DNA of 64,000 nucleotides, from contig OY970123.1 of assembly GCA_963705905.1 (NCBI GenBank), forward strand, positions 359,762-423,761, given 5' to 3'. Origin of the DNA: an uncultured Chloroflexia bacterium (GTDB taxonomy: Bacteria; Chloroflexota; Dehalococcoidia; GIF9; UBA5629). Numbering within the stretch: position 1 is the stretch's first letter; every line of letters starts with the position of its first letter. A program made the translations under genes and the position numbers. The notes below the pieces were generated by a model. That model made no database searches, was not told the DNA's origin, and was given only the letters and a program-made list of their open reading frames with translations. This document shows positions 1-64,000 of this stretch, in pieces.

Positions 1-983
1 GGTGTAATTGTGAAGGGTGAACCGAGAAAAAGGGGATTTATGTAAAAAACGCCCGTCCAGGTTTGCCTGCCCATGAGATCTGCGAAAGAGGAGTCAGCTT
101 GGATGCTGGTGAAACAGCCCTGCGATGCCGGGTTCTGTCCGTTAAAATCGGACGGCAATGCAAGGTCTGTGCCGATCACCTTTCCCACAAGGACAGTGGC
201 GAAGATGGTACCTGTGCCCCATGTTGTCATATTGGTGTTGGTGTCCCGCTGACCTAAGTAGAGACGGGCAACGCTGGATACCTTATCACAGGAGATGACG
301 GCCAGCGTCGAGTCGGTAAGGTAGTTAGGAGAAAATTTAAGGGATGTTACTGCGCCCGGTAAAGTACCCTGCGTAAGCCATCCGCCAAGTGTGCCGTATT
401 TGAGGTTTAATACCTGACCGGAGTTGGTTTCGGTACGTGTGCCGATAGCGATATCGCGGAATCCGTTACCGTATTGATTGGATATGCTTATGCAGCTTAT
501 CCATTCGTTAGCACCAAGGCTGCTGAGTCCGGAACTTTGCCAGTTATTTCCTCCATCGATGGATATATATACCCGCTGGGGCCCTGCTGGCCCGGGGGGC
601 GTGGGCGAGGAATCAGTGACGGCCACGACAAACTTCGTATCGTCCGGGGCTAAGGCAACCGACCAGACCGGTAAAAGGGCCCCGGCAGCGGCAAGGCTGG
701 GGCTTATATCGGTGAAGCTGTAACCCCCGTTGATGGAGCGGAAAAGCGTTTGATTTTCCGTGTCGGCGCAATAAATTACCCCCTGGCCAAGGGCCATGGA
801 GTTGATCTCACTACCCCTTCGGATTACGTTATCGGGGCCTTCAGCCGGCGTTGTCACAACGGTCCAGGTTAGCGTCCTGGTGGTTGAGCCGGCTGCATTA
901 GCGGCAGGACAGAACGAACATACATCTAAAATGCTCAATACCAGCAGAAGAAAAATAGCGAATATGCGGTATACATTATACAT
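1..983 (-). CDS. Secreted BNR/Asp-box-like repeat protein, N-terminal part (gene runs off the window start)
   Basis: Absent from the ORF track because no stop lies in the window. My minus-strand translation from ATG 983-981 stays open to nt 1 (327 codons). It begins MYNVYRIFAIFLLLVLSILDV... (signal-like N-terminus), then shows SINGGYSF and SIDGGNNW Asp-box-like motifs. Confidence 0.55.
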   Translation of the reverse strand, partial: MYNVYRIFAIFLLLVLSILDVCSFCPAANAAGSTTRTLTWTVVTTPAEGPDNVIRRGSEINSMALGQGVIYCADTENQTLFRSINGGYSFTDISPSLAAAGALLPVWSVALAPDDTKFVVAVTDSSPTPPGPAGPQRVYISIDGGNNWQSSGLSSLGANEWISCISISNQYGNGFRDIAIGTRTETNSGQVLNLKYGTLGGWLTQGTLPGAVTSLKFSPNYLTDSTLAVISCDKVSSVARLYLGQRDTNTNMTTWGTGTIFATVLVGKVIGTDLALPSDFNGQNPASQGCFTSIQADSSFADLMGRQTWTGVFYINPLFLGSPFTIT

Positions 984-1253
984 AGGACTTTAGTCCCTGG
1001 TACTAGAGCAGCTCGGTTTTTGGCAGGGATTCATTTATATCAGGCTTAGTCGAAATCTACCATAAACAATGCGATATTTGCAAAATGCGGAATCGCATGC
1101 TAGATTAAGCTAAATGAATCTGGAATGCAGTGAAAACACAGGCCAGGCCATAGCTACTATTCAGTTGTTCCAACATCGGGCGCCGGCGGTTGTTTTTGAA
1201 GCAAGATGGGATCATTATGAGCATGCTATGCATTTATATATGCGGGGAAAGAA

Positions 1254-2615
1254 ATGATTGAGATATTAGAAGCTTCTCAAACGGCAACCCATGATCCCAA
1301 GGTGCTGCACCTGATTAACGATATGATTGACGGCCGTATTGAGGAGATACGGCCGGTTATCGATTTTACCAAGCAGTCCGGAGCAGTATATCCGCAGGTT
1401 GAAGCGATGCTGGGCAAGACCGCAGAAGAGGTTATTAAAATACTGGACAGCCTGGTGGAAGAGCGCATACTGGAAGGGCGCTTCTATGACCGCCTGATCT
1501 TCTGCCCTGTATGCAATTCCATGAATTTGAGGCCCAGCCTGAGGTGCCCTAAATGCGGGTCCGGCAATGTTGCCAAGGGACGGATCCTGGAGCACTTTGC
1601 CTGCGGTAAGAATGGGTTGGAGCAGGAGTTTATCGCAGGCGGAAAATACATATGTCCCCACTGCAAAAAGCCGCTTAAGTTCCTGGGCACGGATTACCGC
1701 AGCCTGGGCGTGAATTACAAGTGCCAGAGCTGTGGCGGCCTGTCCACCGATATCACCATGAAATGGCAATGCCTCAAATGCTCCATCTTCTTCTCTGATG
1801 AAGAAGCTAAAGTCCAGACCATTAACTCTTACATTTTGAACGAGCAGAGCAGGAACTGGCTTACATTCGATATGGGCTTCAAGTCAAAGTTTATCACCTA
1901 CCTGGAGCAGCAAGGCTACAATGTATTTGAAAAGGCCAGGGTGAACAGCGGCTCCGGGTCGGGGGTGACACACGTGATGGACATGCTGGCCGAGCGTGAT
2001 GATGGGTTCCTCACGTTCGTACTGGGCATCGGTATAGCTATCGGACACGACTCGGAAAATATCGGCCTCGAGGACGTTTTCAGATTCGATAATAAGGCCT
2101 ACGACCTGGGTATTCACGATAAGATACTTCTGGCCATGCCCGGTCTAAATAGCGAAGCCAGGCAATTTGCCCAGAGGCAGCGTATCAAGTCGTTCAATGC
2201 CGAAGAATTGGAGACATTTTTGAAGGGTACAGGCGACAACCTGCCGGCCAAAGTTGAAAAAAAACCCTTCAAATTTGAAAACCGTAAACAGTTGCTGAAA
2301 TACCTGCATGGACAGGGCTACAGGACGGAGGAAAAAGCCAAAATACGCGGCCGCTCGGGCGCCGAATACACTATGGATATTATCGCGTATTACGATGACG
2401 GCCTGTTTACGCACACTATATCTATCGGTATATTAACCGATCCCAAAGGAGTCGGGCTGGAGGCGGTATCAGCCTATGATACCAAGGCTTACGATATCGG
2501 CATTCACGATAAGATATTGCTGGCATCGCCGGGCCTGGCCAGAGAAGCCCAGCAATTTGCCGAACAACAGAAGATAAAGATTATAAATGTAGAGGACGCG
2601 GCAACTTTAGCATGA
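1254..2615 (+). CDS. Multi-zinc-ribbon protein with a duplicated ~110-aa C-terminal domain; function unknown
   Basis: 453-aa ORF. It has several Cys pairs (CPVCNS..CPKCGS, CPHCKK, CQSCGG, CLKCS). Two clearly homologous repeats follow (..AYDLGIHDKILLAMPGLNSEARQFAQRQRIK.. and ..AYDIGIHDKILLASPGLAREAQQFAEQQKIK..). It lies 28 nt upstream of pilB on the same strand. Confidence 0.75.
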   Translation: MIEILEASQTATHDPKVLHLINDMIDGRIEEIRPVIDFTKQSGAVYPQVEAMLGKTAEEVIKILDSLVEERILEGRFYDRLIFCPVCNSMNLRPSLRCPKCGSGNVAKGRILEHFACGKNGLEQEFIAGGKYICPHCKKPLKFLGTDYRSLGVNYKCQSCGGLSTDITMKWQCLKCSIFFSDEEAKVQTINSYILNEQSRNWLTFDMGFKSKFITYLEQQGYNVFEKARVNSGSGSGVTHVMDMLAERDDGFLTFVLGIGIAIGHDSENIGLEDVFRFDNKAYDLGIHDKILLAMPGLNSEARQFAQRQRIKSFNAEELETFLKGTGDNLPAKVEKKPFKFENRKQLLKYLHGQGYRTEEKAKIRGRSGAEYTMDIIAYYDDGLFTHTISIGILTDPKGVGLEAVSAYDTKAYDIGIHDKILLASPGLAREAQQFAEQQKIKIINVEDAATLA

Positions 2616-2642
2616 TATTTATAGTCATTAAGAGAGGCTACG

Positions 2643-4202
2643 ATGCCATCTGATTCCAACGAAGCAAAGGCCCGGGCCAATACGCGTAGCGGACCGGGTA
2701 AGCCTGGGATTGCCAGGCTCAATGTCCAGGCGGACGTTCCCATGCCGGAGGCACTACAGCTTGTGCCGGAGGATATAGCCAGGAAATATAATGTACTGCC
2801 GCAATCCCTGGACGGGAACACGCTGCGTGTTTACATGGCCAATCCCAGTGATATTCTCACCATAGAGAACCTCTCGATTTATACCAAAAAAAGGATTGAG
2901 CCGATACCTGCCACAGAGGCAGATATCAAAGAAGCCATCGATTACAACTACAAAACGCTTAAGGACGGCGGCAGGGGTGGCGACCGGACTTCTGCAGGCC
3001 AGGCAGCGGCTGATGTCAGCCTTGCTGATGAAGCATCCGATACGCCTATAGCACGCCAACTCGATAGGCTGCTGGAGGAAGGTGTCAAGGCACGCGCCTC
3101 GGACATACATATCGAGCCGGATGAAATAAGAGTGCGGGTCCGTTACAGGATCGACGGCATTTTACATGAGGTTGCCTCATTGCCGCTGAGCGTGCACACG
3201 GCTTTGATTTCACGCATCAAGATCCTTTCGGATATGAATATTGCCGACCACCGCCGGCCGCAGGACGGCCAGTTCTCGTTTGAAGCGGGCGGCAAGCGCA
3301 TCGATGTTCGCGTGGCTACCATTAACACCGTTAATGGGGAGATGGGTGTGCTTCGGTTGCTGGACAAGTCCATGGCGGCGCTGGCCCTGCCGCAGATAGG
3401 CTTCCTCAGGGAAAGCCAGGAACAATACGAGAAGATGTTGATGATGCCCTATGGCATGGTCTTGATTAGCGGGCCGACCGGCGCCGGAAAGACTACGACG
3501 CTATATGCGGCCGTCAACTCACTTGACAGCGTAGGGAAAAACATCATAACCATCGAAGACCCTGTCGAGTACAGATTCGAAAACATTAACCAGATACAAG
3601 TCAATATCAAAGCCGGCCTGACCTTTGCCGGAGGGTTACGCTCTATCGTCAGGCTGGACCCGGATGTGATCCTGGTGGGCGAGATACGTGACAGCGAGAC
3701 TGCGCAAATCGCCGTGCAGTCGGCGCTTACCGGGCATCTGGTACTTTCTTCGGTGCACGCTAATGAGACTGTGGGTGTGCTATTCCGGTTGATCGACCTG
3801 GGGGTTGAGCCGTTCCTGATCAGCTCCGCTCTGGTAGGCATAGTGGCCCAGCGGATGGTGAGGCGTGTTTGTCCTCACTGTGCGCGCAAGGTTACTGTGC
3901 CCCTGGTCGAGCAAATAGCCTATGAGAAGGAAATGGGGGAGAGCAGGACCGAGTTTATGTATGGTGCAGGCTGCAAGGAATGCGTTTACTCCGGCTACCT
4001 GGGGCGGACTGCCATATTCGAGATTTTGACCATGACCGATGAGCTGCGCCGTATGATAGTTGCGGGCGCCGGCAACCAGGATATCCATGCTACCGCCTTG
4101 AGTCAAGGCCTGGTTACCATTGCCAAAGACGGCATGATGAAGGCCAAGGCAGGGATCACCACGCCCTATGAGGTCCTCAGGAACGCTTTCGCTATCTCTT
4201 AG
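2643..4202 (+). CDS. pilB: Type IV pilus assembly ATPase (GspE/PilB family)
   Basis: 519 aa. T2SSE_N-like N-domain, Walker A GPTGAGKTTT, and a tetracysteine motif CPHC...CKEC typical of PilB/GspE. Confidence 0.9.
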   Translation: MPSDSNEAKARANTRSGPGKPGIARLNVQADVPMPEALQLVPEDIARKYNVLPQSLDGNTLRVYMANPSDILTIENLSIYTKKRIEPIPATEADIKEAIDYNYKTLKDGGRGGDRTSAGQAAADVSLADEASDTPIARQLDRLLEEGVKARASDIHIEPDEIRVRVRYRIDGILHEVASLPLSVHTALISRIKILSDMNIADHRRPQDGQFSFEAGGKRIDVRVATINTVNGEMGVLRLLDKSMAALALPQIGFLRESQEQYEKMLMMPYGMVLISGPTGAGKTTTLYAAVNSLDSVGKNIITIEDPVEYRFENINQIQVNIKAGLTFAGGLRSIVRLDPDVILVGEIRDSETAQIAVQSALTGHLVLSSVHANETVGVLFRLIDLGVEPFLISSALVGIVAQRMVRRVCPHCARKVTVPLVEQIAYEKEMGESRTEFMYGAGCKECVYSGYLGRTAIFEILTMTDELRRMIVAGAGNQDIHATALSQGLVTIAKDGMMKAKAGITTPYEVLRNAFAIS

Positions 4203-4220
4203 TGTTTCCGGATAATAGCT

Positions 4221-5435
4221 ATGGAATACGAATACGTCGGATATACTGTAGACCGCAGGGTTGTTAAGGGCAGGATAACAGCCGATAGTGAAAAGAGCGC
4301 CGGTGACGCACTTTTACGCGATGGCTATCAGATACTCAATGTAAAGCCCATCACCCCTTTCCTGACCGGGATCCCTTCTTTCATGAAGCCGAAAGTCAAA
4401 GGGGAAGATGTCGTGATGTTTTCCAGGCAATTAGCCCTGCTTCTGGAGTCCGGTGTTGGGATCGTGCAAAGCCTTGACCTGTTGCGTGCGCAGTCGGTAA
4501 ATAAGAATTTTTCCGCCATGCTGGGCACTGTTGTGACCGACCTGCGCGCCGGATTGCCCTTATCGGTTGCCCTCGAAAAACATCCGGGGGCTTTTTCCAA
4601 GATGTTTTGTAAAATTATTGCAGTCGGAGAACAGACGGGCCAATTGGAGAGTGTGCTGAGGAACCTCGCCAGCTACTCCGAGCAGGCTACCACGGCTATC
4701 AGGAAGGTCAAGCAGGCCACAACTTATCCCGCCGTCGTGCTGGTACTGGCGATTCTGGTGGCCATACTCATGGTCACGTTTATTTTGCCTCCGATCCTGG
4801 CAGTATTTAAAAATCTGGGCGGCCACCTGCCCCTCGTAACAGAGATACTAATATGGTCGATTACATTTGCCACAAACTACGGTATATATATATTTATAGC
4901 CATTGGCATAGCGTTGGTAATCGGCTATCTGTACTTCCGGACGCCGGAGGGAGCCTACCAGAGGGATGCCATTTTACTAAGGCTGCCGGTCCTGGGAAGG
5001 CTCATTCTGCTTAACACCCTTTCACGTATCTGCCGCAGCATAACGTTGTTATTCAGGTCGGGCCTGCCGCTGCCGGATATATTGACATTGACCTCGGATT
5101 CTGCCGGCAACAGGGTCATTGCCAAGGCCCTGACTGAGGTGGAGCAGGATATCATCAAAGGCGAGGCGCTGGCTGCGGCGATGAGAAGCAGGCCTGTTTT
5201 TCTACCGCTCATGGTCGAGATGACTAGGGTCGGGGAGGAGACAGGTAATCTTGACAGCACGTTGACAGTGGTCGCTGACAGCTTTGAAATTGAGGCGTCG
5301 GACAAGCTGCAGACACTGCTGGGCCTGATCGAGCCTGCTATGACCGTAGCTATCGGGCTTGTGGTCGGGTTCCTGGCCTTATCTATTTTCGTGCCTATCT
5401 ATTCAGCCGTCAGCGTGGTTGGGGGTGGAGGCTAA
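4221..5435 (+). CDS. pilC: Type IV pilus platform protein (GspF/PilC family)
   Basis: 404 aa with two T2SSF-like repeats and hydrophobic TM segments. It immediately follows pilB. Confidence 0.9.
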   Translation: MEYEYVGYTVDRRVVKGRITADSEKSAGDALLRDGYQILNVKPITPFLTGIPSFMKPKVKGEDVVMFSRQLALLLESGVGIVQSLDLLRAQSVNKNFSAMLGTVVTDLRAGLPLSVALEKHPGAFSKMFCKIIAVGEQTGQLESVLRNLASYSEQATTAIRKVKQATTYPAVVLVLAILVAILMVTFILPPILAVFKNLGGHLPLVTEILIWSITFATNYGIYIFIAIGIALVIGYLYFRTPEGAYQRDAILLRLPVLGRLILLNTLSRICRSITLLFRSGLPLPDILTLTSDSAGNRVIAKALTEVEQDIIKGEALAAAMRSRPVFLPLMVEMTRVGEETGNLDSTLTVVADSFEIEASDKLQTLLGLIEPAMTVAIGLVVGFLALSIFVPIYSAVSVVGGGG

Positions 5436-5437
5436 TC

Positions 5438-5872
5438 ATGCGGCACTTAAGCGCAGGCGGTGAGCGGGGCGTGAGTTTGACGGAAGCGCTGGTAGCTGTC
5501 GCTATTCTTGGCTTCGTGGGTGTCACCCTGGTTGCGGGTATATATACAACTATCCAGGGCAATACTATCGCCCGTATTAATATGTCGGCGGAAAGCCTGG
5601 CGCGCTATGAGCTTGAGTATGTTAAGTCTGTCAGCGACAACTGGACCAATATCACTAAGGCGACAGTGCCATGGCACTATACGCTGCCGGGAGGGCCCTA
5701 CCCTGCCTGGGATTCGTCCCATAACAGCCTTCCCTCCGGTTACACGGGCTACACCATCACCGTAAATGGGAATGTTCTCGGTGGCTCGTATGATACCAAT
5801 ATTCAGCAGGTTACCGCTACCGTGACATACAACAGCAAGCAAGAGGCGCAGATAGCTGAATACATTCCTTAG
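5438..5872 (+). CDS. Prepilin-type minor pilin / pseudopilin
   Basis: N-terminus GERG|VSLTEALVAVAILGFV has Gly-1 and Glu+5 followed by a hydrophobic helix (class III signal). The start lies 3 nt after the pilC stop. Confidence 0.7.
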   Translation: MRHLSAGGERGVSLTEALVAVAILGFVGVTLVAGIYTTIQGNTIARINMSAESLARYELEYVKSVSDNWTNITKATVPWHYTLPGGPYPAWDSSHNSLPSGYTGYTITVNGNVLGGSYDTNIQQVTATVTYNSKQEAQIAEYIP

Positions 5873-5883
5873 CTTAACATAAA

Positions 5884-6396
5884 ATGATTATTTATAAAAA
5901 GGGCAAAGCAGGCGCTAATTGTAGCGCGGGTTTTACGCTGATTGAACTCATAGTCACCTTATCGATTATGGGTGCGGTAAGCGCCATTATGGCGATGACA
6001 TTCAGCGAGGCTACCAAGCTGACGAGCTCTGATATGGCGCAGGCTATAGTGCTGGCGCAGGTGCACCAGGCTGGAGAATCGATAGCCAAAGATGTTGCCA
6101 GCGCTGACAATATTACGGCCGGCTCAACGGGCACCTGGACATGTTCGATGGTCTGCTATCAATGGAACGGGACCGCATTTGTGACCCAAAACATAACCTA
6201 TACGATAAGCAACGGGCAATTGCTGCGCAACGGGGTAATCATTGCGCAGTATATCGTAAATCCTGGCACCGACACACTGTTTACCCAGGTCACTCCAACT
6301 GCTACTGAGAACAATACGTACATATTGAGTATCAAGGCGGTTAAAAATAACGCCAGCTTCAGCAAGGCCTTGAAGATCTACCAGAGGATACCGTGA
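5884..6396 (+). CDS. Prepilin-type minor pilin
   Basis: Canonical AG|FTLIELIVTLSIMG N-methylation motif. Confidence 0.8.
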   Translation: MIIYKKGKAGANCSAGFTLIELIVTLSIMGAVSAIMAMTFSEATKLTSSDMAQAIVLAQVHQAGESIAKDVASADNITAGSTGTWTCSMVCYQWNGTAFVTQNITYTISNGQLLRNGVIIAQYIVNPGTDTLFTQVTPTATENNTYILSIKAVKNNASFSKALKIYQRIP

Positions 6397-7670
6397 TAGT
6401 CAAGTGCATTATGATGGTTAAAAGGTTTCTGAGAAAAACCGGCCGTAAAGAGCCCGGTACGATATTGCCTCTGGCATTGGTATTAATGATGGCTGCCATC
6501 TTTATAATTACGCCAGCACTGGGGTTCATGTATTCACTCCTGACCATTAACTCCAACGCCCAGCAGGACGTAGCGGCCTACTATGCGGCGGACGCAGGCG
6601 TATCTGCAGCTTACTGGTATTTCCAAAAGAACTCGGGTCCCCCTTTTTTCCCCTATGCAGTCGGCCCTGTAAACGGAATGACAGTGAGTGTCACACAGCT
6701 GGCGCATACATCGGCCAGTGATAACTCATCCGACAACTATACCATTCAGTCGATTGCGCTGGTGGGCAGCAAACCTAGGGCAACGGTGGTCGCCCTGATC
6801 CAAGTTCCGGCGCCCGGCAATAATATATTTAACCAGGCAGTCGCCAGCCTGAATGGCAACGTCACTGTTCAAAGCAGCGGACACATAATATCCGATGGAA
6901 GACAGGCAGGTAACTATGGCAATATCTATGCCAACGGTAATATAAGTGTAACGCCAAGCTCAGCGGTGGGGGGGACTTGCTGTTCCGCCTGCAATTCCTG
7001 CGGTTCGGGCACTGCTGCTCAGGGCCTGGCATCTGCAACCGGATCAGTAACGGTAAGCAACTGTAATACGGGAACATGTGTCGGCAGTGCGGTAAGCGGC
7101 GCTCCGTCCGTCTCATACACCGTTAACGTGCAGAATTTTATTAACCAGGCCAGCGCCGGCACGCATTATGCCAGTAATCCGGTTCCAAGTTACGGGACTT
7201 TTACGTTCCCGGGCCCGGCCTATATAACCGGCGATCTGACCATAGCGGGCAGCGTTACCGTTAATTTGACCGGCACTGTGTATTGCACCGGCAACCTCAC
7301 CATAGGAGGCAGCGGCCAGGTGAAAGGGGCATATACCATGGTATGTGGGGGAAACCTAAGCGTAGCCGGAGGCTCCACTGCTCTGCTTGCAGCAGGGTCT
7401 ATACCTTTTATAATCTGCCAGGGCACTACGGTTACTGTCAGCGGCAGCGCATGTATAGCCGCGGTTATATATGCGCCCAATGCAGCGGCAACTCTGAGCG
7501 GCGGTGTTCCTACACCTCCGGGCTATAACGTTTACGGTGCGGTAATTGCCAAAAGCGTAACGGTATCCAGTATGACAATAGAATACATGAGCGGCATCCA
7601 TTCTGAGACCCAGATACCCGGCGCGGGCCTGGGAGGAGCCCCCGTTTTAATCGGCTATAACTACCGGTGA
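6393..7670 (+). CDS. Large PilX-like minor pilin / putative tip protein
   Basis: 425 aa with a GTG start overlapping the upstream stop (GTGA). It has a hydrophobic N-terminal helix without Glu+5 and a Cys-rich patch GGTCCSACNSCGSG...SNCNTGTCVGS. Repetitive Gly/Thr/Val-rich segments follow (GNLTIGGSGQVKG.., GGNLSVAGGS..). Confidence 0.6.
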   Translation: MIVKCIMMVKRFLRKTGRKEPGTILPLALVLMMAAIFIITPALGFMYSLLTINSNAQQDVAAYYAADAGVSAAYWYFQKNSGPPFFPYAVGPVNGMTVSVTQLAHTSASDNSSDNYTIQSIALVGSKPRATVVALIQVPAPGNNIFNQAVASLNGNVTVQSSGHIISDGRQAGNYGNIYANGNISVTPSSAVGGTCCSACNSCGSGTAAQGLASATGSVTVSNCNTGTCVGSAVSGAPSVSYTVNVQNFINQASAGTHYASNPVPSYGTFTFPGPAYITGDLTIAGSVTVNLTGTVYCTGNLTIGGSGQVKGAYTMVCGGNLSVAGGSTALLAAGSIPFIICQGTTVTVSGSACIAAVIYAPNAAATLSGGVPTPPGYNVYGAVIAKSVTVSSMTIEYMSGIHSETQIPGAGLGGAPVLIGYNYR

Positions 7671-7758
7671 GGTTCGCTATTTGTAAAATAATGGGACGGG
7701 TTAAAACGGATTCATTTAATGTATAATATGCGCAAAAGGCTGGTAGGAATAAATAGAA

Positions 7759-8358
7759 TTGCGTCCGCCCGCTGATTCTTCTAAAAGCGCCGTCCGTAGC
7801 CTGTTGCAAAGGCTACCCCGCTTGAGCACGTCCGTCTGGTTGATTATCATAGGGGCACTATTTCTTATAGCCATCGTCCCTATTGCGCTATCCTATTCGG
7901 ACGAATTCTACAGGCAAAGCGCCTTAACTAACCGCCTGACTGAATTGAGCACCCAATACAATGTCCTGCAGGGCCAATTAACTGCTCAGACGTCTGTAGA
8001 TAGCGAAATAAACAAACTAAACTCCGATATCGCCGCTGAAAGGGCGATCTATGGTAATGCCTGCGACAGCATAGAAACGGCGCAGAAATTGATCAATCTG
8101 GCCTGGCAGTATGATATTACCATCACTTCCATGACTGTCTCATCGAGCACGACCCAAATACAGGGGACAGACTATCCGGTGACAATATATGTCGTAAGCA
8201 TGAACGGCTGGGTCCAGAATTTTCTTAATTTCATAAGGGGCCTGAATGATGTGTTGCCGTCCAGCTTATGTACCGATATAAGCATGCAGCCTGCCCAGGC
8301 CCAGGGGCTCCCTGACCAGGCCACTATTACGGTAACAGTGTATTGTACTAATCAATGA
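7759..8358 (+). CDS. Bitopic membrane protein with coiled-coil region, PilO-like by position
   Basis: 199 aa with a TTG start. It has one TM (VWLIIIGALFLIAIVPIAL) followed by a heptad-like Q/L/T-rich stretch. The call rests on context in the pilus operon only. Confidence 0.5.
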   Translation: MRPPADSSKSAVRSLLQRLPRLSTSVWLIIIGALFLIAIVPIALSYSDEFYRQSALTNRLTELSTQYNVLQGQLTAQTSVDSEINKLNSDIAAERAIYGNACDSIETAQKLINLAWQYDITITSMTVSSSTTQIQGTDYPVTIYVVSMNGWVQNFLNFIRGLNDVLPSSLCTDISMQPAQAQGLPDQATITVTVYCTNQ

Positions 8359-8371
8359 GAACAGCCGATAA

Positions 8372-9778
8372 ATGTTAACTCTAAATATAGAAGATGACTC
8401 TGTAAGGATAACCCGTTTTAGCGGCAAACGGGTCTTAACTGCCGTTGAAGGAAGCTTGACGGCAGGCTGGGTGCAGAACGGGGTCGTCATTGATAAAGAG
8501 TCAGTCAGCCGGGAAATGACCAGCCTTCTGACCTCCAATAATATCCGGGAGAGGGAAGCTATAGCCTGTGTAAGCGGGGTCCACTCAATTTACAGAGTAG
8601 TTTACGTGCCCAAGCTCGAAAGGGGTTTGCTGGCTGAAGCCGCCGGGAAAGAGATGGAACGCGTAAGTCCCGTCCCTCTGGAAACCCTGTATACATCCTG
8701 GCAGGAAGTTAAAATATCGGGTATCGAATCAGCATTGTGCCTGCTGGGTTTGCCGCACGAAAATGTTGATTCAGTGATGGAAACTGTCAAGTTGTGCGGT
8801 ATTAAGCTAAAATCTCTGGAGCTTAAGCCGCTGGCCATCGATCGTGTGGTGGATGAACAGACCGCCGTTGTGGTCAATGTGCAGGTAAACGGCTTCGATA
8901 TCAGCGTGCTGGACTCGGGAATACCGGAATTGATGCGCAGCCTGACTTTCCCTCAGGCGGATATGAAAGAGCCCGATAAGACATCCATGATCCACGATGA
9001 GATAGTCAAGACGGTCAATTTTTATAATTCCAGCCATGCCGGAAGACAATTGGATAATAATGTTAATTGCTTCTTAAGCGGCGACCTACGCGACAGCCTC
9101 GTACAGGCAATTACGTACAATGTAAAACCCCTTCCTGCCAACCTCATTTATCCAGCAGGGGTCGATGAGGGCAGGTTTGCAGCCAACAGCGGGATGGCTT
9201 TGAAGGGAACACCCGGCGCAGCCAGGCTTATGAAAGTTAACATCGATGTCCTGCCCCGGCTGGCGGCTAAACCGGCGGCCATGTCCAGCACCCTTCCGCT
9301 TTACGCTCTGGCCGCTGCCTCAGTGATATTTATTGCTACTTATATACTTTACAACTCGGAGGCCTCACAGAATTTGAGCCTTCAAATGCTTGTCAATGAG
9401 AAAACAAAGCAGGTTGTGGATGTGCAAAGAAGTGTTAAAGAGCAGGGCGACAAAGCCACTCAACTGCGTAACCAGTCCCAGCAAACGCTTAATGCCTTAA
9501 AAGCTCCATTGGACTATCTGGCGCAGCAGAGGGCTTTCATCAACAGGGACTGGGGCAACCTGATAGCTCCGCTTCCGGGATATATGTATTTGACGTCGAT
9601 CCATGATGATGGCAAAACAATAACGATTCAGGGCACAGCTCCTAACGGGGATATGGTCCTGGACTACGCCCGCAACCTTCAGCAGAATGGTAATTATAAG
9701 CTGGTAAATGTGAATTCTATAACCAGCACATCCTACAATCAAGCCCAGTTTGAGATCGCCTTAACGCCGGACAGGTAA
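8372..9778 (+). CDS. pilM: PilM (actin-like ATPase fold) fused to a PilN-like TM/periplasmic module
   Basis: 468 aa. The N-terminal ~290 aa resemble PilM. A TM follows (LPLYALAAASVIFIATYILY), then a coiled coil and a C-terminal alpha/beta module as in PilN/PilO. Confidence 0.7.
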   Translation: MLTLNIEDDSVRITRFSGKRVLTAVEGSLTAGWVQNGVVIDKESVSREMTSLLTSNNIREREAIACVSGVHSIYRVVYVPKLERGLLAEAAGKEMERVSPVPLETLYTSWQEVKISGIESALCLLGLPHENVDSVMETVKLCGIKLKSLELKPLAIDRVVDEQTAVVVNVQVNGFDISVLDSGIPELMRSLTFPQADMKEPDKTSMIHDEIVKTVNFYNSSHAGRQLDNNVNCFLSGDLRDSLVQAITYNVKPLPANLIYPAGVDEGRFAANSGMALKGTPGAARLMKVNIDVLPRLAAKPAAMSSTLPLYALAAASVIFIATYILYNSEASQNLSLQMLVNEKTKQVVDVQRSVKEQGDKATQLRNQSQQTLNALKAPLDYLAQQRAFINRDWGNLIAPLPGYMYLTSIHDDGKTITIQGTAPNGDMVLDYARNLQQNGNYKLVNVNSITSTSYNQAQFEIALTPDR

Positions 9779-9813
9779 AGAGCCCGGGTCGCAAAGAGAT
9801 AAAAAGGCTATAG

Positions 9814-10884
9814 ATGAACATCCAGGATTTAATAAAGCTGGCAAAAGATAAAAGGGGCTCCGACCTCCATCTGGTAGCAGGCGTACCTCCCATGTTGAGA
9901 ATCGACGGCGAGCTAAAGCCGTTCCCGGAGTTCGGGGTCATGCTGGGTGAGGATATCGAGCGTCTCTTCCACCAGGTCTCCAATACACATCTGAGGGATT
10001 TGCTAAAAAGCGAACTGGAAGTTGATTTTGCTCACGAGCTTCCCGGAGGCGGGCGGGGACGCTGTAACGCCTGCTGGCAGCAGGGCTCGATCAGTTTGGC
10101 TATACGTATTTTATCAGACCACATACCTTCGGTGGAGGAGATCGGCCTGCCGGATATTACCAAGGAGTTGATAACACGTCCCAGGGGGCTGATCCTGGTT
10201 ACCGGTCCCACCGGTTCAGGCAAAAGCACGACTATAGCGGCCATGCTCAATCACCTGAATAATAATCTTCAGAGGTACGTGGTCACCATCGAAGACCCTA
10301 TCGAATACGTCTACCCCGGTTTGAAGTGCGCCTTTTCACAGAGGGAGCTAGACCAGGATACTCATTCATTTGTTAATGCCTTAAAGTATGTATTGAGGCA
10401 GGACCCGGATGTGATTCTGGTAGGCGAAATGAGAGACCTGGAGACGGCTTCCGCTGTTTTAACGGTTGCCGAAACGGGCCACCTGGTGTTGTCCACCGGG
10501 CATGCTCCGAGCGCAGCACAATCCGTTGAAAGGATCGTGGACCTCTTTCCCCCTCATGAAAGGCAGATGGCGCAGTCGAGGCTGGCATCAACCTTGATAG
10601 CCGTATTCTGCCAGGTTCTGGTGCCTCGCGTAGGCGGTGGACGTGTAGCGGCTGTTGAAATCATGCTGGCCAACGCGGCGGTCAAGAACCTTATAAGGGA
10701 TGGGAAACCGTTCCTGATTCCCAACACCATCCGCACCAGCTCCAACCTGGGGATGAGGACGCTGGATGATGCATTGGTAGACCTCTTCAGGAAAAATGTA
10801 ATATCAAAGGAATCGGTGTACGCCTTCTGTCAGGATGCGGACGATGTAAACAAAATATTAAGGTCGGAAAGTTCTATTAGATAA
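9814..10884 (+). CDS. pilT: Twitching-motility retraction ATPase
   Basis: 356 aa with Walker A GPTGSGKSTT and PilT-type Asp/His box regions (ILVGEMRD, GHLVLST). Confidence 0.9.
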   Translation: MNIQDLIKLAKDKRGSDLHLVAGVPPMLRIDGELKPFPEFGVMLGEDIERLFHQVSNTHLRDLLKSELEVDFAHELPGGGRGRCNACWQQGSISLAIRILSDHIPSVEEIGLPDITKELITRPRGLILVTGPTGSGKSTTIAAMLNHLNNNLQRYVVTIEDPIEYVYPGLKCAFSQRELDQDTHSFVNALKYVLRQDPDVILVGEMRDLETASAVLTVAETGHLVLSTGHAPSAAQSVERIVDLFPPHERQMAQSRLASTLIAVFCQVLVPRVGGGRVAAVEIMLANAAVKNLIRDGKPFLIPNTIRTSSNLGMRTLDDALVDLFRKNVISKESVYAFCQDADDVNKILRSESSIR

Positions 10885-10906
10885 ATCTCTCCGGACCCGG
10901 GACAAT

Positions 10907-10940
10907 AAAAAAGAGCGTGGATTTAATCCACGCTCTTTTT
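10907..10940. terminator. Bidirectional intrinsic terminator between convergent pilT and pilA
   Basis: AAAAAGAGCGTGGAT-TTA-ATCCACGCTCTTTTT: a perfect stem flanked by an A-run and a T-run. Confidence 0.8.
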
Positions 10941-10968
10941 ATGTCAGCATTACGTTAATAAATCGTTA

Positions 10969-11277
10969 TCACGGATAAGTTGTCTGGGTCACCTTGCCGG
11001 TTGTCTGGTCGATGCTATAAGTTCCATGCGCCGTTCCCAGGAAATAGGGGGAGAGTGCCGCCTGGTTGGCCGGGATAGCACCGGTATTGTCATACATGTA
11101 AGCCGAGACTGCAGTCTGTACATTTGCCAGCTCGGTCGCTGCAGCCTGCGTCTTGCCACTGCTCATATACTTGGTGACATTCAGTATTACCACGGCAGCG
11201 AGCACACCCAGGATGGAAATGACCACCAACAACTCAATTAGCGTAAAACCCTTTTGTGCCGTCTTAAGAAATTTCAT
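10969..11277 (-). CDS. pilA: Major type IV pilin
   Basis: 102 aa, MKFLKTAQKG|FTLIELLVVISILGVLAAVV. A strong SD (AAGGAGG) lies upstream on the minus strand. Confidence 0.85.
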   Translation of the reverse strand: MKFLKTAQKGFTLIELLVVISILGVLAAVVILNVTKYMSSGKTQAAATELANVQTAVSAYMYDNTGAIPANQAALSPYFLGTAHGTYSIDQTTGKVTQTTYP

Positions 11278-11499
11278 AATTAACCTCCTTAGTTAGCTGC
11301 TCAACCAGCCGGATCGACCTGACCGGCTAAGTTAGTCTTTGTGCTTATTTCTGTCCTACGATGCAATTATACTTCCCACGATCGTAAAGTAAATAGCCAA
11401 TTGGTCACATTTTCGTAGTACTAAGGTCACATTTTTGATACTTTAAAGTTGTCGCAGGCATAGTATAATAAGTGAAAATCTGCGTATGTAACATTACAG

Positions 11500-13968
11500 G
11501 TGCTAATGAATTCAACCGGCAACCAAAACAGCAAATTGCACGGCAATCTGGAGAAAGCCATCGAGTGTGTCTGGCTGCTGACGATTTTCCTGGTCCCCCT
11601 CGCCTATGATCCCTTCTGCCTCAACCCCTACTATTTTGTTAAATCGCTCACCCTGGTTTTCCTGGTATGTATCTTGACGGGTCTTGTACTGGCCCAGTGG
11701 CTGCTCCGGAAGCCTGAAATTAGCTGGAGGGAGTTATCTGATTGGATAAAAAGATCACCGCTACAGACGGCCGTAGTGATTTTTGGTTTGATATGGATAG
11801 TATCGACAGTATGTTCCGTTATGCCTTATAAGAGCCTATGGGGTAACCTGGCGGGGAGCGTAGGACTTCTTCCCAATATAGCATGGATAATCTTTTTCCT
11901 GATCCTGTCACAAAAAATTGGATCGCTTAAACAGGTCTACCGCGCTCTCTTTGCGCTGGTTATTGCCTCAGCCATAATTTGTTTGATCGGCATTGTGCAG
12001 TTTTTCTTTGCTCCCTGGTTGTTGTTGGATGGCAGGGTCGTTTCGATTGACGGCAACCCGCTTTCTTTGAGTGGATTCATAGCTATGATTTTGCCGGTTA
12101 CGCTCGCTTTGATCATGCTCACCTGGTACGCGCCATTGTCCAGGACCCGCAAGTGGGCCGGGTTTATCGGACTGCTGGCGGTATTTGTCCTGCAGATGGG
12201 TTGCCTGGCGCTGGCGCAATATTCCATCACCCTGCTGGTATTCATAATAGGGATTTTCGCTTTCTTCGCACTGGTTGGAATTTTCCTGCAGAGAAAGGTA
12301 ACTCTAAGGCTCAGCATTATTACCCTGGTCCTGATCGGCATTATTGCATCCGTGCTGATGGGGCAGATGCTGATCCCGCAAAACGGAGTCTCTCCCGGCC
12401 AGAGCCGCAATCCAAACGCCACAGTTGCAGAGCAGGTCGGGTTGATAACATTACCTGTCCGTCTGCAGACCTGGCAGTGCGCCCTTGATGTGATCGTGCA
12501 ATCGCCTGAAATACCATATTTGCAGGATAATCTGCACAGTTTGCGACGCTTCATCGGGTATGGCCCCGAGACTTTCATAGCCATGTCCCAGACCAGATTT
12601 CCTCCGGCATGGAAAGCCAGGTATACATTCGGGTCACTGGTGATTGCTCAGCCTGAAAACCACTATCTATATCTGGCCGTTACCCTGGGGATCCTTGGAT
12701 TGCTGTCGTTCCTGGTTATACTCGGCATATTTTTCTATAGAGGCTTTAAATATTTGCTGCGCAGCAGTGAGAGGCACTCAATCATGCTCATGTCGGCTTT
12801 CATTGCGGCTATTTTGCAATATTGTATCCATGTATTTTTCGATCCTTCTGTGATCACGCCGGAGCTGGTATTCTGGCTAGTTTTGGCCCTGGCTGTAGCT
12901 TTGATCAAAATTGACAACACCGGCGGGATTACACTGCCCGTAAAGCCCACTGGAACAGGAGATGAAGGGTATAAACGCGAAAACGCAGGCACCGGGCCGG
13001 TCAGGAAGTTCACGGCAGCGGCTGTATTCGTGATATTTATTGTTATCGGAGCAGGGCTTACGGTCGATCCTTTGCGGGCCAATACCTATATTGAAAGCGG
13101 CCTCAGGCTCTATAATAGTGATAAGGCGGCTGCCATGGCTATGTATAGTGAGGCAGCCAGGATCGAACCTCAGCAGTCGTACTATCATAACTTTCTTGGC
13201 AACATTGCTTACATGTCTGCTCAGGAGAGCAAGGATCCTCAGGAGAAATCAAAACTGCTTGCGCTGAGCGAGTCGGCTTATAAGGAAGCCATCCGTGTAG
13301 ATCCGGCCATGGCTATCTGGTATTACCGGCTGGCAGATGTGGACGTCTACTGGGCTCTGAACGGTGACAAAGCTAAATTCGACGATGCCCTCAGACTCTA
13401 TGAAAAAGCTGACGGCATATTCTCGGCAAATCCGGTAATCCTGAATAAATGGGCCCTGGCTCTCATCTTCAAAGGTGATTATCAGGCAGCGGGACAGAAA
13501 CTGGCCGACTCGGCCAGGAGCGATCCGCTGTGGATACAGACCTCATTTTTCCAGGGATTGCTGCAAAAATATAAAGGTGATAACGGGTCGGCGGCCGATT
13601 CTCTTATAGAGCCGGTCAAGGATGCTGGAGATGTGAGCTTCTATATCAATTTTTGCAGCGTACTGACTATTTACAGGGCGGATGAAATACAACCGGTAAT
13701 CGACGCTTTGAAATCCCGCCTTGATACTGACGGAAGTGATTGGAAGGGATATATGTTGCTGGGTATTTCCGACGTCTATGGGGAGGACTACCAGGATTCT
13801 GTGCAGGCATTCAGAAAATCGGCTGAACTGGTGCCAGACGAGGACATAACGCTGGTGGCAGGTGTAGTTAATGCCATGTTGAGTAATCAGAGCACGTATC
13901 AAGCCGATAGACAGCAAATCGTCGATGGCTTGATGGATAGAGAATCAAAAATAAACAAAAGTAATTAA
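11500..13968 (+). CDS. O-antigen-ligase-like (Wzy_C) polytopic membrane protein with C-terminal TPR repeats
   Basis: 822 aa. The first ~480 aa are multi-TM with the loop pattern of Wzy_C/O-antigen ligase proteins. The C-terminal ~300 aa are TPR-like (AMYSEAARIEPQQSYYHNFLGNIAY...). An alternative ATG lies at 11506. Confidence 0.7.
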   Translation: MLMNSTGNQNSKLHGNLEKAIECVWLLTIFLVPLAYDPFCLNPYYFVKSLTLVFLVCILTGLVLAQWLLRKPEISWRELSDWIKRSPLQTAVVIFGLIWIVSTVCSVMPYKSLWGNLAGSVGLLPNIAWIIFFLILSQKIGSLKQVYRALFALVIASAIICLIGIVQFFFAPWLLLDGRVVSIDGNPLSLSGFIAMILPVTLALIMLTWYAPLSRTRKWAGFIGLLAVFVLQMGCLALAQYSITLLVFIIGIFAFFALVGIFLQRKVTLRLSIITLVLIGIIASVLMGQMLIPQNGVSPGQSRNPNATVAEQVGLITLPVRLQTWQCALDVIVQSPEIPYLQDNLHSLRRFIGYGPETFIAMSQTRFPPAWKARYTFGSLVIAQPENHYLYLAVTLGILGLLSFLVILGIFFYRGFKYLLRSSERHSIMLMSAFIAAILQYCIHVFFDPSVITPELVFWLVLALAVALIKIDNTGGITLPVKPTGTGDEGYKRENAGTGPVRKFTAAAVFVIFIVIGAGLTVDPLRANTYIESGLRLYNSDKAAAMAMYSEAARIEPQQSYYHNFLGNIAYMSAQESKDPQEKSKLLALSESAYKEAIRVDPAMAIWYYRLADVDVYWALNGDKAKFDDALRLYEKADGIFSANPVILNKWALALIFKGDYQAAGQKLADSARSDPLWIQTSFFQGLLQKYKGDNGSAADSLIEPVKDAGDVSFYINFCSVLTIYRADEIQPVIDALKSRLDTDGSDWKGYMLLGISDVYGEDYQDSVQAFRKSAELVPDEDITLVAGVVNAMLSNQSTYQADRQQIVDGLMDRESKINKSN

Positions 13969-13973
13969 ATCAA

Positions 13974-14753
13974 TTGGAAATTGTTTTAGCGTTTATTTTT
14001 TTCCTGATCGGCATCAGCTTCGGCAGTTTTTTCAATGTGGTCGCAGACCGTGTGCCGCAGCGCAAGTCGATTGTATCTCCTCCGTCCCATTGTTTCCAGT
14101 GCGGGCGTGCGCTTAAATCAAAAGACCTGGTACCTGTTTTCAGCTACATCATTTTAAAAGGCAGGTGCCGTTACTGCGGCGCCGGCATTCCGTTGAGGTC
14201 GATGCTGGTGGAGCTAACCACAGGCCTGCTATTTGTGCTTGCATGGGCTGTGCTGGGACCGCACTGGCAATTACTGGTTGTAGTCACATATATGTCTATT
14301 TTGATAATACTTTCTATTACGGACCTGGAAAGCGGTTTTTTCCCCGGAGCGATTCTCTACTCTGCCGTCATCCTTGCGCTCGCAATCACACTGGTTAAAA
14401 CCTTTACAGGTTTGACTCCCGATATCATCAGTGCGGTGATAGGGTTTGCCGTGGGCTTCGGTTTTTTCTTTCTGATCTGGTGCATTGCCAGGCTGTTTAA
14501 AAAAGAAATTATTGGGTTCGGAGATGTTGTATTGGGTGGGTTAATCGGCATTATGACGGGTTTCCCGCTGGTCATAGCTGCCATATATCTCGCGGTTCTG
14601 GGAGGCGGCCTGACTGCTATCGTCCTGGTTATATTTAAGATCAGAAAACTGACGGAGCCCATCTCATTCGGACTATTTCTGGCAATGGGTGCGACCGTTA
14701 CTCTTTTGTGGGGCGGCGAGATATCAAAATTAATATCTTTACTGGTAAATTGA
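13974..14753 (+). CDS. pilD: Prepilin peptidase (A24 family)
   Basis: 259 aa with a TTG start. It has the N-terminal CFQCGR...CRYCG zinc motif and a polytopic body with a GFGDV-type catalytic Asp motif. Confidence 0.85.
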   Translation: MEIVLAFIFFLIGISFGSFFNVVADRVPQRKSIVSPPSHCFQCGRALKSKDLVPVFSYIILKGRCRYCGAGIPLRSMLVELTTGLLFVLAWAVLGPHWQLLVVVTYMSILIILSITDLESGFFPGAILYSAVILALAITLVKTFTGLTPDIISAVIGFAVGFGFFFLIWCIARLFKKEIIGFGDVVLGGLIGIMTGFPLVIAAIYLAVLGGGLTAIVLVIFKIRKLTEPISFGLFLAMGATVTLLWGGEISKLISLLVN

Positions 14754-14812
14754 GCACGGTAAAAATTAGTTAAACTTTTATAAAATATATTCGGTTGAAC
14801 GTGGAGGGGGTA

Positions 14813-14841
14813 TTGACATATATGCGTTTATGTGCTAATTT
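14813..14841 (+). promoter_or_regulatory. Sigma70-like promoter: TTGACA, 17-nt spacer, TGcTAATTT (extended -10)
   Basis: TTGACA lies at 14813-14818 and TAATTT at 14836-14841, preceded by TGc. The predicted start at ~14848 coincides with the first base of the terminal helix of the candidate RNA. Confidence 0.4.
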
Positions 14842-14848
14842 TGAAAAT

Positions 14849-14971
14849 GTCCCAAGTAATCAAAGTTGGAACGGGGAGGCAGAGGACCCTAGCACGAGGT
14901 AGGCGAAGGCCGAATAGTGTAAGGGGGGAAGATGAGGAACCGGGATACTGAGGTTACTTGGGGCTTTTTTT
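14849..14971 (+). ncRNA. Candidate ~120-nt small RNA of unknown family
   Basis: A 13-bp terminal helix pairs 14849-14861 (GTCCCAAGTAATC) with 14952-14964 (GGTTACTTGGGGC), including two G-U pairs. It is followed directly by T7 (14965-14971). The interior is purine-rich with six GGA triplets. No + strand gene lies downstream. Confidence 0.35.
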
Positions 14972-16391
14972 ATTCCAAAATAGCCAGGAATGGCAAGTTA
15001 CGGTATTTCCCTCTTACATCCAGGCCGTAGCCCACAACAAATTCATCGGGTATCTCGAATCCGATATACTCGAGGTGTACATCGATCAGGCGCCTGACTC
15101 TCTTATCCAACAACGTGCACACTTTCAAGCTAGCCGGCTTGCGTGTTGCAAGATAGTTGAGGACATAATTTAAGGTCATCCCCGTATCGATTATATCTTC
15201 CACCATTAGCACGTGCTTGCCCTTGATGTCGATGTCCAGGTCTTTGGTTATTTTGATGAGGGAATCCGACTTGCCCTGTGGAGTCGATATTGCCATGAAA
15301 TCGCATTCAAGAGGAATAGATATATTCTGCATCAGGTCCGACATAAAGCATATGACCCCTTTGAGGATGCCTATAAGGATAAGGTCTTTTCCCTGGTAGT
15401 CTTTGGATATCTGTTTGGCCAGCGACCTGACTCGCCTGTCGATCTGGGTCTTATTGAATAAGTATTTTTGCACCCCGTTCATCTTATTCTCGCCCAGCGG
15501 TATAAAATCGTATTTAACAAACAGCTTCAGATAGTCGGCTTTATTGAGCAATTTTACGTTGACATCGGGGTATAATTCCTTGAGTTGGCGCAGCTTGCGA
15601 TTCTTTTCAGTGATCAGGCTTTGCCTCGAAGTGGTCAACTCAATGTATAAATTTATCTCGGGTAGATAGAAATCCGGGGTAAACATTTCGCTGATCCGTT
15701 TGTCTTTCCAGGATAATGGGAATGAACGTGGTTCATAGAGCCATTCCACCTGGTAAAAATCCAGCAGTCTGGCAAACTCTTCTTCGCTGGGGTGGCTGAA
15801 ACTGGTCGGACGGACCGGCTTCAAAGGAAGGTGAGAGAAACTGGTAAGTTTCTTTTGTTGGGTGACATTGGTCTCATGATGCGTATTCAGATATTGGGAA
15901 AGTTCATTTTTCTCGAGCGTCAATGCAATGATATTGGCTACCGTGGCCAAGAAATCTTTCTCATGAGGTTTAAAGTGCTTCTTCTCACGGGTATAGGTCC
16001 TTATCTCCCCGGTTATCTCCTCTTTCTGGAAAATTGGTGCACCCAGCAGGGACTTAAGGTTTTCCTTGGCTGCTTGTTCGGGGAATTGGGTACGTTTATC
16101 GGCGATAATGTCTTCAACGGTGACAGTCTTGCCTTCCAGTATCTCCGGGTAACTCTTGCGGGCGTTTAATGCTCCTTTACGCAAGTAGATGTCGCTCAAC
16201 CCGAAAGCACCGATGATGTCAAGATATTCACGCTGGGGATTAAGCAGCATAATAGCGCAGCCCGACGCCTGCAGCGCCCGTGCAGCGCTGGCTGCAACCA
16301 ATCCCATTATTTTTTTAAAAGGTAAATCGCTGTTGATTACTTTAGCTATTTGTTTGAATGCAAGCGAATAGCGATTTTCAGTGGCATCCAT
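14970..16391 (-). CDS. hpt: GAF domain + PD-(D/E)xK-like middle domain + hypoxanthine phosphoribosyltransferase fusion
   Basis: 473 aa. The N-terminal ~165 aa are GAF-like. The middle has EEFARLLDFYQVEWLYEP...TPDFYLPEINLYIELT. The C-terminal ~180 aa are a clear HPRT (VLMVEDIIDTGMTL PRPP loop, VVGYGLDVRGKYRNLP). Confidence 0.8.
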   Translation of the reverse strand: MDATENRYSLAFKQIAKVINSDLPFKKIMGLVAASAARALQASGCAIMLLNPQREYLDIIGAFGLSDIYLRKGALNARKSYPEILEGKTVTVEDIIADKRTQFPEQAAKENLKSLLGAPIFQKEEITGEIRTYTREKKHFKPHEKDFLATVANIIALTLEKNELSQYLNTHHETNVTQQKKLTSFSHLPLKPVRPTSFSHPSEEEFARLLDFYQVEWLYEPRSFPLSWKDKRISEMFTPDFYLPEINLYIELTTSRQSLITEKNRKLRQLKELYPDVNVKLLNKADYLKLFVKYDFIPLGENKMNGVQKYLFNKTQIDRRVRSLAKQISKDYQGKDLILIGILKGVICFMSDLMQNISIPLECDFMAISTPQGKSDSLIKITKDLDIDIKGKHVLMVEDIIDTGMTLNYVLNYLATRKPASLKVCTLLDKRVRRLIDVHLEYIGFEIPDEFVVGYGLDVRGKYRNLPFLAILE

Positions 16392-16424
16392 ACCTCTTCC
16401 ACCCCTTGGTCCTAATGTAACATA

Positions 16425-19046
16425 TCATCCGCATTTAGTATAGCCGCAACTAGGGCAAATATGGCAGCCTTCTTGATATATAAGTAGATTCCCACAATCG
16501 GGGCATTGACCGGTAGAGCTTCCCGTAGACTGGCTGGCCTGTTTTACAAGACCAATGTCTTCATCCTTTTTCATGTATTTTTCCAGGACGCTGCCGATAG
16601 CATCTGCGCACGATAATATTGCCCGGCCATGCTCCCAGGAAACGGAAGGGCACCTTATGGCCCTTAGCTGCTTGATGACTGAGCTGACATCGATGCCCGA
16701 TCTGAAAATGAGTGAAATAAGCCTGCTGGTGGCTTCGAGTTGGGCAGAAGCACAGCCTCCGGCCTTGCCCAGGCTGGAAAAAACTTCACATATTCCCTTG
16801 TCATCAAAATTGACAGTAACATAAATGTAGCCGCAACCGGTGGTTACACGCTCAGTTATACCCCTTGTGATCTTGGGTCTCTGCCGCGGCGATAGCCTGG
16901 CTTCTGACTCGGCTTCTCCCTTCGTATCTTTTTCCTTTTCTTTAACCGTTTCCTTACGGCCTGTGTTCAATACCTGGCTATCGCGGCTCCTGTCCCGGTA
17001 GATTGTGATGCCTTTCAAACCTAGCTTGTAAGCCATCAAATAAACGTTTTTCACATCTTCTATGGAAGCCTCATGAGGCAAGTTAACCGTCTTAGAAACG
17101 GCGCTGTCAGTATATTTCTGGAAAGCCGCCTGGATTTTCACATGCCATTCAGGCGAGATATCGTGCGATGTTACAAAAACGGCCTTGACCGGGTCGGGCA
17201 CCGATGGATTTTCATTTAATCCCGCCCCTTCAGCCAGCTTTTTCATAAGCTCGGCCGAATAAAAACCACCTTTCCTGGCTGCTTCTTCGAAATAGGGATT
17301 GACCTCTATTAAGGTCTGCCCGTCAAGTATGTGGCGGAAGTAACTCAAGGCGAAGATAGGCTCGATACCGCTGGAGCAACCGGCGATGATGCTTAAAGTT
17401 CCCGTTGGAGCGATAGTTGTCCTGTTGGCATTCCTCACCTTGGGTCCATTCCCGGTGTCATATATACTGCCGTTGAAAGCAGGGAATGTGCCCCTTGAAC
17501 GCCCCAGCGATTCGGATTCCTTAGTCGCTTCTTCAGAAATAAAACGCATAACGTTCTCGGCGGTCTCAAGCGCTCTATCCGAGTTATATGGTATCTGTAA
17601 CTGTATTAACATGTCGGCGAAACCCATTACACCCAGACCTATCTTGCGTGTTTTACGGGTCATCTCTTCGATCTGTTTCAGAGGAAATTTATTAGCTTCG
17701 ATCACATCATCCAGGAATCTCACGGCCAGCTTGATAACCTCCATGAGCTTTTCGTAGTCTATTTCGCTGTGGTTGTTGACCCGCTTGACCATCCTGGATA
17801 AATTGATCGAACCTAGATTGCATGACTCATACGGCAGAAGGGGTTGTTCCCCGCAGGGGTTAGTGCTTTCTATTTTGCCCAGGTTGGGCGTTGAGTTGAA
17901 TTCATTTATCCTGTCCAGGAAGATTATGCCGGGGTCGCCTGTTCTCCAGGCCATCTCTACAATCTTGCTGAAGACCTCCCTGGCGTTCAGTTTGCTCACG
18001 ACTTCTTTGTTATGGGGATTGATCAGATCATAGTCGGTATTTTGCTCCACTGCCTTCATAAACTGGTCTGTAATGGCTACAGATATATTGAAATTCGTAA
18101 ATGCTTTCAGGTCTTCCTTGGATGAGATGAATTCCAGGATATCCGGGTGGTCCACGTTCAATATACCCATGTTGGCGCCGCGGCGCATGCCGCCCTGTTT
18201 AATGACGTCTGTTGCAGTATCGAAGGCGCGCATAAAGGATACGGGACCGCTGGCGACGCCTCCCGTAGATCCTACTCTGTCCTTCTTGGGCCGTAGACGT
18301 GAGAAGGAAAAGCCCGTCCCTCCTCCGCTTTTATGAATCAGCGCCGTATACTTGACTGCGTCGAAGATCGACTCCATGGTATCATCGATCGGCAGCACGA
18401 AGCAGGCCGATAGTTGCCCCAGTTCGCGGCCGGCATTCATGAGAGTGGGCGAATTGGGGAGGAATTCGAGAGAAGTCATGGCATTGTAGAACTTTGCTTC
18501 CCAATCGGCGACGCCGGCAGATTTATCGAATACGAGCTCGGCAGAGGCGATATGTCTGCTGACCCGGTGGAACAGCTCTTCGGGAGTTTCAATAACCTTT
18601 CCCTGTCCGTCTTTTTGCAGATATCTCTTCTCCAGGACGATAAGTGCGTTTTCAGTAAGCTTCAGTTTACTGGTGGAGGGCGTGCTAACCGGAGAGGCAG
18701 GAGGCGCGGGAGGAATGGAAGCAGGGATTTCCACTGTGGCTTTCGGGCTGGTTTTCTCAGCCAGCAACTCATTAACCACGGACTCTATCTGCTCCTTGCC
18801 GGGAGGTTGTGGGGCAATTGAAGGTACCAGGTCTTCCATACCGGGGAAAGTGCGTTCCACTTTTTTAGTTTTCGTGTGTTCTTCAATCGACATTCTCTTC
18901 TCCAACCTCGAAATTACCTGATCTGTAAGGTTTTCTTGCTGATGCCTGTCTGCTAACCCTAGTGTCTGCATGTATGTGAAGACGGTCTTCGCAATGTAAT
19001 TGCGCATCGAGTCCGATAGATAGTTCCTGGATTGCTTGTTAACCAC
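16425..19046 (-). CDS. nrdJ: Class II (adenosylcobalamin-dependent) ribonucleotide reductase
   Basis: 873 aa with the [22 protein letters not shown] active-site region and a C-terminal Cys-rich tail ending CPDCG...CPSCG. An unusual ~130-aa N-terminal extension has a Pro-rich linker, so the true start is uncertain. Confidence 0.9.
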
Positions 19047-19578
19047 GTTGCTGTCTCTTGCTTCTGCGTTTATGCCCTTCGGTTTCTCTGGGGTTTATCA
19101 GGGGCAACTGTCCGTCCAGCGGCGCCCCATGTTTGGTCTCGATCAGTGTATCCACTGCCTGCTTTAAAGTGGTGATATCCGAAAACTCATAGTAAACGCT
19201 GGCGAACCGGATATATGCGATATGATCGATGTCGGCCAGTTTGCTAACTATGATCTTCCCGATCAGAGAGCTAGGGATCTCGGTCTTGCCGAGGCGATAC
19301 AGATCGTTCTCGATCGTCTCGACCAGTTTTTCAATTGTCCCGGTCGGCATAGGCCGTTTCTCACAGGCTTTGCGTATGCCCGAAAATAACTTTTCACGGT
19401 TGAATTCTTCTCTTCGACCGTCTTTCTTGATTACATAGAGGCCCCTGTTCTGGATCCTCTCATAGGTTGTGAAGCGCTCCTTGCACTTAATACATTCACG
19501 ACGCCTCCTAATTTCATCCCCAAGGTTTCGTGAATCTATAACCTTAGATTCCAACTCACCGCAAGAAGGGCACTTCAT
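19039..19578 (-). CDS. nrdR: Transcriptional repressor NrdR
   Basis: MKCPSCG...SKVIDSR zinc ribbon plus an ATP-cone. I prefer ATG at 19578 over the track's TTG at 19584. Its 3' end overlaps the nrdJ start by 8 nt. Confidence 0.9.
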   Translation of the reverse strand: MKCPSCGELESKVIDSRNLGDEIRRRRECIKCKERFTTYERIQNRGLYVIKKDGRREEFNREKLFSGIRKACEKRPMPTGTIEKLVETIENDLYRLGKTEIPSSLIGKIIVSKLADIDHIAYIRFASVYYEFSDITTLKQAVDTLIETKHGAPLDGQLPLINPRETEGHKRRSKRQQRG

Positions 19579-19583
19579 CGTCA

Positions 19584-19638
19584 AACACTACACTGTGTGG
19601 TACGGATGGATACTAACACAAGATATAGTTGGAGTCAA
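19584..19638 (-). promoter_or_regulatory. nrdR-nrdJ promoter (TTGACT-17-TAGTAT) with two NrdR-box-like palindromes
   Basis: On the minus strand, -35 TTGACT is at 19638-19633 and -10 TAGTAT at 19615-19610. Box 2 (plus strand ACACAAGATATAGTTG, 19616-19631) fills the spacer. Box 1 (ACACTACACTGTGT, 19585-19598) lies 31 nt away. Both have ACAC...GTGT-type ends, as in NrdR operators. Confidence 0.5.
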
Positions 19639-19657
19639 TGGCTAAGAATACATAATA

Positions 19658-19689
19658 AAAGAGGCCGGAGAAATTTCTCCGGCCTCTTT
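19658..19689. terminator. Intrinsic terminator downstream of ftsZ
   Basis: AAAGAGGCCGGAGAAA/TTTCTCCGGCCTCTTT is a perfect palindrome. On the minus strand it is followed by TTTTATTATG. Confidence 0.75.
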
Positions 19690-19721
19690 AAGGTCCAGTG
19701 CATTAATTAGTGTGCACTATG

Positions 19722-20834
19722 TTAGCGAGGCATTCTGCTCATATCTGCCTGGCGAGGTGCTCCCGCTTGCGCATTGGGGTAACGCGTGCCTCTCCGCAGG
19801 AATGAAGGAACATCAAGGCTGTCTTCGGTTGCTCCACGAAGCAGTCTGCGCAGTTCCACCTCGGTTGGTACCCCGGAACCATATTGGGCTGTAAACCCGG
19901 TAGCTATGATCGTAATCTGGACTTCATCCTCAAGCTGAGGATTGAAGACTACGCCGAATATGATGTTGGCGTCAGGATCGACTGATTGGGCAATTACGTC
20001 GGCCGCCTCGTTGCATTCGAAGAGCGTGAGGTTGCTGCCGCCGGTTACGTTGAACAGCACGCCCTTGGCGCCGCTGATTGAAACGTCGAGCATCGGGCTT
20101 GCCAGGGCTGCTTTGGCTGCTTCGATCGCCCTATTCGAGCCCTTACCATGGCCTACTGACATCCATGCAGGGCCGGAGTTCTTCATGATGGCCCTGATGT
20201 CAGCGAAGTCAAGGTTTATCAGGCCGGGGACGGTTACCACTTCGGCAATGGCCTGTACGCCCAGCTTCAATACATCATCTGCCAACCGGAAGGCGTTGTC
20301 GACGGTAGTTTTGTTGTCGCAGAGCTCGATTATACGGTCGTTGGGGATGATAACCAGAGTATCTACTTTGTCGCAAAGTTGCAGTATTCCTTCTTCGGCT
20401 ACTTTCATGCGCCTGGCGCCTTCAAAGGCGAATGGCTTGGTTACGATGGCAATGGTCAGAGCGCCGGAGGACCTGGCAACTTCGGCCACTACGGGGATGC
20501 TGCCAGTGCCTGTGCCGCCGCCCATGCCTGCAGTGATGAATACCATGTCAGCGCCGGAGACCACTTCCTGGATTGCTTGACGGCTTTCTTCGGCCGATTT
20601 CCTGCCGACATTGTGATCGCCGCCTGCGCCAAGCCCGCGAGTTAGTTTTTCACCGAGTTGGACGCGTACCGGGACCTCTGCCAGTGCTAAGGCCTGCGCA
20701 TCGGTATTCATGCAAATGAATTCTACGCCCTTGATACCTTCGCGGACCATGCGGGTGATAGCATTTGAACCTCCGCCGCCGCAGCCTATGGCTTTGATCT
20801 TAGCCGGTGCTGTTGAGAACATTGATTTCGACAT
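19722..20834 (-). CDS. ftsZ: Cell division GTPase FtsZ
   Basis: 370 aa with the tubulin signature GGGTGTG and a typical N-terminus KIKAIGCGGGGSNAI. Confidence 0.95.
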   Translation of the reverse strand: MSKSMFSTAPAKIKAIGCGGGGSNAITRMVREGIKGVEFICMNTDAQALALAEVPVRVQLGEKLTRGLGAGGDHNVGRKSAEESRQAIQEVVSGADMVFITAGMGGGTGTGSIPVVAEVARSSGALTIAIVTKPFAFEGARRMKVAEEGILQLCDKVDTLVIIPNDRIIELCDNKTTVDNAFRLADDVLKLGVQAIAEVVTVPGLINLDFADIRAIMKNSGPAWMSVGHGKGSNRAIEAAKAALASPMLDVSISGAKGVLFNVTGGSNLTLFECNEAADVIAQSVDPDANIIFGVVFNPQLEDEVQITIIATGFTAQYGSGVPTEVELRRLLRGATEDSLDVPSFLRRGTRYPNAQAGAPRQADMSRMPR

Positions 20835-20873
20835 ACTTTCTAAAACCTCCTGCTATTTCAAAAATAATTGTTA

Positions 20874-22097
20874 CTAGGCACTAAAGAATTTCTTGAGCAT
20901 GCCCATGACGTTGCTTACCTGGCTGGTTTTAGCACCGCCCTTCGATTCCCAGGTGGGCTTTCCGCCGGTCTTGATGGCCCAGAGGAGAAGACCCACGCCG
21001 GTAGCGTTGGCCGGATCGTGCAGCACATCGGTAATGCCATAGACTCCCATCGGTTCTCCAATCCTGGTCGGGATGCGGATTGTGCCGCGGGCGAGAGCTT
21101 CGAGGCCGTTCATCTTGGAACCGCCGCCGGTCATTACCAGTCCGGCCGGCGCCAGCGATGCATAGCTGGTATCCGGCATTTCCAGTAAGATGAGCCTGAG
21201 CAGCTCCTCCATGCGGTCACGAAGAATGTTGCAAAGGTCTTTGTAGGAAACGCTGTGTCCGTCTTCCACTGTCAGGGTGGAACCCTCGTCTTTCTGGCCA
21301 GTCTCGGGGTAAACATTGCCGTACTTCTTCTTCATCGCTTCTGCGATTTCAAAGGGCAATCCCAGGCCGATAGAGAGGTCGCTGGTAAACTGGTAGCCGG
21401 CCACGGGTATTATGGAGGTGTGATAGATGCTGCCGTCCTTAAATACAGCTATGTCAGTGGTCCCTCCTCCGATATCCGCCATAATTACGCCGATCTCTTT
21501 CTCTTCCGGCGTAAGTACCGACTCGCCGCTGGCCAGCGGTTCGAGCACCAGGTCGTCGATTTCCACGCCAACGCTGCGAACGCATTTAACCAGGTTCTGC
21601 ACTGAAGCTGTGGACGCAGTAATGATGTGGGTTTCGACGTCCAGCCTGAACCCATGCATGCCTACCGGGTTCTTGATTTTCTCCTGGGTGTCCAGGCTGT
21701 AACCCCTTGGGATCTGGTGCAGGATTTTCCTGTCGTCCGGGATGTTGATATTCTTGGCTGACGACAGAACACGTGACAGATCGTCCTGCCTGACAAGCCG
21801 GTCGGTCCTGGGTATGGCCACTACGCCGTGGCTGTTGACCGAACTGATGTGCCTGCCTGTCACTCCGATGTAAGCCGATTCGATCTTTACGCCGCTGGCC
21901 TGTTCAGCACGTTTAACCGATTCGGCGACGGAATCTCTCGCTTCATCGACGTTGACGACCATGCCTTTGTGAAGACCGTGGGAAGGTACCTGGCCGACCC
22001 CAAGCACCTGCAGGGCACCGCCGGAATCAAGAGTGGCAACAATTGTACAAATCTTAGTTGTGCCCACGTCGATACCGGTGATTAACCTTTTTGTCAT
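20874..22097 (-). CDS. ftsA: Cell division protein FtsA
   Basis: 407 aa actin-like ATPase (ITGIDVGTTKICT.., DIGGGTTDIAVF). It lies directly upstream of ftsZ. Confidence 0.9.
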   Translation of the reverse strand: MTKRLITGIDVGTTKICTIVATLDSGGALQVLGVGQVPSHGLHKGMVVNVDEARDSVAESVKRAEQASGVKIESAYIGVTGRHISSVNSHGVVAIPRTDRLVRQDDLSRVLSSAKNINIPDDRKILHQIPRGYSLDTQEKIKNPVGMHGFRLDVETHIITASTASVQNLVKCVRSVGVEIDDLVLEPLASGESVLTPEEKEIGVIMADIGGGTTDIAVFKDGSIYHTSIIPVAGYQFTSDLSIGLGLPFEIAEAMKKKYGNVYPETGQKDEGSTLTVEDGHSVSYKDLCNILRDRMEELLRLILLEMPDTSYASLAPAGLVMTGGGSKMNGLEALARGTIRIPTRIGEPMGVYGITDVLHDPANATGVGLLLWAIKTGGKPTWESKGGAKTSQVSNVMGMLKKFFSA

Positions 22098-22166
22098 TTA
22101 TCCATGCCTCCTTCGATTTAGTGATTCTTTAACTACTATCTTTCCTGCTGAGTGAGTTAACAAGCG

Positions 22167-22301
22167 CTATAAGAAGTATAGGATGGCAATAGCGATTATC
22201 AGGCTGACGAAAACGATCCCGTCAAAAACCATGCCGCCGAATATTGCCAGGAGTCTCCTGTCTTTATTCAGGATGGTGCCGAATCTGTTTACTGCTATCA
22301 T
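22167..22301 (-). CDS. Small (44 aa) tail-anchored membrane protein between rsmH and ftsA
   Basis: Below the ORF-track size cutoff. My translation is MIAVNRFGTILNKDRRLLAIFGGMVFDGIVFVSLIIAIAILYFL*. An AGGAGG SD lies 7-8 nt upstream of the ATG (22301-22299). Confidence 0.45.
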   Translation of the reverse strand: MIAVNRFGTILNKDRRLLAIFGGMVFDGIVFVSLIIAIAILYFL

Positions 22302-22322
22302 TTTCTTTGCCTCCTGCTTCCT

Positions 22323-23258
22323 TTATATTCTTTGCGCTACGCGAAGCTTGGCGCTCCTGCTGCGCGGGTTTGTTTCTATTTCGGTTTCGGTTGGTGTAAT
22401 GAGATGCTTGTTTATAAGGCTGAGTTGTTGCTGATGATGACAGCGGCATTCGGGGATGTTGCTCGGACATATACATGACCTGGTTTCTCGTGCCATGAAA
22501 TTCTTTACTATGCGGTCTTCCAGCGAATGGTAGCTGATGACCGCCAGCCTGCCCCCCGGAGCCAGGCACTTGAGGCTTTGGTCAAGGGCGGACGTAAGAT
22601 GGTCCAGTTCCCGGTTGACCGCAATGCGCAGGGCCTGGAAAGTCCTGGTAGCCGGATGAATCTTGCTGTAGCGTTCGCCGATTGAGCTGGAAACTATGGC
22701 AGCCAGTTCGGCTGTATCCGATATCGGCCTGTGCCTGACGATATTGCTGGCTATCCTGTTGGCATAGGATTCTTCACCATAGATAAATATGAGCTGGGCT
22801 AGTTTGGATTCGGGCATTTTGTTGACGATATCGGCGGCCGTCAATTGCTCGTCCGGATTGAACCGCATGTCGAGCGGGCCGCTGCGCTGGAAGCTGAATC
22901 CGCGTTCGTCGCTGGACAGTTGCAGGGAAGAAAGGCCCAGGTCGAATAAAATACCGTCTACGGGCATAAAGCCGGTCTCGGTGCAAATATTTTCCAGGTT
23001 ATAGAAGTTGTCATTAACGATTACGGTGCTTTCGAAGTAGTCATAGAGATTGTGTTGTGCGATGCGGATGGCCTCGGGGTCGGAGTCGATGCCCAGCAAC
23101 TCGCCGCCGGGCTGGCATTTGGACAAGATAGCTGCTGAATGACCGCCGCCGCCCAGAGTGCAATCGACATAGCGCTTACCCGGACTGACGTCCAACCCCT
23201 GGATAACCTCGGATATCAGTACTGGTGTATGGACCATTCGATCTAAAGTAAGGCTCAT
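22323..23258 (-). CDS. rsmH: 16S rRNA (cytosine1402-N4)-methyltransferase
   Basis: 311 aa with HTPVLISEV...DCTLGGGGHS motifs. Overlaps the mraZ stop by 4 nt. Confidence 0.9.
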   Translation of the reverse strand: MSLTLDRMVHTPVLISEVIQGLDVSPGKRYVDCTLGGGGHSAAILSKCQPGGELLGIDSDPEAIRIAQHNLYDYFESTVIVNDNFYNLENICTETGFMPVDGILFDLGLSSLQLSSDERGFSFQRSGPLDMRFNPDEQLTAADIVNKMPESKLAQLIFIYGEESYANRIASNIVRHRPISDTAELAAIVSSSIGERYSKIHPATRTFQALRIAVNRELDHLTSALDQSLKCLAPGGRLAVISYHSLEDRIVKNFMARETRSCICPSNIPECRCHHQQQLSLINKHLITPTETEIETNPRSRSAKLRVAQRI

Positions 23259-23683
23259 TTCCTCTCCTCAAGAAAATCCATTATCTGGCGTGCATCGTCC
23301 GAAGAAATCTTTTCTTTCTTCAAGTGGGCCGGATTCCAAATTTCAAAATAGTTGTTAACGCCCGCAATCGTAGCGCTGCCGGAGATACCGCACCTTTCCC
23401 TCAGCGCCGACGGCAGGGCTATCCTGCCCTGGTTATCTATGGTGACTTCATTGGCATTGCTGAAGATAAAACGGTTTACCTTCCTTTCCTTATCGGACAT
23501 GAGGAAACCTGTCGGGGCCTGGTTGGCTGTCATCTTAGCCCAGTCGTCTTTGGTATAGGCAGTGATGCAGTTGTCGGCCACCATAGTAAGCATAAGGCCG
23601 TCATCGATGTCTTTGCGGAATTTGGGCGGCAAAGGCAGACGACCTTTGTTATCGACCCTGTATTCGTATTCACCAACAAACAT
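23255..23683 (-). CDS. mraZ: Transcriptional regulator MraZ
   Basis: 142 aa, MFVGEYEYRVDNKGRLPLP, with a second DNQGRIALP SpoVT-AbrB repeat. Confidence 0.9.
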   Translation of the reverse strand: MFVGEYEYRVDNKGRLPLPPKFRKDIDDGLMLTMVADNCITAYTKDDWAKMTANQAPTGFLMSDKERKVNRFIFSNANEVTIDNQGRIALPSALRERCGISGSATIAGVNNYFEIWNPAHLKKEKISSDDARQIMDFLEERK

Positions 23684-23706
23684 AATTTACTAACCTGACG
23701 GAGTTT

Positions 23707-24072
23707 TTATGCCGGCAGAGCTTCTCTTTCAATAGCTCCCAGCATGTTATTCAAAACACTGCAATCGAGGCTGGCCAATTCGCTGATGTATTTGGATGTC
23801 CCGTTTTCATGGTTTAGTGAGTAATGTGCCGTTCCATTGGAACAATATTGTTCGTCGATCACTCCACTACTGACTAGATCCTTGATGATCTCGCGCAGGT
23901 GGTACCGCGTTACATCCAGGAAGTTTGCTATACAATCCAGATCGAATTTAGTATGGGGATGCTTACCCCAGAAAAATAAAAGTCTCAATTTCAGTCCTGT
24001 AAAATCATTTTCCTTAATAAACGAGAAAAGATCCGGCTCAACCATGTTTTCGCGGCAATAATTAATGACCAT
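23707..24072 (-). CDS. Small winged-helix-like protein, first gene of the mraZ cluster
   Basis: 121-aa ORF with an SD-like AAGGGGA upstream. The central segment LDCIANFLDVTRYHLREIIKDLVSSGVI looks like an HTH recognition-helix region. No firm family call. Confidence 0.5.
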   Translation of the reverse strand: MVINYCRENMVEPDLFSFIKENDFTGLKLRLLFFWGKHPHTKFDLDCIANFLDVTRYHLREIIKDLVSSGVIDEQYCSNGTAHYSLNHENGTSKYISELASLDCSVLNNMLGAIEREALPA

Positions 24073-24080
24073 ATCTTTTC

Positions 24081-24136
24081 CCCTTATTTACCACTTTTTA
24101 CCACTATGCCCCATTATGAACACTTTTTCCCCCACT
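24081..24136 (-). promoter_or_regulatory. Phased GTGG direct repeats (candidate MraZ operator array)
   Basis: On the plus strand, CCCT, CCAC, CCAC, CCAT, CACT and CCAC start at 24081, 24091, 24101, 24111, 24121 and 24132 (10-11 bp phasing). Two exact TTACCACT copies lie at 24088 and 24098. Confidence 0.35.
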
Positions 24137-24380
24137 TGTCAATAGCTAAACAGGGAAAAAACTTCGACATTTTGCAACGATTTTATTGCAAAAATTTGCG
24201 GCAAAACTTCAAAACCACCAGATAAAAGGTCCTAAAACGACAAAAACACAATATATTGTGTTGAGTTGTATCCGAAGATTCATATATATGTAAATGTAGG
24301 AGACCGAGGCATAATTTTGTGGTTTAATACAGGTATGGTAGAATGGTTTGCTATTTTAGGTACTTACGGGCGATTTAGCT

Positions 24381-25124
24381 GTGCTACGTATTGATGTTTT
24401 GACACTTTTCCCCGAAGCTTTTTCAGGTTATCTGGAGCACAGTATTATCGGCAGGGCCTCGGAGAAGCAGGTCGTGGATATAAGGTTACATAATATTAGA
24501 GATTTTACGCATGATAAACATAGTACTGTGGATGACTATCCCTATGGTGGGGGAGCGGGCATGGTCATGAAACCGGGCCCCATATTTGAAGCTGTGGAAT
24601 TCGTAAAAGCTGAAAGCCGGGCAGATGATTGTCGTATCGTGCTTCTCACTCCCCAGGGAAAGGTGTTTACGCAAGAAATAGCAGGTAAGCTCAGTGAGGA
24701 AAACAACATAATATTAATCTGCGGACATTATGAAGGCATAGATGAGAGGGTAGCTCAGCACCTGGCTACTGACGAATTCAGCATCGGGGACTATTTGTTG
24801 AGCGGGGGCGAGGTTGCAGCTATGGTGATTATAGATTGCCTGGTAAGGCTGCTGCCGGGAGCTATCGGCTCCAGTACATCGCTGGTTGAAGAGTCACATA
24901 TGGATGGTCTGCTCGAGTATCCCCAATACACCAGGCCGCCGGAATACAGGGGTTGGAAAGTTCCGGACGTGCTGCTCTCAGGCAATCACAAAGAGATTGC
25001 CGATTGGCGTCGCATGCAAAGTCTGAGGCGGACTGCCGGCAGAAGGCCTGACCTGTTGAAGAAGGCTTCATTAACAGATAAAGAGCACAAAATGCTAAAA
25101 TCTGTTGATTTGAATAATAATTAA
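24381..25124 (+). CDS. trmD: tRNA (guanine37-N1)-methyltransferase
   Basis: 247 aa with a GTG start. [10 protein letters not shown].., GGGAGMVMK and [11 protein letters not shown] motifs. Confidence 0.9.
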
Positions 25125-25147
25125 ATTCTAAGGAAAGGAATCAGAAA

Positions 25148-25576
25148 ATGGACATCAAGGCTTTAGGAAAAACTAAAATAAACCCGAATTTACCCAAGCT
25201 GGCAGCGGGAGATAATGTACGTGTAAGCTTCAAAATCAAGGAAGCCAGCAGGGAACGGTTGCAGACATTCCCCGGGTTAGTGATTAAAATTGCCAAGAAT
25301 GGGGCCGGTGGCAATTTCACCGTCCGCAGGGTCACTTCAGGCGTAGGCGTTGAACATACGTTTCCCCTGGCATCGCCGTTACTGGAGAAAATAGAAGTTG
25401 TGAGGCACGGTAAGGTGCGGCGCAGCAAGTTATACTATATCAGGAGGCTCAGCACCAAGGAAGCCAGGCTCAAGGAAAGACGTGAGCTTATAGCCGATAG
25501 TACGGCTGCAGCTATAACAGAAGAGACGCCCGCCGCGGAAACGGCATCCGCTGATAAGCCTTCCGAATCAAAATAG
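25148..25576 (+). CDS. rplS: 50S ribosomal protein L19 with an acidic/Ala-rich C-terminal extension
   Basis: 142 aa. The core GDNVRVSFKIKEASRERLQTFPGLVI is typical L19. The last ~30 aa (IADSTAAAITEETPAAETASADKPSESK) are extra. Confidence 0.9.
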   Translation: MDIKALGKTKINPNLPKLAAGDNVRVSFKIKEASRERLQTFPGLVIKIAKNGAGGNFTVRRVTSGVGVEHTFPLASPLLEKIEVVRHGKVRRSKLYYIRRLSTKEARLKERRELIADSTAAAITEETPAAETASADKPSESK

Positions 25577-25581
25577 TTTGG

Positions 25582-27810
25582 ATGAAATATGCTGAGGTGG
25601 CCGTCAATGCACCTGGCGGCCATCGCCATACTTTCTCTTATTCAATCCCGGAAACGCTGAGAGTTGATGTTGGCTGCGGTGTCAGGGTGCCTTTCGGCCC
25701 ACGAATACTGCAGGGGATTATCATTGAGGTTACGGATAAACCTTCTTTTCCCGATACCAGAGATATTGAGCAGCTCATTTATTCTTCCCCGATCATATCA
25801 CCCGAACATATAAAACTCGCTCTTTGGATAGCAGACTACTACATCTCGCCACTCTGGAATTCTGTCTCTCTGTTCCTGATACCCGGTTTTGCAAGAGACA
25901 CCGTTATCAAACCGAAATCGATAAAATACATGGTGCTTGTTCCCGAGAATGAACTATCAAAGAGTGATTCAGCCCGGCCGGGTAAAGGCATATCAGCCAA
26001 GCAGCACGCCGTCCTGGAATTACTTTCCGAATCCGGGGGCAAATTACCGGTCTCCCGGATTCTGGGACAATTGCATTTGGGCGTGAGTGTTATAAAAGCG
26101 CTGCTGGCTAAAGGGCTGGTTATCGAAGAAGAAATAGAGGTAAGTCGTGACCCGCTGGCCCGCCGCGAGCTTCCACTGGAATTGCCTTTTACATTTACAG
26201 ACAATCAGAAGGTGGCCTGGCAGTCTATCGAAGGTTCAATCGATACTCAGGGCGGCCCGGGAAAACCGGACCTGTTTCTCTTGCATGGAGTTACCGGTAG
26301 CGGAAAGACGGAGATATATTTGAGGGCACTGGCAGAAACGATAAAACGGGGTAAAAAGGGCATATGCCTGGTGCCTGAAATTTCTTTGACAGCGCAGGTT
26401 ATCAGCCGTTTCTTCGCCAGGTTTCCGGGCAGGGTTGCCGTATATCACAGCAAGCTTTCAAAAGGAGAACAATATGATGAATGGAGGCGCATCCAAAAAG
26501 GGGAATTTGATATCGTAATAGGCCCCCGCAGCGCCGTCTTCTCTCCTCAGCCCGATCTGGGACTCATCATAGTAGATGAGGAGCATGAGTGGGCTTATAA
26601 ACAGTCTGATCAAACACCCAGATATCATGCCCGCGATGTGGCCGTGAAACTTGCGATGCTGACCGGCTCCACGCTGATTATGGGCAGCGCAACCCCAGAT
26701 GTCGAAACGTACTATAAGGCCATGAATGGTAATTACCGTCTAATCGAGTTGAAAGAACGTATCACGCCCCTAGGCAGTACCCCTTTACCGGAAGTCAGCG
26801 TTGTTAATATGAGAGACGAATTAAAGGCTGGGAACCGTAGTATCTTCAGCCGCTTGCTCAAGACCCTGATTAAGCTCGCCCTCGAGCAACGGGAGCAGGT
26901 TATCCTTTTTATTAACCGCCGCGGCCAGTCGACGTTTGTGGAATGCATAAATTGCGGCTATGTGCCAAGTTGCAAGAGGTGCTCGGGTTCACTTACTTAT
27001 CATTCTGTGGAGAAGCGTTTGATTTGCCATCATTGCCGGCGTACGTATCCGGTCATAAACACCTGTCCTAACTGTTCCAGTAAAGAGATTAAATATTTTG
27101 GTATCGGTACCGAGACGGTTGAAGCTGAATGCCGCAAATTATTTCCCTATGCCAGAGTGTTGCGCTTTGACAGCGATACCATGGCCAGGACCAGGGAATA
27201 TGAAAAAGCCTTGAATAGTTTCCGCAGACAGGAGATCGATATATTAGTCGGCACGCAGATACTGGCCAAGGGGCTGGACTTCCCTGGTGTCTCGGTAGTA
27301 GGCATAGTCAACTCGGACAGCAGTTTGAATCTGCCGGACTTTCGCTCGGGAGAGAGGACGTTTCAGCTTTTATGCCAGGTTGAGGGCAGGGCCGGCCGCG
27401 GGATAGTGGCAGGTAAAGCGGTCATTCAGACCTATAATCCGGGGTACTACGCCATCAAATATGCCGCCATGCATGACTATAAAGGATTTTATGAAAGTGA
27501 ACTGAAATACAGGCGTGAATTCGGTTATCCTCCCTTTACGAGGATGGTCCGCTTGCTTTACAGCCATAGTAATGAGGAGAAATGTCGCACAGAAGCCGGC
27601 AGGCTGGCAGCAAGTATCCAGTCGATTATCGACGAGCAAGGTATCGAAGGTTTTAAGTTGATAGGCCCTGCGCCCGCCTTCGTTTCGAGGCTGAGAGGTA
27701 AATATCAGGTGCAGCTTATTTTGCTGGGCAGCAACCCGCGCAGCATATTGGGCAGATTAGATTTTCCCATAGGATGGATTTTGGACGTTGACCCCGTCGG
27801 TATGATTTAA
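25582..27810 (+). CDS. priA: Primosomal protein N' (replication restart helicase)
   Basis: 742 aa with Walker A GVTGSGKTEIY, a DEEH box and Cys4 zinc fingers (CINCGY..CKRC.., CHHC..CPNC). Confidence 0.9.
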   Translation: MKYAEVAVNAPGGHRHTFSYSIPETLRVDVGCGVRVPFGPRILQGIIIEVTDKPSFPDTRDIEQLIYSSPIISPEHIKLALWIADYYISPLWNSVSLFLIPGFARDTVIKPKSIKYMVLVPENELSKSDSARPGKGISAKQHAVLELLSESGGKLPVSRILGQLHLGVSVIKALLAKGLVIEEEIEVSRDPLARRELPLELPFTFTDNQKVAWQSIEGSIDTQGGPGKPDLFLLHGVTGSGKTEIYLRALAETIKRGKKGICLVPEISLTAQVISRFFARFPGRVAVYHSKLSKGEQYDEWRRIQKGEFDIVIGPRSAVFSPQPDLGLIIVDEEHEWAYKQSDQTPRYHARDVAVKLAMLTGSTLIMGSATPDVETYYKAMNGNYRLIELKERITPLGSTPLPEVSVVNMRDELKAGNRSIFSRLLKTLIKLALEQREQVILFINRRGQSTFVECINCGYVPSCKRCSGSLTYHSVEKRLICHHCRRTYPVINTCPNCSSKEIKYFGIGTETVEAECRKLFPYARVLRFDSDTMARTREYEKALNSFRRQEIDILVGTQILAKGLDFPGVSVVGIVNSDSSLNLPDFRSGERTFQLLCQVEGRAGRGIVAGKAVIQTYNPGYYAIKYAAMHDYKGFYESELKYRREFGYPPFTRMVRLLYSHSNEEKCRTEAGRLAASIQSIIDEQGIEGFKLIGPAPAFVSRLRGKYQVQLILLGSNPRSILGRLDFPIGWILDVDPVGMI

Positions 27811-27819
27811 TTACTTATC

Positions 27820-28299
27820 ATGGCAGTATTAAGAATCCGCACTAACCCGGATCCTGTTCTAAGGAAAAAGGCCAAGCGGGTCACCGACCTCGATTCCGTT
27901 CAGCGCTTAGTTGACGACATGGTTGAGACGCTGACCGCCGCACCCGGCGTTGGATTGGCAGCCAACCAGGTGGGTACCCCTTTGCGCATTATAGTTATAA
28001 GGATCCCCGAGGAAGAGAATGTCATAGCATTGATAAACCCGGAAATCGTTGAAAAGAAAGGTGAAAGGTGTGTGATGGAAGGTTGCTTGAGCATTCCGGG
28101 CTATCAGGCTGAGATCACGAGATCGGAATCGGTAAAGGTTAGGGCCAAGGACAGGCATGGCAAACTGGTACGCAAGAAGGCTACAGAATTACTGGCCCAG
28201 GCACTTGAGCATGAAATAGATCACCTCAACGGGATCCTGTATATAGACTATCTTCAAGACAAGGACCAATTACTCAAAACCGAGGAAGAAACGGAATAG
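27820..28299 (+). CDS. def: Peptide deformylase
   Basis: 159 aa with GLAANQVG, EGCLS and HEIDHL motifs. Confidence 0.95.
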   Translation: MAVLRIRTNPDPVLRKKAKRVTDLDSVQRLVDDMVETLTAAPGVGLAANQVGTPLRIIVIRIPEEENVIALINPEIVEKKGERCVMEGCLSIPGYQAEITRSESVKVRAKDRHGKLVRKKATELLAQALEHEIDHLNGILYIDYLQDKDQLLKTEEETE

Positions 28300-28315
28300 G
28301 ATTTGTAACGCGTCG

Positions 28316-30148
28316 TCAGCCGTTCCAGTCCATCTCTACAACGAACTTGCCGGTCCAGTTTTCCAGCGCCACAGGATAAAAGCCCGGCGTATCCTTTACG
28401 ATCTGGAATTCGACGTTTTGCATCTTTCCCGGGCCCAGGCTTATTTCCTGCTGGCTCTCCGATAATCCCTTTACACGTAGAATCAATGTGTGACTCCCGG
28501 TCACTTCGCCTATGTTCGTTACAGAGGCGGTGACAATCACCGGTGCCCCCTGCCTGACGCGCTCGGGGCCAATTGAGAAATTGCTGACGATAAACGAAGG
28601 TGGTGCCAGGGGAATGGCTGTGAAAAATCCGCCAAGGCCGTCAATATCGGCGTAATAGTCGCCGGCAACGTCTTTAACTACCGTGAATCCTGCAGTTTGG
28701 CTGGCGCCGGGCGGCAAGGAAAGATCGCTGATATTTTCAACTACCCCTCCCACCCTTAGAACAACGCTGTATTTGCCGGTCTGCATTCCATTATTAGAAA
28801 CGATGATGCTTATATTGATAGGCTCGCCCACTTTGACGTTGTTGGGCGTAATAGTCAGATTGCTAACCGAAAATTTGGGCATGCTCATCGGTCCCGCGCT
28901 GCCCGGAGCAGAAGGCTGCATACCCGACTGTCCAGGCTGTCCCATGCCCTGAGGCATCGGGGGGGATTGCATGGGTGGCATCATAGATTGCTGGCCCGGT
29001 TGCATATATTGCTGGCCCGGAGGAGGCATCTGTGGTGCTCCAGGAGGCATTCCTGGTTGAGGGCGTTGCATTCCGAAAGGCATCCCAGGCTGTCCTCCCG
29101 GCTGGCCGCCCATTTGCGGGGGCATACCCGTGCCCATCGGTTGTGAACCGGGAGGCATTCCCTGCATGGGCGGTTGTCCGCCAGGCTGCATTTGCGGTCC
29201 GCCGGGGAATTGGGGGCCCCTCATACCGGGCGGCATACCCTGCTGTGGCGGAGGCTGCATACCCGGCTGGCCTGGCTGTTGGAATGGTGGTTGCATGCCC
29301 GGCTGGCCCGGCTGCTGGAATGGCGGCTGCATGCCCTGTTGAGGGTGCTGTTGGAAGGGCTGTTGCATTACCGGCATGCCCGGCGCGGACATATCCTGAG
29401 GCATCCCGGGCTGGCCCGAGGCTTGCATGCCCATAAACATCCCTTCCGGCATGCCGGCCATACCCGGACGTTGCGGTCCCCCCTGCATCTGATCGTCCCC
29501 CATCCCTGGTCTACCTGGTTTTCCCTTTTGCTTGGAGCCTCTCTTAAGCTGCTCACCCGGAGCTCCAGGTTTTCGCTTAGCAGGTTTGGTTACCATAAGA
29601 ATGGTCAACATAATGATTACACCAAGGACAATTCCAAAGAATGCCCACAGGTAGGGCGGCAGATCAAGAAACGATCCGCTGTCTTTAACAGTAAAAGACC
29701 CCGTTAGATTGCCGACCTTGACATCATTAACGCCTGAGTCTTCGGCATTTATCTGAAAGATAATATTGTTATTGGACTGACTAGGATCGAGTGTGATCAT
29801 CCGTGGCGTTCCCACGGTTTTACCGTTTATTTCGACTGCGAGGCTGTAATTGATCTGTTGCTGACTCGTATTTTGAGCTTGAACCTTTATGGTGACGGGA
29901 TCACCCTTATTAGCTTCGAAGGGCGTTATAAAGGGTGAACCTTTCGTAAGGACCAGGCCGTCGGGTAAAGTCGTGTTATCTTGTGCTAAAAATGGAGGAA
30001 ATGATAGTCCGGAGGTTGAAATTGATTGTCCAAAACCATTTGAAACCTGGTTGTTGGATAATATGCTCTCGGCATAAGCTGCACGAGGGGTGACAATCGC
30101 CATCAATATCAAGAGGGCGATCGGTAACGATATCAGCAACCTTCTCAT
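28316..30148 (-). CDS. Membrane protein with Ig-like (CARDB-like) domains and a ~200-aa Pro/Gln/Met/Gly-rich low-complexity core
   Basis: 610 aa. In order: a signal-like N-terminus, one beta-rich domain, a TM (LWAFFGIVLGVIIMLTILMV), a Lys/Arg-rich patch, PGMQPPFQQPGQ-type repeats, and two further beta-rich domains. Confidence 0.7.
   Translation of the reverse strand: MRRLLISLPIALLILMAIVTPRAAYAESILSNNQVSNGFGQSISTSGLSFPPFLAQDNTTLPDGLVLTKGSPFITPFEANKGDPVTIKVQAQNTSQQQINYSLAVEINGKTVGTPRMITLDPSQSNNNIIFQINAEDSGVNDVKVGNLTGSFTVKDSGSFLDLPPYLWAFFGIVLGVIIMLTILMVTKPAKRKPGAPGEQLKRGSKQKGKPGRPGMGDDQMQGGPQRPGMAGMPEGMFMGMQASGQPGMPQDMSAPGMPVMQQPFQQHPQQGMQPPFQQPGQPGMQPPFQQPGQPGMQPPPQQGMPPGMRGPQFPGGPQMQPGGQPPMQGMPPGSQPMGTGMPPQMGGQPGGQPGMPFGMQRPQPGMPPGAPQMPPPGQQYMQPGQQSMMPPMQSPPMPQGMGQPGQSGMQPSAPGSAGPMSMPKFSVSNLTITPNNVKVGEPINISIIVSNNGMQTGKYSVVLRVGGVVENISDLSLPPGASQTAGFTVVKDVAGDYYADIDGLGGFFTAIPLAPPSFIVSNFSIGPERVRQGAPVIVTASVTNIGEVTGSHTLILRVKGLSESQQEISLGPGKMQNVEFQIVKDTPGFYPVALENWTGKFVVEMDWNG
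29253..29360. repeat. 36-nt tandem repeat x3 inside the low-complexity ORF
   Basis: The units lie at 29253-29288, 29289-29324 and 29325-29360 (the third degenerate). On the minus strand each encodes PFQQPGQPGMQP. Confidence 0.8.
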
Positions 30149-30230
30149 GTAATATTAGCCTCCAAAATATTTACCGCACATGTAACCTTTGTAATACTCT
30201 ACTCTAAAATTAAATGTAAATCAATAGTAA

Positions 30231-30608
30231 TTACGTATCGCCGCCGTTTTCGATTTCTTCCAACCGTTCATCGTCAAGCCCGAAATAATGTGCGATTTCG
30301 TGCTTCACCGTCCTGACGATTTCTTCCTTCAATTCCTGTTCTGAGGAGCAGCTTGCCTCTAAAGGTTTTTGGAAGATTGTTATTTTATCGGGCAGGGCCA
30401 GGTTGTAGCTATGATCCCTTCTGGTCCTGGGGATTCCCTCGTACAGGCCCAGAAGCTCAAATTTGTTCTTGAGACCCATCTGCTTGATCTGGCTAACGCT
30501 CGGCCAGTCTTCCACGACTATATCGATATTTTCCAGAAGTTCTTTGAATTCATCGGGCATATTGGAAATGGCATCCAGGACCACTTCCTCGAATTTTTCT
30601 CTACGCAT
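30231..30608 (-). CDS. Zincin-like metallopeptidase family protein (small, HExxH)
   Basis: I place the start at MRREKFEEV (ATG 30608-30606), which avoids overlap with leuS. It carries an HEIAHYFG motif near the C-terminus. Confidence 0.7.
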   Translation of the reverse strand: MRREKFEEVVLDAISNMPDEFKELLENIDIVVEDWPSVSQIKQMGLKNKFELLGLYEGIPRTRRDHSYNLALPDKITIFQKPLEASCSSEQELKEEIVRTVKHEIAHYFGLDDERLEEIENGGDT

Positions 30609-30732
30609 AGTTTTAACTCGCAAGGAGTCTACAAGACCATGATAACAATTTTTCGCTCGGGCCACATTTCCACTTCTATACCACCAGTGAATATTGACGG
30701 TAGAGGGTTCTGAAGTTAAAATTTTCACTATT

Positions 30733-33183
30733 ATGAAAGCTTCCAGTAAATATAACCCACAAGAAATTGAGAAGAAATGGCAGGATAAATGGGCGGCGGA
30801 CCATCTGTATGAGGTTAAAGAGAATGACCCGAAGCCGAAGTTTTATGCCCTGACCATGTTTCCCTATACCTCGGGTGACCTGCATATAGGGCACTGGTAT
30901 GCCATGGCTCCTTCAGATGTCTATGCCCGGTATAAGAGTATGCAGGGATACAACGTTCTTCATCCTGTGGGTTTCGATGCCTTTGGACTACCGGCGGAGA
31001 ACAAGGCTATAGCTACTGGCGTGAATCCCGTCGAGTGGACAATCAAAAATGTTGAGAATATGCGGCGCCAGCTACGTACTATCGGTGCCATTTATGATTG
31101 GACCCGTGAGGTCGTTACCTGCCTGCCTGAATATTATAAATGGACCGAATGGTTTTTCCTCAAGCTTTATGAGGCCGGCCTTGCCTACCGGGGCAAAGCA
31201 GCGGTTAACTGGTGCCCCAGATGCCAGACTGTGCTGGCCAATGAACAGGTAGTGAACGGTGTTTGCTGGCGCTGTGACAGCATTGCGGAGAAAAAACAGC
31301 TTGAGCAATGGTTCTTCCGCATCACAAAGTATGCCGATGAGCTGCTCGAATACAAAAACATGGACTGGCCCGAGCGCATCCGCATTATGCAGACCAACTG
31401 GATTGGTAAGAGCCATGGCGCCGATATTTCATTCGGGCTGGATCATCCCGGCATTGAAGAAAAAGAGATCAGGGTTTTTACAACCCGCCCCGATACGCTT
31501 TTCGGTGTCACATTCTTCGTGCTGGCGCCGGAGCATCCGCTGGTCCCCGCCCTGACCACACCCGATAGGAAGGGCGAGGTCGAGGACTATATTCGCAAGG
31601 CCCAGAGGCAGACAGAGTTCGAAAGGACGGCCGCTGAGACCGAGAAAACGGGTGTATTTCTGGGCAGCTATGTTATAAACCGGGTTAACGGTGAAAAGGT
31701 GCCTATCTGGATCGCCGACTACGTGCTGCCGCAATATGGCACGGGCGCAGTCATGGGCGTACCGGCCCATGACCAGAGGGACTTTGATTTTGCAAAGAAG
31801 TATGGCATCCCTATCCGCCTCGTGGTAGCGCCCTACGATTGGGATGGCAAGGACCTTCAGGCTGCCCACATTGAAGGTGGCAAGATGGTCAACTCCTCCA
31901 AACAATTCGACGGCCTGGACAATGAAGAGATGAAATCGGCCATATGCGACTACTTGAAGAGTAAAGGATGGGGTGGTAAGACGATCACCTACCGGCTGCG
32001 CGACTGGCTTATATCACGCCAACGATACTGGGGTGCTCCCATCCCCATGATATATTGCTCCAAGTGCGGCATCGTACCGGTGCCCGAAAAGGACCTTCCC
32101 GTATTGTTGCCGCCCGATGTGGAATTCCGTCCCACAGGTGAATCGCCGCTTAAGTACTGTGAATCGTTCGTAAATACCACCTGCCCCAAATGCGGGGGCC
32201 CCGCCAAAAGGGAAACGGATACCATGGACACCTTCATGTGTTCCTCATGGTACTTCCTGCGCTACACCAGCCCCGGCTACGATAAATTCCCCTTCGAGAA
32301 AAGCAAGCTGAAATACTGGATGCCTGTGGACTTATACACCGGCGGAGCCGAACATGCCACCATGCACCTGCTGTATGCACGCTTCTTCATCAAGGCAATT
32401 CGCGATATCGGCCTGGTAGATTTCGATGAGCCCTTTACCAAGCTCTTTAACCAGGGCATCATAGTGTTCCAGGGTGAGAAAATGAGTAAATCTAAAGGCA
32501 ATGTGGTCACACCGGACGACTACGTATCGGATATGGGCGCTGATGCAGTGCGTGTCTATTTGATGTTTGTTGGGCCCTGGGAGCAGGGTGGCGAATGGAA
32601 TGATAATGGGATTGTGGGCATGAGCCGCTGGCTGAGCAGGATCTGGAACCTGGGTTCCTCAGACTACGAGGTAAAATCCGTCGACCCGGATAGTGAAAAA
32701 GAGTGCAAACGGGTTATGCATAAGACCATTAAGAAGGCTTCGGAGGACATGGAGCGCTTCCGTTTTAACACCATGCTGGCTGCACTCATGGAATACTCCA
32801 ACTTATTGAACAAGATCTCAGAGGCGGGCTCCGTCTCCAAGAATACATGGGACGGAGCCATCAAGAATCTGCTGATTTTACTTGCTCCTTCCGCACCGCA
32901 TATGACCGAAGAGCTATGGATGAACCTCGGCCTTCCCTATAGTATTCATAAACAAAAATGGCCTGGCTGGGACCCTGAACTGGCTGCCGATGAAGAAGTA
33001 ACCCTGGTGGTGCAGATAAACGGCAAGGTCCGGGATAAGCTAAAGGTGCCTGCATCCATTAGCGAAGGCGAAGCTAAAAAGATAGCTTTTGACCAGGAGC
33101 GCGTTAAATCCTATACCACCGGCAAAGATATACTCAAAATCATTTATGTCCCCGGCAAGCTGCTCAACATCGTGGTGAAATAG
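30733..33183 (+). CDS. leuS: Leucyl-tRNA synthetase
   Basis: Start at MKASSKYNPQEIEKKWQ (ATG 30733). HIGH motif (DLHIGHWY) and KMSKS motif (EKMSKSKGN). Confidence 0.95.
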   Translation: MKASSKYNPQEIEKKWQDKWAADHLYEVKENDPKPKFYALTMFPYTSGDLHIGHWYAMAPSDVYARYKSMQGYNVLHPVGFDAFGLPAENKAIATGVNPVEWTIKNVENMRRQLRTIGAIYDWTREVVTCLPEYYKWTEWFFLKLYEAGLAYRGKAAVNWCPRCQTVLANEQVVNGVCWRCDSIAEKKQLEQWFFRITKYADELLEYKNMDWPERIRIMQTNWIGKSHGADISFGLDHPGIEEKEIRVFTTRPDTLFGVTFFVLAPEHPLVPALTTPDRKGEVEDYIRKAQRQTEFERTAAETEKTGVFLGSYVINRVNGEKVPIWIADYVLPQYGTGAVMGVPAHDQRDFDFAKKYGIPIRLVVAPYDWDGKDLQAAHIEGGKMVNSSKQFDGLDNEEMKSAICDYLKSKGWGGKTITYRLRDWLISRQRYWGAPIPMIYCSKCGIVPVPEKDLPVLLPPDVEFRPTGESPLKYCESFVNTTCPKCGGPAKRETDTMDTFMCSSWYFLRYTSPGYDKFPFEKSKLKYWMPVDLYTGGAEHATMHLLYARFFIKAIRDIGLVDFDEPFTKLFNQGIIVFQGEKMSKSKGNVVTPDDYVSDMGADAVRVYLMFVGPWEQGGEWNDNGIVGMSRWLSRIWNLGSSDYEVKSVDPDSEKECKRVMHKTIKKASEDMERFRFNTMLAALMEYSNLLNKISEAGSVSKNTWDGAIKNLLILLAPSAPHMTEELWMNLGLPYSIHKQKWPGWDPELAADEEVTLVVQINGKVRDKLKVPASISEGEAKKIAFDQERVKSYTTGKDILKIIYVPGKLLNIVVK

Positions 33184-33235
33184 CGCCGCATTATAAAAAG
33201 CGTTATAAAGTTGATTAACGGAGCGAGGTGAAACC

Positions 33236-34465
33236 ATGCTTGAACCATTAATGACGGAAAAGCAACGACATTTGCGTGACGAAGTCCGGCAGTATGTGAA
33301 ATCGGTCCCCAAACAGCTACTACTCGACATGGATGCCGATAAAATCAGGTACCCCCGCGACTATGTCGTCGGCCTGGCCAGGAAAAATCTCCTGGGCCTG
33401 CGTTTTTCCCCTCAATATGGCGGAAGGGGGTTGAAATGGGTCGATGAAATTATTGCCCTGGAGGAAATCGGTGTACTCGGCATGTCGCTGGGCTGCCTTT
33501 TTTCACTGGTCAGCATAGTGGGCGAATCCATGGACGTTTTCGGCACCGACAAGCAGAAGCGGCAGTACCTGGAGCCACTGCTCAAGGGCAAGATATTCTG
33601 TGCTGAAGCCTTGACCGAGCCGCGCGGTGGTTCCGATTTCTTCGGCGCCACGACTACAGCCGTAGAGAAGGGCGATTATTTCATTTTGAACGGCCAGAAA
33701 AGATTCGTGGTTGGCGCTGAGGGTGCGGATATATTCCTGGTCTATGCCAGGACTGAAGGCACGGCCGGTAAAAACATAAGTGCCTTCATCGTTGAAAGGG
33801 ATATGGGCGTCGAGGCCAAATACATTTACGGCTTGCTGGGCACCAGGGGTGGTGGCGCAGGAAGGCTGGTTTTCAAGGATACCAAAGTGCCCAAGGAAAA
33901 CCTTGTCCTGGGCCTTAACCGCGGCGCCGATGTTTTTAACCAGATGATGATCCCTGAGAGGATGACCTCTGCGGCTGGCGCCATCGGCATGGCCAGGGCG
34001 GCGCTCGAGGTTGCCGCAAGATACACAGACAAGAGGAAGGCCTTCGGGCGCAAAATCAGAGAATTCGAGGGCGTAAGCTTTAAAATAGCTGAAAGCATTA
34101 CCGAGCTTGATGCAGCCATGATGCTGGTCTATGGTGCTGCATCTGCCGTCGATTCCCTGGGCAGCACCGGATATAGCAGGAGGTTGGTATCCGAGGCCAA
34201 GAAATTCGGCACCGAGACTGCCTGGAAAGTCATCAATAATGCTATGCAGGTTGTGGGCGGCATTGGTTATACCAATGTATTCCCCATCGAGAAAATGCTT
34301 CGCGATGCCCGGCTGCTCATCATATGGACGGGCACCAGCGAGATCATGGACCTGATCATTCAGCACGAGTACTACCGTGAGACTCTAAAACCAGCCGATG
34401 GGATACGCAACGTTGAGGAAGACGCTCAGGAAGCGGGGGCAGAGGACGAAAAAATATACGAATAA
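33236..34465 (+). CDS. Acyl-CoA dehydrogenase family protein
   Basis: 409 aa with the TEPRGGSDF motif and a C-terminal IWTGTSEI region typical of ACADs. Confidence 0.85.
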
Positions 34466-34480
34466 ATCTGTGGCTGCAAA

Positions 34481-35173
34481 GTGGACAATTCTGAAGCTGA
34501 TAATCTACGCCGGAGCGTAGCTACCAACGTCAAAGGGATACAGCGGCGAGTGGCGGTTGCCTGTGATAGGGCAGGCAGAGAAGCGTCCACAGTCAAGATT
34601 ATAGCGGTCACCAAGAACTTTCCACTGGATATCGTGCGCCTGGCATTCCAGAGCGGACTCAGGCATTTCGGCGAAAACAGGGTGCAGGAAGCGCAGGCCA
34701 AGTACGCTGAACTGGGTGACATCAGGTCGCAGCTGACGTTGCATTTCATAGGACATTTGCAGACAAATAAGATCAGAGATGCAGTGAAAACGGTTGACAT
34801 AATACAGAGCGTGGACTCGTTGAGACTGGCAGGCATGTTAAATGAGAATACGGCCAAAAGGTTACGGGTCATGGTCCAGGTCAATATCGCGGAAGAGGAT
34901 ACCAAGTATGGTTTTCCTGTAGATAACCTCGGCGCTAATGTCAAAGCTATTGAAGAATTGCCGAACCTCGAGGTCCTGGGTCTGATGACAGTTGCTCCGT
35001 TAGTGGATGATCCTGAAAAAGTGAGGCAAGTATTTCGCAAACTAAAGGATTTAAATGAACATTTCGGCTTTAAGGAGCTTTCGATGGGTATGACCGATGA
35101 CTTCGAGGTGGCCGTCGAAGAAGGGGCTACCATGATACGCATCGGCAGGGCGATATTCGGTGAAAGGAGTTAG
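34481..35173 (+). CDS. yggS: YggS-family pyridoxal-phosphate homeostasis protein
   Basis: 230 aa with the FGENRVQE and HFIGHLQTNK motifs. Confidence 0.85.
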   Translation: MDNSEADNLRRSVATNVKGIQRRVAVACDRAGREASTVKIIAVTKNFPLDIVRLAFQSGLRHFGENRVQEAQAKYAELGDIRSQLTLHFIGHLQTNKIRDAVKTVDIIQSVDSLRLAGMLNENTAKRLRVMVQVNIAEEDTKYGFPVDNLGANVKAIEELPNLEVLGLMTVAPLVDDPEKVRQVFRKLKDLNEHFGFKELSMGMTDDFEVAVEEGATMIRIGRAIFGERS

Positions 35174-35176
35174 ATC

Positions 35177-35977
35177 ATGAAAATAGCTGTACTGGGCGGT
35201 GGTACCATGGGTGAGGCTGTAGTTAAAAGCGTTCTGCGTAAAAAACTGGCAAACCGCGAAAATATAGTCGTAAGCGACGTAGCCAAGTCCCGGCGCGATT
35301 TGCTCAGTAACAGGTATAAGGTGAAAGTAACCGAGGACAACGTGATTGCTGTTAAGGGCGCAGATGTTATTGTACTGGCGATCAAACCCCAGGATTTCCC
35401 GGTTGTACTTGCCCAATTGGCCGGACACCTTAAGTCCCAACTGGTAATCTCTATCGCGGCGGGCATCAGCATGGATGGTATCTGCTCAAAGCTAAATTAC
35501 TATAAGGTTGTTCGGGCTATGCCCAACGCCCCTGCACAGGTAGGCAAGGGCATGACCGCCTGGACCTCCGCCAAAGACCTGGGCGATAAAGACCGTGAAC
35601 TTGCAGCTTCTATCTTAGCGGCCATGGGCGAAGAGCAATATTTTGCCGATGAAAAATACATCGACATGGCCACGGCGATTAGCGGCAGCGGCCCGGCCTA
35701 CGTGTTTTTGTTTATAGAAGCCATGATCGACGCCGGGGTACATATCGGCTTGCCGCGCAATGTAGCTCAAAAACTGGTGCTCGAGACCATCGTCGGTTCG
35801 GCTGAAGCTATGAAAAAAATGGCCAAACACCCGGCCGAGCTCAAGAATATGGTTACTTCCCCGGGCGGGACGACAACCGACGCGCTTCTACAACTTGAAA
35901 GTGGGGGATTACGATCTCTGATGATCAATGCGGTGGCCGCCGCCTATAATAAGGCCAAAGCCCTGGGTGCCAAATAG
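35177..35977 (+). CDS. proC: Pyrroline-5-carboxylate reductase
   Basis: 266 aa with the N-terminal Rossmann motif MKIAVLGGGTMGEA and a VTSPGGTT motif. Confidence 0.9.
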   Translation: MKIAVLGGGTMGEAVVKSVLRKKLANRENIVVSDVAKSRRDLLSNRYKVKVTEDNVIAVKGADVIVLAIKPQDFPVVLAQLAGHLKSQLVISIAAGISMDGICSKLNYYKVVRAMPNAPAQVGKGMTAWTSAKDLGDKDRELAASILAAMGEEQYFADEKYIDMATAISGSGPAYVFLFIEAMIDAGVHIGLPRNVAQKLVLETIVGSAEAMKKMAKHPAELKNMVTSPGGTTTDALLQLESGGLRSLMINAVAAAYNKAKALGAK

Positions 35978-36694
35978 TCAGGCGGCTTCGGGCTTGCGGC
36001 AGTACAGCACCGTGCTTTTGGGGAATATGCGGTTCAAGCCGGCTTCCAGCCACTTCGTATACTTGTGTCCAGTGTAGATGTCCCAGACCAGGAACTTGTA
36101 ATACAGCGATGGGATCAAGGCCTTCTCATTTTTCAATCCGAAGATACCCTTGGACCACCACCAGACCGAATGCAGCGCATGCTTATACCTGACGGCGAAG
36201 ATGTTCAGGTCGAATTTTTTCAGCAAGTCTTGTATCTCCTGGTGGGTATAGATGCGGATGTGTCCGCCGGGAGTGTTGTGGTAATCATCGGAGATCTTCC
36301 AGCAGACGGACTCAGCAAAATAGGAGGGTACGCTCACGGCCAGCAGCCCGCCCGGCCGTAAAACGCGGGTCAGCTCGGCCACGGCTGCGGAGTCATCGGG
36401 TATATGCTCCAGCACTTCGGAGCATATGACTTTATCGAACTTGGCATCTTCGAAGGGTAGGCTGAGGATGCTGCCGGAGACCATGTGCCATGAGCCGGCG
36501 GTTTCGGCTTTCAGATCCATCTGGTCGAGCATGTATTTGGCCTTTTGCAGGCTCTCCATATCCAGATCGAAGGCTACCGAGGTACCTTTGTTAGACTTGG
36601 AGGCCTGCCATATATGGCGCCCGTTGCCGCAGCCGGCGTCCAGAATGTATTCACTACCGGTGATCTTTAAAAGATCATGGTCGATGGTCAGCAT
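35978..36694 (-). CDS. Class I SAM-dependent methyltransferase
   Basis: 238 aa with motif I ILDAGCGNGRH and motif post-I/II regions. Its stop abuts the proC stop (convergent, 0-nt gap). Confidence 0.8.
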   Translation of the reverse strand: MLTIDHDLLKITGSEYILDAGCGNGRHIWQASKSNKGTSVAFDLDMESLQKAKYMLDQMDLKAETAGSWHMVSGSILSLPFEDAKFDKVICSEVLEHIPDDSAAVAELTRVLRPGGLLAVSVPSYFAESVCWKISDDYHNTPGGHIRIYTHQEIQDLLKKFDLNIFAVRYKHALHSVWWWSKGIFGLKNEKALIPSLYYKFLVWDIYTGHKYTKWLEAGLNRIFPKSTVLYCRKPEAA

Positions 36695-36730
36695 CTATTA
36701 AGTTCTCTTGAGGATGGATTAGTAAAGCAA

Positions 36731-36991
36731 TCAGGCGGGGGTTTTGCCGGGATGGAGCTTCTTCCATTTTTCCAGAAGCTGGTCCTTGGATTCTTTGTGT
36801 GCGGGATCGAGGACGCAGCAGTCCACCGGGCAAACCTCAACGCATTTAGGTTTATCAAACCAGCCGACGCACTCCGTGCACTTGGCGGGATCAATCGCGT
36901 ATATGGTCTCACCCTCTTTTATGGCTTCATTTTTGCATTCTGCCTCGCAGGCGCCGCAGCTGATACAATCATCTGTAATTCTGTAAGCCAT
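36731..36991 (-). CDS. 4Fe-4S dicluster ferredoxin (YfhL-like)
   Basis: 86 aa with [11 protein letters not shown] and C..C...CVEVCPVDC cluster motifs. Confidence 0.85.
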
Positions 36992-37037
36992 CTCTGTTCA
37001 AACCTCCAAAATTAATATTATATTGTATATAACGTAA

Positions 37038-37517
37038 TTACGTTAAAAGCTTCTTTTTCAAGGCCTCGCAAACATGGGCCGGCACCATGTCGTCCAGGTT
37101 ACCGCCCAGCTTGATTATTTCCTTGAGCAGGCTTGAGCTCAAGAACTGGTACCTCAAGTTGGCCATGAAACACATCAACTCAACGTCCGGAGCCAGCTTC
37201 TTGTTCATCAGAGCCATTTCGAACTCACGCTCAAAATCGGAGCTGGCTCTCAGGCCTCGCACCAGCACCTTGGCCTTTATCTGCCGTGCGAACTCCACCG
37301 TCATGCCCGAGTAAGCCCTCACTTCAACGTTTTTTAGGCCCACCACTGATTTCGTGGCCAGGTCTACCCTCTCCTCGATTGTGAAGAGAAGCGATTTAAG
37401 CGGTATATCGTATACACCGATCACCACATGGTCGAATATGGACGATGCCCTTTTTATGATATCCAGGTGCCCGTTAGTGATAGGGTCAAAGCTGCCGGGA
37501 TATAGAGCGGTAGTCAA
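37038..37517 (-). CDS. coaD: Phosphopantetheine adenylyltransferase
   Basis: 159 aa with YPGSFDPITNGHLDII. Confidence 0.95.
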   Translation of the reverse strand: MTTALYPGSFDPITNGHLDIIKRASSIFDHVVIGVYDIPLKSLLFTIEERVDLATKSVVGLKNVEVRAYSGMTVEFARQIKAKVLVRGLRASSDFEREFEMALMNKKLAPDVELMCFMANLRYQFLSSSLLKEIIKLGGNLDDMVPAHVCEALKKKLLT

Positions 37518-38068
37518 GCTGCGACCTCCTTCTGGTAAATTGAAATGCAGGTGTCGCCATAGCGCTTTTCTTTAATCTTAAGCAGGCCGTCATAGCGGTC
37601 GCTGAGAGCAGAACGCGCGGCATGGGACGCCAGTATTATCGTGTCTTCGTATATAAGGCCGGATTGCGAGAGACCGGTAATCACCGTGCCCAGCGAAGTA
37701 TCGGCATAGGGCGGGTCTAAAAATATCATGTCGTACTTGTTCTCCAAAAACCCCAACGCTTTTATAACCGGGCAACAGTATACATGAGATTGGTCAATAA
37801 ATCCCGTTTTCTTCAAATTCTGCTTGATGATCTGGCAACACCTGTTATTCTGGTCGACGAAATCGATCCACTTCACGTCACGGCTGAGGGCTTCGAGCCC
37901 CAGGGCTCCGCTGCCTGCAAACAGGTCGAGGCCCCTCTCCCAGTTGCCTGCCAGTGAACCGAGCATGGAAAATATCGCTTCCCTCACTTTATCGGTAGTG
38001 GGCCTCACCAGGAGGCCGGGCAGCGTCTTAATTATTTGCCCTTTAGCTGAGCCGCCTGTAATACGCAT
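37514..38068 (-). CDS. rsmD: 16S rRNA (guanine966-N2)-methyltransferase
   Basis: Start placed at MRITGGSAKGQ (ATG 38068-38066). Carries the DPPY motif (FLDPPYAD). Overlaps the coaD start by 4 nt. Confidence 0.85.
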   Translation of the reverse strand: MRITGGSAKGQIIKTLPGLLVRPTTDKVREAIFSMLGSLAGNWERGLDLFAGSGALGLEALSRDVKWIDFVDQNNRCCQIIKQNLKKTGFIDQSHVYCCPVIKALGFLENKYDMIFLDPPYADTSLGTVITGLSQSGLIYEDTIILASHAARSALSDRYDGLLKIKEKRYGDTCISIYQKEVAA

Positions 38069-38166
38069 TTTGGCTGATGTTGGACTGCATTTCTCAATGA
38101 AATAATAAATTCGAACACTAATTATAATACTCGCTATCACTCGTAAGTCAAGCTAAAAAAACGATT

Positions 38167-38196
38167 TTGACATCGTTTTACGACTTGTAATATACT
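38167..38196 (+). promoter_or_regulatory. Sigma70-like promoter upstream of nuoA
   Basis: TTGACA lies at 38167-38172, with TATACT at 38191-38196 (18-nt spacer) or TG-extended AATATA (16-nt spacer). The -35 sits inside the palindrome AAAACGAT-N6-ATCGTTTT. Confidence 0.4.
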
Positions 38197-38229
38197 AACC
38201 AACGGCTTGAAATAGGAGAGATTTTACAC

Positions 38230-38601
38230 GTGCTCGAACAGTTTGGTTATGTCGGAATCCTCCTGCTAATTGCAACAGGTTTCACCGTACTCATCCCCCT
38301 CTTGCCCAAGCTATTCAACCTTTTAGGCCTGATACCGGGCAAGAAAACTGCTGCCAAGCTGACCCAGTATGAGTGCGGCATGCAGACCATCGGCAAGACC
38401 TGGGTGCAGTTCAATTTCAGGTACTATTATTTTGCAGTACTTTTCGTCCTTCTGGATATGCTGACCATCTTCCTTTATCCCTGGGCGGTCAATATTAAAG
38501 ACTTAGGCGTCGGCGGGCTAGTTGCGGTGGGTATATTTTTAGTCATCCTGGCTGTGGGATACATTTATGCCTGGCGTAAGGGAGCCCTGCAGTGGAAATA
38601 G
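38230..38601 (+). CDS. nuoA: NADH-quinone oxidoreductase subunit A
   Basis: 123 aa, GTG start, 3 TM, YECG motif. Confidence 0.9.
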   Translation: MLEQFGYVGILLLIATGFTVLIPLLPKLFNLLGLIPGKKTAAKLTQYECGMQTIGKTWVQFNFRYYYFAVLFVLLDMLTIFLYPWAVNIKDLGVGGLVAVGIFLVILAVGYIYAWRKGALQWK

Positions 38602-39197
38602 TCAGGCCCGAAGTCAACACCCCGCAGGAAGCGGATGCCGCCGAAGGGCAAGCCATCAATGAGCTCATTGCAGAATCCACCAGCCCCATACCCGATCCCG
38701 GAAAATGGATCGATGAGGTGGTCGACCGCAATATCTTCCTGACCACGGCAGATACAATCCTCGCCTGGGGACGCCAGCGCTCCATCTTTCCCATGCTATT
38801 TGCCACGGCCTGCTGCGGTATGGAAGTGATCTCCATGTCGGTCTCCCGCTTCGACCTTTCCCGTTTCGGCATGGACGTGGTTCGTTTCTCTCCAAGACAG
38901 GCCGACGTTATGATCATCGCCGGCACCATCACCTGGAAGATGGCCCTGGCCACGCGACTGATCTACGACCAGATGGCCGAGCCTAAGTGGGTGGTGGCTA
39001 TGGGGGCCTGCGCCATCAGCGGCGGTACCTTTCGCGAGTCTTACAGCGTCACACCCGGCGTTAATCGCATCATGCCGGTGGACGTTTATATTCCCGGTTG
39101 TCCCCCCAAGCCTGAAGCAGTGATCTTCGGCATCAACAGGCTGCACGCCAAGATCATCAAGGGGACCATGGACAACCCCATGTTATCGAAGCAATAA
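38592..39197 (+). CDS. nuoB: NADH-quinone oxidoreductase subunit B
   Basis: 201 aa with the CCGMEV and GACA..GG..PGCPP cluster-N2 motifs. It has an N-terminal extension of ~40 aa. Confidence 0.9.
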   Translation: MEIVRPEVNTPQEADAAEGQAINELIAESTSPIPDPGKWIDEVVDRNIFLTTADTILAWGRQRSIFPMLFATACCGMEVISMSVSRFDLSRFGMDVVRFSPRQADVMIIAGTITWKMALATRLIYDQMAEPKWVVAMGACAISGGTFRESYSVTPGVNRIMPVDVYIPGCPPKPEAVIFGINRLHAKIIKGTMDNPMLSKQ

Positions 39198-39218
39198 ATT
39201 AAGAACAGGTATTGTAAA

Positions 39219-39659
39219 TTGACTGTCATAACCAGCGGCGAAGAACTCGGAAAAAAGATAGCCGAAGCTATCCCCGGCTCCGTCGTCTCCAGCGATAAAA
39301 CGTCGGTCATGGTGGACAGCAAGACGCTGCTGCAGGTAGCCGAATTCCTGAAAACCACACCGGGGCTGGACTTCACCTATCTCAACTTCGCTACCGCGGT
39401 AGACTATATGGACTACTTTGAGCTTGTTTACAGGGTGCTCTCCCTGGAACACAACCACAGCCTGATATTGAAGACCCGCTGCTACGGCAGGGAAGATCCC
39501 TCCGTCCCTTCTGTCGTAGCAGTCTGGCGCGGAGCATACTTCCAGGAACGAGAGATGTTTGACATGTTCGGAATCAAGTTCGAAGGCCACCCGGATTTGA
39601 GAAGGCTGCTCACGTGGGAAGGCTTCCAGGGCTATCCTCTGCGGAGGGATTATTTATAA
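39219..39659 (+). CDS. nuoC: NADH-quinone oxidoreductase subunit C
   Basis: 146 aa with a TTG start and [19 protein letters not shown] typical of the 30-kDa subunit. Confidence 0.9.
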
Positions 39660-39660
39660 A

Positions 39661-40767
39661 ATGCCTATCAAGACAGAGCCGTTTTATCTGAATATCGGCC
39701 CGCAGCACCCGTCGACGCACGGCGTATTCCGCCTGAGGGTGCAGCTCGATGGTGAGGTCATCGTCGACGTCGAGCCGATCATCGGCTATCTCCACAGGGG
39801 CATCGAAAAGCTGGCCGAGACCCGCACCTACACGCAGGTCATCCCTCTGACCGACAGGTTGGACTACGTCGCCTCCATGACCAACAACCTGGCCTACTGT
39901 CTGGCCGTCGAAAAGCTGGCGGGCATCAAGGTCCCCGAGCGTGCGGAGTATCTGAGGGTTATCTTCTCAGAACTAATGCGGCTGGCGAACCATGCCCTGG
40001 CCATCGGCGCCTTCCTCAACGACTGCGGATGCCTTGCTACTCCCCTGATCTATATGTGGCGCGAGCGCGAAAAGATCGTCGACCTGTGCGAAATGACCTG
40101 CGGTCAGCGTCTGCTCTTCAACTACATGCGCGTGGGCGGGATGAGCCAGGACGTTCCTGAAGAGTTCATGCCGGCCCTCAAGAAATTTGTGGCCGAGATG
40201 CCCAAATTCATCGGCGAATACGAGCAGCTTATTAAACAGAATGAAGTTTTCCTGGTCCGCACCAAGGGCGTGGGTATACTGCCCAAAGAGACGGCCATCG
40301 ACATCGGCGCCAGCGGACCGGTATTGCGCGCCAGCGGCGTAAACTGGGATATCCGCAAGAAGGACCCGTATTCCGTATACGAGAGATTTGATTTCGAAGT
40401 GCCCACCGGCGAAGTCGGCGACTGCTACGACCGCTTCTGGGTGCGCATGCGGGAGATGCGTCAGAGCGTCCGCATACTCGAGCAAGCTATAGCCCAGATA
40501 CCTGAAAAAGGGCCCATCTGGGCGGATGTTCCGCAGTTCTTCAGGCCGCCGCCCGGCGAGGCTTACGGCCATATCGAGGCCCCCAAAGGTAACCTTGGAT
40601 TCTACGTGGTCGGCGATGGATCGATATCGCCTTACAGGGTGCATATCTTCCCGCCCTCTTTGATTAACGTTACAGCGCTGAAAGACATGGCCGTCGGTTG
40701 GAAAGTAGCCGACCTGATTATCATCTTTGGCAGCATCGACGTAGTACTGGGAGAGATAGACCGCTGA
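39661..40767 (+). CDS. nuoD: NADH-quinone oxidoreductase subunit D
   Basis: 368 aa with NIGPQHPSTHGV and the 49-kDa subunit C-terminus. Confidence 0.95.
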   Translation: MPIKTEPFYLNIGPQHPSTHGVFRLRVQLDGEVIVDVEPIIGYLHRGIEKLAETRTYTQVIPLTDRLDYVASMTNNLAYCLAVEKLAGIKVPERAEYLRVIFSELMRLANHALAIGAFLNDCGCLATPLIYMWREREKIVDLCEMTCGQRLLFNYMRVGGMSQDVPEEFMPALKKFVAEMPKFIGEYEQLIKQNEVFLVRTKGVGILPKETAIDIGASGPVLRASGVNWDIRKKDPYSVYERFDFEVPTGEVGDCYDRFWVRMREMRQSVRILEQAIAQIPEKGPIWADVPQFFRPPPGEAYGHIEAPKGNLGFYVVGDGSISPYRVHIFPPSLINVTALKDMAVGWKVADLIIIFGSIDVVLGEIDR

Positions 40768-41879
40768 TGACACTGCTCGACCAATTTCAAAAAATGCTCA
40801 TGAGCGCAGGGCTGCCGGACTGGGCAGCCTACCTGGTGCCCGCCCTGGTGGGTATATTATTGATCATCGCCGTCTCTTTAACCCTGGTGATATTATTCAT
40901 CTGGTGGGAGCGCAGGCTGTTGGGACGCTTCCAGCTCCGCCTGGGACCCAACCGCTGCGGCCCGGAAGGGCTCTTGCAGCCGGTGGCAACCGGCCTCAAG
41001 CTTCTGCTGAAGGAAGACATCGTCCCGGCCAAGGCCGATAAAATCCTGCATTTCCTGGCGCCCATCGTGGTTTTCGTCCCCGTGCTCATGATCTTCGCCG
41101 TCGTTCCCGTCAGCGATGGGGCGATTTTAGCCAATTTGAACGTCGGTATTGTTTACGTGGTGGCCATCAGCTCCATCTCGACCATCGGTATCTTCATGGC
41201 GGCCTGGGGGTCGAGCAACAAGTTCGCCCTGATCTCGGGCATGCGCACCGTCGCCCAGATGGTGAGCTATGAGTTGCCGGTGGTTCTTTCCATCGTCGGC
41301 GTGGCGCTGGTAACAGGCTCGTTCTCCATGCTCAGCATTGTGCAGGCGCAGAGCATCCCCTTCATACTGGTGATGCCGCTGGGAGGCGTCATTTTCTTCC
41401 TGGGCTGCCTGGCCGAGATGAACCGCTCGCCCTTCGACCTGTTGGAAGCCGATTCGGAAATAGTAGCCGGATACCATACCGAGTACTCCGGCATGAAATT
41501 TGCCATGTTCTTCATGGGTGAATACGGCGTGGCCCTGGCCTACTCCACCGTTATAACTACGCTCTTCCTGGGCGGCTGGAGCGGTCCCTTGCTGCCGCCC
41601 GTTATCTGGTTCCTGATCAAAGTCGTGCTGGTCTTCAGCGTTACCGTCTGGATGCGAGCCACGCTGCCCAGGCTGCGCGTGGACCAGCTCATGGGCTTCG
41701 CCTGGAAGGGCCTGCTGCCCATGGCCGTGATCAACCTGGTCATAATTGCCATTGAAGTCCTGGTGGTGCCGGCATCCATGCTGTGGGTGATGGTCATCCT
41801 CAATTTCATCTTTGCGGCTGTCTTGGTCCTGCTCTGGTCCCGACTCTCTAAACTGGGAGGTGGCAGGGTTGAAGTTTGA
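40767..41879 (+). CDS. nuoH: NADH-quinone oxidoreductase subunit H
   Basis: Start at MTLLDQFQ (ATG overlapping the nuoD TGA as TGATG). Polytopic, with an E..AGYHTEYSGMKFA motif. Confidence 0.9.
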   Translation: MTLLDQFQKMLMSAGLPDWAAYLVPALVGILLIIAVSLTLVILFIWWERRLLGRFQLRLGPNRCGPEGLLQPVATGLKLLLKEDIVPAKADKILHFLAPIVVFVPVLMIFAVVPVSDGAILANLNVGIVYVVAISSISTIGIFMAAWGSSNKFALISGMRTVAQMVSYELPVVLSIVGVALVTGSFSMLSIVQAQSIPFILVMPLGGVIFFLGCLAEMNRSPFDLLEADSEIVAGYHTEYSGMKFAMFFMGEYGVALAYSTVITTLFLGGWSGPLLPPVIWFLIKVVLVFSVTVWMRATLPRLRVDQLMGFAWKGLLPMAVINLVIIAIEVLVVPASMLWVMVILNFIFAAVLVLLWSRLSKLGGGRVEV

Positions 41880-41906
41880 GCGCTTCGGCTAGGGATTGCC
41901 AAGGGC

Positions 41907-42413
41907 ATGGCGCTGACCCTGAAACACCTTTTCAGGCCGCCGCTTACCGTGCAATATCCCAATGAGAAGCTGGTTGTGTCGAAAAGGATCCGCGGCAACG
42001 AGCTGGTCTGGTTCCCGGACAGGTGCACGGGCTGCGGCACCTGCACCAAGGCCTGCCTACAGGGCAATATCATACTGGTCACTCACCGTGGCGAGGAGAA
42101 TAAATTCATCGTCGATAAATTCGAGCTCGATTCGGGCCGCTGCATCTTCTGCGGCCTATGCGTGGAGTCCTGTCCCTACGACGCGCTGGCCATGGGACTG
42201 GAATATGAATGCGCCAAGTACCGCAGGGGCGATACTATTTTAAGCAAGGAGAAGCTGAAGCTGAGCGATAAGCATCAGCCCAGCGCCTATTACCGCCCGC
42301 AGTTCGCTGCCAAATTGCCCGAACAGAGCCTGCTTATCTACGATAGGAAAGAGGGCGGGCAGAAATTGACGCTATTCCCGCTGAGCAAACGCAAGAGGGG
42401 GCCCGGTGCTTGA
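41907..42413 (+). CDS. nuoI: NADH-quinone oxidoreductase subunit I
   Basis: 168 aa with two CxxCxxCxxxCP motifs (CTGCGTCTKAC, CIFCGLCVESCP). Confidence 0.9.
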   Translation: MALTLKHLFRPPLTVQYPNEKLVVSKRIRGNELVWFPDRCTGCGTCTKACLQGNIILVTHRGEENKFIVDKFELDSGRCIFCGLCVESCPYDALAMGLEYECAKYRRGDTILSKEKLKLSDKHQPSAYYRPQFAAKLPEQSLLIYDRKEGGQKLTLFPLSKRKRGPGA

Positions 42414-42888
42414 TTTGATTTTCTACCTGCTGGCCGTTATCGCTCTGGCGGCGTCCGCCGGCGTGATCGTAGTGCGCGACATTTTCCGCGCCGCCTTATG
42501 CCTGATCGTGCTGTTTATGTCGGTGGCAGGGTTCTTCCTGCTGCTGCAGGCCGACTTCCTGGCCATCGTTCAGGTGCTCATTTACGTCGGCGCCATCTCC
42601 ATCTTGATTATCGTGGCCGTCATGCTTACCCGTGATGCCAGGCAGGGCCTGCCGCTGGACAATTACAAGTACTGGGCGGGCGCCGTCGGCCTGCTTCTTT
42701 TCATAACGGTGGCCTACGGCATTCTGAATACCAATTTTGTGCTGCCGGCCAGCGCCCCCCTGGAGCAGACCATCCAGCCCATAGGTCAGATGTTATTCGC
42801 CAAAGGCTATGTTTTACCGGTCGAGATAGCCGCCGTGCTCCTGCTTTCGGCCATACTGGGAGCGATTGCAGTATTGAGGGATAAATAA
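42406..42888 (+). CDS. nuoJ: NADH-quinone oxidoreductase subunit J
   Basis: 160 aa, GTG start, hydrophobic, in the operon position. Confidence 0.85.
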   Translation: MLDLIFYLLAVIALAASAGVIVVRDIFRAALCLIVLFMSVAGFFLLLQADFLAIVQVLIYVGAISILIIVAVMLTRDARQGLPLDNYKYWAGAVGLLLFITVAYGILNTNFVLPASAPLEQTIQPIGQMLFAKGYVLPVEIAAVLLLSAILGAIAVLRDK

Positions 42889-43202
42889 TGTTTGCAGTAG
42901 GACTTGACCATTACCTTATTTTATCCGCCGCCCTGTTCTGCATAGGCCTGGTGGGCGTGATCACCCAGAGGAATGTAATCAAGGTGGTCATGAGCCTGGA
43001 GATCATGCTCAATGCCGTCAACATCACGCTGATCGCCTTCTCCCGGTATATAACTCCCACGGCACTGGAAGGCCAGATATTCGCCATCTTCGTCATGGTC
43101 GTGGCCGCCGCCGAGGTTGCAGTCGGCATAGCCATCATCTTCTCGATCTACCGCAGCCGCGAAAGCGTCGACATGGAAAACTTCAACCTTTTGAAATGGT
43201 AA
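42888..43202 (+). CDS. nuoK: NADH-quinone oxidoreductase subunit K
   Basis: 104 aa, 3 TM. The start overlaps the nuoJ stop (TAATG). Confidence 0.9.
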   Translation: MFAVGLDHYLILSAALFCIGLVGVITQRNVIKVVMSLEIMLNAVNITLIAFSRYITPTALEGQIFAIFVMVVAAAEVAVGIAIIFSIYRSRESVDMENFNLLKW

Positions 43203-43206
43203 TGCT

Positions 43207-43401
43207 ATGTGGGTACAGATAAAGAGCGCGCCTAACTTAATGATCGCAGAAATGTGGAAGGAATTCTTCGAAGGCGAAGGCATCCCCACCCGGATACTTC
43301 CCGATTCCGAGAAGCTGGAAGTAAGTGAAAAAGTCCCCTATAAAATTTATGTCTCTCAGGAGAGGGTACACGTCGTAGAGGAGGTCCTGAGGAAACTATA
43401 A
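43207..43401 (+). CDS. Small DUF2007-like (putative signal-transducing, PII-like fold) protein inserted between nuoK and nuoL
   Basis: 64 aa, MWVQIKSAPNLMIAEMWKEFFEGEGIPTRI...YKIYVSQERVHVVEEVLRKL. Its TAA overlaps the nuoL ATG (TAATG). Confidence 0.6.
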   Translation: MWVQIKSAPNLMIAEMWKEFFEGEGIPTRILPDSEKLEVSEKVPYKIYVSQERVHVVEEVLRKL

Positions 43402-45322
43402 TGCCTAACATAGTGCCCTGGCTGATTTTCTTACTGCCGTTCGCATCGTTCCTGCTGATCGGCCTTATCCTGCGGCCGTTCCTCAACAAATGGCCCAAGG
43501 TCGCCGGCTACGTGACCATCGGCGCCGTCGGCCTCTCCTGCGCGCTGGCCTTCTGGGTGCTGTTTGCAGTCATGGGCGCACCGGAACACAAGCTGCATGG
43601 TGGACGATATCCAGTGGGCCGTGATCGGCAGCCTCAACATACATATCGGCGTGCTGGTAGACGCCCTCACGGCGGTCATGGTGGTGGTCGTAACCTTCGT
43701 CAGCCTCATGGTCCAGATATACTCCCAGGGCTATATGAAGGGCGATCCCGGTTACCCCCGCTACTACGCCTTCATGTCCCTCTTCACCGCCTGCATGCTG
43801 GGACTGGTGCTGGCCAACAATATTTTATTCATGTTCGTATTCTGGGAAGGGGTCGGACTCGGCTCCTACCTTTTGATCGGCTTCTGGTTTCATAAACCGT
43901 CCGCTGCCAACGCCGCCAAGAAGGCTTTCATCGTGACCCGTGCGGGCGACTTCGGCTTCCTGGCCGCCATCCTTCTTTTATATGCGCAGACCGGCACCTT
44001 CGACACCCAGACGCTTTATAACCTGGTCGCCACCGGCGCGCTGGCCGGGTCGGTCCTGACCTGGGTAGCGATCGGCATTTTCGCCGGCGCCGCAGGCAAA
44101 TCGGCACAGTTCCCGCTGCACGTCTGGCTGCCGGATGCCATGGAAGGCCCCACCCCCGTCAGCTCCCTGATCCATGCCGCCACCATGGTAGCGGCCGGCG
44201 TCTTCCTGGTAGCGAGGTTCTACCCGCTCTTCCAGCATTCCGCCGAAGCCATGACCACCGTAGCGGTCATCGGCGCCTTCACGGCCATCTTCGCCGCCAG
44301 CATGGGACTGGTCATGAACGACATCAAGCGCGTGCTGGCCTACTCCACCATCAGCCAGCTCGGCTACATGATGCTGGGCCTGGGCGTGGGCAGCGTAGCC
44401 ATCGGCATCTTCCACCTCTTCACGCATGCCTTCTTCAAGTGCCTGCTCTTCCTCGGCTCGGGCAGCGTCAACCACGGGACGGGCACATTCGACATGAGAT
44501 TGATGGGCGGCCTGCGCAAGGTCATGCCCTGGACCTATGCCACCTTCGTCATCGGCTCGCTCAGCCTGGCCGGCATCTGGCCTCTGGCTGGATTCTGGAG
44601 CAAGGACCAGATACTGGTGGCGGCTTTAACCAATAACCCGGTGCTCTTCACACTGGCCATCGTGACCGTCTTCATGACGGCTTTCTATATGTTCCGCGCC
44701 GTATTCATGACCTTCCACGGCGAATATAAAGGCGGCGCGATACCGGAGCACGGCGGACACGACGAGCCTTCACACGGCCCGCACGAGTCCCCCGCCGTCA
44801 TGGTTGCGCCCATGGTCGTATTGGCCGTCACTGGCTATCTGCGCCGGATGGTTCAACGTGACAGGCGGCTTCAGCCAGTTGATGGGCAGCGAGGCCGAAG
44901 AGACCAATGTCATAGCCTCCTTACTGGGCGTTTTCATGCATCCGCTGCCGCTCATTTCCCTGATAGTGGCCCTGCTGGGCATCTTCCTGGCCTACGCCAT
45001 GTACCTCAAGAAGTGGATCTCCCCCGAGAAGATCGGCAATGCCGTCAAGCCTATTTACACGCTGCTTTACCGTAAGTACTTCATGGACGAGCTTTACGAG
45101 AACGTCTTCGTCAAGACGATTTTATATAACGGCATTTTCAAGCTCATGGCCATCTTCGATTACAGCGATAGTGGACGGTACTGTCAACGGCGTGGCGAAC
45201 CGGGTACGGCCGGCGCAGGCGGGGTCCTGCGCAAGATACAGAACGGCCAGACCCAGCTATATGTGATCTCAATTGCCATCGGCGCCATCGCCATAGCGGT
45301 ATGCGTGTATTTATTCCATTGA
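43401..45322 (+). pseudogene. nuoL: NADH-quinone oxidoreductase subunit L, reading frame broken four times (or assembly errors)
   Basis: The NuoL homology runs through three track ORFs in different frames (43401.., 43564.., 44804..) plus a short excursion into the frame of ORF 45039... Apparent 1-nt insertions lie near 43599, 44830 and 45167, and a 1-nt deletion near 45209. The conserved IVDGTVNGVANRV is out of frame with its flanks. Confidence 0.8.
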
Positions 45323-45327
45323 GGTAA

Positions 45328-46822
45328 ATGGTTTTGAATCTTAATTTGTTGAGCTGGATCATTTTTCTGCCGGTCATCGGCATAATTGTGATCGCCATTC
45401 TGCCGAAGCCGGGCCAGAAGACCGTTAAATGGATAGCGCTGGTCTGTCGCCCTGGCCTCCTTCCTCATATCCATCGCCATGTTCTGGATGTTCGACAGGT
45501 CGGGCTCGGCCATCGGCCACATGCAGTTCGAAGAGAAGATAGCCTGGATACCGGCCATCAATGCCTACTACCACCTGGGCGTGGACGGCTTGAGCCTGCC
45601 GCTGGTCATATTGATGACCTTCTTGGGCGTCATCTCCGTTCTGGTCTCGTGGAAAATCCAGCTCAGGCCGAAAGAGTACTTCATCTGGATACTGCTGCTG
45701 GAAAGCAGCATCCTGGGCGTCTTCTGCTCGCTGGACCTCATCCTCTTCTTCCTCTTCTGGGAGCTGGAGCTGATCCCCATGTACTTCCTCATCTCCATCT
45801 GGGGCAGCGGGCGCAAAGAGTATGCCGCTAATAAATACCTTATATATACGCTGGTCGGCAGCTCGTTCATGCTGGCCGGCATCCTCAGCACCTATTTTAT
45901 TACGCACACCTTCGACCTTACCGCCCTGGCCGGCATCTCCATAACATCGTCCTTCATACCGCTGACTGTATTGTTCTTCCTGCTGATCGTGGGCTTCGCC
46001 ATTAAACTGCCGGTCTTCCCGCTGCACACCTGGCTGCCGGACGCCCATACCAACGCCCCCACCGCCGCCAGCGTCATACTGGCCGGAGCGCTGCTGAAAA
46101 TGGGCGGCTACGGCATGATCCGCCTGTGCGTCAGCATGCTGCCACAGGTAGCCGTTCTATATGCTCCCATTATGTGCACCCTGGCTGTCATCGGTGTCGT
46201 TTACGGCGCGGCGGTAACCATGCGTCAGACCGACCTCAAGCGGCTGATCGCCTACAGCAGCGTCAGCCATATGGGCTACGTGCTGCTGGGCATCTTCGCC
46301 CTCAACCAGGTCAGCCTGGCCGGCGCCAGCCTTCAGATGTTCAGCCACGGCGTGATCACGGGACTGCTCTTCGCCATGGTCGGCCTGGTCTACGACAAGA
46401 CCCATACACGCGACCTCAATAACCTGAGCGGCCTGGCCCGCCAGATGCCTATTATCGTGGTGGTCTTCAGCATCGCCGGTCTGGCTTCGCTGGGCCTGCC
46501 CGGCACGGTGGGATTCATCGCAGAGTTCATAACCTTCGCCGGCAGCTTTGCCAGCGTGACCATTGCCGGGATGAAGATTTTTACCCTGATCGCCGTAACT
46601 GGCGTCGTCGTCACTGCGGGCTACATGCTCTGGATGCTGCAGCGTGTTTTCTACGGCTATCCCCTGGACAAGTATAACGGCGTGCCAGATGCCGATGCCG
46701 TCGAGATGATCAGCACCTTCTCGCTGGTGGCCGTGATCATGGCGGTCGGCATTTACCCGGCCGTACTGACCAATGTAATTAATATGGGCGTGGCGCCCAT
46801 TGCCAAGCTGATTGGAATGTAA
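45328..46822 (+). pseudogene. nuoM: NADH-quinone oxidoreductase subunit M with one frameshift near 45445 (or assembly error)
   Basis: The N-terminus MVLNLNLLSWIIFLPVIG..KWIALV (frame of 45328) continues as VALASFLISIAMFWMF.. in the frame of ORF 45479... An extra T sits in GTC-T-GTC. Confidence 0.8.
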
Positions 46823-46850
46823 CATATGATGAGCTGGACGGTTTAGATAA

Positions 46851-48317
46851 ATGTTGATTGATCAGATGAAATATATTGCGCCGGAGATAAGCCTCCTGTG
46901 TACCGCCCTGCTTATCGTCATCGTCGATCTTTTCGTCAACCGCAAAGGCGTACTACCCATACTGGCCGTCATCGGGGCATTGGTCTCGGCGGCCTTCACC
47001 CTGGGGATGTGGGGCAGCACAAGTACGGACGCCTTCAGCCGCATGATAGCCATCGACCAGTTCGGCCTCTTCTTCAAGCTGCTCATACTGGCTGCGGTCG
47101 TGCTGGTGGTGCTGGCCTCCAACAAATACGTCTTGAAGTTCGCCAGGTTCCAGGGCGAGTATTATGCCGTCCTGCTTTTGTCATCCATTGGCTTGATGCT
47201 GCTGGTCTCGTCCATCAACCTCATTACCATTTTCGTTTCGCTGGAGCTCAGCAGCATTTCGCTTTACGCGCTGGTCAGCTTTCTCAAGGACAAGACCTCC
47301 AGCGAGGCCGGGCTGAAATATCTCATCCTGGGCGCCGTGGCTTCTGCCATACTGCTTTACGGCATGGCGCTGACCTTCGGACTGACGGGATATACCGGCC
47401 TGACCGCCATCGCCGACTATTTCAAGAGCCTGCCTGTGGGCGGGGTCTCCTCTCCTCTCCTCTTCACCGGCCTGGTGCTGATCATTGCCGGGTTCGGCTT
47501 CAAGATCGCCAGCGTGCCCTTCCAGATGTGGGTGCCTGATGTTTATGAAGGGGCCCCCACGCCGATTACCGCCTACCTGTCGGTGGCCAGCAAGGCAGCC
47601 GGTTTTGCGGTCATTGCCCGCATACTTATGACGGCCTTCGGACAGCCGGACTGGCTGCACACCGAGTGGGCCATTATTATCGCAGTGCTGGCGGCGCTCA
47701 CCATGACCGTCGGTAACGTGACGGCGCTGGTGCAGACCAATATCAAACGGCTCTTCGGGTATTCCAGCATAGCCCAGGCGGGCTACCTCATGGTGGGCCT
47801 GGCGGCCATGGGCATGGCGATGCAGGGCAACGCCGATATCCGCAGCGGCATTATCTTCTTCCTCTTCAGCTACGTGCTGACCAACCTGGGCGCTTTCATT
47901 GCCATCATAGCTATCTCCAATAAGATCGACAGCGACAACATCCAGGACTATTCAGGCATGGGCAAACGCTCGCCGCTGCTGGCGGCAGGGCTGACCATCT
48001 GCCTGGTATCCCTGACCGGCCTGCCACCGACGGCGGGACTGATCGCCAAGATCTATATCTTCAACGGTGCTGTCAACCAGGGCCTGCTGTGGCTGGTGGT
48101 CATCGCGGTCATTAATAGTGTTATCTCCGCCTTCTACTATTTCAGGGTGGTCAAGGTCATGTGGATGGGCGAGCCTGCCTCTCAGGATAAAGTGGGCGCT
48201 TCGTGGCCGGAATGGCTGGCGCTGGCGGTATGCTGCCTGATGGTAGTTATCATCGGCGTGGTGCCCGGCGCCTTCGTAGGCCTTACCCAGGCCGCAGTCG
48301 GCATTTTCGGGATCTAA
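46851..48317 (+). CDS. nuoN: NADH-quinone oxidoreductase subunit N
   Basis: 488 aa, intact and polytopic, with a typical FKIASVPFQMWVPDVYEGAPTP motif. Confidence 0.9.
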   Translation: MLIDQMKYIAPEISLLCTALLIVIVDLFVNRKGVLPILAVIGALVSAAFTLGMWGSTSTDAFSRMIAIDQFGLFFKLLILAAVVLVVLASNKYVLKFARFQGEYYAVLLLSSIGLMLLVSSINLITIFVSLELSSISLYALVSFLKDKTSSEAGLKYLILGAVASAILLYGMALTFGLTGYTGLTAIADYFKSLPVGGVSSPLLFTGLVLIIAGFGFKIASVPFQMWVPDVYEGAPTPITAYLSVASKAAGFAVIARILMTAFGQPDWLHTEWAIIIAVLAALTMTVGNVTALVQTNIKRLFGYSSIAQAGYLMVGLAAMGMAMQGNADIRSGIIFFLFSYVLTNLGAFIAIIAISNKIDSDNIQDYSGMGKRSPLLAAGLTICLVSLTGLPPTAGLIAKIYIFNGAVNQGLLWLVVIAVINSVISAFYYFRVVKVMWMGEPASQDKVGASWPEWLALAVCCLMVVIIGVVPGAFVGLTQAAVGIFGI

Positions 48318-48318
48318 A

Positions 48319-48341
48319 CCTTGCCCCTTATGGGGCAGAGG
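48319..48341 (+). terminator. Stem-loop directly after the nuoN stop
   Basis: CCTTGCCCC-TTAT-GGGGCAGAGG forms a 9-bp stem with one G-U. No T-run follows, so terminator function is uncertain. Confidence 0.3.
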
Positions 48342-48476
48342 AAACTCTAAACACTAAACCCGAAATCCTAAACAAATTCTAAAATCCAAATTCCAAAGGC
48401 TTTTTCGTTCCAATCCTTTGAGCTTTGTATTTTGATATTGTTTAGAGCTTAGAATTTAGGTTTTTGAATTTATCCA
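48342..48476. other. AT-rich low-complexity tract with CTAAAC-type short repeats and an imperfect long inverted repeat
   Basis: CTCTAAAC, ACTAAAC, CCTAAAC and TCTAAAA occur on one arm, and TTTAGAG and TTAGAATTTAGG on the other. They flank CCAAAGG...CCTTTGA. Base composition drops sharply relative to the flanks. Confidence 0.5.
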
Positions 48477-48662
48477 TGTAGGGGCGTACCTTCAGGTGCG
48501 CCCGGCGTTTATAACCACGTCATTGCGAGGAGCCCGCAGGCGACGTGGCAATCCTTTGTTCGAAGGTTTCAAGCTTCTCGTTTATTCTGTAGGTGCGTAC
48601 CTTTCCCGATATAATCGGGACGTCCACGTATTTTCGGACGGGTCTAAAGACCCGTCCCTACA
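48477..48662. repeat. Repeat cluster 1 (families A and B)
   Basis: Short B' hairpin at 48477-48503 (TGTAGGGGCGTACCTTCAGGTGCGCCC). Family A forward at 48519-48554, with its tail hairpin running to 48566. Full B element at 48587-48662. Confidence 0.9.
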
Positions 48663-48732
48663 TTTATTAATATGTCATTGTGATAAAATTGTCGCATAGC
48701 GGAACTAGCAGGGTTAGAAGGAGGTTGTTGCA

Positions 48733-50646
48733 ATGCCGGATAAATCTGAATACGTAAAACTGTTTGAGCCCGGATCGATCGGAAAACTGAAAATCAAGAA
48801 CCGCATCGTCATGCCGCCCATGGCAACGAACTACGCTGCCGCCGACGGAACAGTAACCGATTTGATGATTGCACACTATGAGCAGCGGGCCGCGGGTGGG
48901 GTGGGCTTGATCATCACCGAGGGGACCTGCCCCGATTTCCCCGTGGGCAAAGGTTGGCCCAGTGAAGCAGGCATCGACGATGACAAATATATCCCCGGTT
49001 TCAAACGCCTGGTAGACGCCGTTCACAGGCACGGGGCCAAAATAGCTATGCAGATCCACCACGGCGGCAGGGAGGCCAGGAAGGAGTTCACCGGCAAACA
49101 GCCTGTTGCCCCGTCACCCATCCCGGCGTCCGCAACCGCCGACGTTCCCAGGGAATTAACCGTGGCTGAGATTAAGGACGTGGTCGACCGCTTTGCCATG
49201 GCAGCGGAGCGGGCCAGGAAGTGCGGCTTCGACGGCGTGGAGATCCACGGCGCTCACGGCTACCTTATACATCAGTTCTTATCTTTGCGGTCTAACAAAC
49301 GCACCGACAGCTATGGAGGAGATCTGGCCAACAGGGCCCGTTTCCTGCTGGAGGTTATCGCGGCGGTCAGGAGCAGGGTGGGCGCCGATTACCCCGTATG
49401 GTGCAGGATTAACGCCGAAGAGATGGGACCCGAAAGTATATCTGCGGAAGACCTCCCGGCCATTGCCAAAATGGCGGAAAAGGCGGGGTGCGATGCTGTG
49501 CATGTATCCGTCTATGGGCTGCGGACGATGACCGATGTGGCGGGAGAGTTGTTACCCTACGCCGAGTCGGTTAAAAAAGCGGTCGGCATCCCTGTCATTG
49601 CGGTCGGTTTTATGTCCCCAGAGGTCGGCAATAAGGCGCTGATGGAAGGCAAGGCAGACTTCATAGCAATGGGGCGCAGGTTGCTGTGCGATGCCGAAAT
49701 TCCTAAAAAATTATTGGAAGGCAGGCCGGAGGACATTGTGCCCTGCATCCAGTGCTTGCAATGCGAGTGGAAGATACATACTGCTGAAGGGACACAGTGC
49801 AGCGTCAATGCCACCCTGGGCAGTGAATACAAATACCCGCTTGCCAGGGCGTCGAAGGCCAGGAAGGTTATTGTTATAGGTGGAGGGCCGGCCGGCATGG
49901 AAGCGGCGCGCGTGGCCGCTCTTCGGGGACATGATGTAACGCTATACGATTCCGGACCGAAGCTCGGCGGACAATTGCTGCTGGCCGGTGTGCCTCCTGA
50001 TAAAGAGCAGATTAAGCTTTTAGTGGACTATCTCAGTACGCAGATGCGCAAGTTGAAGATCAAGGTGGAGCAAAAGGCCGCAACTGCGGAGTTGATTCAA
50101 AAGATGAAGCCAGATGCTGTTATAGTGGCAACCGGGGCTGCCTCACCCGTCATGCCGGATATCCCGGGCCTGGACAAGATCAAACCTTTATCTGCAGCGG
50201 AGGTACTATCGGGCCGCAGTCAAACAGGTAAACGCGTGGTCGTCATCGGCGGTGGCATGGTTGGGTGCGAGACCGCCGGGTTTTTGGCCGAACAGGGCAA
50301 AGAGGTGACCATTATCGAGGTCCTGCCTCAGATAATGGCGAACAAGCCGGCCTTGGTTCAAATCAAGACGCTGATCTCTATGACCGGGAAGGGGATTATC
50401 ATCAAGCCCGGCGCAACCTGTGAGAAAGCGTCCGCGGAAGGTGTGACGATATGCACTGCGGATGGCGCCAGCCAGACCATTCCCGCTGATACCGTGGTGA
50501 TTGCCACAGGCAGTAAGTCGGATAGACGCCTTTTCGATGCCCTTCAGGGTAAAGTGGGCACGACTATTCTTGTAGGCGACGCCGTTGAGCCGAGGTCCAT
50601 ATTCGAGGCTGTTGCCGAAGGCTTTAAAGCAGCTATGTCTTTGTAG
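48733..50646 (+). CDS. Old-yellow-enzyme / 2,4-dienoyl-CoA-reductase-like FMN + Fe-S + FAD/NAD(P) flavoprotein
   Basis: 637 aa. The N-terminal TIM-barrel has HGAHGYLIHQFLS. A Cys cluster lies around CIQCLQC. The C-terminal dinucleotide fold has VIVIGGGPAGMEAA and VVVIGGGMVGCE. Confidence 0.85.
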   Translation: MPDKSEYVKLFEPGSIGKLKIKNRIVMPPMATNYAAADGTVTDLMIAHYEQRAAGGVGLIITEGTCPDFPVGKGWPSEAGIDDDKYIPGFKRLVDAVHRHGAKIAMQIHHGGREARKEFTGKQPVAPSPIPASATADVPRELTVAEIKDVVDRFAMAAERARKCGFDGVEIHGAHGYLIHQFLSLRSNKRTDSYGGDLANRARFLLEVIAAVRSRVGADYPVWCRINAEEMGPESISAEDLPAIAKMAEKAGCDAVHVSVYGLRTMTDVAGELLPYAESVKKAVGIPVIAVGFMSPEVGNKALMEGKADFIAMGRRLLCDAEIPKKLLEGRPEDIVPCIQCLQCEWKIHTAEGTQCSVNATLGSEYKYPLARASKARKVIVIGGGPAGMEAARVAALRGHDVTLYDSGPKLGGQLLLAGVPPDKEQIKLLVDYLSTQMRKLKIKVEQKAATAELIQKMKPDAVIVATGAASPVMPDIPGLDKIKPLSAAEVLSGRSQTGKRVVVIGGGMVGCETAGFLAEQGKEVTIIEVLPQIMANKPALVQIKTLISMTGKGIIIKPGATCEKASAEGVTICTADGASQTIPADTVVIATGSKSDRRLFDALQGKVGTTILVGDAVEPRSIFEAVAEGFKAAMSL

Positions 50647-50664
50647 GGTTTTCTGTAGCGTACT

Positions 50665-50867
50665 CTGTAGGGGCGTACCTTTCCCGATAGAATCGGGACG
50701 CCCGCTCGTTTTCGGACGGGTCTGAAGACCCGTCCCTACATTTTTTACCCCGTCATTGCGAGGAGCACGCAGGCGACGTGGCAATCCTTCGATTCGGAGA
50801 CTGTAACCTTCGTACAAAAGATTGCCGCGCTCCGCTCGCAATGACCTGTTAACTAGCTCGCAATAAC
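50665..50867. repeat. Repeat cluster 2 (B element + 94-nt composite A element)
   Basis: B at 50665-50740. Composite at 50752-50845, made of A1 forward (50752-50787) and A2 reverse (50807-50845). A degenerate CTCGCAATAAC lies at 50857-50867. Confidence 0.9.
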
Positions 50868-50971
50868 CTGCTAGCCCTTGACAAACTCAGGCAAAAATAA
50901 TTATATTGTATGCAAATATTCTGTATCGCAACTATTCATATCATGAGGTACGAATCAGGAGTTCTAAGGCT

Positions 50972-52153
50972 ATGGAAGATTGTTTAAACCTATCAGAAAA
51001 AGACCGGGTAATTTACGAGAACTTTATCTCTTGGCTTGAACAAAGCTGGTATGGCGTACCTGCATCAGAGGTCTTGCTGCCGTACGTGGCAGCGCGCTAT
51101 ACAGCTGAAGAGGCATCCTTCCTAACCGGCATGCCGTTTACGCCTAAGGCGCTGGCCGAGCTTTCCGAATTGACCAAAACCAACATTGAAGTACTTCGCC
51201 CGAAACTGGACGCTCTAGCCTCTAAGGGACTCGTGCATAAACAGGTCAAAGATGGCAACTTGCGCTATTGCCTGAACGATATCTTGTTCATCTACCGCAC
51301 GTTCGGTTGGCCCGGCCGCGGCGACGAGTATGACAGAACAGTGGGGCCGCTTCAGCACAAGTATATCCTCGGCGGCCTGATGTCACCTTTTCAGAACGTT
51401 AAGGAAAAAGCTTTGCGGGTGTTGCCTATAGAGGCCAACATCGAAGACAGCCGCGGCGTTCTGCCCTACGAGGAAGTCCGTAAGATACTGGATAAAGTCG
51501 AATACTTCACGGTTAGCCACTGTCCCTGCCGTCACGCGAATAACCTGGATCCTGACTTACCGGACTGCCGGTATCCCACCGAGGTCTGCCTGCATTTCGA
51601 CAAGCTGGGACATTATATCGTCGAAAACGGCATGGGACGCGAGATAACACGCCAGGAGGCGGAGGAAATACTCAAACGTTCTGCTGAATTGGGTCTCATC
51701 CATGGCATCTCCAACCAGCAGGAGAAGCCGGATACGATATGCAACTGCTGCAGGGATTGCTGCATCTGGTTCACGGCCATGAAAAGATACGGGCATAGCG
51801 GCAGCCTGACTCCCTCCAATTTCCGGATTCATATTAATGATGAGACCTGTACCGGATGCGGACTCTGCGTAAAGCGCTGCCCCATGGAGGCGCTACGGTT
51901 AGAAGACACTCCTTCAGCCAGGGGCAGGAAGACGGTGATCGCTGATGAGCAGGGAAAAGAAAGAAATTTGGTGAACAAAACCGGCAAAGTGTCCAGGGCT
52001 ACTATCGAACATTGTATCGGCTGCGGAGTGTGCGCATATAAATGTCCGTCCAAATCGCTCACTCTGATACGCAACGAGACCGATCACCATCCGCCACAGA
52101 CCGGCCGTGATTGGGCCATCCAATTTATCTCGCAGAAGAATGAGAGCACATAG
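50972..52153 (+). CDS. Fe-S protein: N-terminal wHTH-like region, CPCRH/CNCCRDCC Cys motifs and a 2x[4Fe-4S] ferredoxin domain
   Basis: I prefer ATG 50972 (MEDCLNLSEKD, AGGAG upstream) over the track's TTG at 50906. C-terminal CTGCGLCVKRCP and CIGCGVCAYKCP motifs. Confidence 0.75.
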   Translation: MEDCLNLSEKDRVIYENFISWLEQSWYGVPASEVLLPYVAARYTAEEASFLTGMPFTPKALAELSELTKTNIEVLRPKLDALASKGLVHKQVKDGNLRYCLNDILFIYRTFGWPGRGDEYDRTVGPLQHKYILGGLMSPFQNVKEKALRVLPIEANIEDSRGVLPYEEVRKILDKVEYFTVSHCPCRHANNLDPDLPDCRYPTEVCLHFDKLGHYIVENGMGREITRQEAEEILKRSAELGLIHGISNQQEKPDTICNCCRDCCIWFTAMKRYGHSGSLTPSNFRIHINDETCTGCGLCVKRCPMEALRLEDTPSARGRKTVIADEQGKERNLVNKTGKVSRATIEHCIGCGVCAYKCPSKSLTLIRNETDHHPPQTGRDWAIQFISQKNEST

Positions 52154-52174
52154 TGCTCCCAACTTACAAACCGT

Positions 52175-52448
52175 GTCATTGCGAGGCAAAGATTTAGGGG
52201 CGTACCTTTCCCGATAGAATCGGGACGCCCGCTCGTTTTCGGACGGGTCTGAAGACCCGTCCCTACATTATTTAATACGTCATCGTGAGCAGCCCATCCC
52301 TAAACCCCGTCATTGCGAGGAGCCCGTAGGGCGACGTGGCAATCCCCCTAAACACGTCATTGCGAGGAGCCCGCAGGCGACGTGGCAATCCTTTGATTCG
52401 AAGATTGCAACCTCCGTACAAAAGATTGCACGCTTTGCTCGCAATGAC
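52175..52448. repeat. Repeat cluster 3 (families A and B)
   Basis: A half-site at 52175-52186. B at 52195-52267. Degenerate A at 52279-52294. A forward at 52309-52345. Composite at 52356-52448 (A1 forward plus A2 reverse from 52411). Confidence 0.9.
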
Positions 52449-52548
52449 CTCTAAACTCACCCGGGGGCATTGACGAGAGATAATTACCCCCGTGCTAACG
52501 AAACGGTACATGTCTTTACAGAAAATTGCGTCCGGGCAGGGGGCGTCT

Positions 52549-52616
52549 AAGAGGGGCTTTAGCCCCTCTTCTAAATAAATCACCCCTCTCCAACGGAGAG
52601 GGGTTAGGGGAGAGGG
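52549..52616. repeat. Families C and D hairpins, copy 1
   Basis: C is AAGAGGGGCTTTAGCCCCTCTT at 52549-52570. D is CACCCCTCTCCAACGGAGAGGGGTTAGGGGAGAGGG at 52581-52616. Confidence 0.85.
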
Positions 52617-52704
52617 ATAAATCCTTAGTATTTAGCATTTTGACATATGTGTAGCAACGGAATAGTATCATGATCAAGATTAATAGTTAAAGTAGGAGAA
52701 TCTA

Positions 52705-53031
52705 ATGGAAGATTATTTTTATGGCAAAAAGGCAATTGAAAAAGCAGCCAAAATGTTTGCTCTTAAACCCGAACTCATGAAGGCCTTCCTGGATTTTGAC
52801 GGCAAGGTTTTTGCCGAAGGCAGCCTCAATGTAAAGACAAAGGAGCTTATTGCGGTAGCATGCGCACATATAACGCAGTGCCCTTACTGCATCGAAGGGC
52901 ACGCCAAGCGTGCCAAGAAAGCGGGGGCAACGCCCGAAGAAATCGCTGAGGCCATATTTGTTGCCGTCGCCATGCGCGCAGGTGGCTCCATGGCGCATAG
53001 CTGTATTGCTATGGGAGCCCTTGAAGAGTAG
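52705..53031 (+). CDS. Carboxymuconolactone decarboxylase / AhpD-like family protein
   Basis: 108 aa with the CPYCIEGH (CxxC) motif characteristic of AhpD-core proteins. Confidence 0.8.
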   Translation: MEDYFYGKKAIEKAAKMFALKPELMKAFLDFDGKVFAEGSLNVKTKELIAVACAHITQCPYCIEGHAKRAKKAGATPEEIAEAIFVAVAMRAGGSMAHSCIAMGALEE

Positions 53032-53037
53032 GACCGC

Positions 53038-53331
53038 CCCGATTTCATCGGGCCCTCCAGGCCACAAAAACCTGTTATTGCGAGGAGCCGCAGGCGACGT
53101 GGCAATCCTTTGTTCGAAGGCTTGAAGCCTATAGCCCGGGCAAATAACCACGTCATTGCGAGGAGCCCGCAGGCGACGTGGCAATCCTTCGATTCGAAGA
53201 ATGCAACCTTCGTACAAAAGATTGCCACGCTTCGCTCGCAATGACCTGTTAACTCATCGCTTAATGCTAAGTTAGTGAACACGTCATTGCGAGGAGCCGG
53301 CAGGCGACGTGGCAATCCTTTGATTCGAAGG
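53038..53331. repeat. Repeat cluster 4 (family A x4 plus a free CCCGAT hairpin)
   Basis: CCCGAT-TTC-ATCGGG at 53038-53052. A forward at 53074-53108 (tail to 53120). Composite at 53152-53245 (A2 reverse from 53207). A forward at 53283-53318 (tail to 53331). Confidence 0.9.
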
Positions 53332-53357
53332 CACCTATTTGACACTCCATAGCACGA

Positions 53358-54203
53358 ATGCTATATTCGTCATCTGTGAAACGCATAGGCATTTTATACC
53401 ACCCCAAAATAGGTAAATCCGAGCAATTTGCCGCTGATGTCGAGCAGTTTTTGAAGCGCAAAGGTGTCGGATGCTGGGTGCATTCCTCCTGGGACGAAGT
53501 TGGAGCCCAAAAACATCTTGATACTATCACCGACCTGGCTGTCAGCGTGGGCGGCGACGGCACCATACTGCGCGTAGCCAGGATCATCTTCCCGCTCGAG
53601 ATACCAATCGTGGGCATAAATTTTGGCAACCTGGGCTTCATGACCGAGCTGAGTGCCGAAGATGCCCTTGATAAGCTTCTGGCGATCATCGAGGGTGCTG
53701 GCTGGACCGAGGAAAGGGTCATGCTCCAGGCTGTGCTCAAACGTACGGGCAATAAATACCACGCGCTGAACGATGTGGTCGTGGGCCGGGGCAAGTTCCT
53801 CAGGCTGGTCAACATACAGGTTAATATCAACGGTGAACCCTTCACGACCTACCGGGCGGACGCTGTCATCGTGGCGACCTCTACCGGCAGCACGGGTTAT
53901 TCGCTGGCTGCCAACGGCCCGATACTTCATCCAGAGTCGCGTGACCTCATTCTCAAGGCCGTTTGCCCCCATTTAAGCATGGACAAGGCAGTTATCCTGG
54001 CACCGGAAACAAAGGTCAGGCTGAAGGTCTTCACCAATCATGGGGCGGTCGTCAGCATGGACGGCCAAGTGGAGGAGCCGCTTAATACCGAGGATGAAAT
54101 CGAAGTATCGCTCAGCCCCAACGTGACCAAATTCATCCGCTTGAGGCCCAAGGGCGAATTTTACTCGACGCTGATATCCAAACTAAAAGGGAAGTCGTTA
54201 TAA
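53358..54203 (+). CDS. nadK: NAD+ kinase
   Basis: 281 aa with the GGDGTILR motif and the NAD-kinase C-terminal beta domain. Confidence 0.9.
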   Translation: MLYSSSVKRIGILYHPKIGKSEQFAADVEQFLKRKGVGCWVHSSWDEVGAQKHLDTITDLAVSVGGDGTILRVARIIFPLEIPIVGINFGNLGFMTELSAEDALDKLLAIIEGAGWTEERVMLQAVLKRTGNKYHALNDVVVGRGKFLRLVNIQVNINGEPFTTYRADAVIVATSTGSTGYSLAANGPILHPESRDLILKAVCPHLSMDKAVILAPETKVRLKVFTNHGAVVSMDGQVEEPLNTEDEIEVSLSPNVTKFIRLRPKGEFYSTLISKLKGKSL

Positions 54204-54232
54204 AAGGAAGGCGTTGAAGAGGGAGGTAACAC

Positions 54233-54528
54233 GTCATTGCGAGGCGACCCACTCACTAAACCCGTCATTGCGAGGCGCCTGGAGGCGCCGTGGCAATCCT
54301 TCACTACGAAGGCACAGAGTATCTGGCTAGAAAAGGAAGGCGTTAAAGAGGGGCTTTAGCCCCTCTTATATAAAAACTCCCCTCTCCCTTGAGGGAGAGG
54401 GCCAGGGTGAGGGTATTGAACAAAGAAGCAATCCTTCACTACGAAGGAGGCAACCCGTCATTAGGTCTCACTAAACCCGTCATTGCGAGGAGCCCCGCAG
54501 GGCGCCGTGGCAATCCTTCACTACGAAG
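54233..54528. repeat. Repeat cluster 5 (families A, C and D)
   Basis: A half at 54233-54244. A forward at 54264-54299 (tail to 54312). C at 54346-54367. D at 54377-54413. A 3' half at 54428-54447. A degenerate A from 54457. A forward at 54479-54516 (tail to 54528). Confidence 0.9.
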
Positions 54529-54546
54529 ACGCGAGGGACATAAAAA

Positions 54547-55014
54547 ATGAAAGTAGAAAAAGCCACCATAGACGACGTCAAGCAGATGCACGAGCTTGTG
54601 AACAAGTTCGCAGGCAAGGGCGAGATGCTGCCGCGTGCCTTGAGCGAGATATATGAAAACCTGAGGGACTACCTGGTGATACGCAACAAGGCCGGGAAGG
54701 TGGCCGCCTGCGTGGCGCTGCATATAAGCTGGGCCGACCTGGCCGAGGTCAAGGCGCTGGCGGTGGTCCAGGCGCAGCAGAAGAAGGGTGTGGGGGCGGC
54801 GTTGATCAGGGCCTGCGTGGAGGAATCGAAGGCGCTGGGCATACCGCGCATATTCTGCCTGACCTACAAGCCCGCATTTTTCAAGAAGCAGGGCTTCAAG
54901 GAAGTGGAGAAGATGGAGCTGCCGCGCAAGATCTGGGCGGAGTGCTATAGCTGTCCCAAGTTCCCCGACTGCGACGAAGTAGCGCTGGTCTACGACGTAA
55001 CGGCGGCCGACTAA
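54547..55014 (+). CDS. GNAT-family N-acetyltransferase
   Basis: 155 aa with the acetyl-CoA loop QAQQKKGVGAALI. Confidence 0.8.
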   Translation: MKVEKATIDDVKQMHELVNKFAGKGEMLPRALSEIYENLRDYLVIRNKAGKVAACVALHISWADLAEVKALAVVQAQQKKGVGAALIRACVEESKALGIPRIFCLTYKPAFFKKQGFKEVEKMELPRKIWAECYSCPKFPDCDEVALVYDVTAAD

Positions 55015-55556
55015 TGGAAGATAAGCTCATATCCAGCAAGACGGTCTTCGAAGGGTATGCGGTGCGCCTGCGCGTCGATACCATTCAGAAACCATCCGGA
55101 GAAGTAACCACCCGTGAGATCGTCTGGCATGCAGACTGCATCGCCGCGGTGGTGCTGGACGATAAGGGCAACGTGATACTGGAAAAGCAATACAGGAGGC
55201 CTGCGGGCAAGGTCCTGCTGGAGATACCGGCCGGCGGCATAGATGAGGGCGAGACGCCCGAGGAGGCCGTCAAGAGGGAACTGCAGGAGGAGATCGGCTA
55301 CCTGCCCGGCAAGGTGACCAGGCTGGGCGGTTTCTACGCCGCTCCCGGCTACTGCACCGAGTACATGCACATCTTCCTGGCGACGGATTTAACGCCGTCG
55401 CAGTTAACCGCCGAAGACACTGATGAGATCGAGATCGTGCGGGTGCCTGTTTCCGAGGTCAAAGGCCTGATCGACAGCGGCCAGATATGCGATGCCAAGA
55501 GCGTGGCGGGATTGTTGATTGTGCTGTTTAGTAAGTTTATTCCTTCAATCGGCTGA
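55014..55556 (+). CDS. NUDIX hydrolase (ADP-ribose pyrophosphatase-like)
   Basis: 180 aa with the Nudix box GGIDEGETPEEAVKRELQEEIGY. The start overlaps the GNAT stop (TAATG). Confidence 0.85.
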   Translation: MEDKLISSKTVFEGYAVRLRVDTIQKPSGEVTTREIVWHADCIAAVVLDDKGNVILEKQYRRPAGKVLLEIPAGGIDEGETPEEAVKRELQEEIGYLPGKVTRLGGFYAAPGYCTEYMHIFLATDLTPSQLTAEDTDEIEIVRVPVSEVKGLIDSGQICDAKSVAGLLIVLFSKFIPSIG

Positions 55557-55615
55557 TTGTAACAGAGTGGTTAATTTTTGCATAATTTCTGGAGGTAATC
55601 TATCTTTTTCTCTAA

Positions 55616-56335
55616 TTAAATGATGAATAAACGTTGGATTCTATCTGCCACGGAACTAGATGTATCTAATATCTTTCCTTTGCGGTCTGTGCGAATCTTA
55701 AATTCCCTCTCGGGTTTTCTCTTTGTCGTTACGTCCTTCTCATCCTTCATTTTTGCAAAAAGTAATTTACTCATTTCATCAAAAGATTCAGCTGGATCTC
55801 TGCCCTCTTCATTTCTGATAATATCATGGCATTGCTGAATTACTCTTGCTAAGCTATTTAGATCTTCAAATTTGATAAGCGATTTCCCTTCTTTCTGGAA
55901 TTTACCATGCATTAGGGAATCAGACGCAATTTGAGTGGATTCACCCTGCCTATCACCGGTTTTGAACCAGAGCCAACCTGTTGATGACCCGTCAGTAACT
56001 ATGAAATAAGGAGATCCCAATCTTTGTGCATAGCTTTCAGCCTGTAACCAATCTTCGCTAGTGATCGCTCCTGCAGCTTTACATTCGACAACAATATGAG
56101 GAATCTTTCTATGTCCTTCGATTACAGAAACAACAATATCTGAGTACGTTGTCATCCTTCCGAATTTTACCGGCACTTCAAAATCCATAAGTTTATAACC
56201 TAATACATCTCTGAGGTATGGAATAATTTTTTCTTGCTTGACTTTTTCCTCCGGCCCAATCTTCTCCCGCATTTTCCTGCCTATGACTTCTTCGTTTTCT
56301 CCATTGTTTATATGTAGATCTGCTTTACCCTTCAT
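55616..56335 (-). pseudogene. Remnant of a restriction-modification gene: HsdR_N-type PD-(D/E)xK domain plus the first part of an N6-methylase N-terminal domain, no catalytic MTase domain
   Basis: 239 aa. SDIVVSV...HIVVECKAAG...YFIVTDG matches the type I R-subunit N-terminal nuclease-like domain. LARVIQQCHDIIRNEEGRDPAESFDEMSKLLFAKM resembles an HsdM N-terminus, and the ORF then ends. The locus is visibly AT-richer than its flanks. Confidence 0.55.
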
Positions 56336-56493
56336 GATAGCCCCTCCGAAAAAATCATATATTTTGGCACTGATTATAGTTCAATATTAAAATTAGCAAC
56401 AACTTGGTAGATTAATAACCTGCGTTCAAGGCAGACTTCTTGAGAAATTGTGCGGTTAAATATTCAGGCACAACCGTGATTGGATAGGGAGTA

Positions 56494-56641
56494 GATTGCC
56501 ACGTCCGTCTGTGGGCTGATCTCTAATGACTGGTGGTTCCTTCGTGCAAAGGATTGCCATCCCGATTTCTTCGGGACCTTCGGCGCTACGCTCGCAATGA
56601 CGGGGTATATAGACGGGCGCACCTAAAGGTACGCCCCTACA
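56494..56641. repeat. Repeat cluster 6
   Basis: Degenerate A reverse at 56494-56530. A reverse with a long insert at 56539-56601 (contains CCCGATTTCTTCGGG). Short B' hairpin reverse at 56615-56641, ending 3 nt from the stop of the icd-like gene. Confidence 0.85.
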
Positions 56642-56644
56642 GAG

Positions 56645-57724
56645 TTACTTCATCGCCTTGATCACGGCGTCGCCCACCTGTGAGGTAGTGGCGCTGGGCG
56701 CGTTGCGGTCAGGGCGCAGGTCGTAAGTCACATGCTTGCCTTCGGCGATGACGGCGGCGATGGCGTTCTCCATCTTGTCGGCCGCCTTCTCTTCATTCAA
56801 ATAGCGCAGCATCAGAACGGCGGAGAGCATCTCAGCCATGGGGCTGACCTTGTTCATGCCGGTATACTTGGGGGCGCTGCCGTGCGTAGGCTCGAAGAGG
56901 GCCACGCCGTCGCCGATGTTGGCGCCGGGCGCCAGGCCCAGGCCGCCTACAATCCCGGCGCAGAGGTCGGAGATGATGTCGCCGTAAAGGTTGGGCAGCA
57001 CCAGCACGTCGAAGATGCGGGGGTCGCGCACCAGACGCATGCAGAGCGCATCCACCAGCACCTCGTCGTACTCGATCTCGGGGTAATCCTTAGCCACTTC
57101 ACGAGCCACGGAGAGGAAGAGCCCGTCGGTAAACTTCATGATGTTGGCCTTGGAAACCGCCGTGACCTTCTTGCGCTTATATTTGCGGGCATAGTCGAAG
57201 GCGTATTTGACGATGCGGCGGGTGCCAAATTCGGAGATGGTCTTGATGCTGTAGCCGGCATCCTTGCGCAGTGGGTCCTTGAAGCTCTTCTTGATCAAAT
57301 CATATAGCTGGACGGCCTCGGGGCTGTCTTTGGCGAACTCGATGCCGATATAGAGGTCCTCGGTGTTCTCCCTGACGATGACCAGGTCGACATCACGGTA
57401 GGGAGTGGTGATAACGCCTTTGTAGCTCTTGCAGGGCCTGAGGCAGGCGTAGAGGTCGAGCTTCTTGCGCAGGGCCACGTTGACGCTGCGGAAGCCGGTG
57501 CCGATGGGTGTGGTGACGGGACCCTTCAAGGCGACTTTGTTCTTGCGGATGGACTCGATGGTCTCTTCGGGCAGGGGAGTGCCGTATTTGGCGATGGCGG
57601 CTTCGCCCACGGTGAAAACATCCCAGTCGAACTTAACACCGGTGCTCTCCAGAACGCGCACGGTGGCCTCGGTGATCTCGGGACCGATGCCGTCGCCGGG
57701 GAGGAGGGTAATCCTGTATGACAT
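56645..57724 (-). CDS. Isocitrate / homoisocitrate / isopropylmalate dehydrogenase family enzyme (NAD-IDH-like)
   Basis: 359 aa. ITLLPGDGIGPEI and GFRSVNVALRKKLDLYACLRP look closer to IDH3/homoisocitrate-type than to classical LeuB. The substrate cannot be assigned by eye. Confidence 0.8.
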   Translation of the reverse strand: MSYRITLLPGDGIGPEITEATVRVLESTGVKFDWDVFTVGEAAIAKYGTPLPEETIESIRKNKVALKGPVTTPIGTGFRSVNVALRKKLDLYACLRPCKSYKGVITTPYRDVDLVIVRENTEDLYIGIEFAKDSPEAVQLYDLIKKSFKDPLRKDAGYSIKTISEFGTRRIVKYAFDYARKYKRKKVTAVSKANIMKFTDGLFLSVAREVAKDYPEIEYDEVLVDALCMRLVRDPRIFDVLVLPNLYGDIISDLCAGIVGGLGLAPGANIGDGVALFEPTHGSAPKYTGMNKVSPMAEMLSAVLMLRYLNEEKAADKMENAIAAVIAEGKHVTYDLRPDRNAPSATTSQVGDAVIKAMK

Positions 57725-57742
57725 GTTAGTTTTCCTCGCTGC

Positions 57743-58072
57743 TTTCGGACGGGTCTTTAGACCCGTCCCTACAACTCAACGTCTCTTAGTTCCTTCGAAG
57801 GGAAGGATTGCCACGTCGCCCTGCGGGGCTCCTCGCAATGACGTGTTTCTCACTGCTTCCTTCGTACGAAGGATTGACACGGCACTGCGTGCCTCGCCAT
57901 GACGTATTATACACGCGGGCGCACCTGAAGGTACGCCCCTACATAAAAGGGATTTCCTTCGAAGGGAAGGATTGCCACGTCGCCCTGCGGGGCTCCTCGC
58001 AATGACGTGTCAATTTTGCTCCTTCGAAGGGAAGGATTGCCACGCCCCGATTGCATCGGGGCTCGCAATGAC
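57743..58072. repeat. Repeat cluster 7 inside the leuD-icd spacer
   Basis: B 3' half at 57743-57773. A reverse copies at 57792-57842, 57859-57903, 57956-58006 and 58021-58072. Short B' hairpin reverse at 57917-57943. Positions 57790-57846 and 57954-58010 are identical. Confidence 0.9.
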
Positions 58073-58076
58073 GTTT

Positions 58077-58583
58077 CTACCACTTGAAGTCACCATACTT
58101 ATTGATATAGGGGACCAGGCCGCCTTCGTTGAGGATGTTGAGCATGGCGGGAGGTATCCTGGTGAAGGTGTATTTCTCGTTCTTAGTGACGTTGTTGACG
58201 ATGCCCTCTTCCAGGTCGACTTCGAGCGTGTCGCCGTCATTGATCTTATCGGTGTCGCAGATGAGGATGGGCAGGCCCTGGTTGATGGCGTTGCGGAAGA
58301 AGATGCGGGCGAAGGATTTGGCCAGCACGGCGCTGACGCCGGCCATCTTGATGACCAGCGGGGCATGCTCGCGGCTGGAGCCCAGCCCGAAATTGGATCC
58401 GCCCACAACGAAATCTCCCGGCTGGACCTTCGAGGCGAACCCTGGATTGGCGTCCTCCATAACGTGTTTGGCCAGCTCGGGCAGGTTGCTGCGCAGGTGG
58501 GCGTACTTGCCGGCGATGATGAGGTCGGTGGAGACGTCATCGCCGAACTTGAAGGCCCTGCCCTTTAAGTGCGTGTGCAGCAT
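58077..58583 (-). CDS. leuD: 3-isopropylmalate (or homoaconitate) dehydratase small subunit
   Basis: 168 aa with GSNFGLGSSREHAP typical of the aconitase swivel domain. Confidence 0.85.
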   Translation of the reverse strand: MLHTHLKGRAFKFGDDVSTDLIIAGKYAHLRSNLPELAKHVMEDANPGFASKVQPGDFVVGGSNFGLGSSREHAPLVIKMAGVSAVLAKSFARIFFRNAINQGLPILICDTDKINDGDTLEVDLEEGIVNNVTKNEKYTFTRIPPAMLNILNEGGLVPYINKYGDFKW

Positions 58584-59837
58584 TAAAGGACCTCTCTCGG
58601 ATCGGTGATCCTGCCGGTGATAGCGGAAGCCGCGGCGGTAGCGGTGGAAGCCAGGTAAATGAAGCTGTCAGGGTTGCCCATGCGGCCCTTGAAGTTACGG
58701 TTGGCGGTCGAGATGCAGACCTCGCCGTCGCCCAGTATGCCCTGGTGCAGGCCCAGGCAGGCGGCGCAGCCGGGAGGCAGTATCAGCCCGCCGGCTTCGA
58801 TGATGGCATTGGTGTAGCCCGACTTGTTGGCCTCCAGCATGATTTGCCGCGAGGCGGGACAGACCAGCAGGCGCACGCCCTCGTGCACCTTTTTGCCTTT
58901 GAGGATGGAGGCGGCCTCGGCCATATCCTCCAGGCGGCCGTTGGTGCAGGTGCCGATGAAGGCCTGGTTGATCTTGATATCCTTTAAATCTTTGACGGCG
59001 GCGGTGTTGTCCACCGTATGCGGCTTCGAGATGGTCGGCTCGAGCCTGGAGGCGTCGATATCGATAACACGCTCGTAAACGGCGTCGGCATCGGGCTGAA
59101 AGGGCTTGAATTTATCCGCCCGGCCCTGTGATTTGAGAAAGGCCTGCGTTATCTTGTCCGAGGGGAAGATGCCGGCTTTGGCCCCGGCCTCGACGGCCAT
59201 GTTGGCGATGGTCAGCCGCTGGTACATGGGCATTTTGTCGATGGTATCTCCGGAGAACTCCAGCGCACGTGTAGGTGGCGCCGTCGGCGCCGATAAGCCC
59301 GATCAAATGTAGTATGAGGTCCTTGGCGCCCACGCCCTTGCCGAACTTGCCGCTGACGTTGACCTTGAAGGTCTCGGGCACGCGCAGCCAGGTCTTGCCC
59401 AGCGACCAGGCCACGGCGATGTCGCTGGAACCCATGCCGGTGGCGAAGGCGCCCAGCGCCCCGGCGGTTACTGTATGGGAGTCGGCCCCCACAATGACGT
59501 CGCCGGGATTGGCCAGCTTCTCGGCTACGAGCTGGTGGCAGACCCCGCTGCCGGCGTCGAAGAGCAGGCAGCCGGTTTCGGAGGCGAACTGCCGCAGGAA
59601 AAGATGGTCGTTGGAGAGCGCACGGTTGGGGCTGGGGGCGGCATGGTCGATGAAGACCGCCGACCTGGAGGGATTAGCCAGCGTCTGCTTCTTGCCCGCC
59701 TTGAACTGGCGCACCGTGAGGGGTCCGGTGGTATCCTGTACGAAGACCAGGTCCACCGGCGAGATGACGATGTCGCCGGCTTTGGCGTCCGTCCCGGATT
59801 TGGCGCTGAGTATCTTTTCGCTTAAAGTTTTGCCCAT
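58583..59837 (-). pseudogene. leuC: 3-isopropylmalate dehydratase large subunit with one frameshift near 59270 (or assembly error)
   Basis: Track ORFs 59112..59837 and 58583..59233 are the two halves. The sequence GADGATY then reads RALEFSGDTIDKMPMYQRLTIANMAVEAGAK only after skipping one base (plus-strand T at ~59270). Confidence 0.85.
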
Positions 59838-59872
59838 AATAGATTCAATATTTTAGCACTTTTGTCGACAAC

Positions 59873-60163
59873 GTCATTGCGAGGCACGGAGTGCCGTGGC
59901 AATCCTTCGATTCGGAGACTTCAATGACCTGTTGAGAGATTTTAAATCCCTTCGTACAAAGGATTGCCACGTCGCCGGCGGGCTCCTCGCAATGACGTGT
60001 TAAGGGGGACTTGCCAGTTGGCCTCGAGTCTTCGTACAAAGGATTGCCACGTCGCCCCGATTACACCGGGGCTCCTCGCAATGACGTATTTACTACTCCC
60101 TTAGCACGTCATTGCGAGGCACGAAGTGCCGTGGCAATCCTTCGATTCGAAGACTGCAATGAC
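59873..60163. repeat. Repeat cluster 8 (divergent leuC / GIY-YIG spacer)
   Basis: Mini-composite forward at 59873-59928. A reverse at 59949-59996 and 60030-60085. Mini-composite forward at 60108-60163. Confidence 0.9.
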
Positions 60164-60200
60164 TTGTTGATGTATAGCGCCCCCAATGACATAATAAAAC

Positions 60201-60491
60201 GTGGTGAAAGAGCAGTTCTACATATACATAATTTGCAACAAGAATAACAGTTCATTGTATACAGGTGTCACCAGCGACCTGGTAAAACGTGTTTCGGAAC
60301 ACAGGGCCAAGTCGGCGGATGGGTTCACCCAACGATATAACCTGGAAAAGCTCGTTTACTATGAGATAGCAGGTAATGCCGAAGCGGCTATTCTGCGGGA
60401 GAAACAGCTTAAAGCAGGTCCCCGCAAGAAGAAAATCGAATTGATCGAAGGCACGAACCCGCTTTGGAGGGACCTGTACGCTGAGCTTTGA
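60201..60491 (+). CDS. GIY-YIG nuclease family protein (small, UPF0213-like)
   Basis: 96 aa with a GTG start. FYIYIICNKNNSSLYTGVTSDLVKRVSEH (GIY...YTG) and an R..E..LK region. Confidence 0.8.
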   Translation: MVKEQFYIYIICNKNNSSLYTGVTSDLVKRVSEHRAKSADGFTQRYNLEKLVYYEIAGNAEAAILREKQLKAGPRKKKIELIEGTNPLWRDLYAEL

Positions 60492-60860
60492 GCCTTCGTA
60501 CAAAGGATTGCCACGTCGCCCTGCGGGCTCCTCGCAATGACGTGTGAAGGGGGACCAGTCAGTCGGCTTTGAGCCTTCGTACAAAGGATTGCCACGTCGC
60601 CTGCGGCTCCTCGCAATGACGTGTCGAGGGAGTTGGCAACCAGGTCATTGCGAGGCCCCGATTTCGGTCGGGGCCGTGGCAATCCTTCGATTCGGAGGTA
60701 TCGATCCCTTCGTGTAAAAGATGCTTCGCTACGCTCGCGATGACGTGTGAAGGTGCCCTACTAATCGGCTTGGAGTCTTCGTACAAAGGATTGCCACGTC
60801 GCCCTGCGGGCTCCTCGCAATGACGTGTTACTCCTTCGATTCGGAGGCTACAATAACGTG
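60485..60860. repeat. Repeat cluster 9
   Basis: A reverse at 60493-60541 and 60574-60620. A forward at 60644-60685. Degenerate A reverse at 60707-60744. A reverse at 60777-60824. Degenerate remnant at 60831-60860. The extended unit GCTTTGAGCCTTCG (60485.. and 60566..) includes the GIY-YIG stop codon. Confidence 0.9.
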
Positions 60861-60918
60861 TTTCCATAGGCAGCATGGTAAAATACATTCGTATTGGAAC
60901 GGATAGGATGGCGTTTAA

Positions 60919-61764
60919 ATGGCAGAAGCAAGAGAAGAAAACTACCTGGGCGTAACAAGCATAGGGAAGACTGTATTCCAGTGGGGGACGCGCACATACG
61001 TGATGGGTATCATCAACCTGTCGCCGGACTCGTTCTCGGGCGACGGGTTCAGGGATACGGAGGATGCCATACTCAAGGCGCAGCAGATGGTCCAGGACGG
61101 CGCAGATATAATTGACGTGGGTGGGGAATCGACGCGGCCGGGCGCCGACCCGGTGACGGTGGAGGAAGAGCTGGGCCGGGTGCTGCCCTTTATACGCAGG
61201 GCGGCCGGGATTTTGAACGTGCCGGTCAGCATCGATGCCTACAAGGTGGAAGTGGCAGTGCGGGCGCTGGATGCCGGGGCCGCCATGATAAATGACATAT
61301 CAGGACTTAAGGAGACGGAGCTGGTGCAACTGGCCGCCCAGCGCAAAGTCCCCATTATCCTAACCAGCAATGAACGCGGCAAAAACGTAAAAGAAATTGT
61401 CTCAGCAGTCGATACAACTTTACATAAACTCATTGATGCAGCACTTAAAGCAGGGGTGGAACGGGAGAACATCATCGTCGACCCGGGCATCGGGTTCGGC
61501 AAGACGCAGGAGCAGAACCTGGAGCTGTTAAGGAGGCTGGACGAGTTGAAGGCTACATGCCGTCCCATTTTGCTTGGGACATCCCGCAAATCGGTTATAT
61601 ATAATGTAGTAGGGGAAGATATGGAGGCCAGGATGATAGGGACGGCGGCCTCGGTCGCCATTGGCATCAGCAAGGGCGCCGATATCGTAAGGGTACACGA
61701 CGTGAAGCAGATGAAATTGATCGCTAAGATGAGCGATGCCATCGTACGGGGGGCAGTGAAGTGA
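60919..61764 (+). CDS. folP: Dihydropteroate synthase
   Basis: 281 aa with GADIIDVGGESTRPG and the pterin-binding domain pattern. Confidence 0.9.
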   Translation: MAEAREENYLGVTSIGKTVFQWGTRTYVMGIINLSPDSFSGDGFRDTEDAILKAQQMVQDGADIIDVGGESTRPGADPVTVEEELGRVLPFIRRAAGILNVPVSIDAYKVEVAVRALDAGAAMINDISGLKETELVQLAAQRKVPIILTSNERGKNVKEIVSAVDTTLHKLIDAALKAGVERENIIVDPGIGFGKTQEQNLELLRRLDELKATCRPILLGTSRKSVIYNVVGEDMEARMIGTAASVAIGISKGADIVRVHDVKQMKLIAKMSDAIVRGAVK

Positions 61765-62267
61765 CGGAAGTCTATATCGGCATCGGGTCCAACCTGGACG
61801 ACAGGATAGCCAATATTTCCAGGGCCGTGGCGCTCTTATCCAGCTACGGCAATATCGAGTCGATGTCGTCGGTCTACGAGACCGAGCCGGAGGGGCTTAA
61901 GGGCCAGCCGGACTTTTTAAACTGCGTGATCAAGGCGCAGGTCGAGATGGACCCCGACCGGCTGCTGGCGGTCCTGAAGAAGATCGAGAAGGAGATGGGC
62001 AGGAAGCGAGGCAAGCGCAACGGCCCGCGCCTGATCGACCTGGACATGCTGTTCTATAATAGCCGTGTGATAGATACCCCGGACTTAAAAGTGCCGCACC
62101 CGCGACTGCCATCGAGGGCATTCGTTTTGGTGCCCATGGTGGAGATCGCACGCGGCTTTATACACCCCGCGTTGCATAAGTCCATGCTACAGCTATTGAC
62201 AGAGCTGGAGTCCGCCGGCAGGGTCGACAAACGCCAGGACCTGAAAATAGGCATAAAGGGAAGCTGA
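61761..62267 (+). CDS. folK: 2-amino-4-hydroxy-6-hydroxymethyldihydropteridine pyrophosphokinase
   Basis: 168 aa. VYIGIGSNL.., RLIDLDML and PHPR motifs. GTG start with a 4-nt overlap on folP. Confidence 0.9.
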   Translation: MTEVYIGIGSNLDDRIANISRAVALLSSYGNIESMSSVYETEPEGLKGQPDFLNCVIKAQVEMDPDRLLAVLKKIEKEMGRKRGKRNGPRLIDLDMLFYNSRVIDTPDLKVPHPRLPSRAFVLVPMVEIARGFIHPALHKSMLQLLTELESAGRVDKRQDLKIGIKGS

Positions 62268-62268
62268 T

Positions 62269-62637
62269 ATGTATTTATTGTCGGTGGAGAAGAGTTTCGA
62301 CGCAGCCCATTACCTGAGGGGATATAAGGGTAAATGCGAAAAGTTGCACGGCCACAGGTTTAAGGTGGTGGTGCGCCTGAAGGCGGAGGAGTTGAACGGC
62401 ATCGGCCTGGCTTACGACTTTACGGACCTGAAAAAAGACCTGGTGGATATACTGGCTAAATACGACCACGGCTGCCTGAACGACGTCGAGCCCTTCGACA
62501 AGATAAATCCGTCTTCGGAAAATATCGCCCGCACGGTGTACGAACGGCTCAGCCCGCTTTACTCAGGGGCCGTCGGCATAGAAAGTATCGAGGTCTGGGA
62601 ATCGCCGGAGTCCTGCGCCGTCTATAAACCGGGCTGA
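62269..62637 (+). CDS. queD: 6-carboxytetrahydropterin synthase / PTPS family protein
   Basis: 122 aa with FDAAHYL and CEKLHGH motifs. Confidence 0.85.
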   Translation: MYLLSVEKSFDAAHYLRGYKGKCEKLHGHRFKVVVRLKAEELNGIGLAYDFTDLKKDLVDILAKYDHGCLNDVEPFDKINPSSENIARTVYERLSPLYSGAVGIESIEVWESPESCAVYKPG

Positions 62638-62825
62638 CGGCTTGAGTCCTGAATATCGGGCGGCAGCAGGTTGGGTATGCCGTCCTTGATGGGGTACGTG
62701 TGGTCGCATTTATGGCAAATGAGCGAGCCTGCCGTTATCTCGCGTTCGTTGAGTTCCGTGACTACCAGCTCCAGGGGACCCTTGCACACGGGGCACACGA
62801 TTATCTCCATAATGGACTCTTTCAT
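62622..62825 (-). CDS. Trm112-like zinc-ribbon protein (UPF0434)
   Basis: 67 aa, IVCPVCKGPL...CHKCDHTYPIKDGIPNLL. Its 3' end overlaps the queD 3' end by 16 nt. Confidence 0.8.
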   Translation of the reverse strand: MKESIMEIIVCPVCKGPLELVVTELNEREITAGSLICHKCDHTYPIKDGIPNLLPPDIQDSSRQPGL

Positions 62826-62855
62826 ATCATCTCATCCTGTTAGTAATTTGGGCCG

Positions 62856-63518
62856 TCAGCTTGAACTCTTCGGCATGAAAAGGCTTTGCCAGACGGATAT
62901 TCTAACATTTTGCGTGACGGTCCGCTCCTTGCGTACCTGCGTGGCGACATCCCTGTACTTGGTCACCTCCCTGGTCTTGGTGACCGGCTGGTACTTAGTG
63001 ACCTGCGCCGGGTAGCTGGTGGTCACCGTGGCCCACGTCTGGCCCGAAGTATAGGCGGGGTAGGCGGCCCAGCCGCCGTTATACCAGGGGCCATATGGCG
63101 ACCACGGTCCGTAGGATGGCCCATAGGGAGGGGTGTAGGGCTCGGATGAGCTGTAGTTATCGCCGATTACATAACTCTGGGGCGGATAGTAAGAGCCGCT
63201 TGCTGCGTTGGTAATGTTGATCGTGACGGTGGTGCCGGGGTTATCGACCTTGAAGCTCTGCGACCAGCTGCCGTAGGTGACGGCCTGGCTGATAACGATG
63301 TCGCTCTGCGTCTCGGTGGTCTGATAGGGGACCATGTCCGTATAGGTCTCATTATCGGTATAGGGCTGAAGCGTGGTATCGGTCTCCCAGTAGCTCTCCT
63401 GGACCGGCATGGCTACCGACACGATGGGAAGGGACAGGACTACGATGATGACGACTACAGGAATGCCGACAGCCAGAATAATCGTCCGATATTTTAAAAA
63501 GAATTCCTTAAAACTCAT
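62856..63518 (-). CDS. Membrane-anchored Tyr/Pro/Trp/Gly-rich protein, unknown function
   Basis: 220 aa. N-terminal TM (IILAVGIPVVVIIVVLSLPIV), an aromatic-rich segment PYTPPYGPSYGPWSPYGPWYNGGW, and C-terminal VTKY-type short repeats. Confidence 0.6.
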   Translation of the reverse strand: MSFKEFFLKYRTIILAVGIPVVVIIVVLSLPIVSVAMPVQESYWETDTTLQPYTDNETYTDMVPYQTTETQSDIVISQAVTYGSWSQSFKVDNPGTTVTINITNAASGSYYPPQSYVIGDNYSSSEPYTPPYGPSYGPWSPYGPWYNGGWAAYPAYTSGQTWATVTTSYPAQVTKYQPVTKTREVTKYRDVATQVRKERTVTQNVRISVWQSLFMPKSSS

Positions 63519-63590
63519 TTCCCGCCTCCTGACTCAGAATAACCGCGTGTTAGATTTAGTTTAGCCAATAAGGTTAAGGGGGGCAAACGT

Positions 63591-63859
63591 CTTCGAAGCG
63601 AAGGATTGCCACGACCCGATTGCATCGGGTCTCGCAATGACCGATTTACGTGCCTGTAAGAACCTGCAAATAGTCACGTCATTGCGAGCGAAGCGAAGCA
63701 ATCTTTTGTACGGAGGTTTCAGTCTTCGAATCAAAGGATTGCCACGACCCGATTGCATCGGGTCTCGCAATGACGTGTTTACAGGATGGGTGCACGGCGG
63801 CAACTTAACAGGTCATTGCGAGGAGCTGAAGGCGACGTGGCAATCCTTATAATCGAAGG
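63591..63859. repeat. Repeat cluster 10
   Basis: A reverse at 63591-63641. A2 forward at 63678-63703 (tail to 63716). A reverse at 63724-63774. A forward at 63812-63846 (tail to 63859). Confidence 0.9.
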
Positions 63860-63867
63860 CGCGGAGT

Positions 63868-64000
63868 CTAACGATCTTTAAATGCGGATTCCTTGTTTTT
63901 GAAGAGGGGCGAGATGGCCTTGAACTCCGGGGTGCCTGCCTTTTGCAGCAGTTGGAAGGCAACCGTTTCGGTGGTGGTGACCACGGCGCCGGCGTCCCGC
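63868..64000 (-). CDS. C-terminal fragment of a gene entering from beyond the window end (possibly isochorismatase-family hydrolase)
   Basis: My minus-strand translation reads ..RDAGAVVTTTETVAFQLLQKAGTPEFKAISPLFKNKESAFKDR* with the stop at 63870-63868. The family guess rests only on the C-terminal pattern. Confidence 0.3.
   Translation of the reverse strand, partial: RDAGAVVTTTETVAFQLLQKAGTPEFKAISPLFKNKESAFKDR

Follow-up and report, generated by a model that had tools for sequence, protein, structure and literature searches.

The analyzed window, a 64,000-nt stretch of a Dehalococcoidia genome, carries in its right-hand part a small ssn-like gene (60201-60491, forward strand) and copies of a modular repeat, Family A, whose unit consists of (C)GTC-ATTGCGAG, a variable near-perfect palindrome and CGTGGCAAT-CC. 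A covariance model (R1), built from cross-phylum copies and run with filters off, detected 29 units at E <= 0.016, all inside 48,513-63,850; outside this interval it gave three chance-level matches (E 0.4-1). The units clustered around the gene, with 29 in 15.4 kb, none in the preceding 48 kb and two in the 9.5 kb past the right end of the window. The 5' arm GTCATTGCGAG (at most one mismatch) had 34 matches vs 1.2 expected, and the 3' arm GTGGCAATCC had 31 vs 5.7 expected, of which 33 and 28, respectively, fell within 48,519-63,822. An earlier note on this DNA had counted about 30 full copies, which is a fair description: 22-23 units have both arms intact, five are short variants, GTCATTGCGAGCGAAGCG(A/T)(A/G)GCAATC, and 1-2 are degenerate, to which three solo 5' arms are added. 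The six hairpins that it gave as examples were read exactly at its coordinates. Both strands are used, and every unit is intergenic when genes are called simply as the longest ORFs; such short ORFs as overlap units consist of repeat sequence themselves. The second small hairpin that had been described, CCTTYG-N-CGAAGG, follows 19 of the 20 exact-arm units in the window and 25/30 units in four close relatives, but only 20/141 in other phyla; it is real and limited to the lineage of the window, which also adds a conserved TAAaCAC upstream of the unit.

The leftmost unit (48513-48558, +; R1 46.0 bits, ssDNA fold z -2.95) belongs to a GA...GA subclass. Forward units convergent with reverse-strand short variants were found at 50746-50791 (47.5 bits) with 50815-50851 (GTCATTGCGAGCGGAGCGCGGCAATC; 20.7 bits, E 9e-4), at 52350-52395 (45.9 bits) with 52419-52454 (16.4 bits, E 0.016), and at 53146-53191 (45.3 bits) with 53215-53251 (29.9 bits); the unit 52350-52395 is also in tandem with 52303-52349 (+, 46.1 bits). 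Further forward units lie at 53068-53112 (38.7 bits, 5' arm GTTATTGCGAG), 53277-53322 (44.2 bits), 54258-54303 (47.0 bits, insert GCGCC-TGGA-GGCGC, ssDNA fold z -2.88) and 54473-54520 (46.0 bits). On the reverse strand, a degenerate unit with a long insert (56547-56601; 16.7 bits, E 0.014) and four units in tandem were observed: 57801-57848 (44.8 bits), 57867-57909 (30.1 bits, one change per arm), 57965-58012 (45.2 bits) and 58030-58078 (45.8 bits), the last with the insert CCCCGAT-GCA-ATCGGGG and an orthologous copy in L245 and L247. The 5' arm search yielded the solo arms at 50857-50867 (-, GTTATTGCGAG), 52175-52185 (+, followed by a GTAG-type repeat) and 54233-54243 (+, 20 nt ahead of the full unit 54258-54303), as well as a degenerate short variant, GTCATCGCGAGCGTAGCGAAGCATC, at 60700-60744 (-).

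Left of the gene are the units 59867-59909 (+, 52.9 bits), 59957-60002 (-, 46.3 bits), whose L246 orthologue has a compensatory C-G to G-C flip, and 60037-60091 (-, 44.3 bits), which has a long insert and is missing at this site in L246. The upstream partner of the gene (60102-60144, +; 57.6 bits, E 1.9e-14) ends 57 nt before the start codon, and the core of the downstream partner (60501-60547, -; 45.9 bits) begins 14 nt after the stop codon. Beyond it are units at 60582-60626 (-, 46.5 bits), 60638-60689 (+, 44.0 bits, insert with a 9-bp stem, ssDNA fold z -3.54), 60784-60830 (-, 46.3 bits), 63599-63647 (-, 43.2 bits, insert ACCCGAT-GCA-ATCGGGT, ssDNA fold z -3.65), 63732-63780 (-, 46.2 bits) and 63806-63850 (+, 45.1 bits), and a short variant at 63672-63708 (+, 21.1 bits).

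The gene was recognized as ssn-like by Pfam, homologues, synteny and flanking units. Its product is a 96-aa single-domain nuclease with a GIY-YIG match at residues 6-76 (E 7.4e-16); it has over 3,000 homologues that are 95-100 aa long, and the gene is syntenic in four relatives. Residues Y9, Y20 and E67, invariant among 35 homologues, have the same spacing as the catalytic residues Y6, Y17 and E64 of SsnA (PMC11893778). This protein is the presumed cognate enzyme of the repeat. In a survey of 80 metagenomic loci with ssn homologues, found by protein patterns only, 5' arm density up to 100 nt from the gene was 7.8 per kb, vs about 0.35 per kb beyond 300 nt, an enrichment of about 20-fold, and an arm was present within 300 nt in 59/80 loci. 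Forward units lie upstream in the homologous loci and reverse units adjoin the stop codon or extend over it, the order unit(+)-gene-unit(-) being common to the window and most of them. Both flanks of two homologues that are 56-60% identical (L266 and L273) carry units like those of the Neisseria Transformation Sequence (NTS; 27/28 consensus positions), and the protein family is therefore tied to the characterized Neisseria system. Among close Ssn homologues the flanking units are of different stem classes, and the protein clusters weakly by stem class (nearest-neighbor agreement 46/57 vs ~58% expected). Starting from the units, ssn was rare (1-2 in 240 unit-selected loci, none among the viral ones), which is expected for one gene with many sites, yet also allows other mobilizers.

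Ordinary REPs moved by a Y1 enzyme (RAYT / IS200-IS605) or another transposase elsewhere, with the GIY-YIG gene nearby by coincidence, are a very unlikely explanation. The same 10 kb does hold GTAG-type REPs, the RAYT-associated kind, and a RAYT could lie elsewhere on the 2.47-Mb contig, of which 64 kb plus 10 kb were covered; however, Family A has no GTAG tag, no recurring transposase-like family was found within 1.5 kb of the units at 120 loci, and the enrichment beside ssn homologues, measured over independent loci, cannot be coincidence. GTAG-tagged REP/REPIN repeats with their RAYT (Y1 HUH; Nunvar 2010; Bertels and Rainey 2011; Ton-Hoang 2012) resemble Family A as short hairpin repeats recognized as ssDNA, with inverted doublets, a single-copy, vertically inherited enzyme gene between its own repeats and fast copy turnover. 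They differ in the tag (GTAG vs CGTC), in the enzyme fold (HUH tyrosine transposase vs GIY-YIG) and in being lineage-specific, whereas Family A arms are identical across phyla.

The closest system is that of the Ssn-related motifs (SRM), including NTS/dRS3 (consensus CGTCATTCCCGCGMAVGCGGGAATCYRG), with SsnA (Chenal et al., Nat Commun 2025; PMC11893778). Like NTS, Family A is a directional hairpin with a GTC tag right before an AT-first palindrome and a C right after it; like SRM, it is present in tens of copies clustered in intergenic DNA, and the 94-96-aa single-domain GIY-YIG gene between inverted copies reproduces the NTS-ssnA-NTS layout (PMC11893778). Canonical NTS also flanks some metagenomic homologues of the window's protein. 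In SsnA, cutting depends on the three bases that precede the palindrome and binding on the C that follows it, and the invariant positions of Family A coincide with these (PMC11893778). Whereas NTS is one continuous conserved 8-9 bp stem, the palindrome of Family A comprises 5 bp (ATTGC/GCAAT) and is followed by an internal loop (GAG / CGTG), asymmetric and conserved, and then by a hypervariable distal hairpin whose stem measures 2-12 bp; the TAAaCAC and the 3' mini-hairpin of the window's lineage are extras with respect to NTS. None of 22 Family A units fits the published degenerate SRM search pattern, and the host belongs to the Chloroflexota ('Chloroflex' is absent from the main text of PMC11893778).

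Family A likewise shares with the CGTC-tagged REP superfamily (families CGTC-1 to -4; Di Nocera, De Gregorio, Rocco, BMC Genomics 2013; PMC3733652) a (C/T)GTC tag that stays unpaired, a stem whose first pairs are A-T and T-A, CC(A) as the tail, dimers in inverted orientation, presence in several phyla, a majority of copies without an adjacent transposase, and an intergenic location with an excess between convergent genes. The CGTC families have 8-9 bp stems with 4-5 nt loops, whereas the Family A stem is interrupted and its arms are 5 to 34 nt apart. The earlier note could not assign the repeat to any family, and had named a hit to an already described REP family as grounds for refuting it; tag, stem start and tail are those of the CGTC superfamily, and the units flank an Ssn-type GIY-YIG gene as SRM do (PMC11893778), so the claim of novelty falls. 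The class of repeat, that is, CGTC-tagged palindromes bound and cut in ssDNA by Ssn, is already known, and what is new is a sequence and architecture class in a Dehalococcoidia genome that the published pattern misses. The CGTC repeats had been judged to have no dedicated enzyme (PMC3733652), a gap that is filled by the association with ssn, which was published in 2025 and which the present analysis recovered independently.

Pooling all sources gave 205 distinct inserts, of which 172 are symmetric hairpins, with isolated mismatches at 14 of 762 interior positions, bearing out the self-complementarity first seen in the window. In a set of 149 distinct copies that spans many phyla, 93% of inner-stem cells pair and 158 double-sided changes were counted vs 49 +/- 5 after shuffling (0/500 shuffles reached the observed value), while slid controls collapsed; the covariation that the earlier note had proposed to check is thus far above controls. 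The expected ssDNA fold was obtained in 5/8 units (z -2.9 to -3.65). The covariation supports the view that a folded single strand is selected for or maintained. The 'compensatory change' reported before held in part: in at least one orthologous unit, close relatives differ by a genuine flip from C-G to G-C, and another part is module replacement and not stepwise covariation, as exemplified by the CCCGAT-N3-ATCGGG mini-hairpin.

The folded strand had been left as RNA or ssDNA, and of the two ssDNA is more likely, because the palindromes are near-perfect with no G.T excess (G.T vs A.C, 6 vs 4 in 762 variable-stem positions), the units are not co-oriented with neighboring genes (25 co-oriented, 23 anti-oriented), the Rfam search suggested earlier gave no match for Family A even at E <= 10, and the associated enzyme family acts on ssDNA only, SsnA not binding RNA (PMC11893778). 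The same observations make it unlikely that the units act as co-transcribed RNA (3'-end stabilizers, terminators or processing sites), with the covariation reflecting RNA selection. Such a role would suit stable intergenic hairpins in excess between convergent gene pairs (31 vs 12 divergent), as for REPs in general (PMC3733652), and where the second hairpin alternates between C and T opposite a G, the forward strand would have G-C/G.U; yet no T-run follows the units, and an RNA model gives no place to their close association with the gene of a DNA nuclease. Duplex DNA sites bound by a host protein (gyrase, IHF or a regulator), as proposed for E. coli REP/BIME, would explain the invariant arms of 10-11 bp, and such roles are documented for E. 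coli REPs (cited in PMC3733652). They would, however, give no reason for a center of 3-30 nt that varies freely yet is always self-complementary, and the variable arm spacing is incompatible with a fixed dsDNA footprint, so that this explanation appears highly improbable.

Taken with a probability of roughly 0.8, Family A is a sequence class of CGTC-tagged REP/SRM hairpins and the recognition site of the small Ssn-family GIY-YIG endonuclease encoded at 60201-60491. The unit is likely a recognition and cleavage hairpin in single-stranded DNA, not in RNA, and from the comparison with SsnA we infer that this protein cleaves it. By analogy with Neisseria, the unit would fold once the DNA becomes single-stranded, during replication or repair or in incoming transforming or conjugative DNA; the enzyme would recognize what is invariant at the foot of the hairpin, namely the GTC tag, the stem ATTGC/GCAAT, the internal loop GAG/CGTG and the C that follows the stem, and would cut the unit-bearing strand a few nucleotides upstream. 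The sequence of the distal stem would not be read, and since pairing alone would be required there, this model would explain its free variation. The outcome may be that recombination of repeat-bearing ssDNA is controlled, that the repeat itself spreads, with ssn as an IS-like cassette and solo units that are non-autonomous, or both, although assigning a physiological role in the Dehalococcoidia host is an extrapolation.

Family A arms with hundreds of different inner hairpins were found in many bacterial phyla and in IMG/VR viral contigs, and the short variant at 63672-63708 shares a 27-nt stretch of 100% identity with convergent dimers of Novosphingobium plasmids. Among genomes with 93-97% identical IDH, the number of units in the orthologous leuD-IDH spacer is 0, 4, 5 or at least 7, showing that unit copy number turns over fast between close relatives. 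This rapid change, arms that are identical in over 10 phyla as well as in IMG/VR contigs, and Ssn homologues about 60% identical across phyla are also what would be expected of a purely selfish system, a possible though less probable reading in which unit(+)-ssn-unit(-) is or was an IS-like cassette, copied via ssDNA intermediates begun by Ssn cleavage, and the solo or paired units are MITE/REPIN-like derivatives with no host function. The gene does lie between inverted units as in an IS, an idea also raised by Chenal et al. (PMC11893778), and the tandem arrays and solo half-units resemble copying by-products. However, five related genomes each have one copy of ssn, in the same syntenic position, and the cassette itself has therefore not recently moved; comparison with relatives found neither a target-site duplication nor a clean empty site, and a GIY-YIG nuclease has no known strand-transfer activity. 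The molecular recognition in this reading is the same as in the recognition-site explanation preferred here, and the two differ only in the purpose of the system.

The CCCGAT-N3-ATCGGG mini-hairpin is present both in Family A and in an unrelated GTAG-type repeat, and GTAG-type REPs share the same 10 kb with the Family A units. Cyanobacterial small dispersed repeats (SDR) reportedly nest inside one another. Family A has no sequence relation to SDR, and its nesting with the GTAG-type units is known as co-occurrence, not as an insertion event; the likeness consists in tiny palindromic modules lying inside other repeats.

The DNA under study, which lies on a metagenomic contig of 2.47 Mb (ENA ERZ25039519), was searched for the two arms of the Family A unit, a hairpin repeat with a variable self-complementary insert. 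The 5' arm GTCATTGCGAG, with at most one mismatch, was matched 34 times against 1.2 expected, 33 of the matches falling within 48,519-63,822, and the 3' arm GTGGCAATCC was matched 31 times against 5.7 expected, with 28 matches in the same interval. A covariance model (R1), built on aligned copies from other organisms (A1) and run across the whole window with filters off, recovered 29 units at E <= 0.016, every one inside 48,513-63,850, and three matches outside these limits, at chance level only. The repeat of about 30 copies that an earlier note had described at 48516-63859 was thus recovered by the Infernal-type search proposed there, and all of its example coordinates read as given. On a simple longest-ORF gene map, all 29 units lay between real genes, in spacers separating ordinary housekeeping genes (an old-yellow-enzyme-like reductase, an Fe-S protein, CMD, NAD kinase, an acetyltransferase, NUDIX, leuB-like IDH, leuCD-like aconitase subunits, folP/folK and PTPS). 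No unit was detected in the first 48 kb, despite spacers of 200-530 nt there, and two were present in the 9.5 kb past the right end of the window. The dense cluster (29 units in 15.4 kb) includes six convergent pairs and has at its centre a putative ssn gene, which encodes a GIY-YIG protein.

In forward orientation the unit reads (T)AAaCAC - GTC - ATTGC - GAG - insert - CGTG - GCAAT - CC - TTYG-N3-5-CGAAGG. ATTGC and GCAAT form a proximal stem of 5 bp, whose opening pairs (A-U, U-A, U-A) were present in 148-149 of 149 distinct copies; the final G of GAG pairs with the initial C of CGTG in 141 of them, and an asymmetric internal loop, GA / GTG, remains between the proximal stem and the distal insert hairpin. 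The distal stem varies in length, with inserts of 5-34 nt. In a first subclass Watson-Crick pairs follow directly after the closing G-C, and in a second, to which 40 of 205 distinct inserts belong, they are preceded by a tandem G.A/A.G step, as GAG-GA...GA-CGTG; the mirror form TC...TC was found in none of the 205. A K-turn was considered for the GA/GA subclass and ruled out by inspection, because the non-bulged strand carries four extra bases ahead of the proximal stem. When folded as single-stranded DNA (ssDNA), five of eight units adopted the two-helix fold plus a 3' mini-hairpin (z -2.9 to -3.65); a short variant, GTCATTGCGAGCGAAGCG(A/T)(A/G)GCAATC, mostly the reverse partner in a convergent pair, folded poorly in the same test. 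In units of the GA...GACGTG type preceded by CAC (e.g. 48513-48558), CCACGTC can also pair with GACGTGG over 7 bp, an alternative ssDNA fold that hides the GTC tag, competes with the ATTGC/GCAAT stem and is the predicted minimum-energy fold of 48513-48566.

The GTC tag is invariant. It is preceded by C in 17/20 window units and 27/30 units from close relatives, and by T (n = 76) or C (n = 55) in most of 141 units from other phyla. The CC after the stem is invariant in the seed; it is followed by T in 19/20 window units and by A in 71 of the 141 others. All 39 seed sequences, drawn from many phyla, had both GTC and the C after GCAAT, columns that are fixed by the search pattern; units flanking ssn that were found without that pattern also carried GTC and the post-stem C across several stem classes, as judged by eye and uncounted. 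The upstream TAAaCAC and the second small hairpin that the earlier note had seen after the unit are common to the window (19/20 units) and its four close relatives (25/30), and not to other phyla (20/141).

A genome scan, restricted to one genome per species and to exact copies of both arms separated by 3-33 nt, yielded at least 120 loci. The matches listed came from Alpha-, Beta-, Gamma- and Deltaproteobacteria, Campylobacterota, Bacteroidota, Clostridia, Chloroflexota, Planctomycetota, Nitrospirota, Melainabacteria and several CPR lineages, and many both-arm loci were also among the matches listed from IMG/VR viral contigs. In these listed copies, the insert was nearly always a different, perfect hairpin. 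Among the 149 distinct model-aligned copies, 93.3% of cells paired vs 80.3% in shuffles, double-sided changes were seen in 158 cells vs 49 +/- 5 in shuffled data (0/500 shuffles reached 158), and the covariation score was 0.223 vs 0.052 shuffled and at most 0.026 with partners slid. All four Watson-Crick types were used at inner-stem pairs three and four; the window copies alone showed modest covariation in the first five inner pairs (11 cells). Since pairing and covariation across phyla both exceeded the shuffles, the claim of a self-complementary insert with a covarying stem stands.

The earlier note had proposed a folded nucleic acid, either RNA or ssDNA, and its structural reading was right. 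Two tests for RNA, on the orientation of units relative to genes and on an asymmetry between G.T and A.C mismatches, both came out negative: in unidirectional gene contexts 25 units were co-oriented and 23 anti-oriented, and the variable stems were near-perfect palindromes, in which 14 of 762 interior positions held an isolated mismatch (G.T 6, A.C 4). Units were placed between convergent genes in 31 cases vs 12 between divergent genes. The Rfam 15 search suggested in the earlier note gave no match at gathering score across the whole window, and at E <= 10 only chance matches to miRNA and snoRNA models in 59.8-60.9 kb. These results favour ssDNA over RNA, and fit a hairpin with its role in DNA, or at any rate one that is not a strand-specific RNA.

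The ssn gene (60201-60491, + strand) is flanked by two units in inverted orientation, an upstream one at 60102-60144 (+), whose 3' end lies 57 nt ahead of the start codon, and a downstream one at 60501-60547 (-), whose core starts 14 nt past the stop codon. It encodes a single-domain GIY-YIG protein of 96 aa (PF01541 at residues 6-76, with no second domain), and its homologues measure 95-100 aa. Residues Y9, Y20 and E67 were invariant in an alignment of 35 homologues (A4), with the same spacing, at a +3 offset, as Y6/Y17/E64 of SsnA from Neisseria meningitidis, the two proteins being compared by residue position. Sequence searches of PADLOC, NCBIfam and the PDB returned no named or solved close relative; the PDB matches were distant only, to UPF0213 BH0048 (1zg2) and the UvrC N-terminal domain (E about 1e-3). 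Two ORFs nearby, 60252-60584 (-) and 60559-60888 (-), of 110 and 109 aa, consist largely of repeat units or sequence antisense to ssn, and exemplify the spurious "hypothetical proteins" to which these repeats very commonly give rise in metagenome bins.

The generality of this layout was evident in 80 metagenomic loci fetched by peptide patterns alone, derived from A4. The density of 5' arms fell from 7.8/kb at less than 100 nt from the gene to 4.2/kb at 100-200 nt, 2.3/kb at 200-300 nt and about 0.35/kb beyond 300 nt. A 5' arm was present within 300 nt of the gene in 59 of the 80 loci, making this class of site common in public data; upstream copies were mostly forward and downstream copies mostly reverse, the latter often overlapping the ssn stop codon (tgaGATTGCTTCG...CTCGCAATGAC). 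Several of the 21 loci with no Family A arm near the gene carried other GTC-tagged palindromes. In two loci (L266 and L273, with proteins 60% and 56% identical to that of the window), both flanks matched the consensus of NTS, the SsnA target repeat, at 27 of 28 positions, which links the protein family of the window to the characterised Ssn system. Protein sequence and flanking stem class clustered weakly.

The association was visible from the gene side only: among 240 loci selected by their units, phmmer and a GIY-YIG HMM detected ssn in one or two (L072, and weakly L103), and the gene was not found in the viral-collection loci. When the ORFs lying up to 1.5 kb from a unit in 120 listed loci were compared all against all by BLAST, no recurrent family emerged beyond two exceptions, repeat-derived pseudo-ORFs and a cluster from seven loci headed by a UvrA-like ORF. 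This cluster comes from L015 and six other genome loci; its longest member, a 910-aa ORF in L015, is UvrA-like by sequence, and the cluster may include other ABC ATPases too. Insertion of REPs into repair genes, uvrA among them, has been described (Di Nocera et al., PMC3733652).

Although the earlier note could not assign the repeat to any family by name, Family A falls, by its tag, stem start, tail and ssn flanks, within a described kind. REPs have been sorted into a GTAG-tagged and a CGTC-tagged superfamily, the latter with an unpaired CGTC or TGTC (also CCTC) tag, a stem starting A-T, T-A and a CC(A) tail, mostly intergenic, arranged as inverted dimers, spread over many phyla and with "no dedicated transposase" (Di Nocera et al. 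2013, PMC3733652). Family A shares the unpaired CGTC/TGTC tag, the A-T, T-A opening of the stem, a short unpaired 3' tail of CC(A) type and the intergenic location with inverted dimers; convergent dimers also occur in Novosphingobium, Azoarcus and others, and those on Novosphingobium plasmids match the short variant over 27 nt with 100% identity. SsnA, a 94-aa GIY-YIG protein, binds the NTS CGTCATTCCCGCGMAVGCGGGAATCYRG (the oriented dRS3) as ssDNA only and on one strand only, and cleaves a few nucleotides upstream of it; cutting needs the three bases before the palindrome and binding mainly the C that follows (Chenal et al. 2025, PMC11893778). The usual arrangement is NTS-ssnA-NTS, and SsnA homologues with their own Ssn-related motif (SRM) are widespread (PMC11893778). 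Among the genomes rich in SRMs in the published survey, 81% have an ssn gene. Like an SRM, Family A flanks ssn on both sides in inverted orientation; its GTC before the stem and C after it occupy the positions critical for SsnA; the window protein is a single-domain GIY-YIG within the range of about 94-100 aa; and the 29-unit cluster around ssn resembles the NTS clusters of Neisseria. Judged by sequence and layout, Family A belongs to the CGTC-tagged REPs and the SRMs of Ssn nucleases, the CDD family cd10448.

Within this kind, Family A is a distinct class of sequence and architecture that current search patterns miss. The four defined CGTC families have a continuous stem of 8-9 bp and a loop of 4-5 nt (PMC3733652), which Family A lacks; unlike the NTS, its conserved part is a 5-bp stem plus internal loop, and the distal hairpin is free. 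None of 22 full units matched the SRM search sequence HGTCWYN(0-2)YYVSBRHN(0-5)WNVSBRGN(0-2)RNCYNB, which gave one unrelated match in the window vs 0.5 in shuffles and did match the NTS as positive control. Since Family A is invisible to this pattern, pattern-based surveys undercount the system. Neither Chloroflexota nor the Family A core is mentioned in the main text of PMC11893778, the ATTGCGAG class was not found in the accessible part of the supplementary material of PMC3733652 and PMC11893778, and a full-text literature search with arm sequences and pseudo-peptide translations returned unrelated primer matches or nothing. Family A also differs from the GTAG REPs and the REPIN-RAYT system, in having no GTAG tag and, among the 120 loci listed, no recurrent protein family beside its units.

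Turnover of the units is fast. The nearest named relatives of the window IDH-like protein are from Dehalococcoidia, and four genomes (L245-L248) with an IDH-like protein 93-97% identical to it have the same gene order and carry ssn at the same place. Their corresponding spacers are also filled with units (65 in 52 kb), and the leuD-IDH spacer holds 0, 4, 5 or at least 7, depending on the genome. Some units are orthologous between relatives, and in one such pair a C-G pair of the inner stem has flipped to G-C; others have been replaced, or result from partial duplication with solo 5' arms left behind. Between the window and L245-L248, whose spacers are too rearranged, neither clean filled and empty sites nor target duplications were found. 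Single 5' arms, each GTCATTGCGAG with some 10-20 nt attached, stand head-to-tail before a full unit at 50857-50867, 52175-52185 and 54233-54243, as well as in L247 (5775-5830), L251 and L252, which explains why 5' arms outnumber 3' arms, and they look as if left over from one-ended copying or from slippage.

By analogy with SsnA, the enzyme would read the invariant base of the unit, folded as an ssDNA hairpin, and would then cut the same strand upstream of the unit. An invariant base combined with a free distal stem hints at the part that the enzyme reads, and if only the base is read, the target could be shortened or customised. The most far-reaching reading is that Family A is a two-part Ssn site, with a base read by the protein and a distal slot open to unrelated mini-palindromes (e.g. 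CCCGAT-N3-ATCGGG), and that fold-back or templated repair after Ssn cleavage produces the perfect new palindromes and copies the units; we consider it improbable, with roughly one chance in seven. If true, a GIY-YIG-driven ssDNA copy mechanism would constitute bacterial mobile DNA without a transposase, and would explain how identical arms reached more than 10 phyla as well as phage contigs. The distal palindromes may have arisen by point change with selection, by templated fold-back repair or by nesting of mini-palindromes, and the units may be selfish copies of an IS-like cassette. In Neisseria, the Ssn system reduces transformation by NTS-bearing DNA (PMC11893778), and the host may likewise use Ssn and the units to restrict recombination of incoming ssDNA. 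Ssn nucleases, described as the first site-specific endonucleases shown to cut ssDNA only (PMC11893778), are under development as ssDNA tools, and every added enzyme-site pair is a new specificity; the window provides a candidate pair from Chloroflexota, useful both in this respect and for genome annotation.

A variable slot between the IDH-like and NUDIX genes lies inside the repeat-dense tract. In the window (55616-56335 plus a spacer to 56645) it holds one HSDR_N_2 protein, and in the relatives (L245 7094-10839, L246 7110-12127, L247 7197-10915 and L248 7417-13080) its contents are an MmeI-like methylase/restriction protein, a Z1/DUF4420/HATPase trio, a HinfI-type restriction-modification pair with ParA, or HicAB with a PLD-helicase and an MmeI-like gene. 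The slot looks like a defence-gene hot spot, and the repeats mark a recombination-active neighbourhood beside it. On some IMG/VR contigs (L133 2670-2857, L125 11382-11520 and L139), units follow one another head-to-tail, separated by about 10-24 nt, and the inner hairpin differs from one unit to the next; a crude ORF call placed 74 units of the viral loci inside long ORFs.

Other repeats share the same spacers. A second family, of GTAG-tagged REPs, is present at 48478, 48589 and 50667 (+) and at 48661, 50739, 52266, 56640, 57772 and 57942 (-), so both REP superfamilies coexist here; a pattern search of the whole window found no copy in 1-48 kb. They are of two types, GTAG-GGACGGGTC-TTYA-GACCCGTCC and GTAG-GGGCGTACC-TTYAGG-TGCGCCC, and are often paired in inverted orientation over about 75 nt. 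The mini-hairpin CCCGAT-N3-ATCGGG (48605-48619, 50683-50697, 52210-52224, 53038-53052, 58046-58060, 63615-63629 and 63748-63762) occurs at the apex of GTAG-type repeats and of three Family A units, and once alone, directly past the CMD-family gene; a 39-nt Family A unit with this insert recurs unchanged in L008, a Chloroflexia MAG, and in L094. The mini-hairpin may be a mobile module that nests in other repeats, or may result from remodelling of hairpins. A third repeat, GAGGGGCTTTAGCCCCTC followed by an AT-rich spacer of about 15 nt, CCCCTCTCC-N4-GGAGAGGGG and a G-rich tail, lies at 52551-52625 and 54348-54420 in the window and at 5880-5950 in the relative L248. Finally, an AT-rich element (ttgtattttga..ttgtttagagYttagaatttag) was observed 3' of the nuoN-like gene at 48420-48475, and a closely similar one fills the leuD-IDH spacer of L246 (5915-5985), the one relative without a Family A unit in that spacer.
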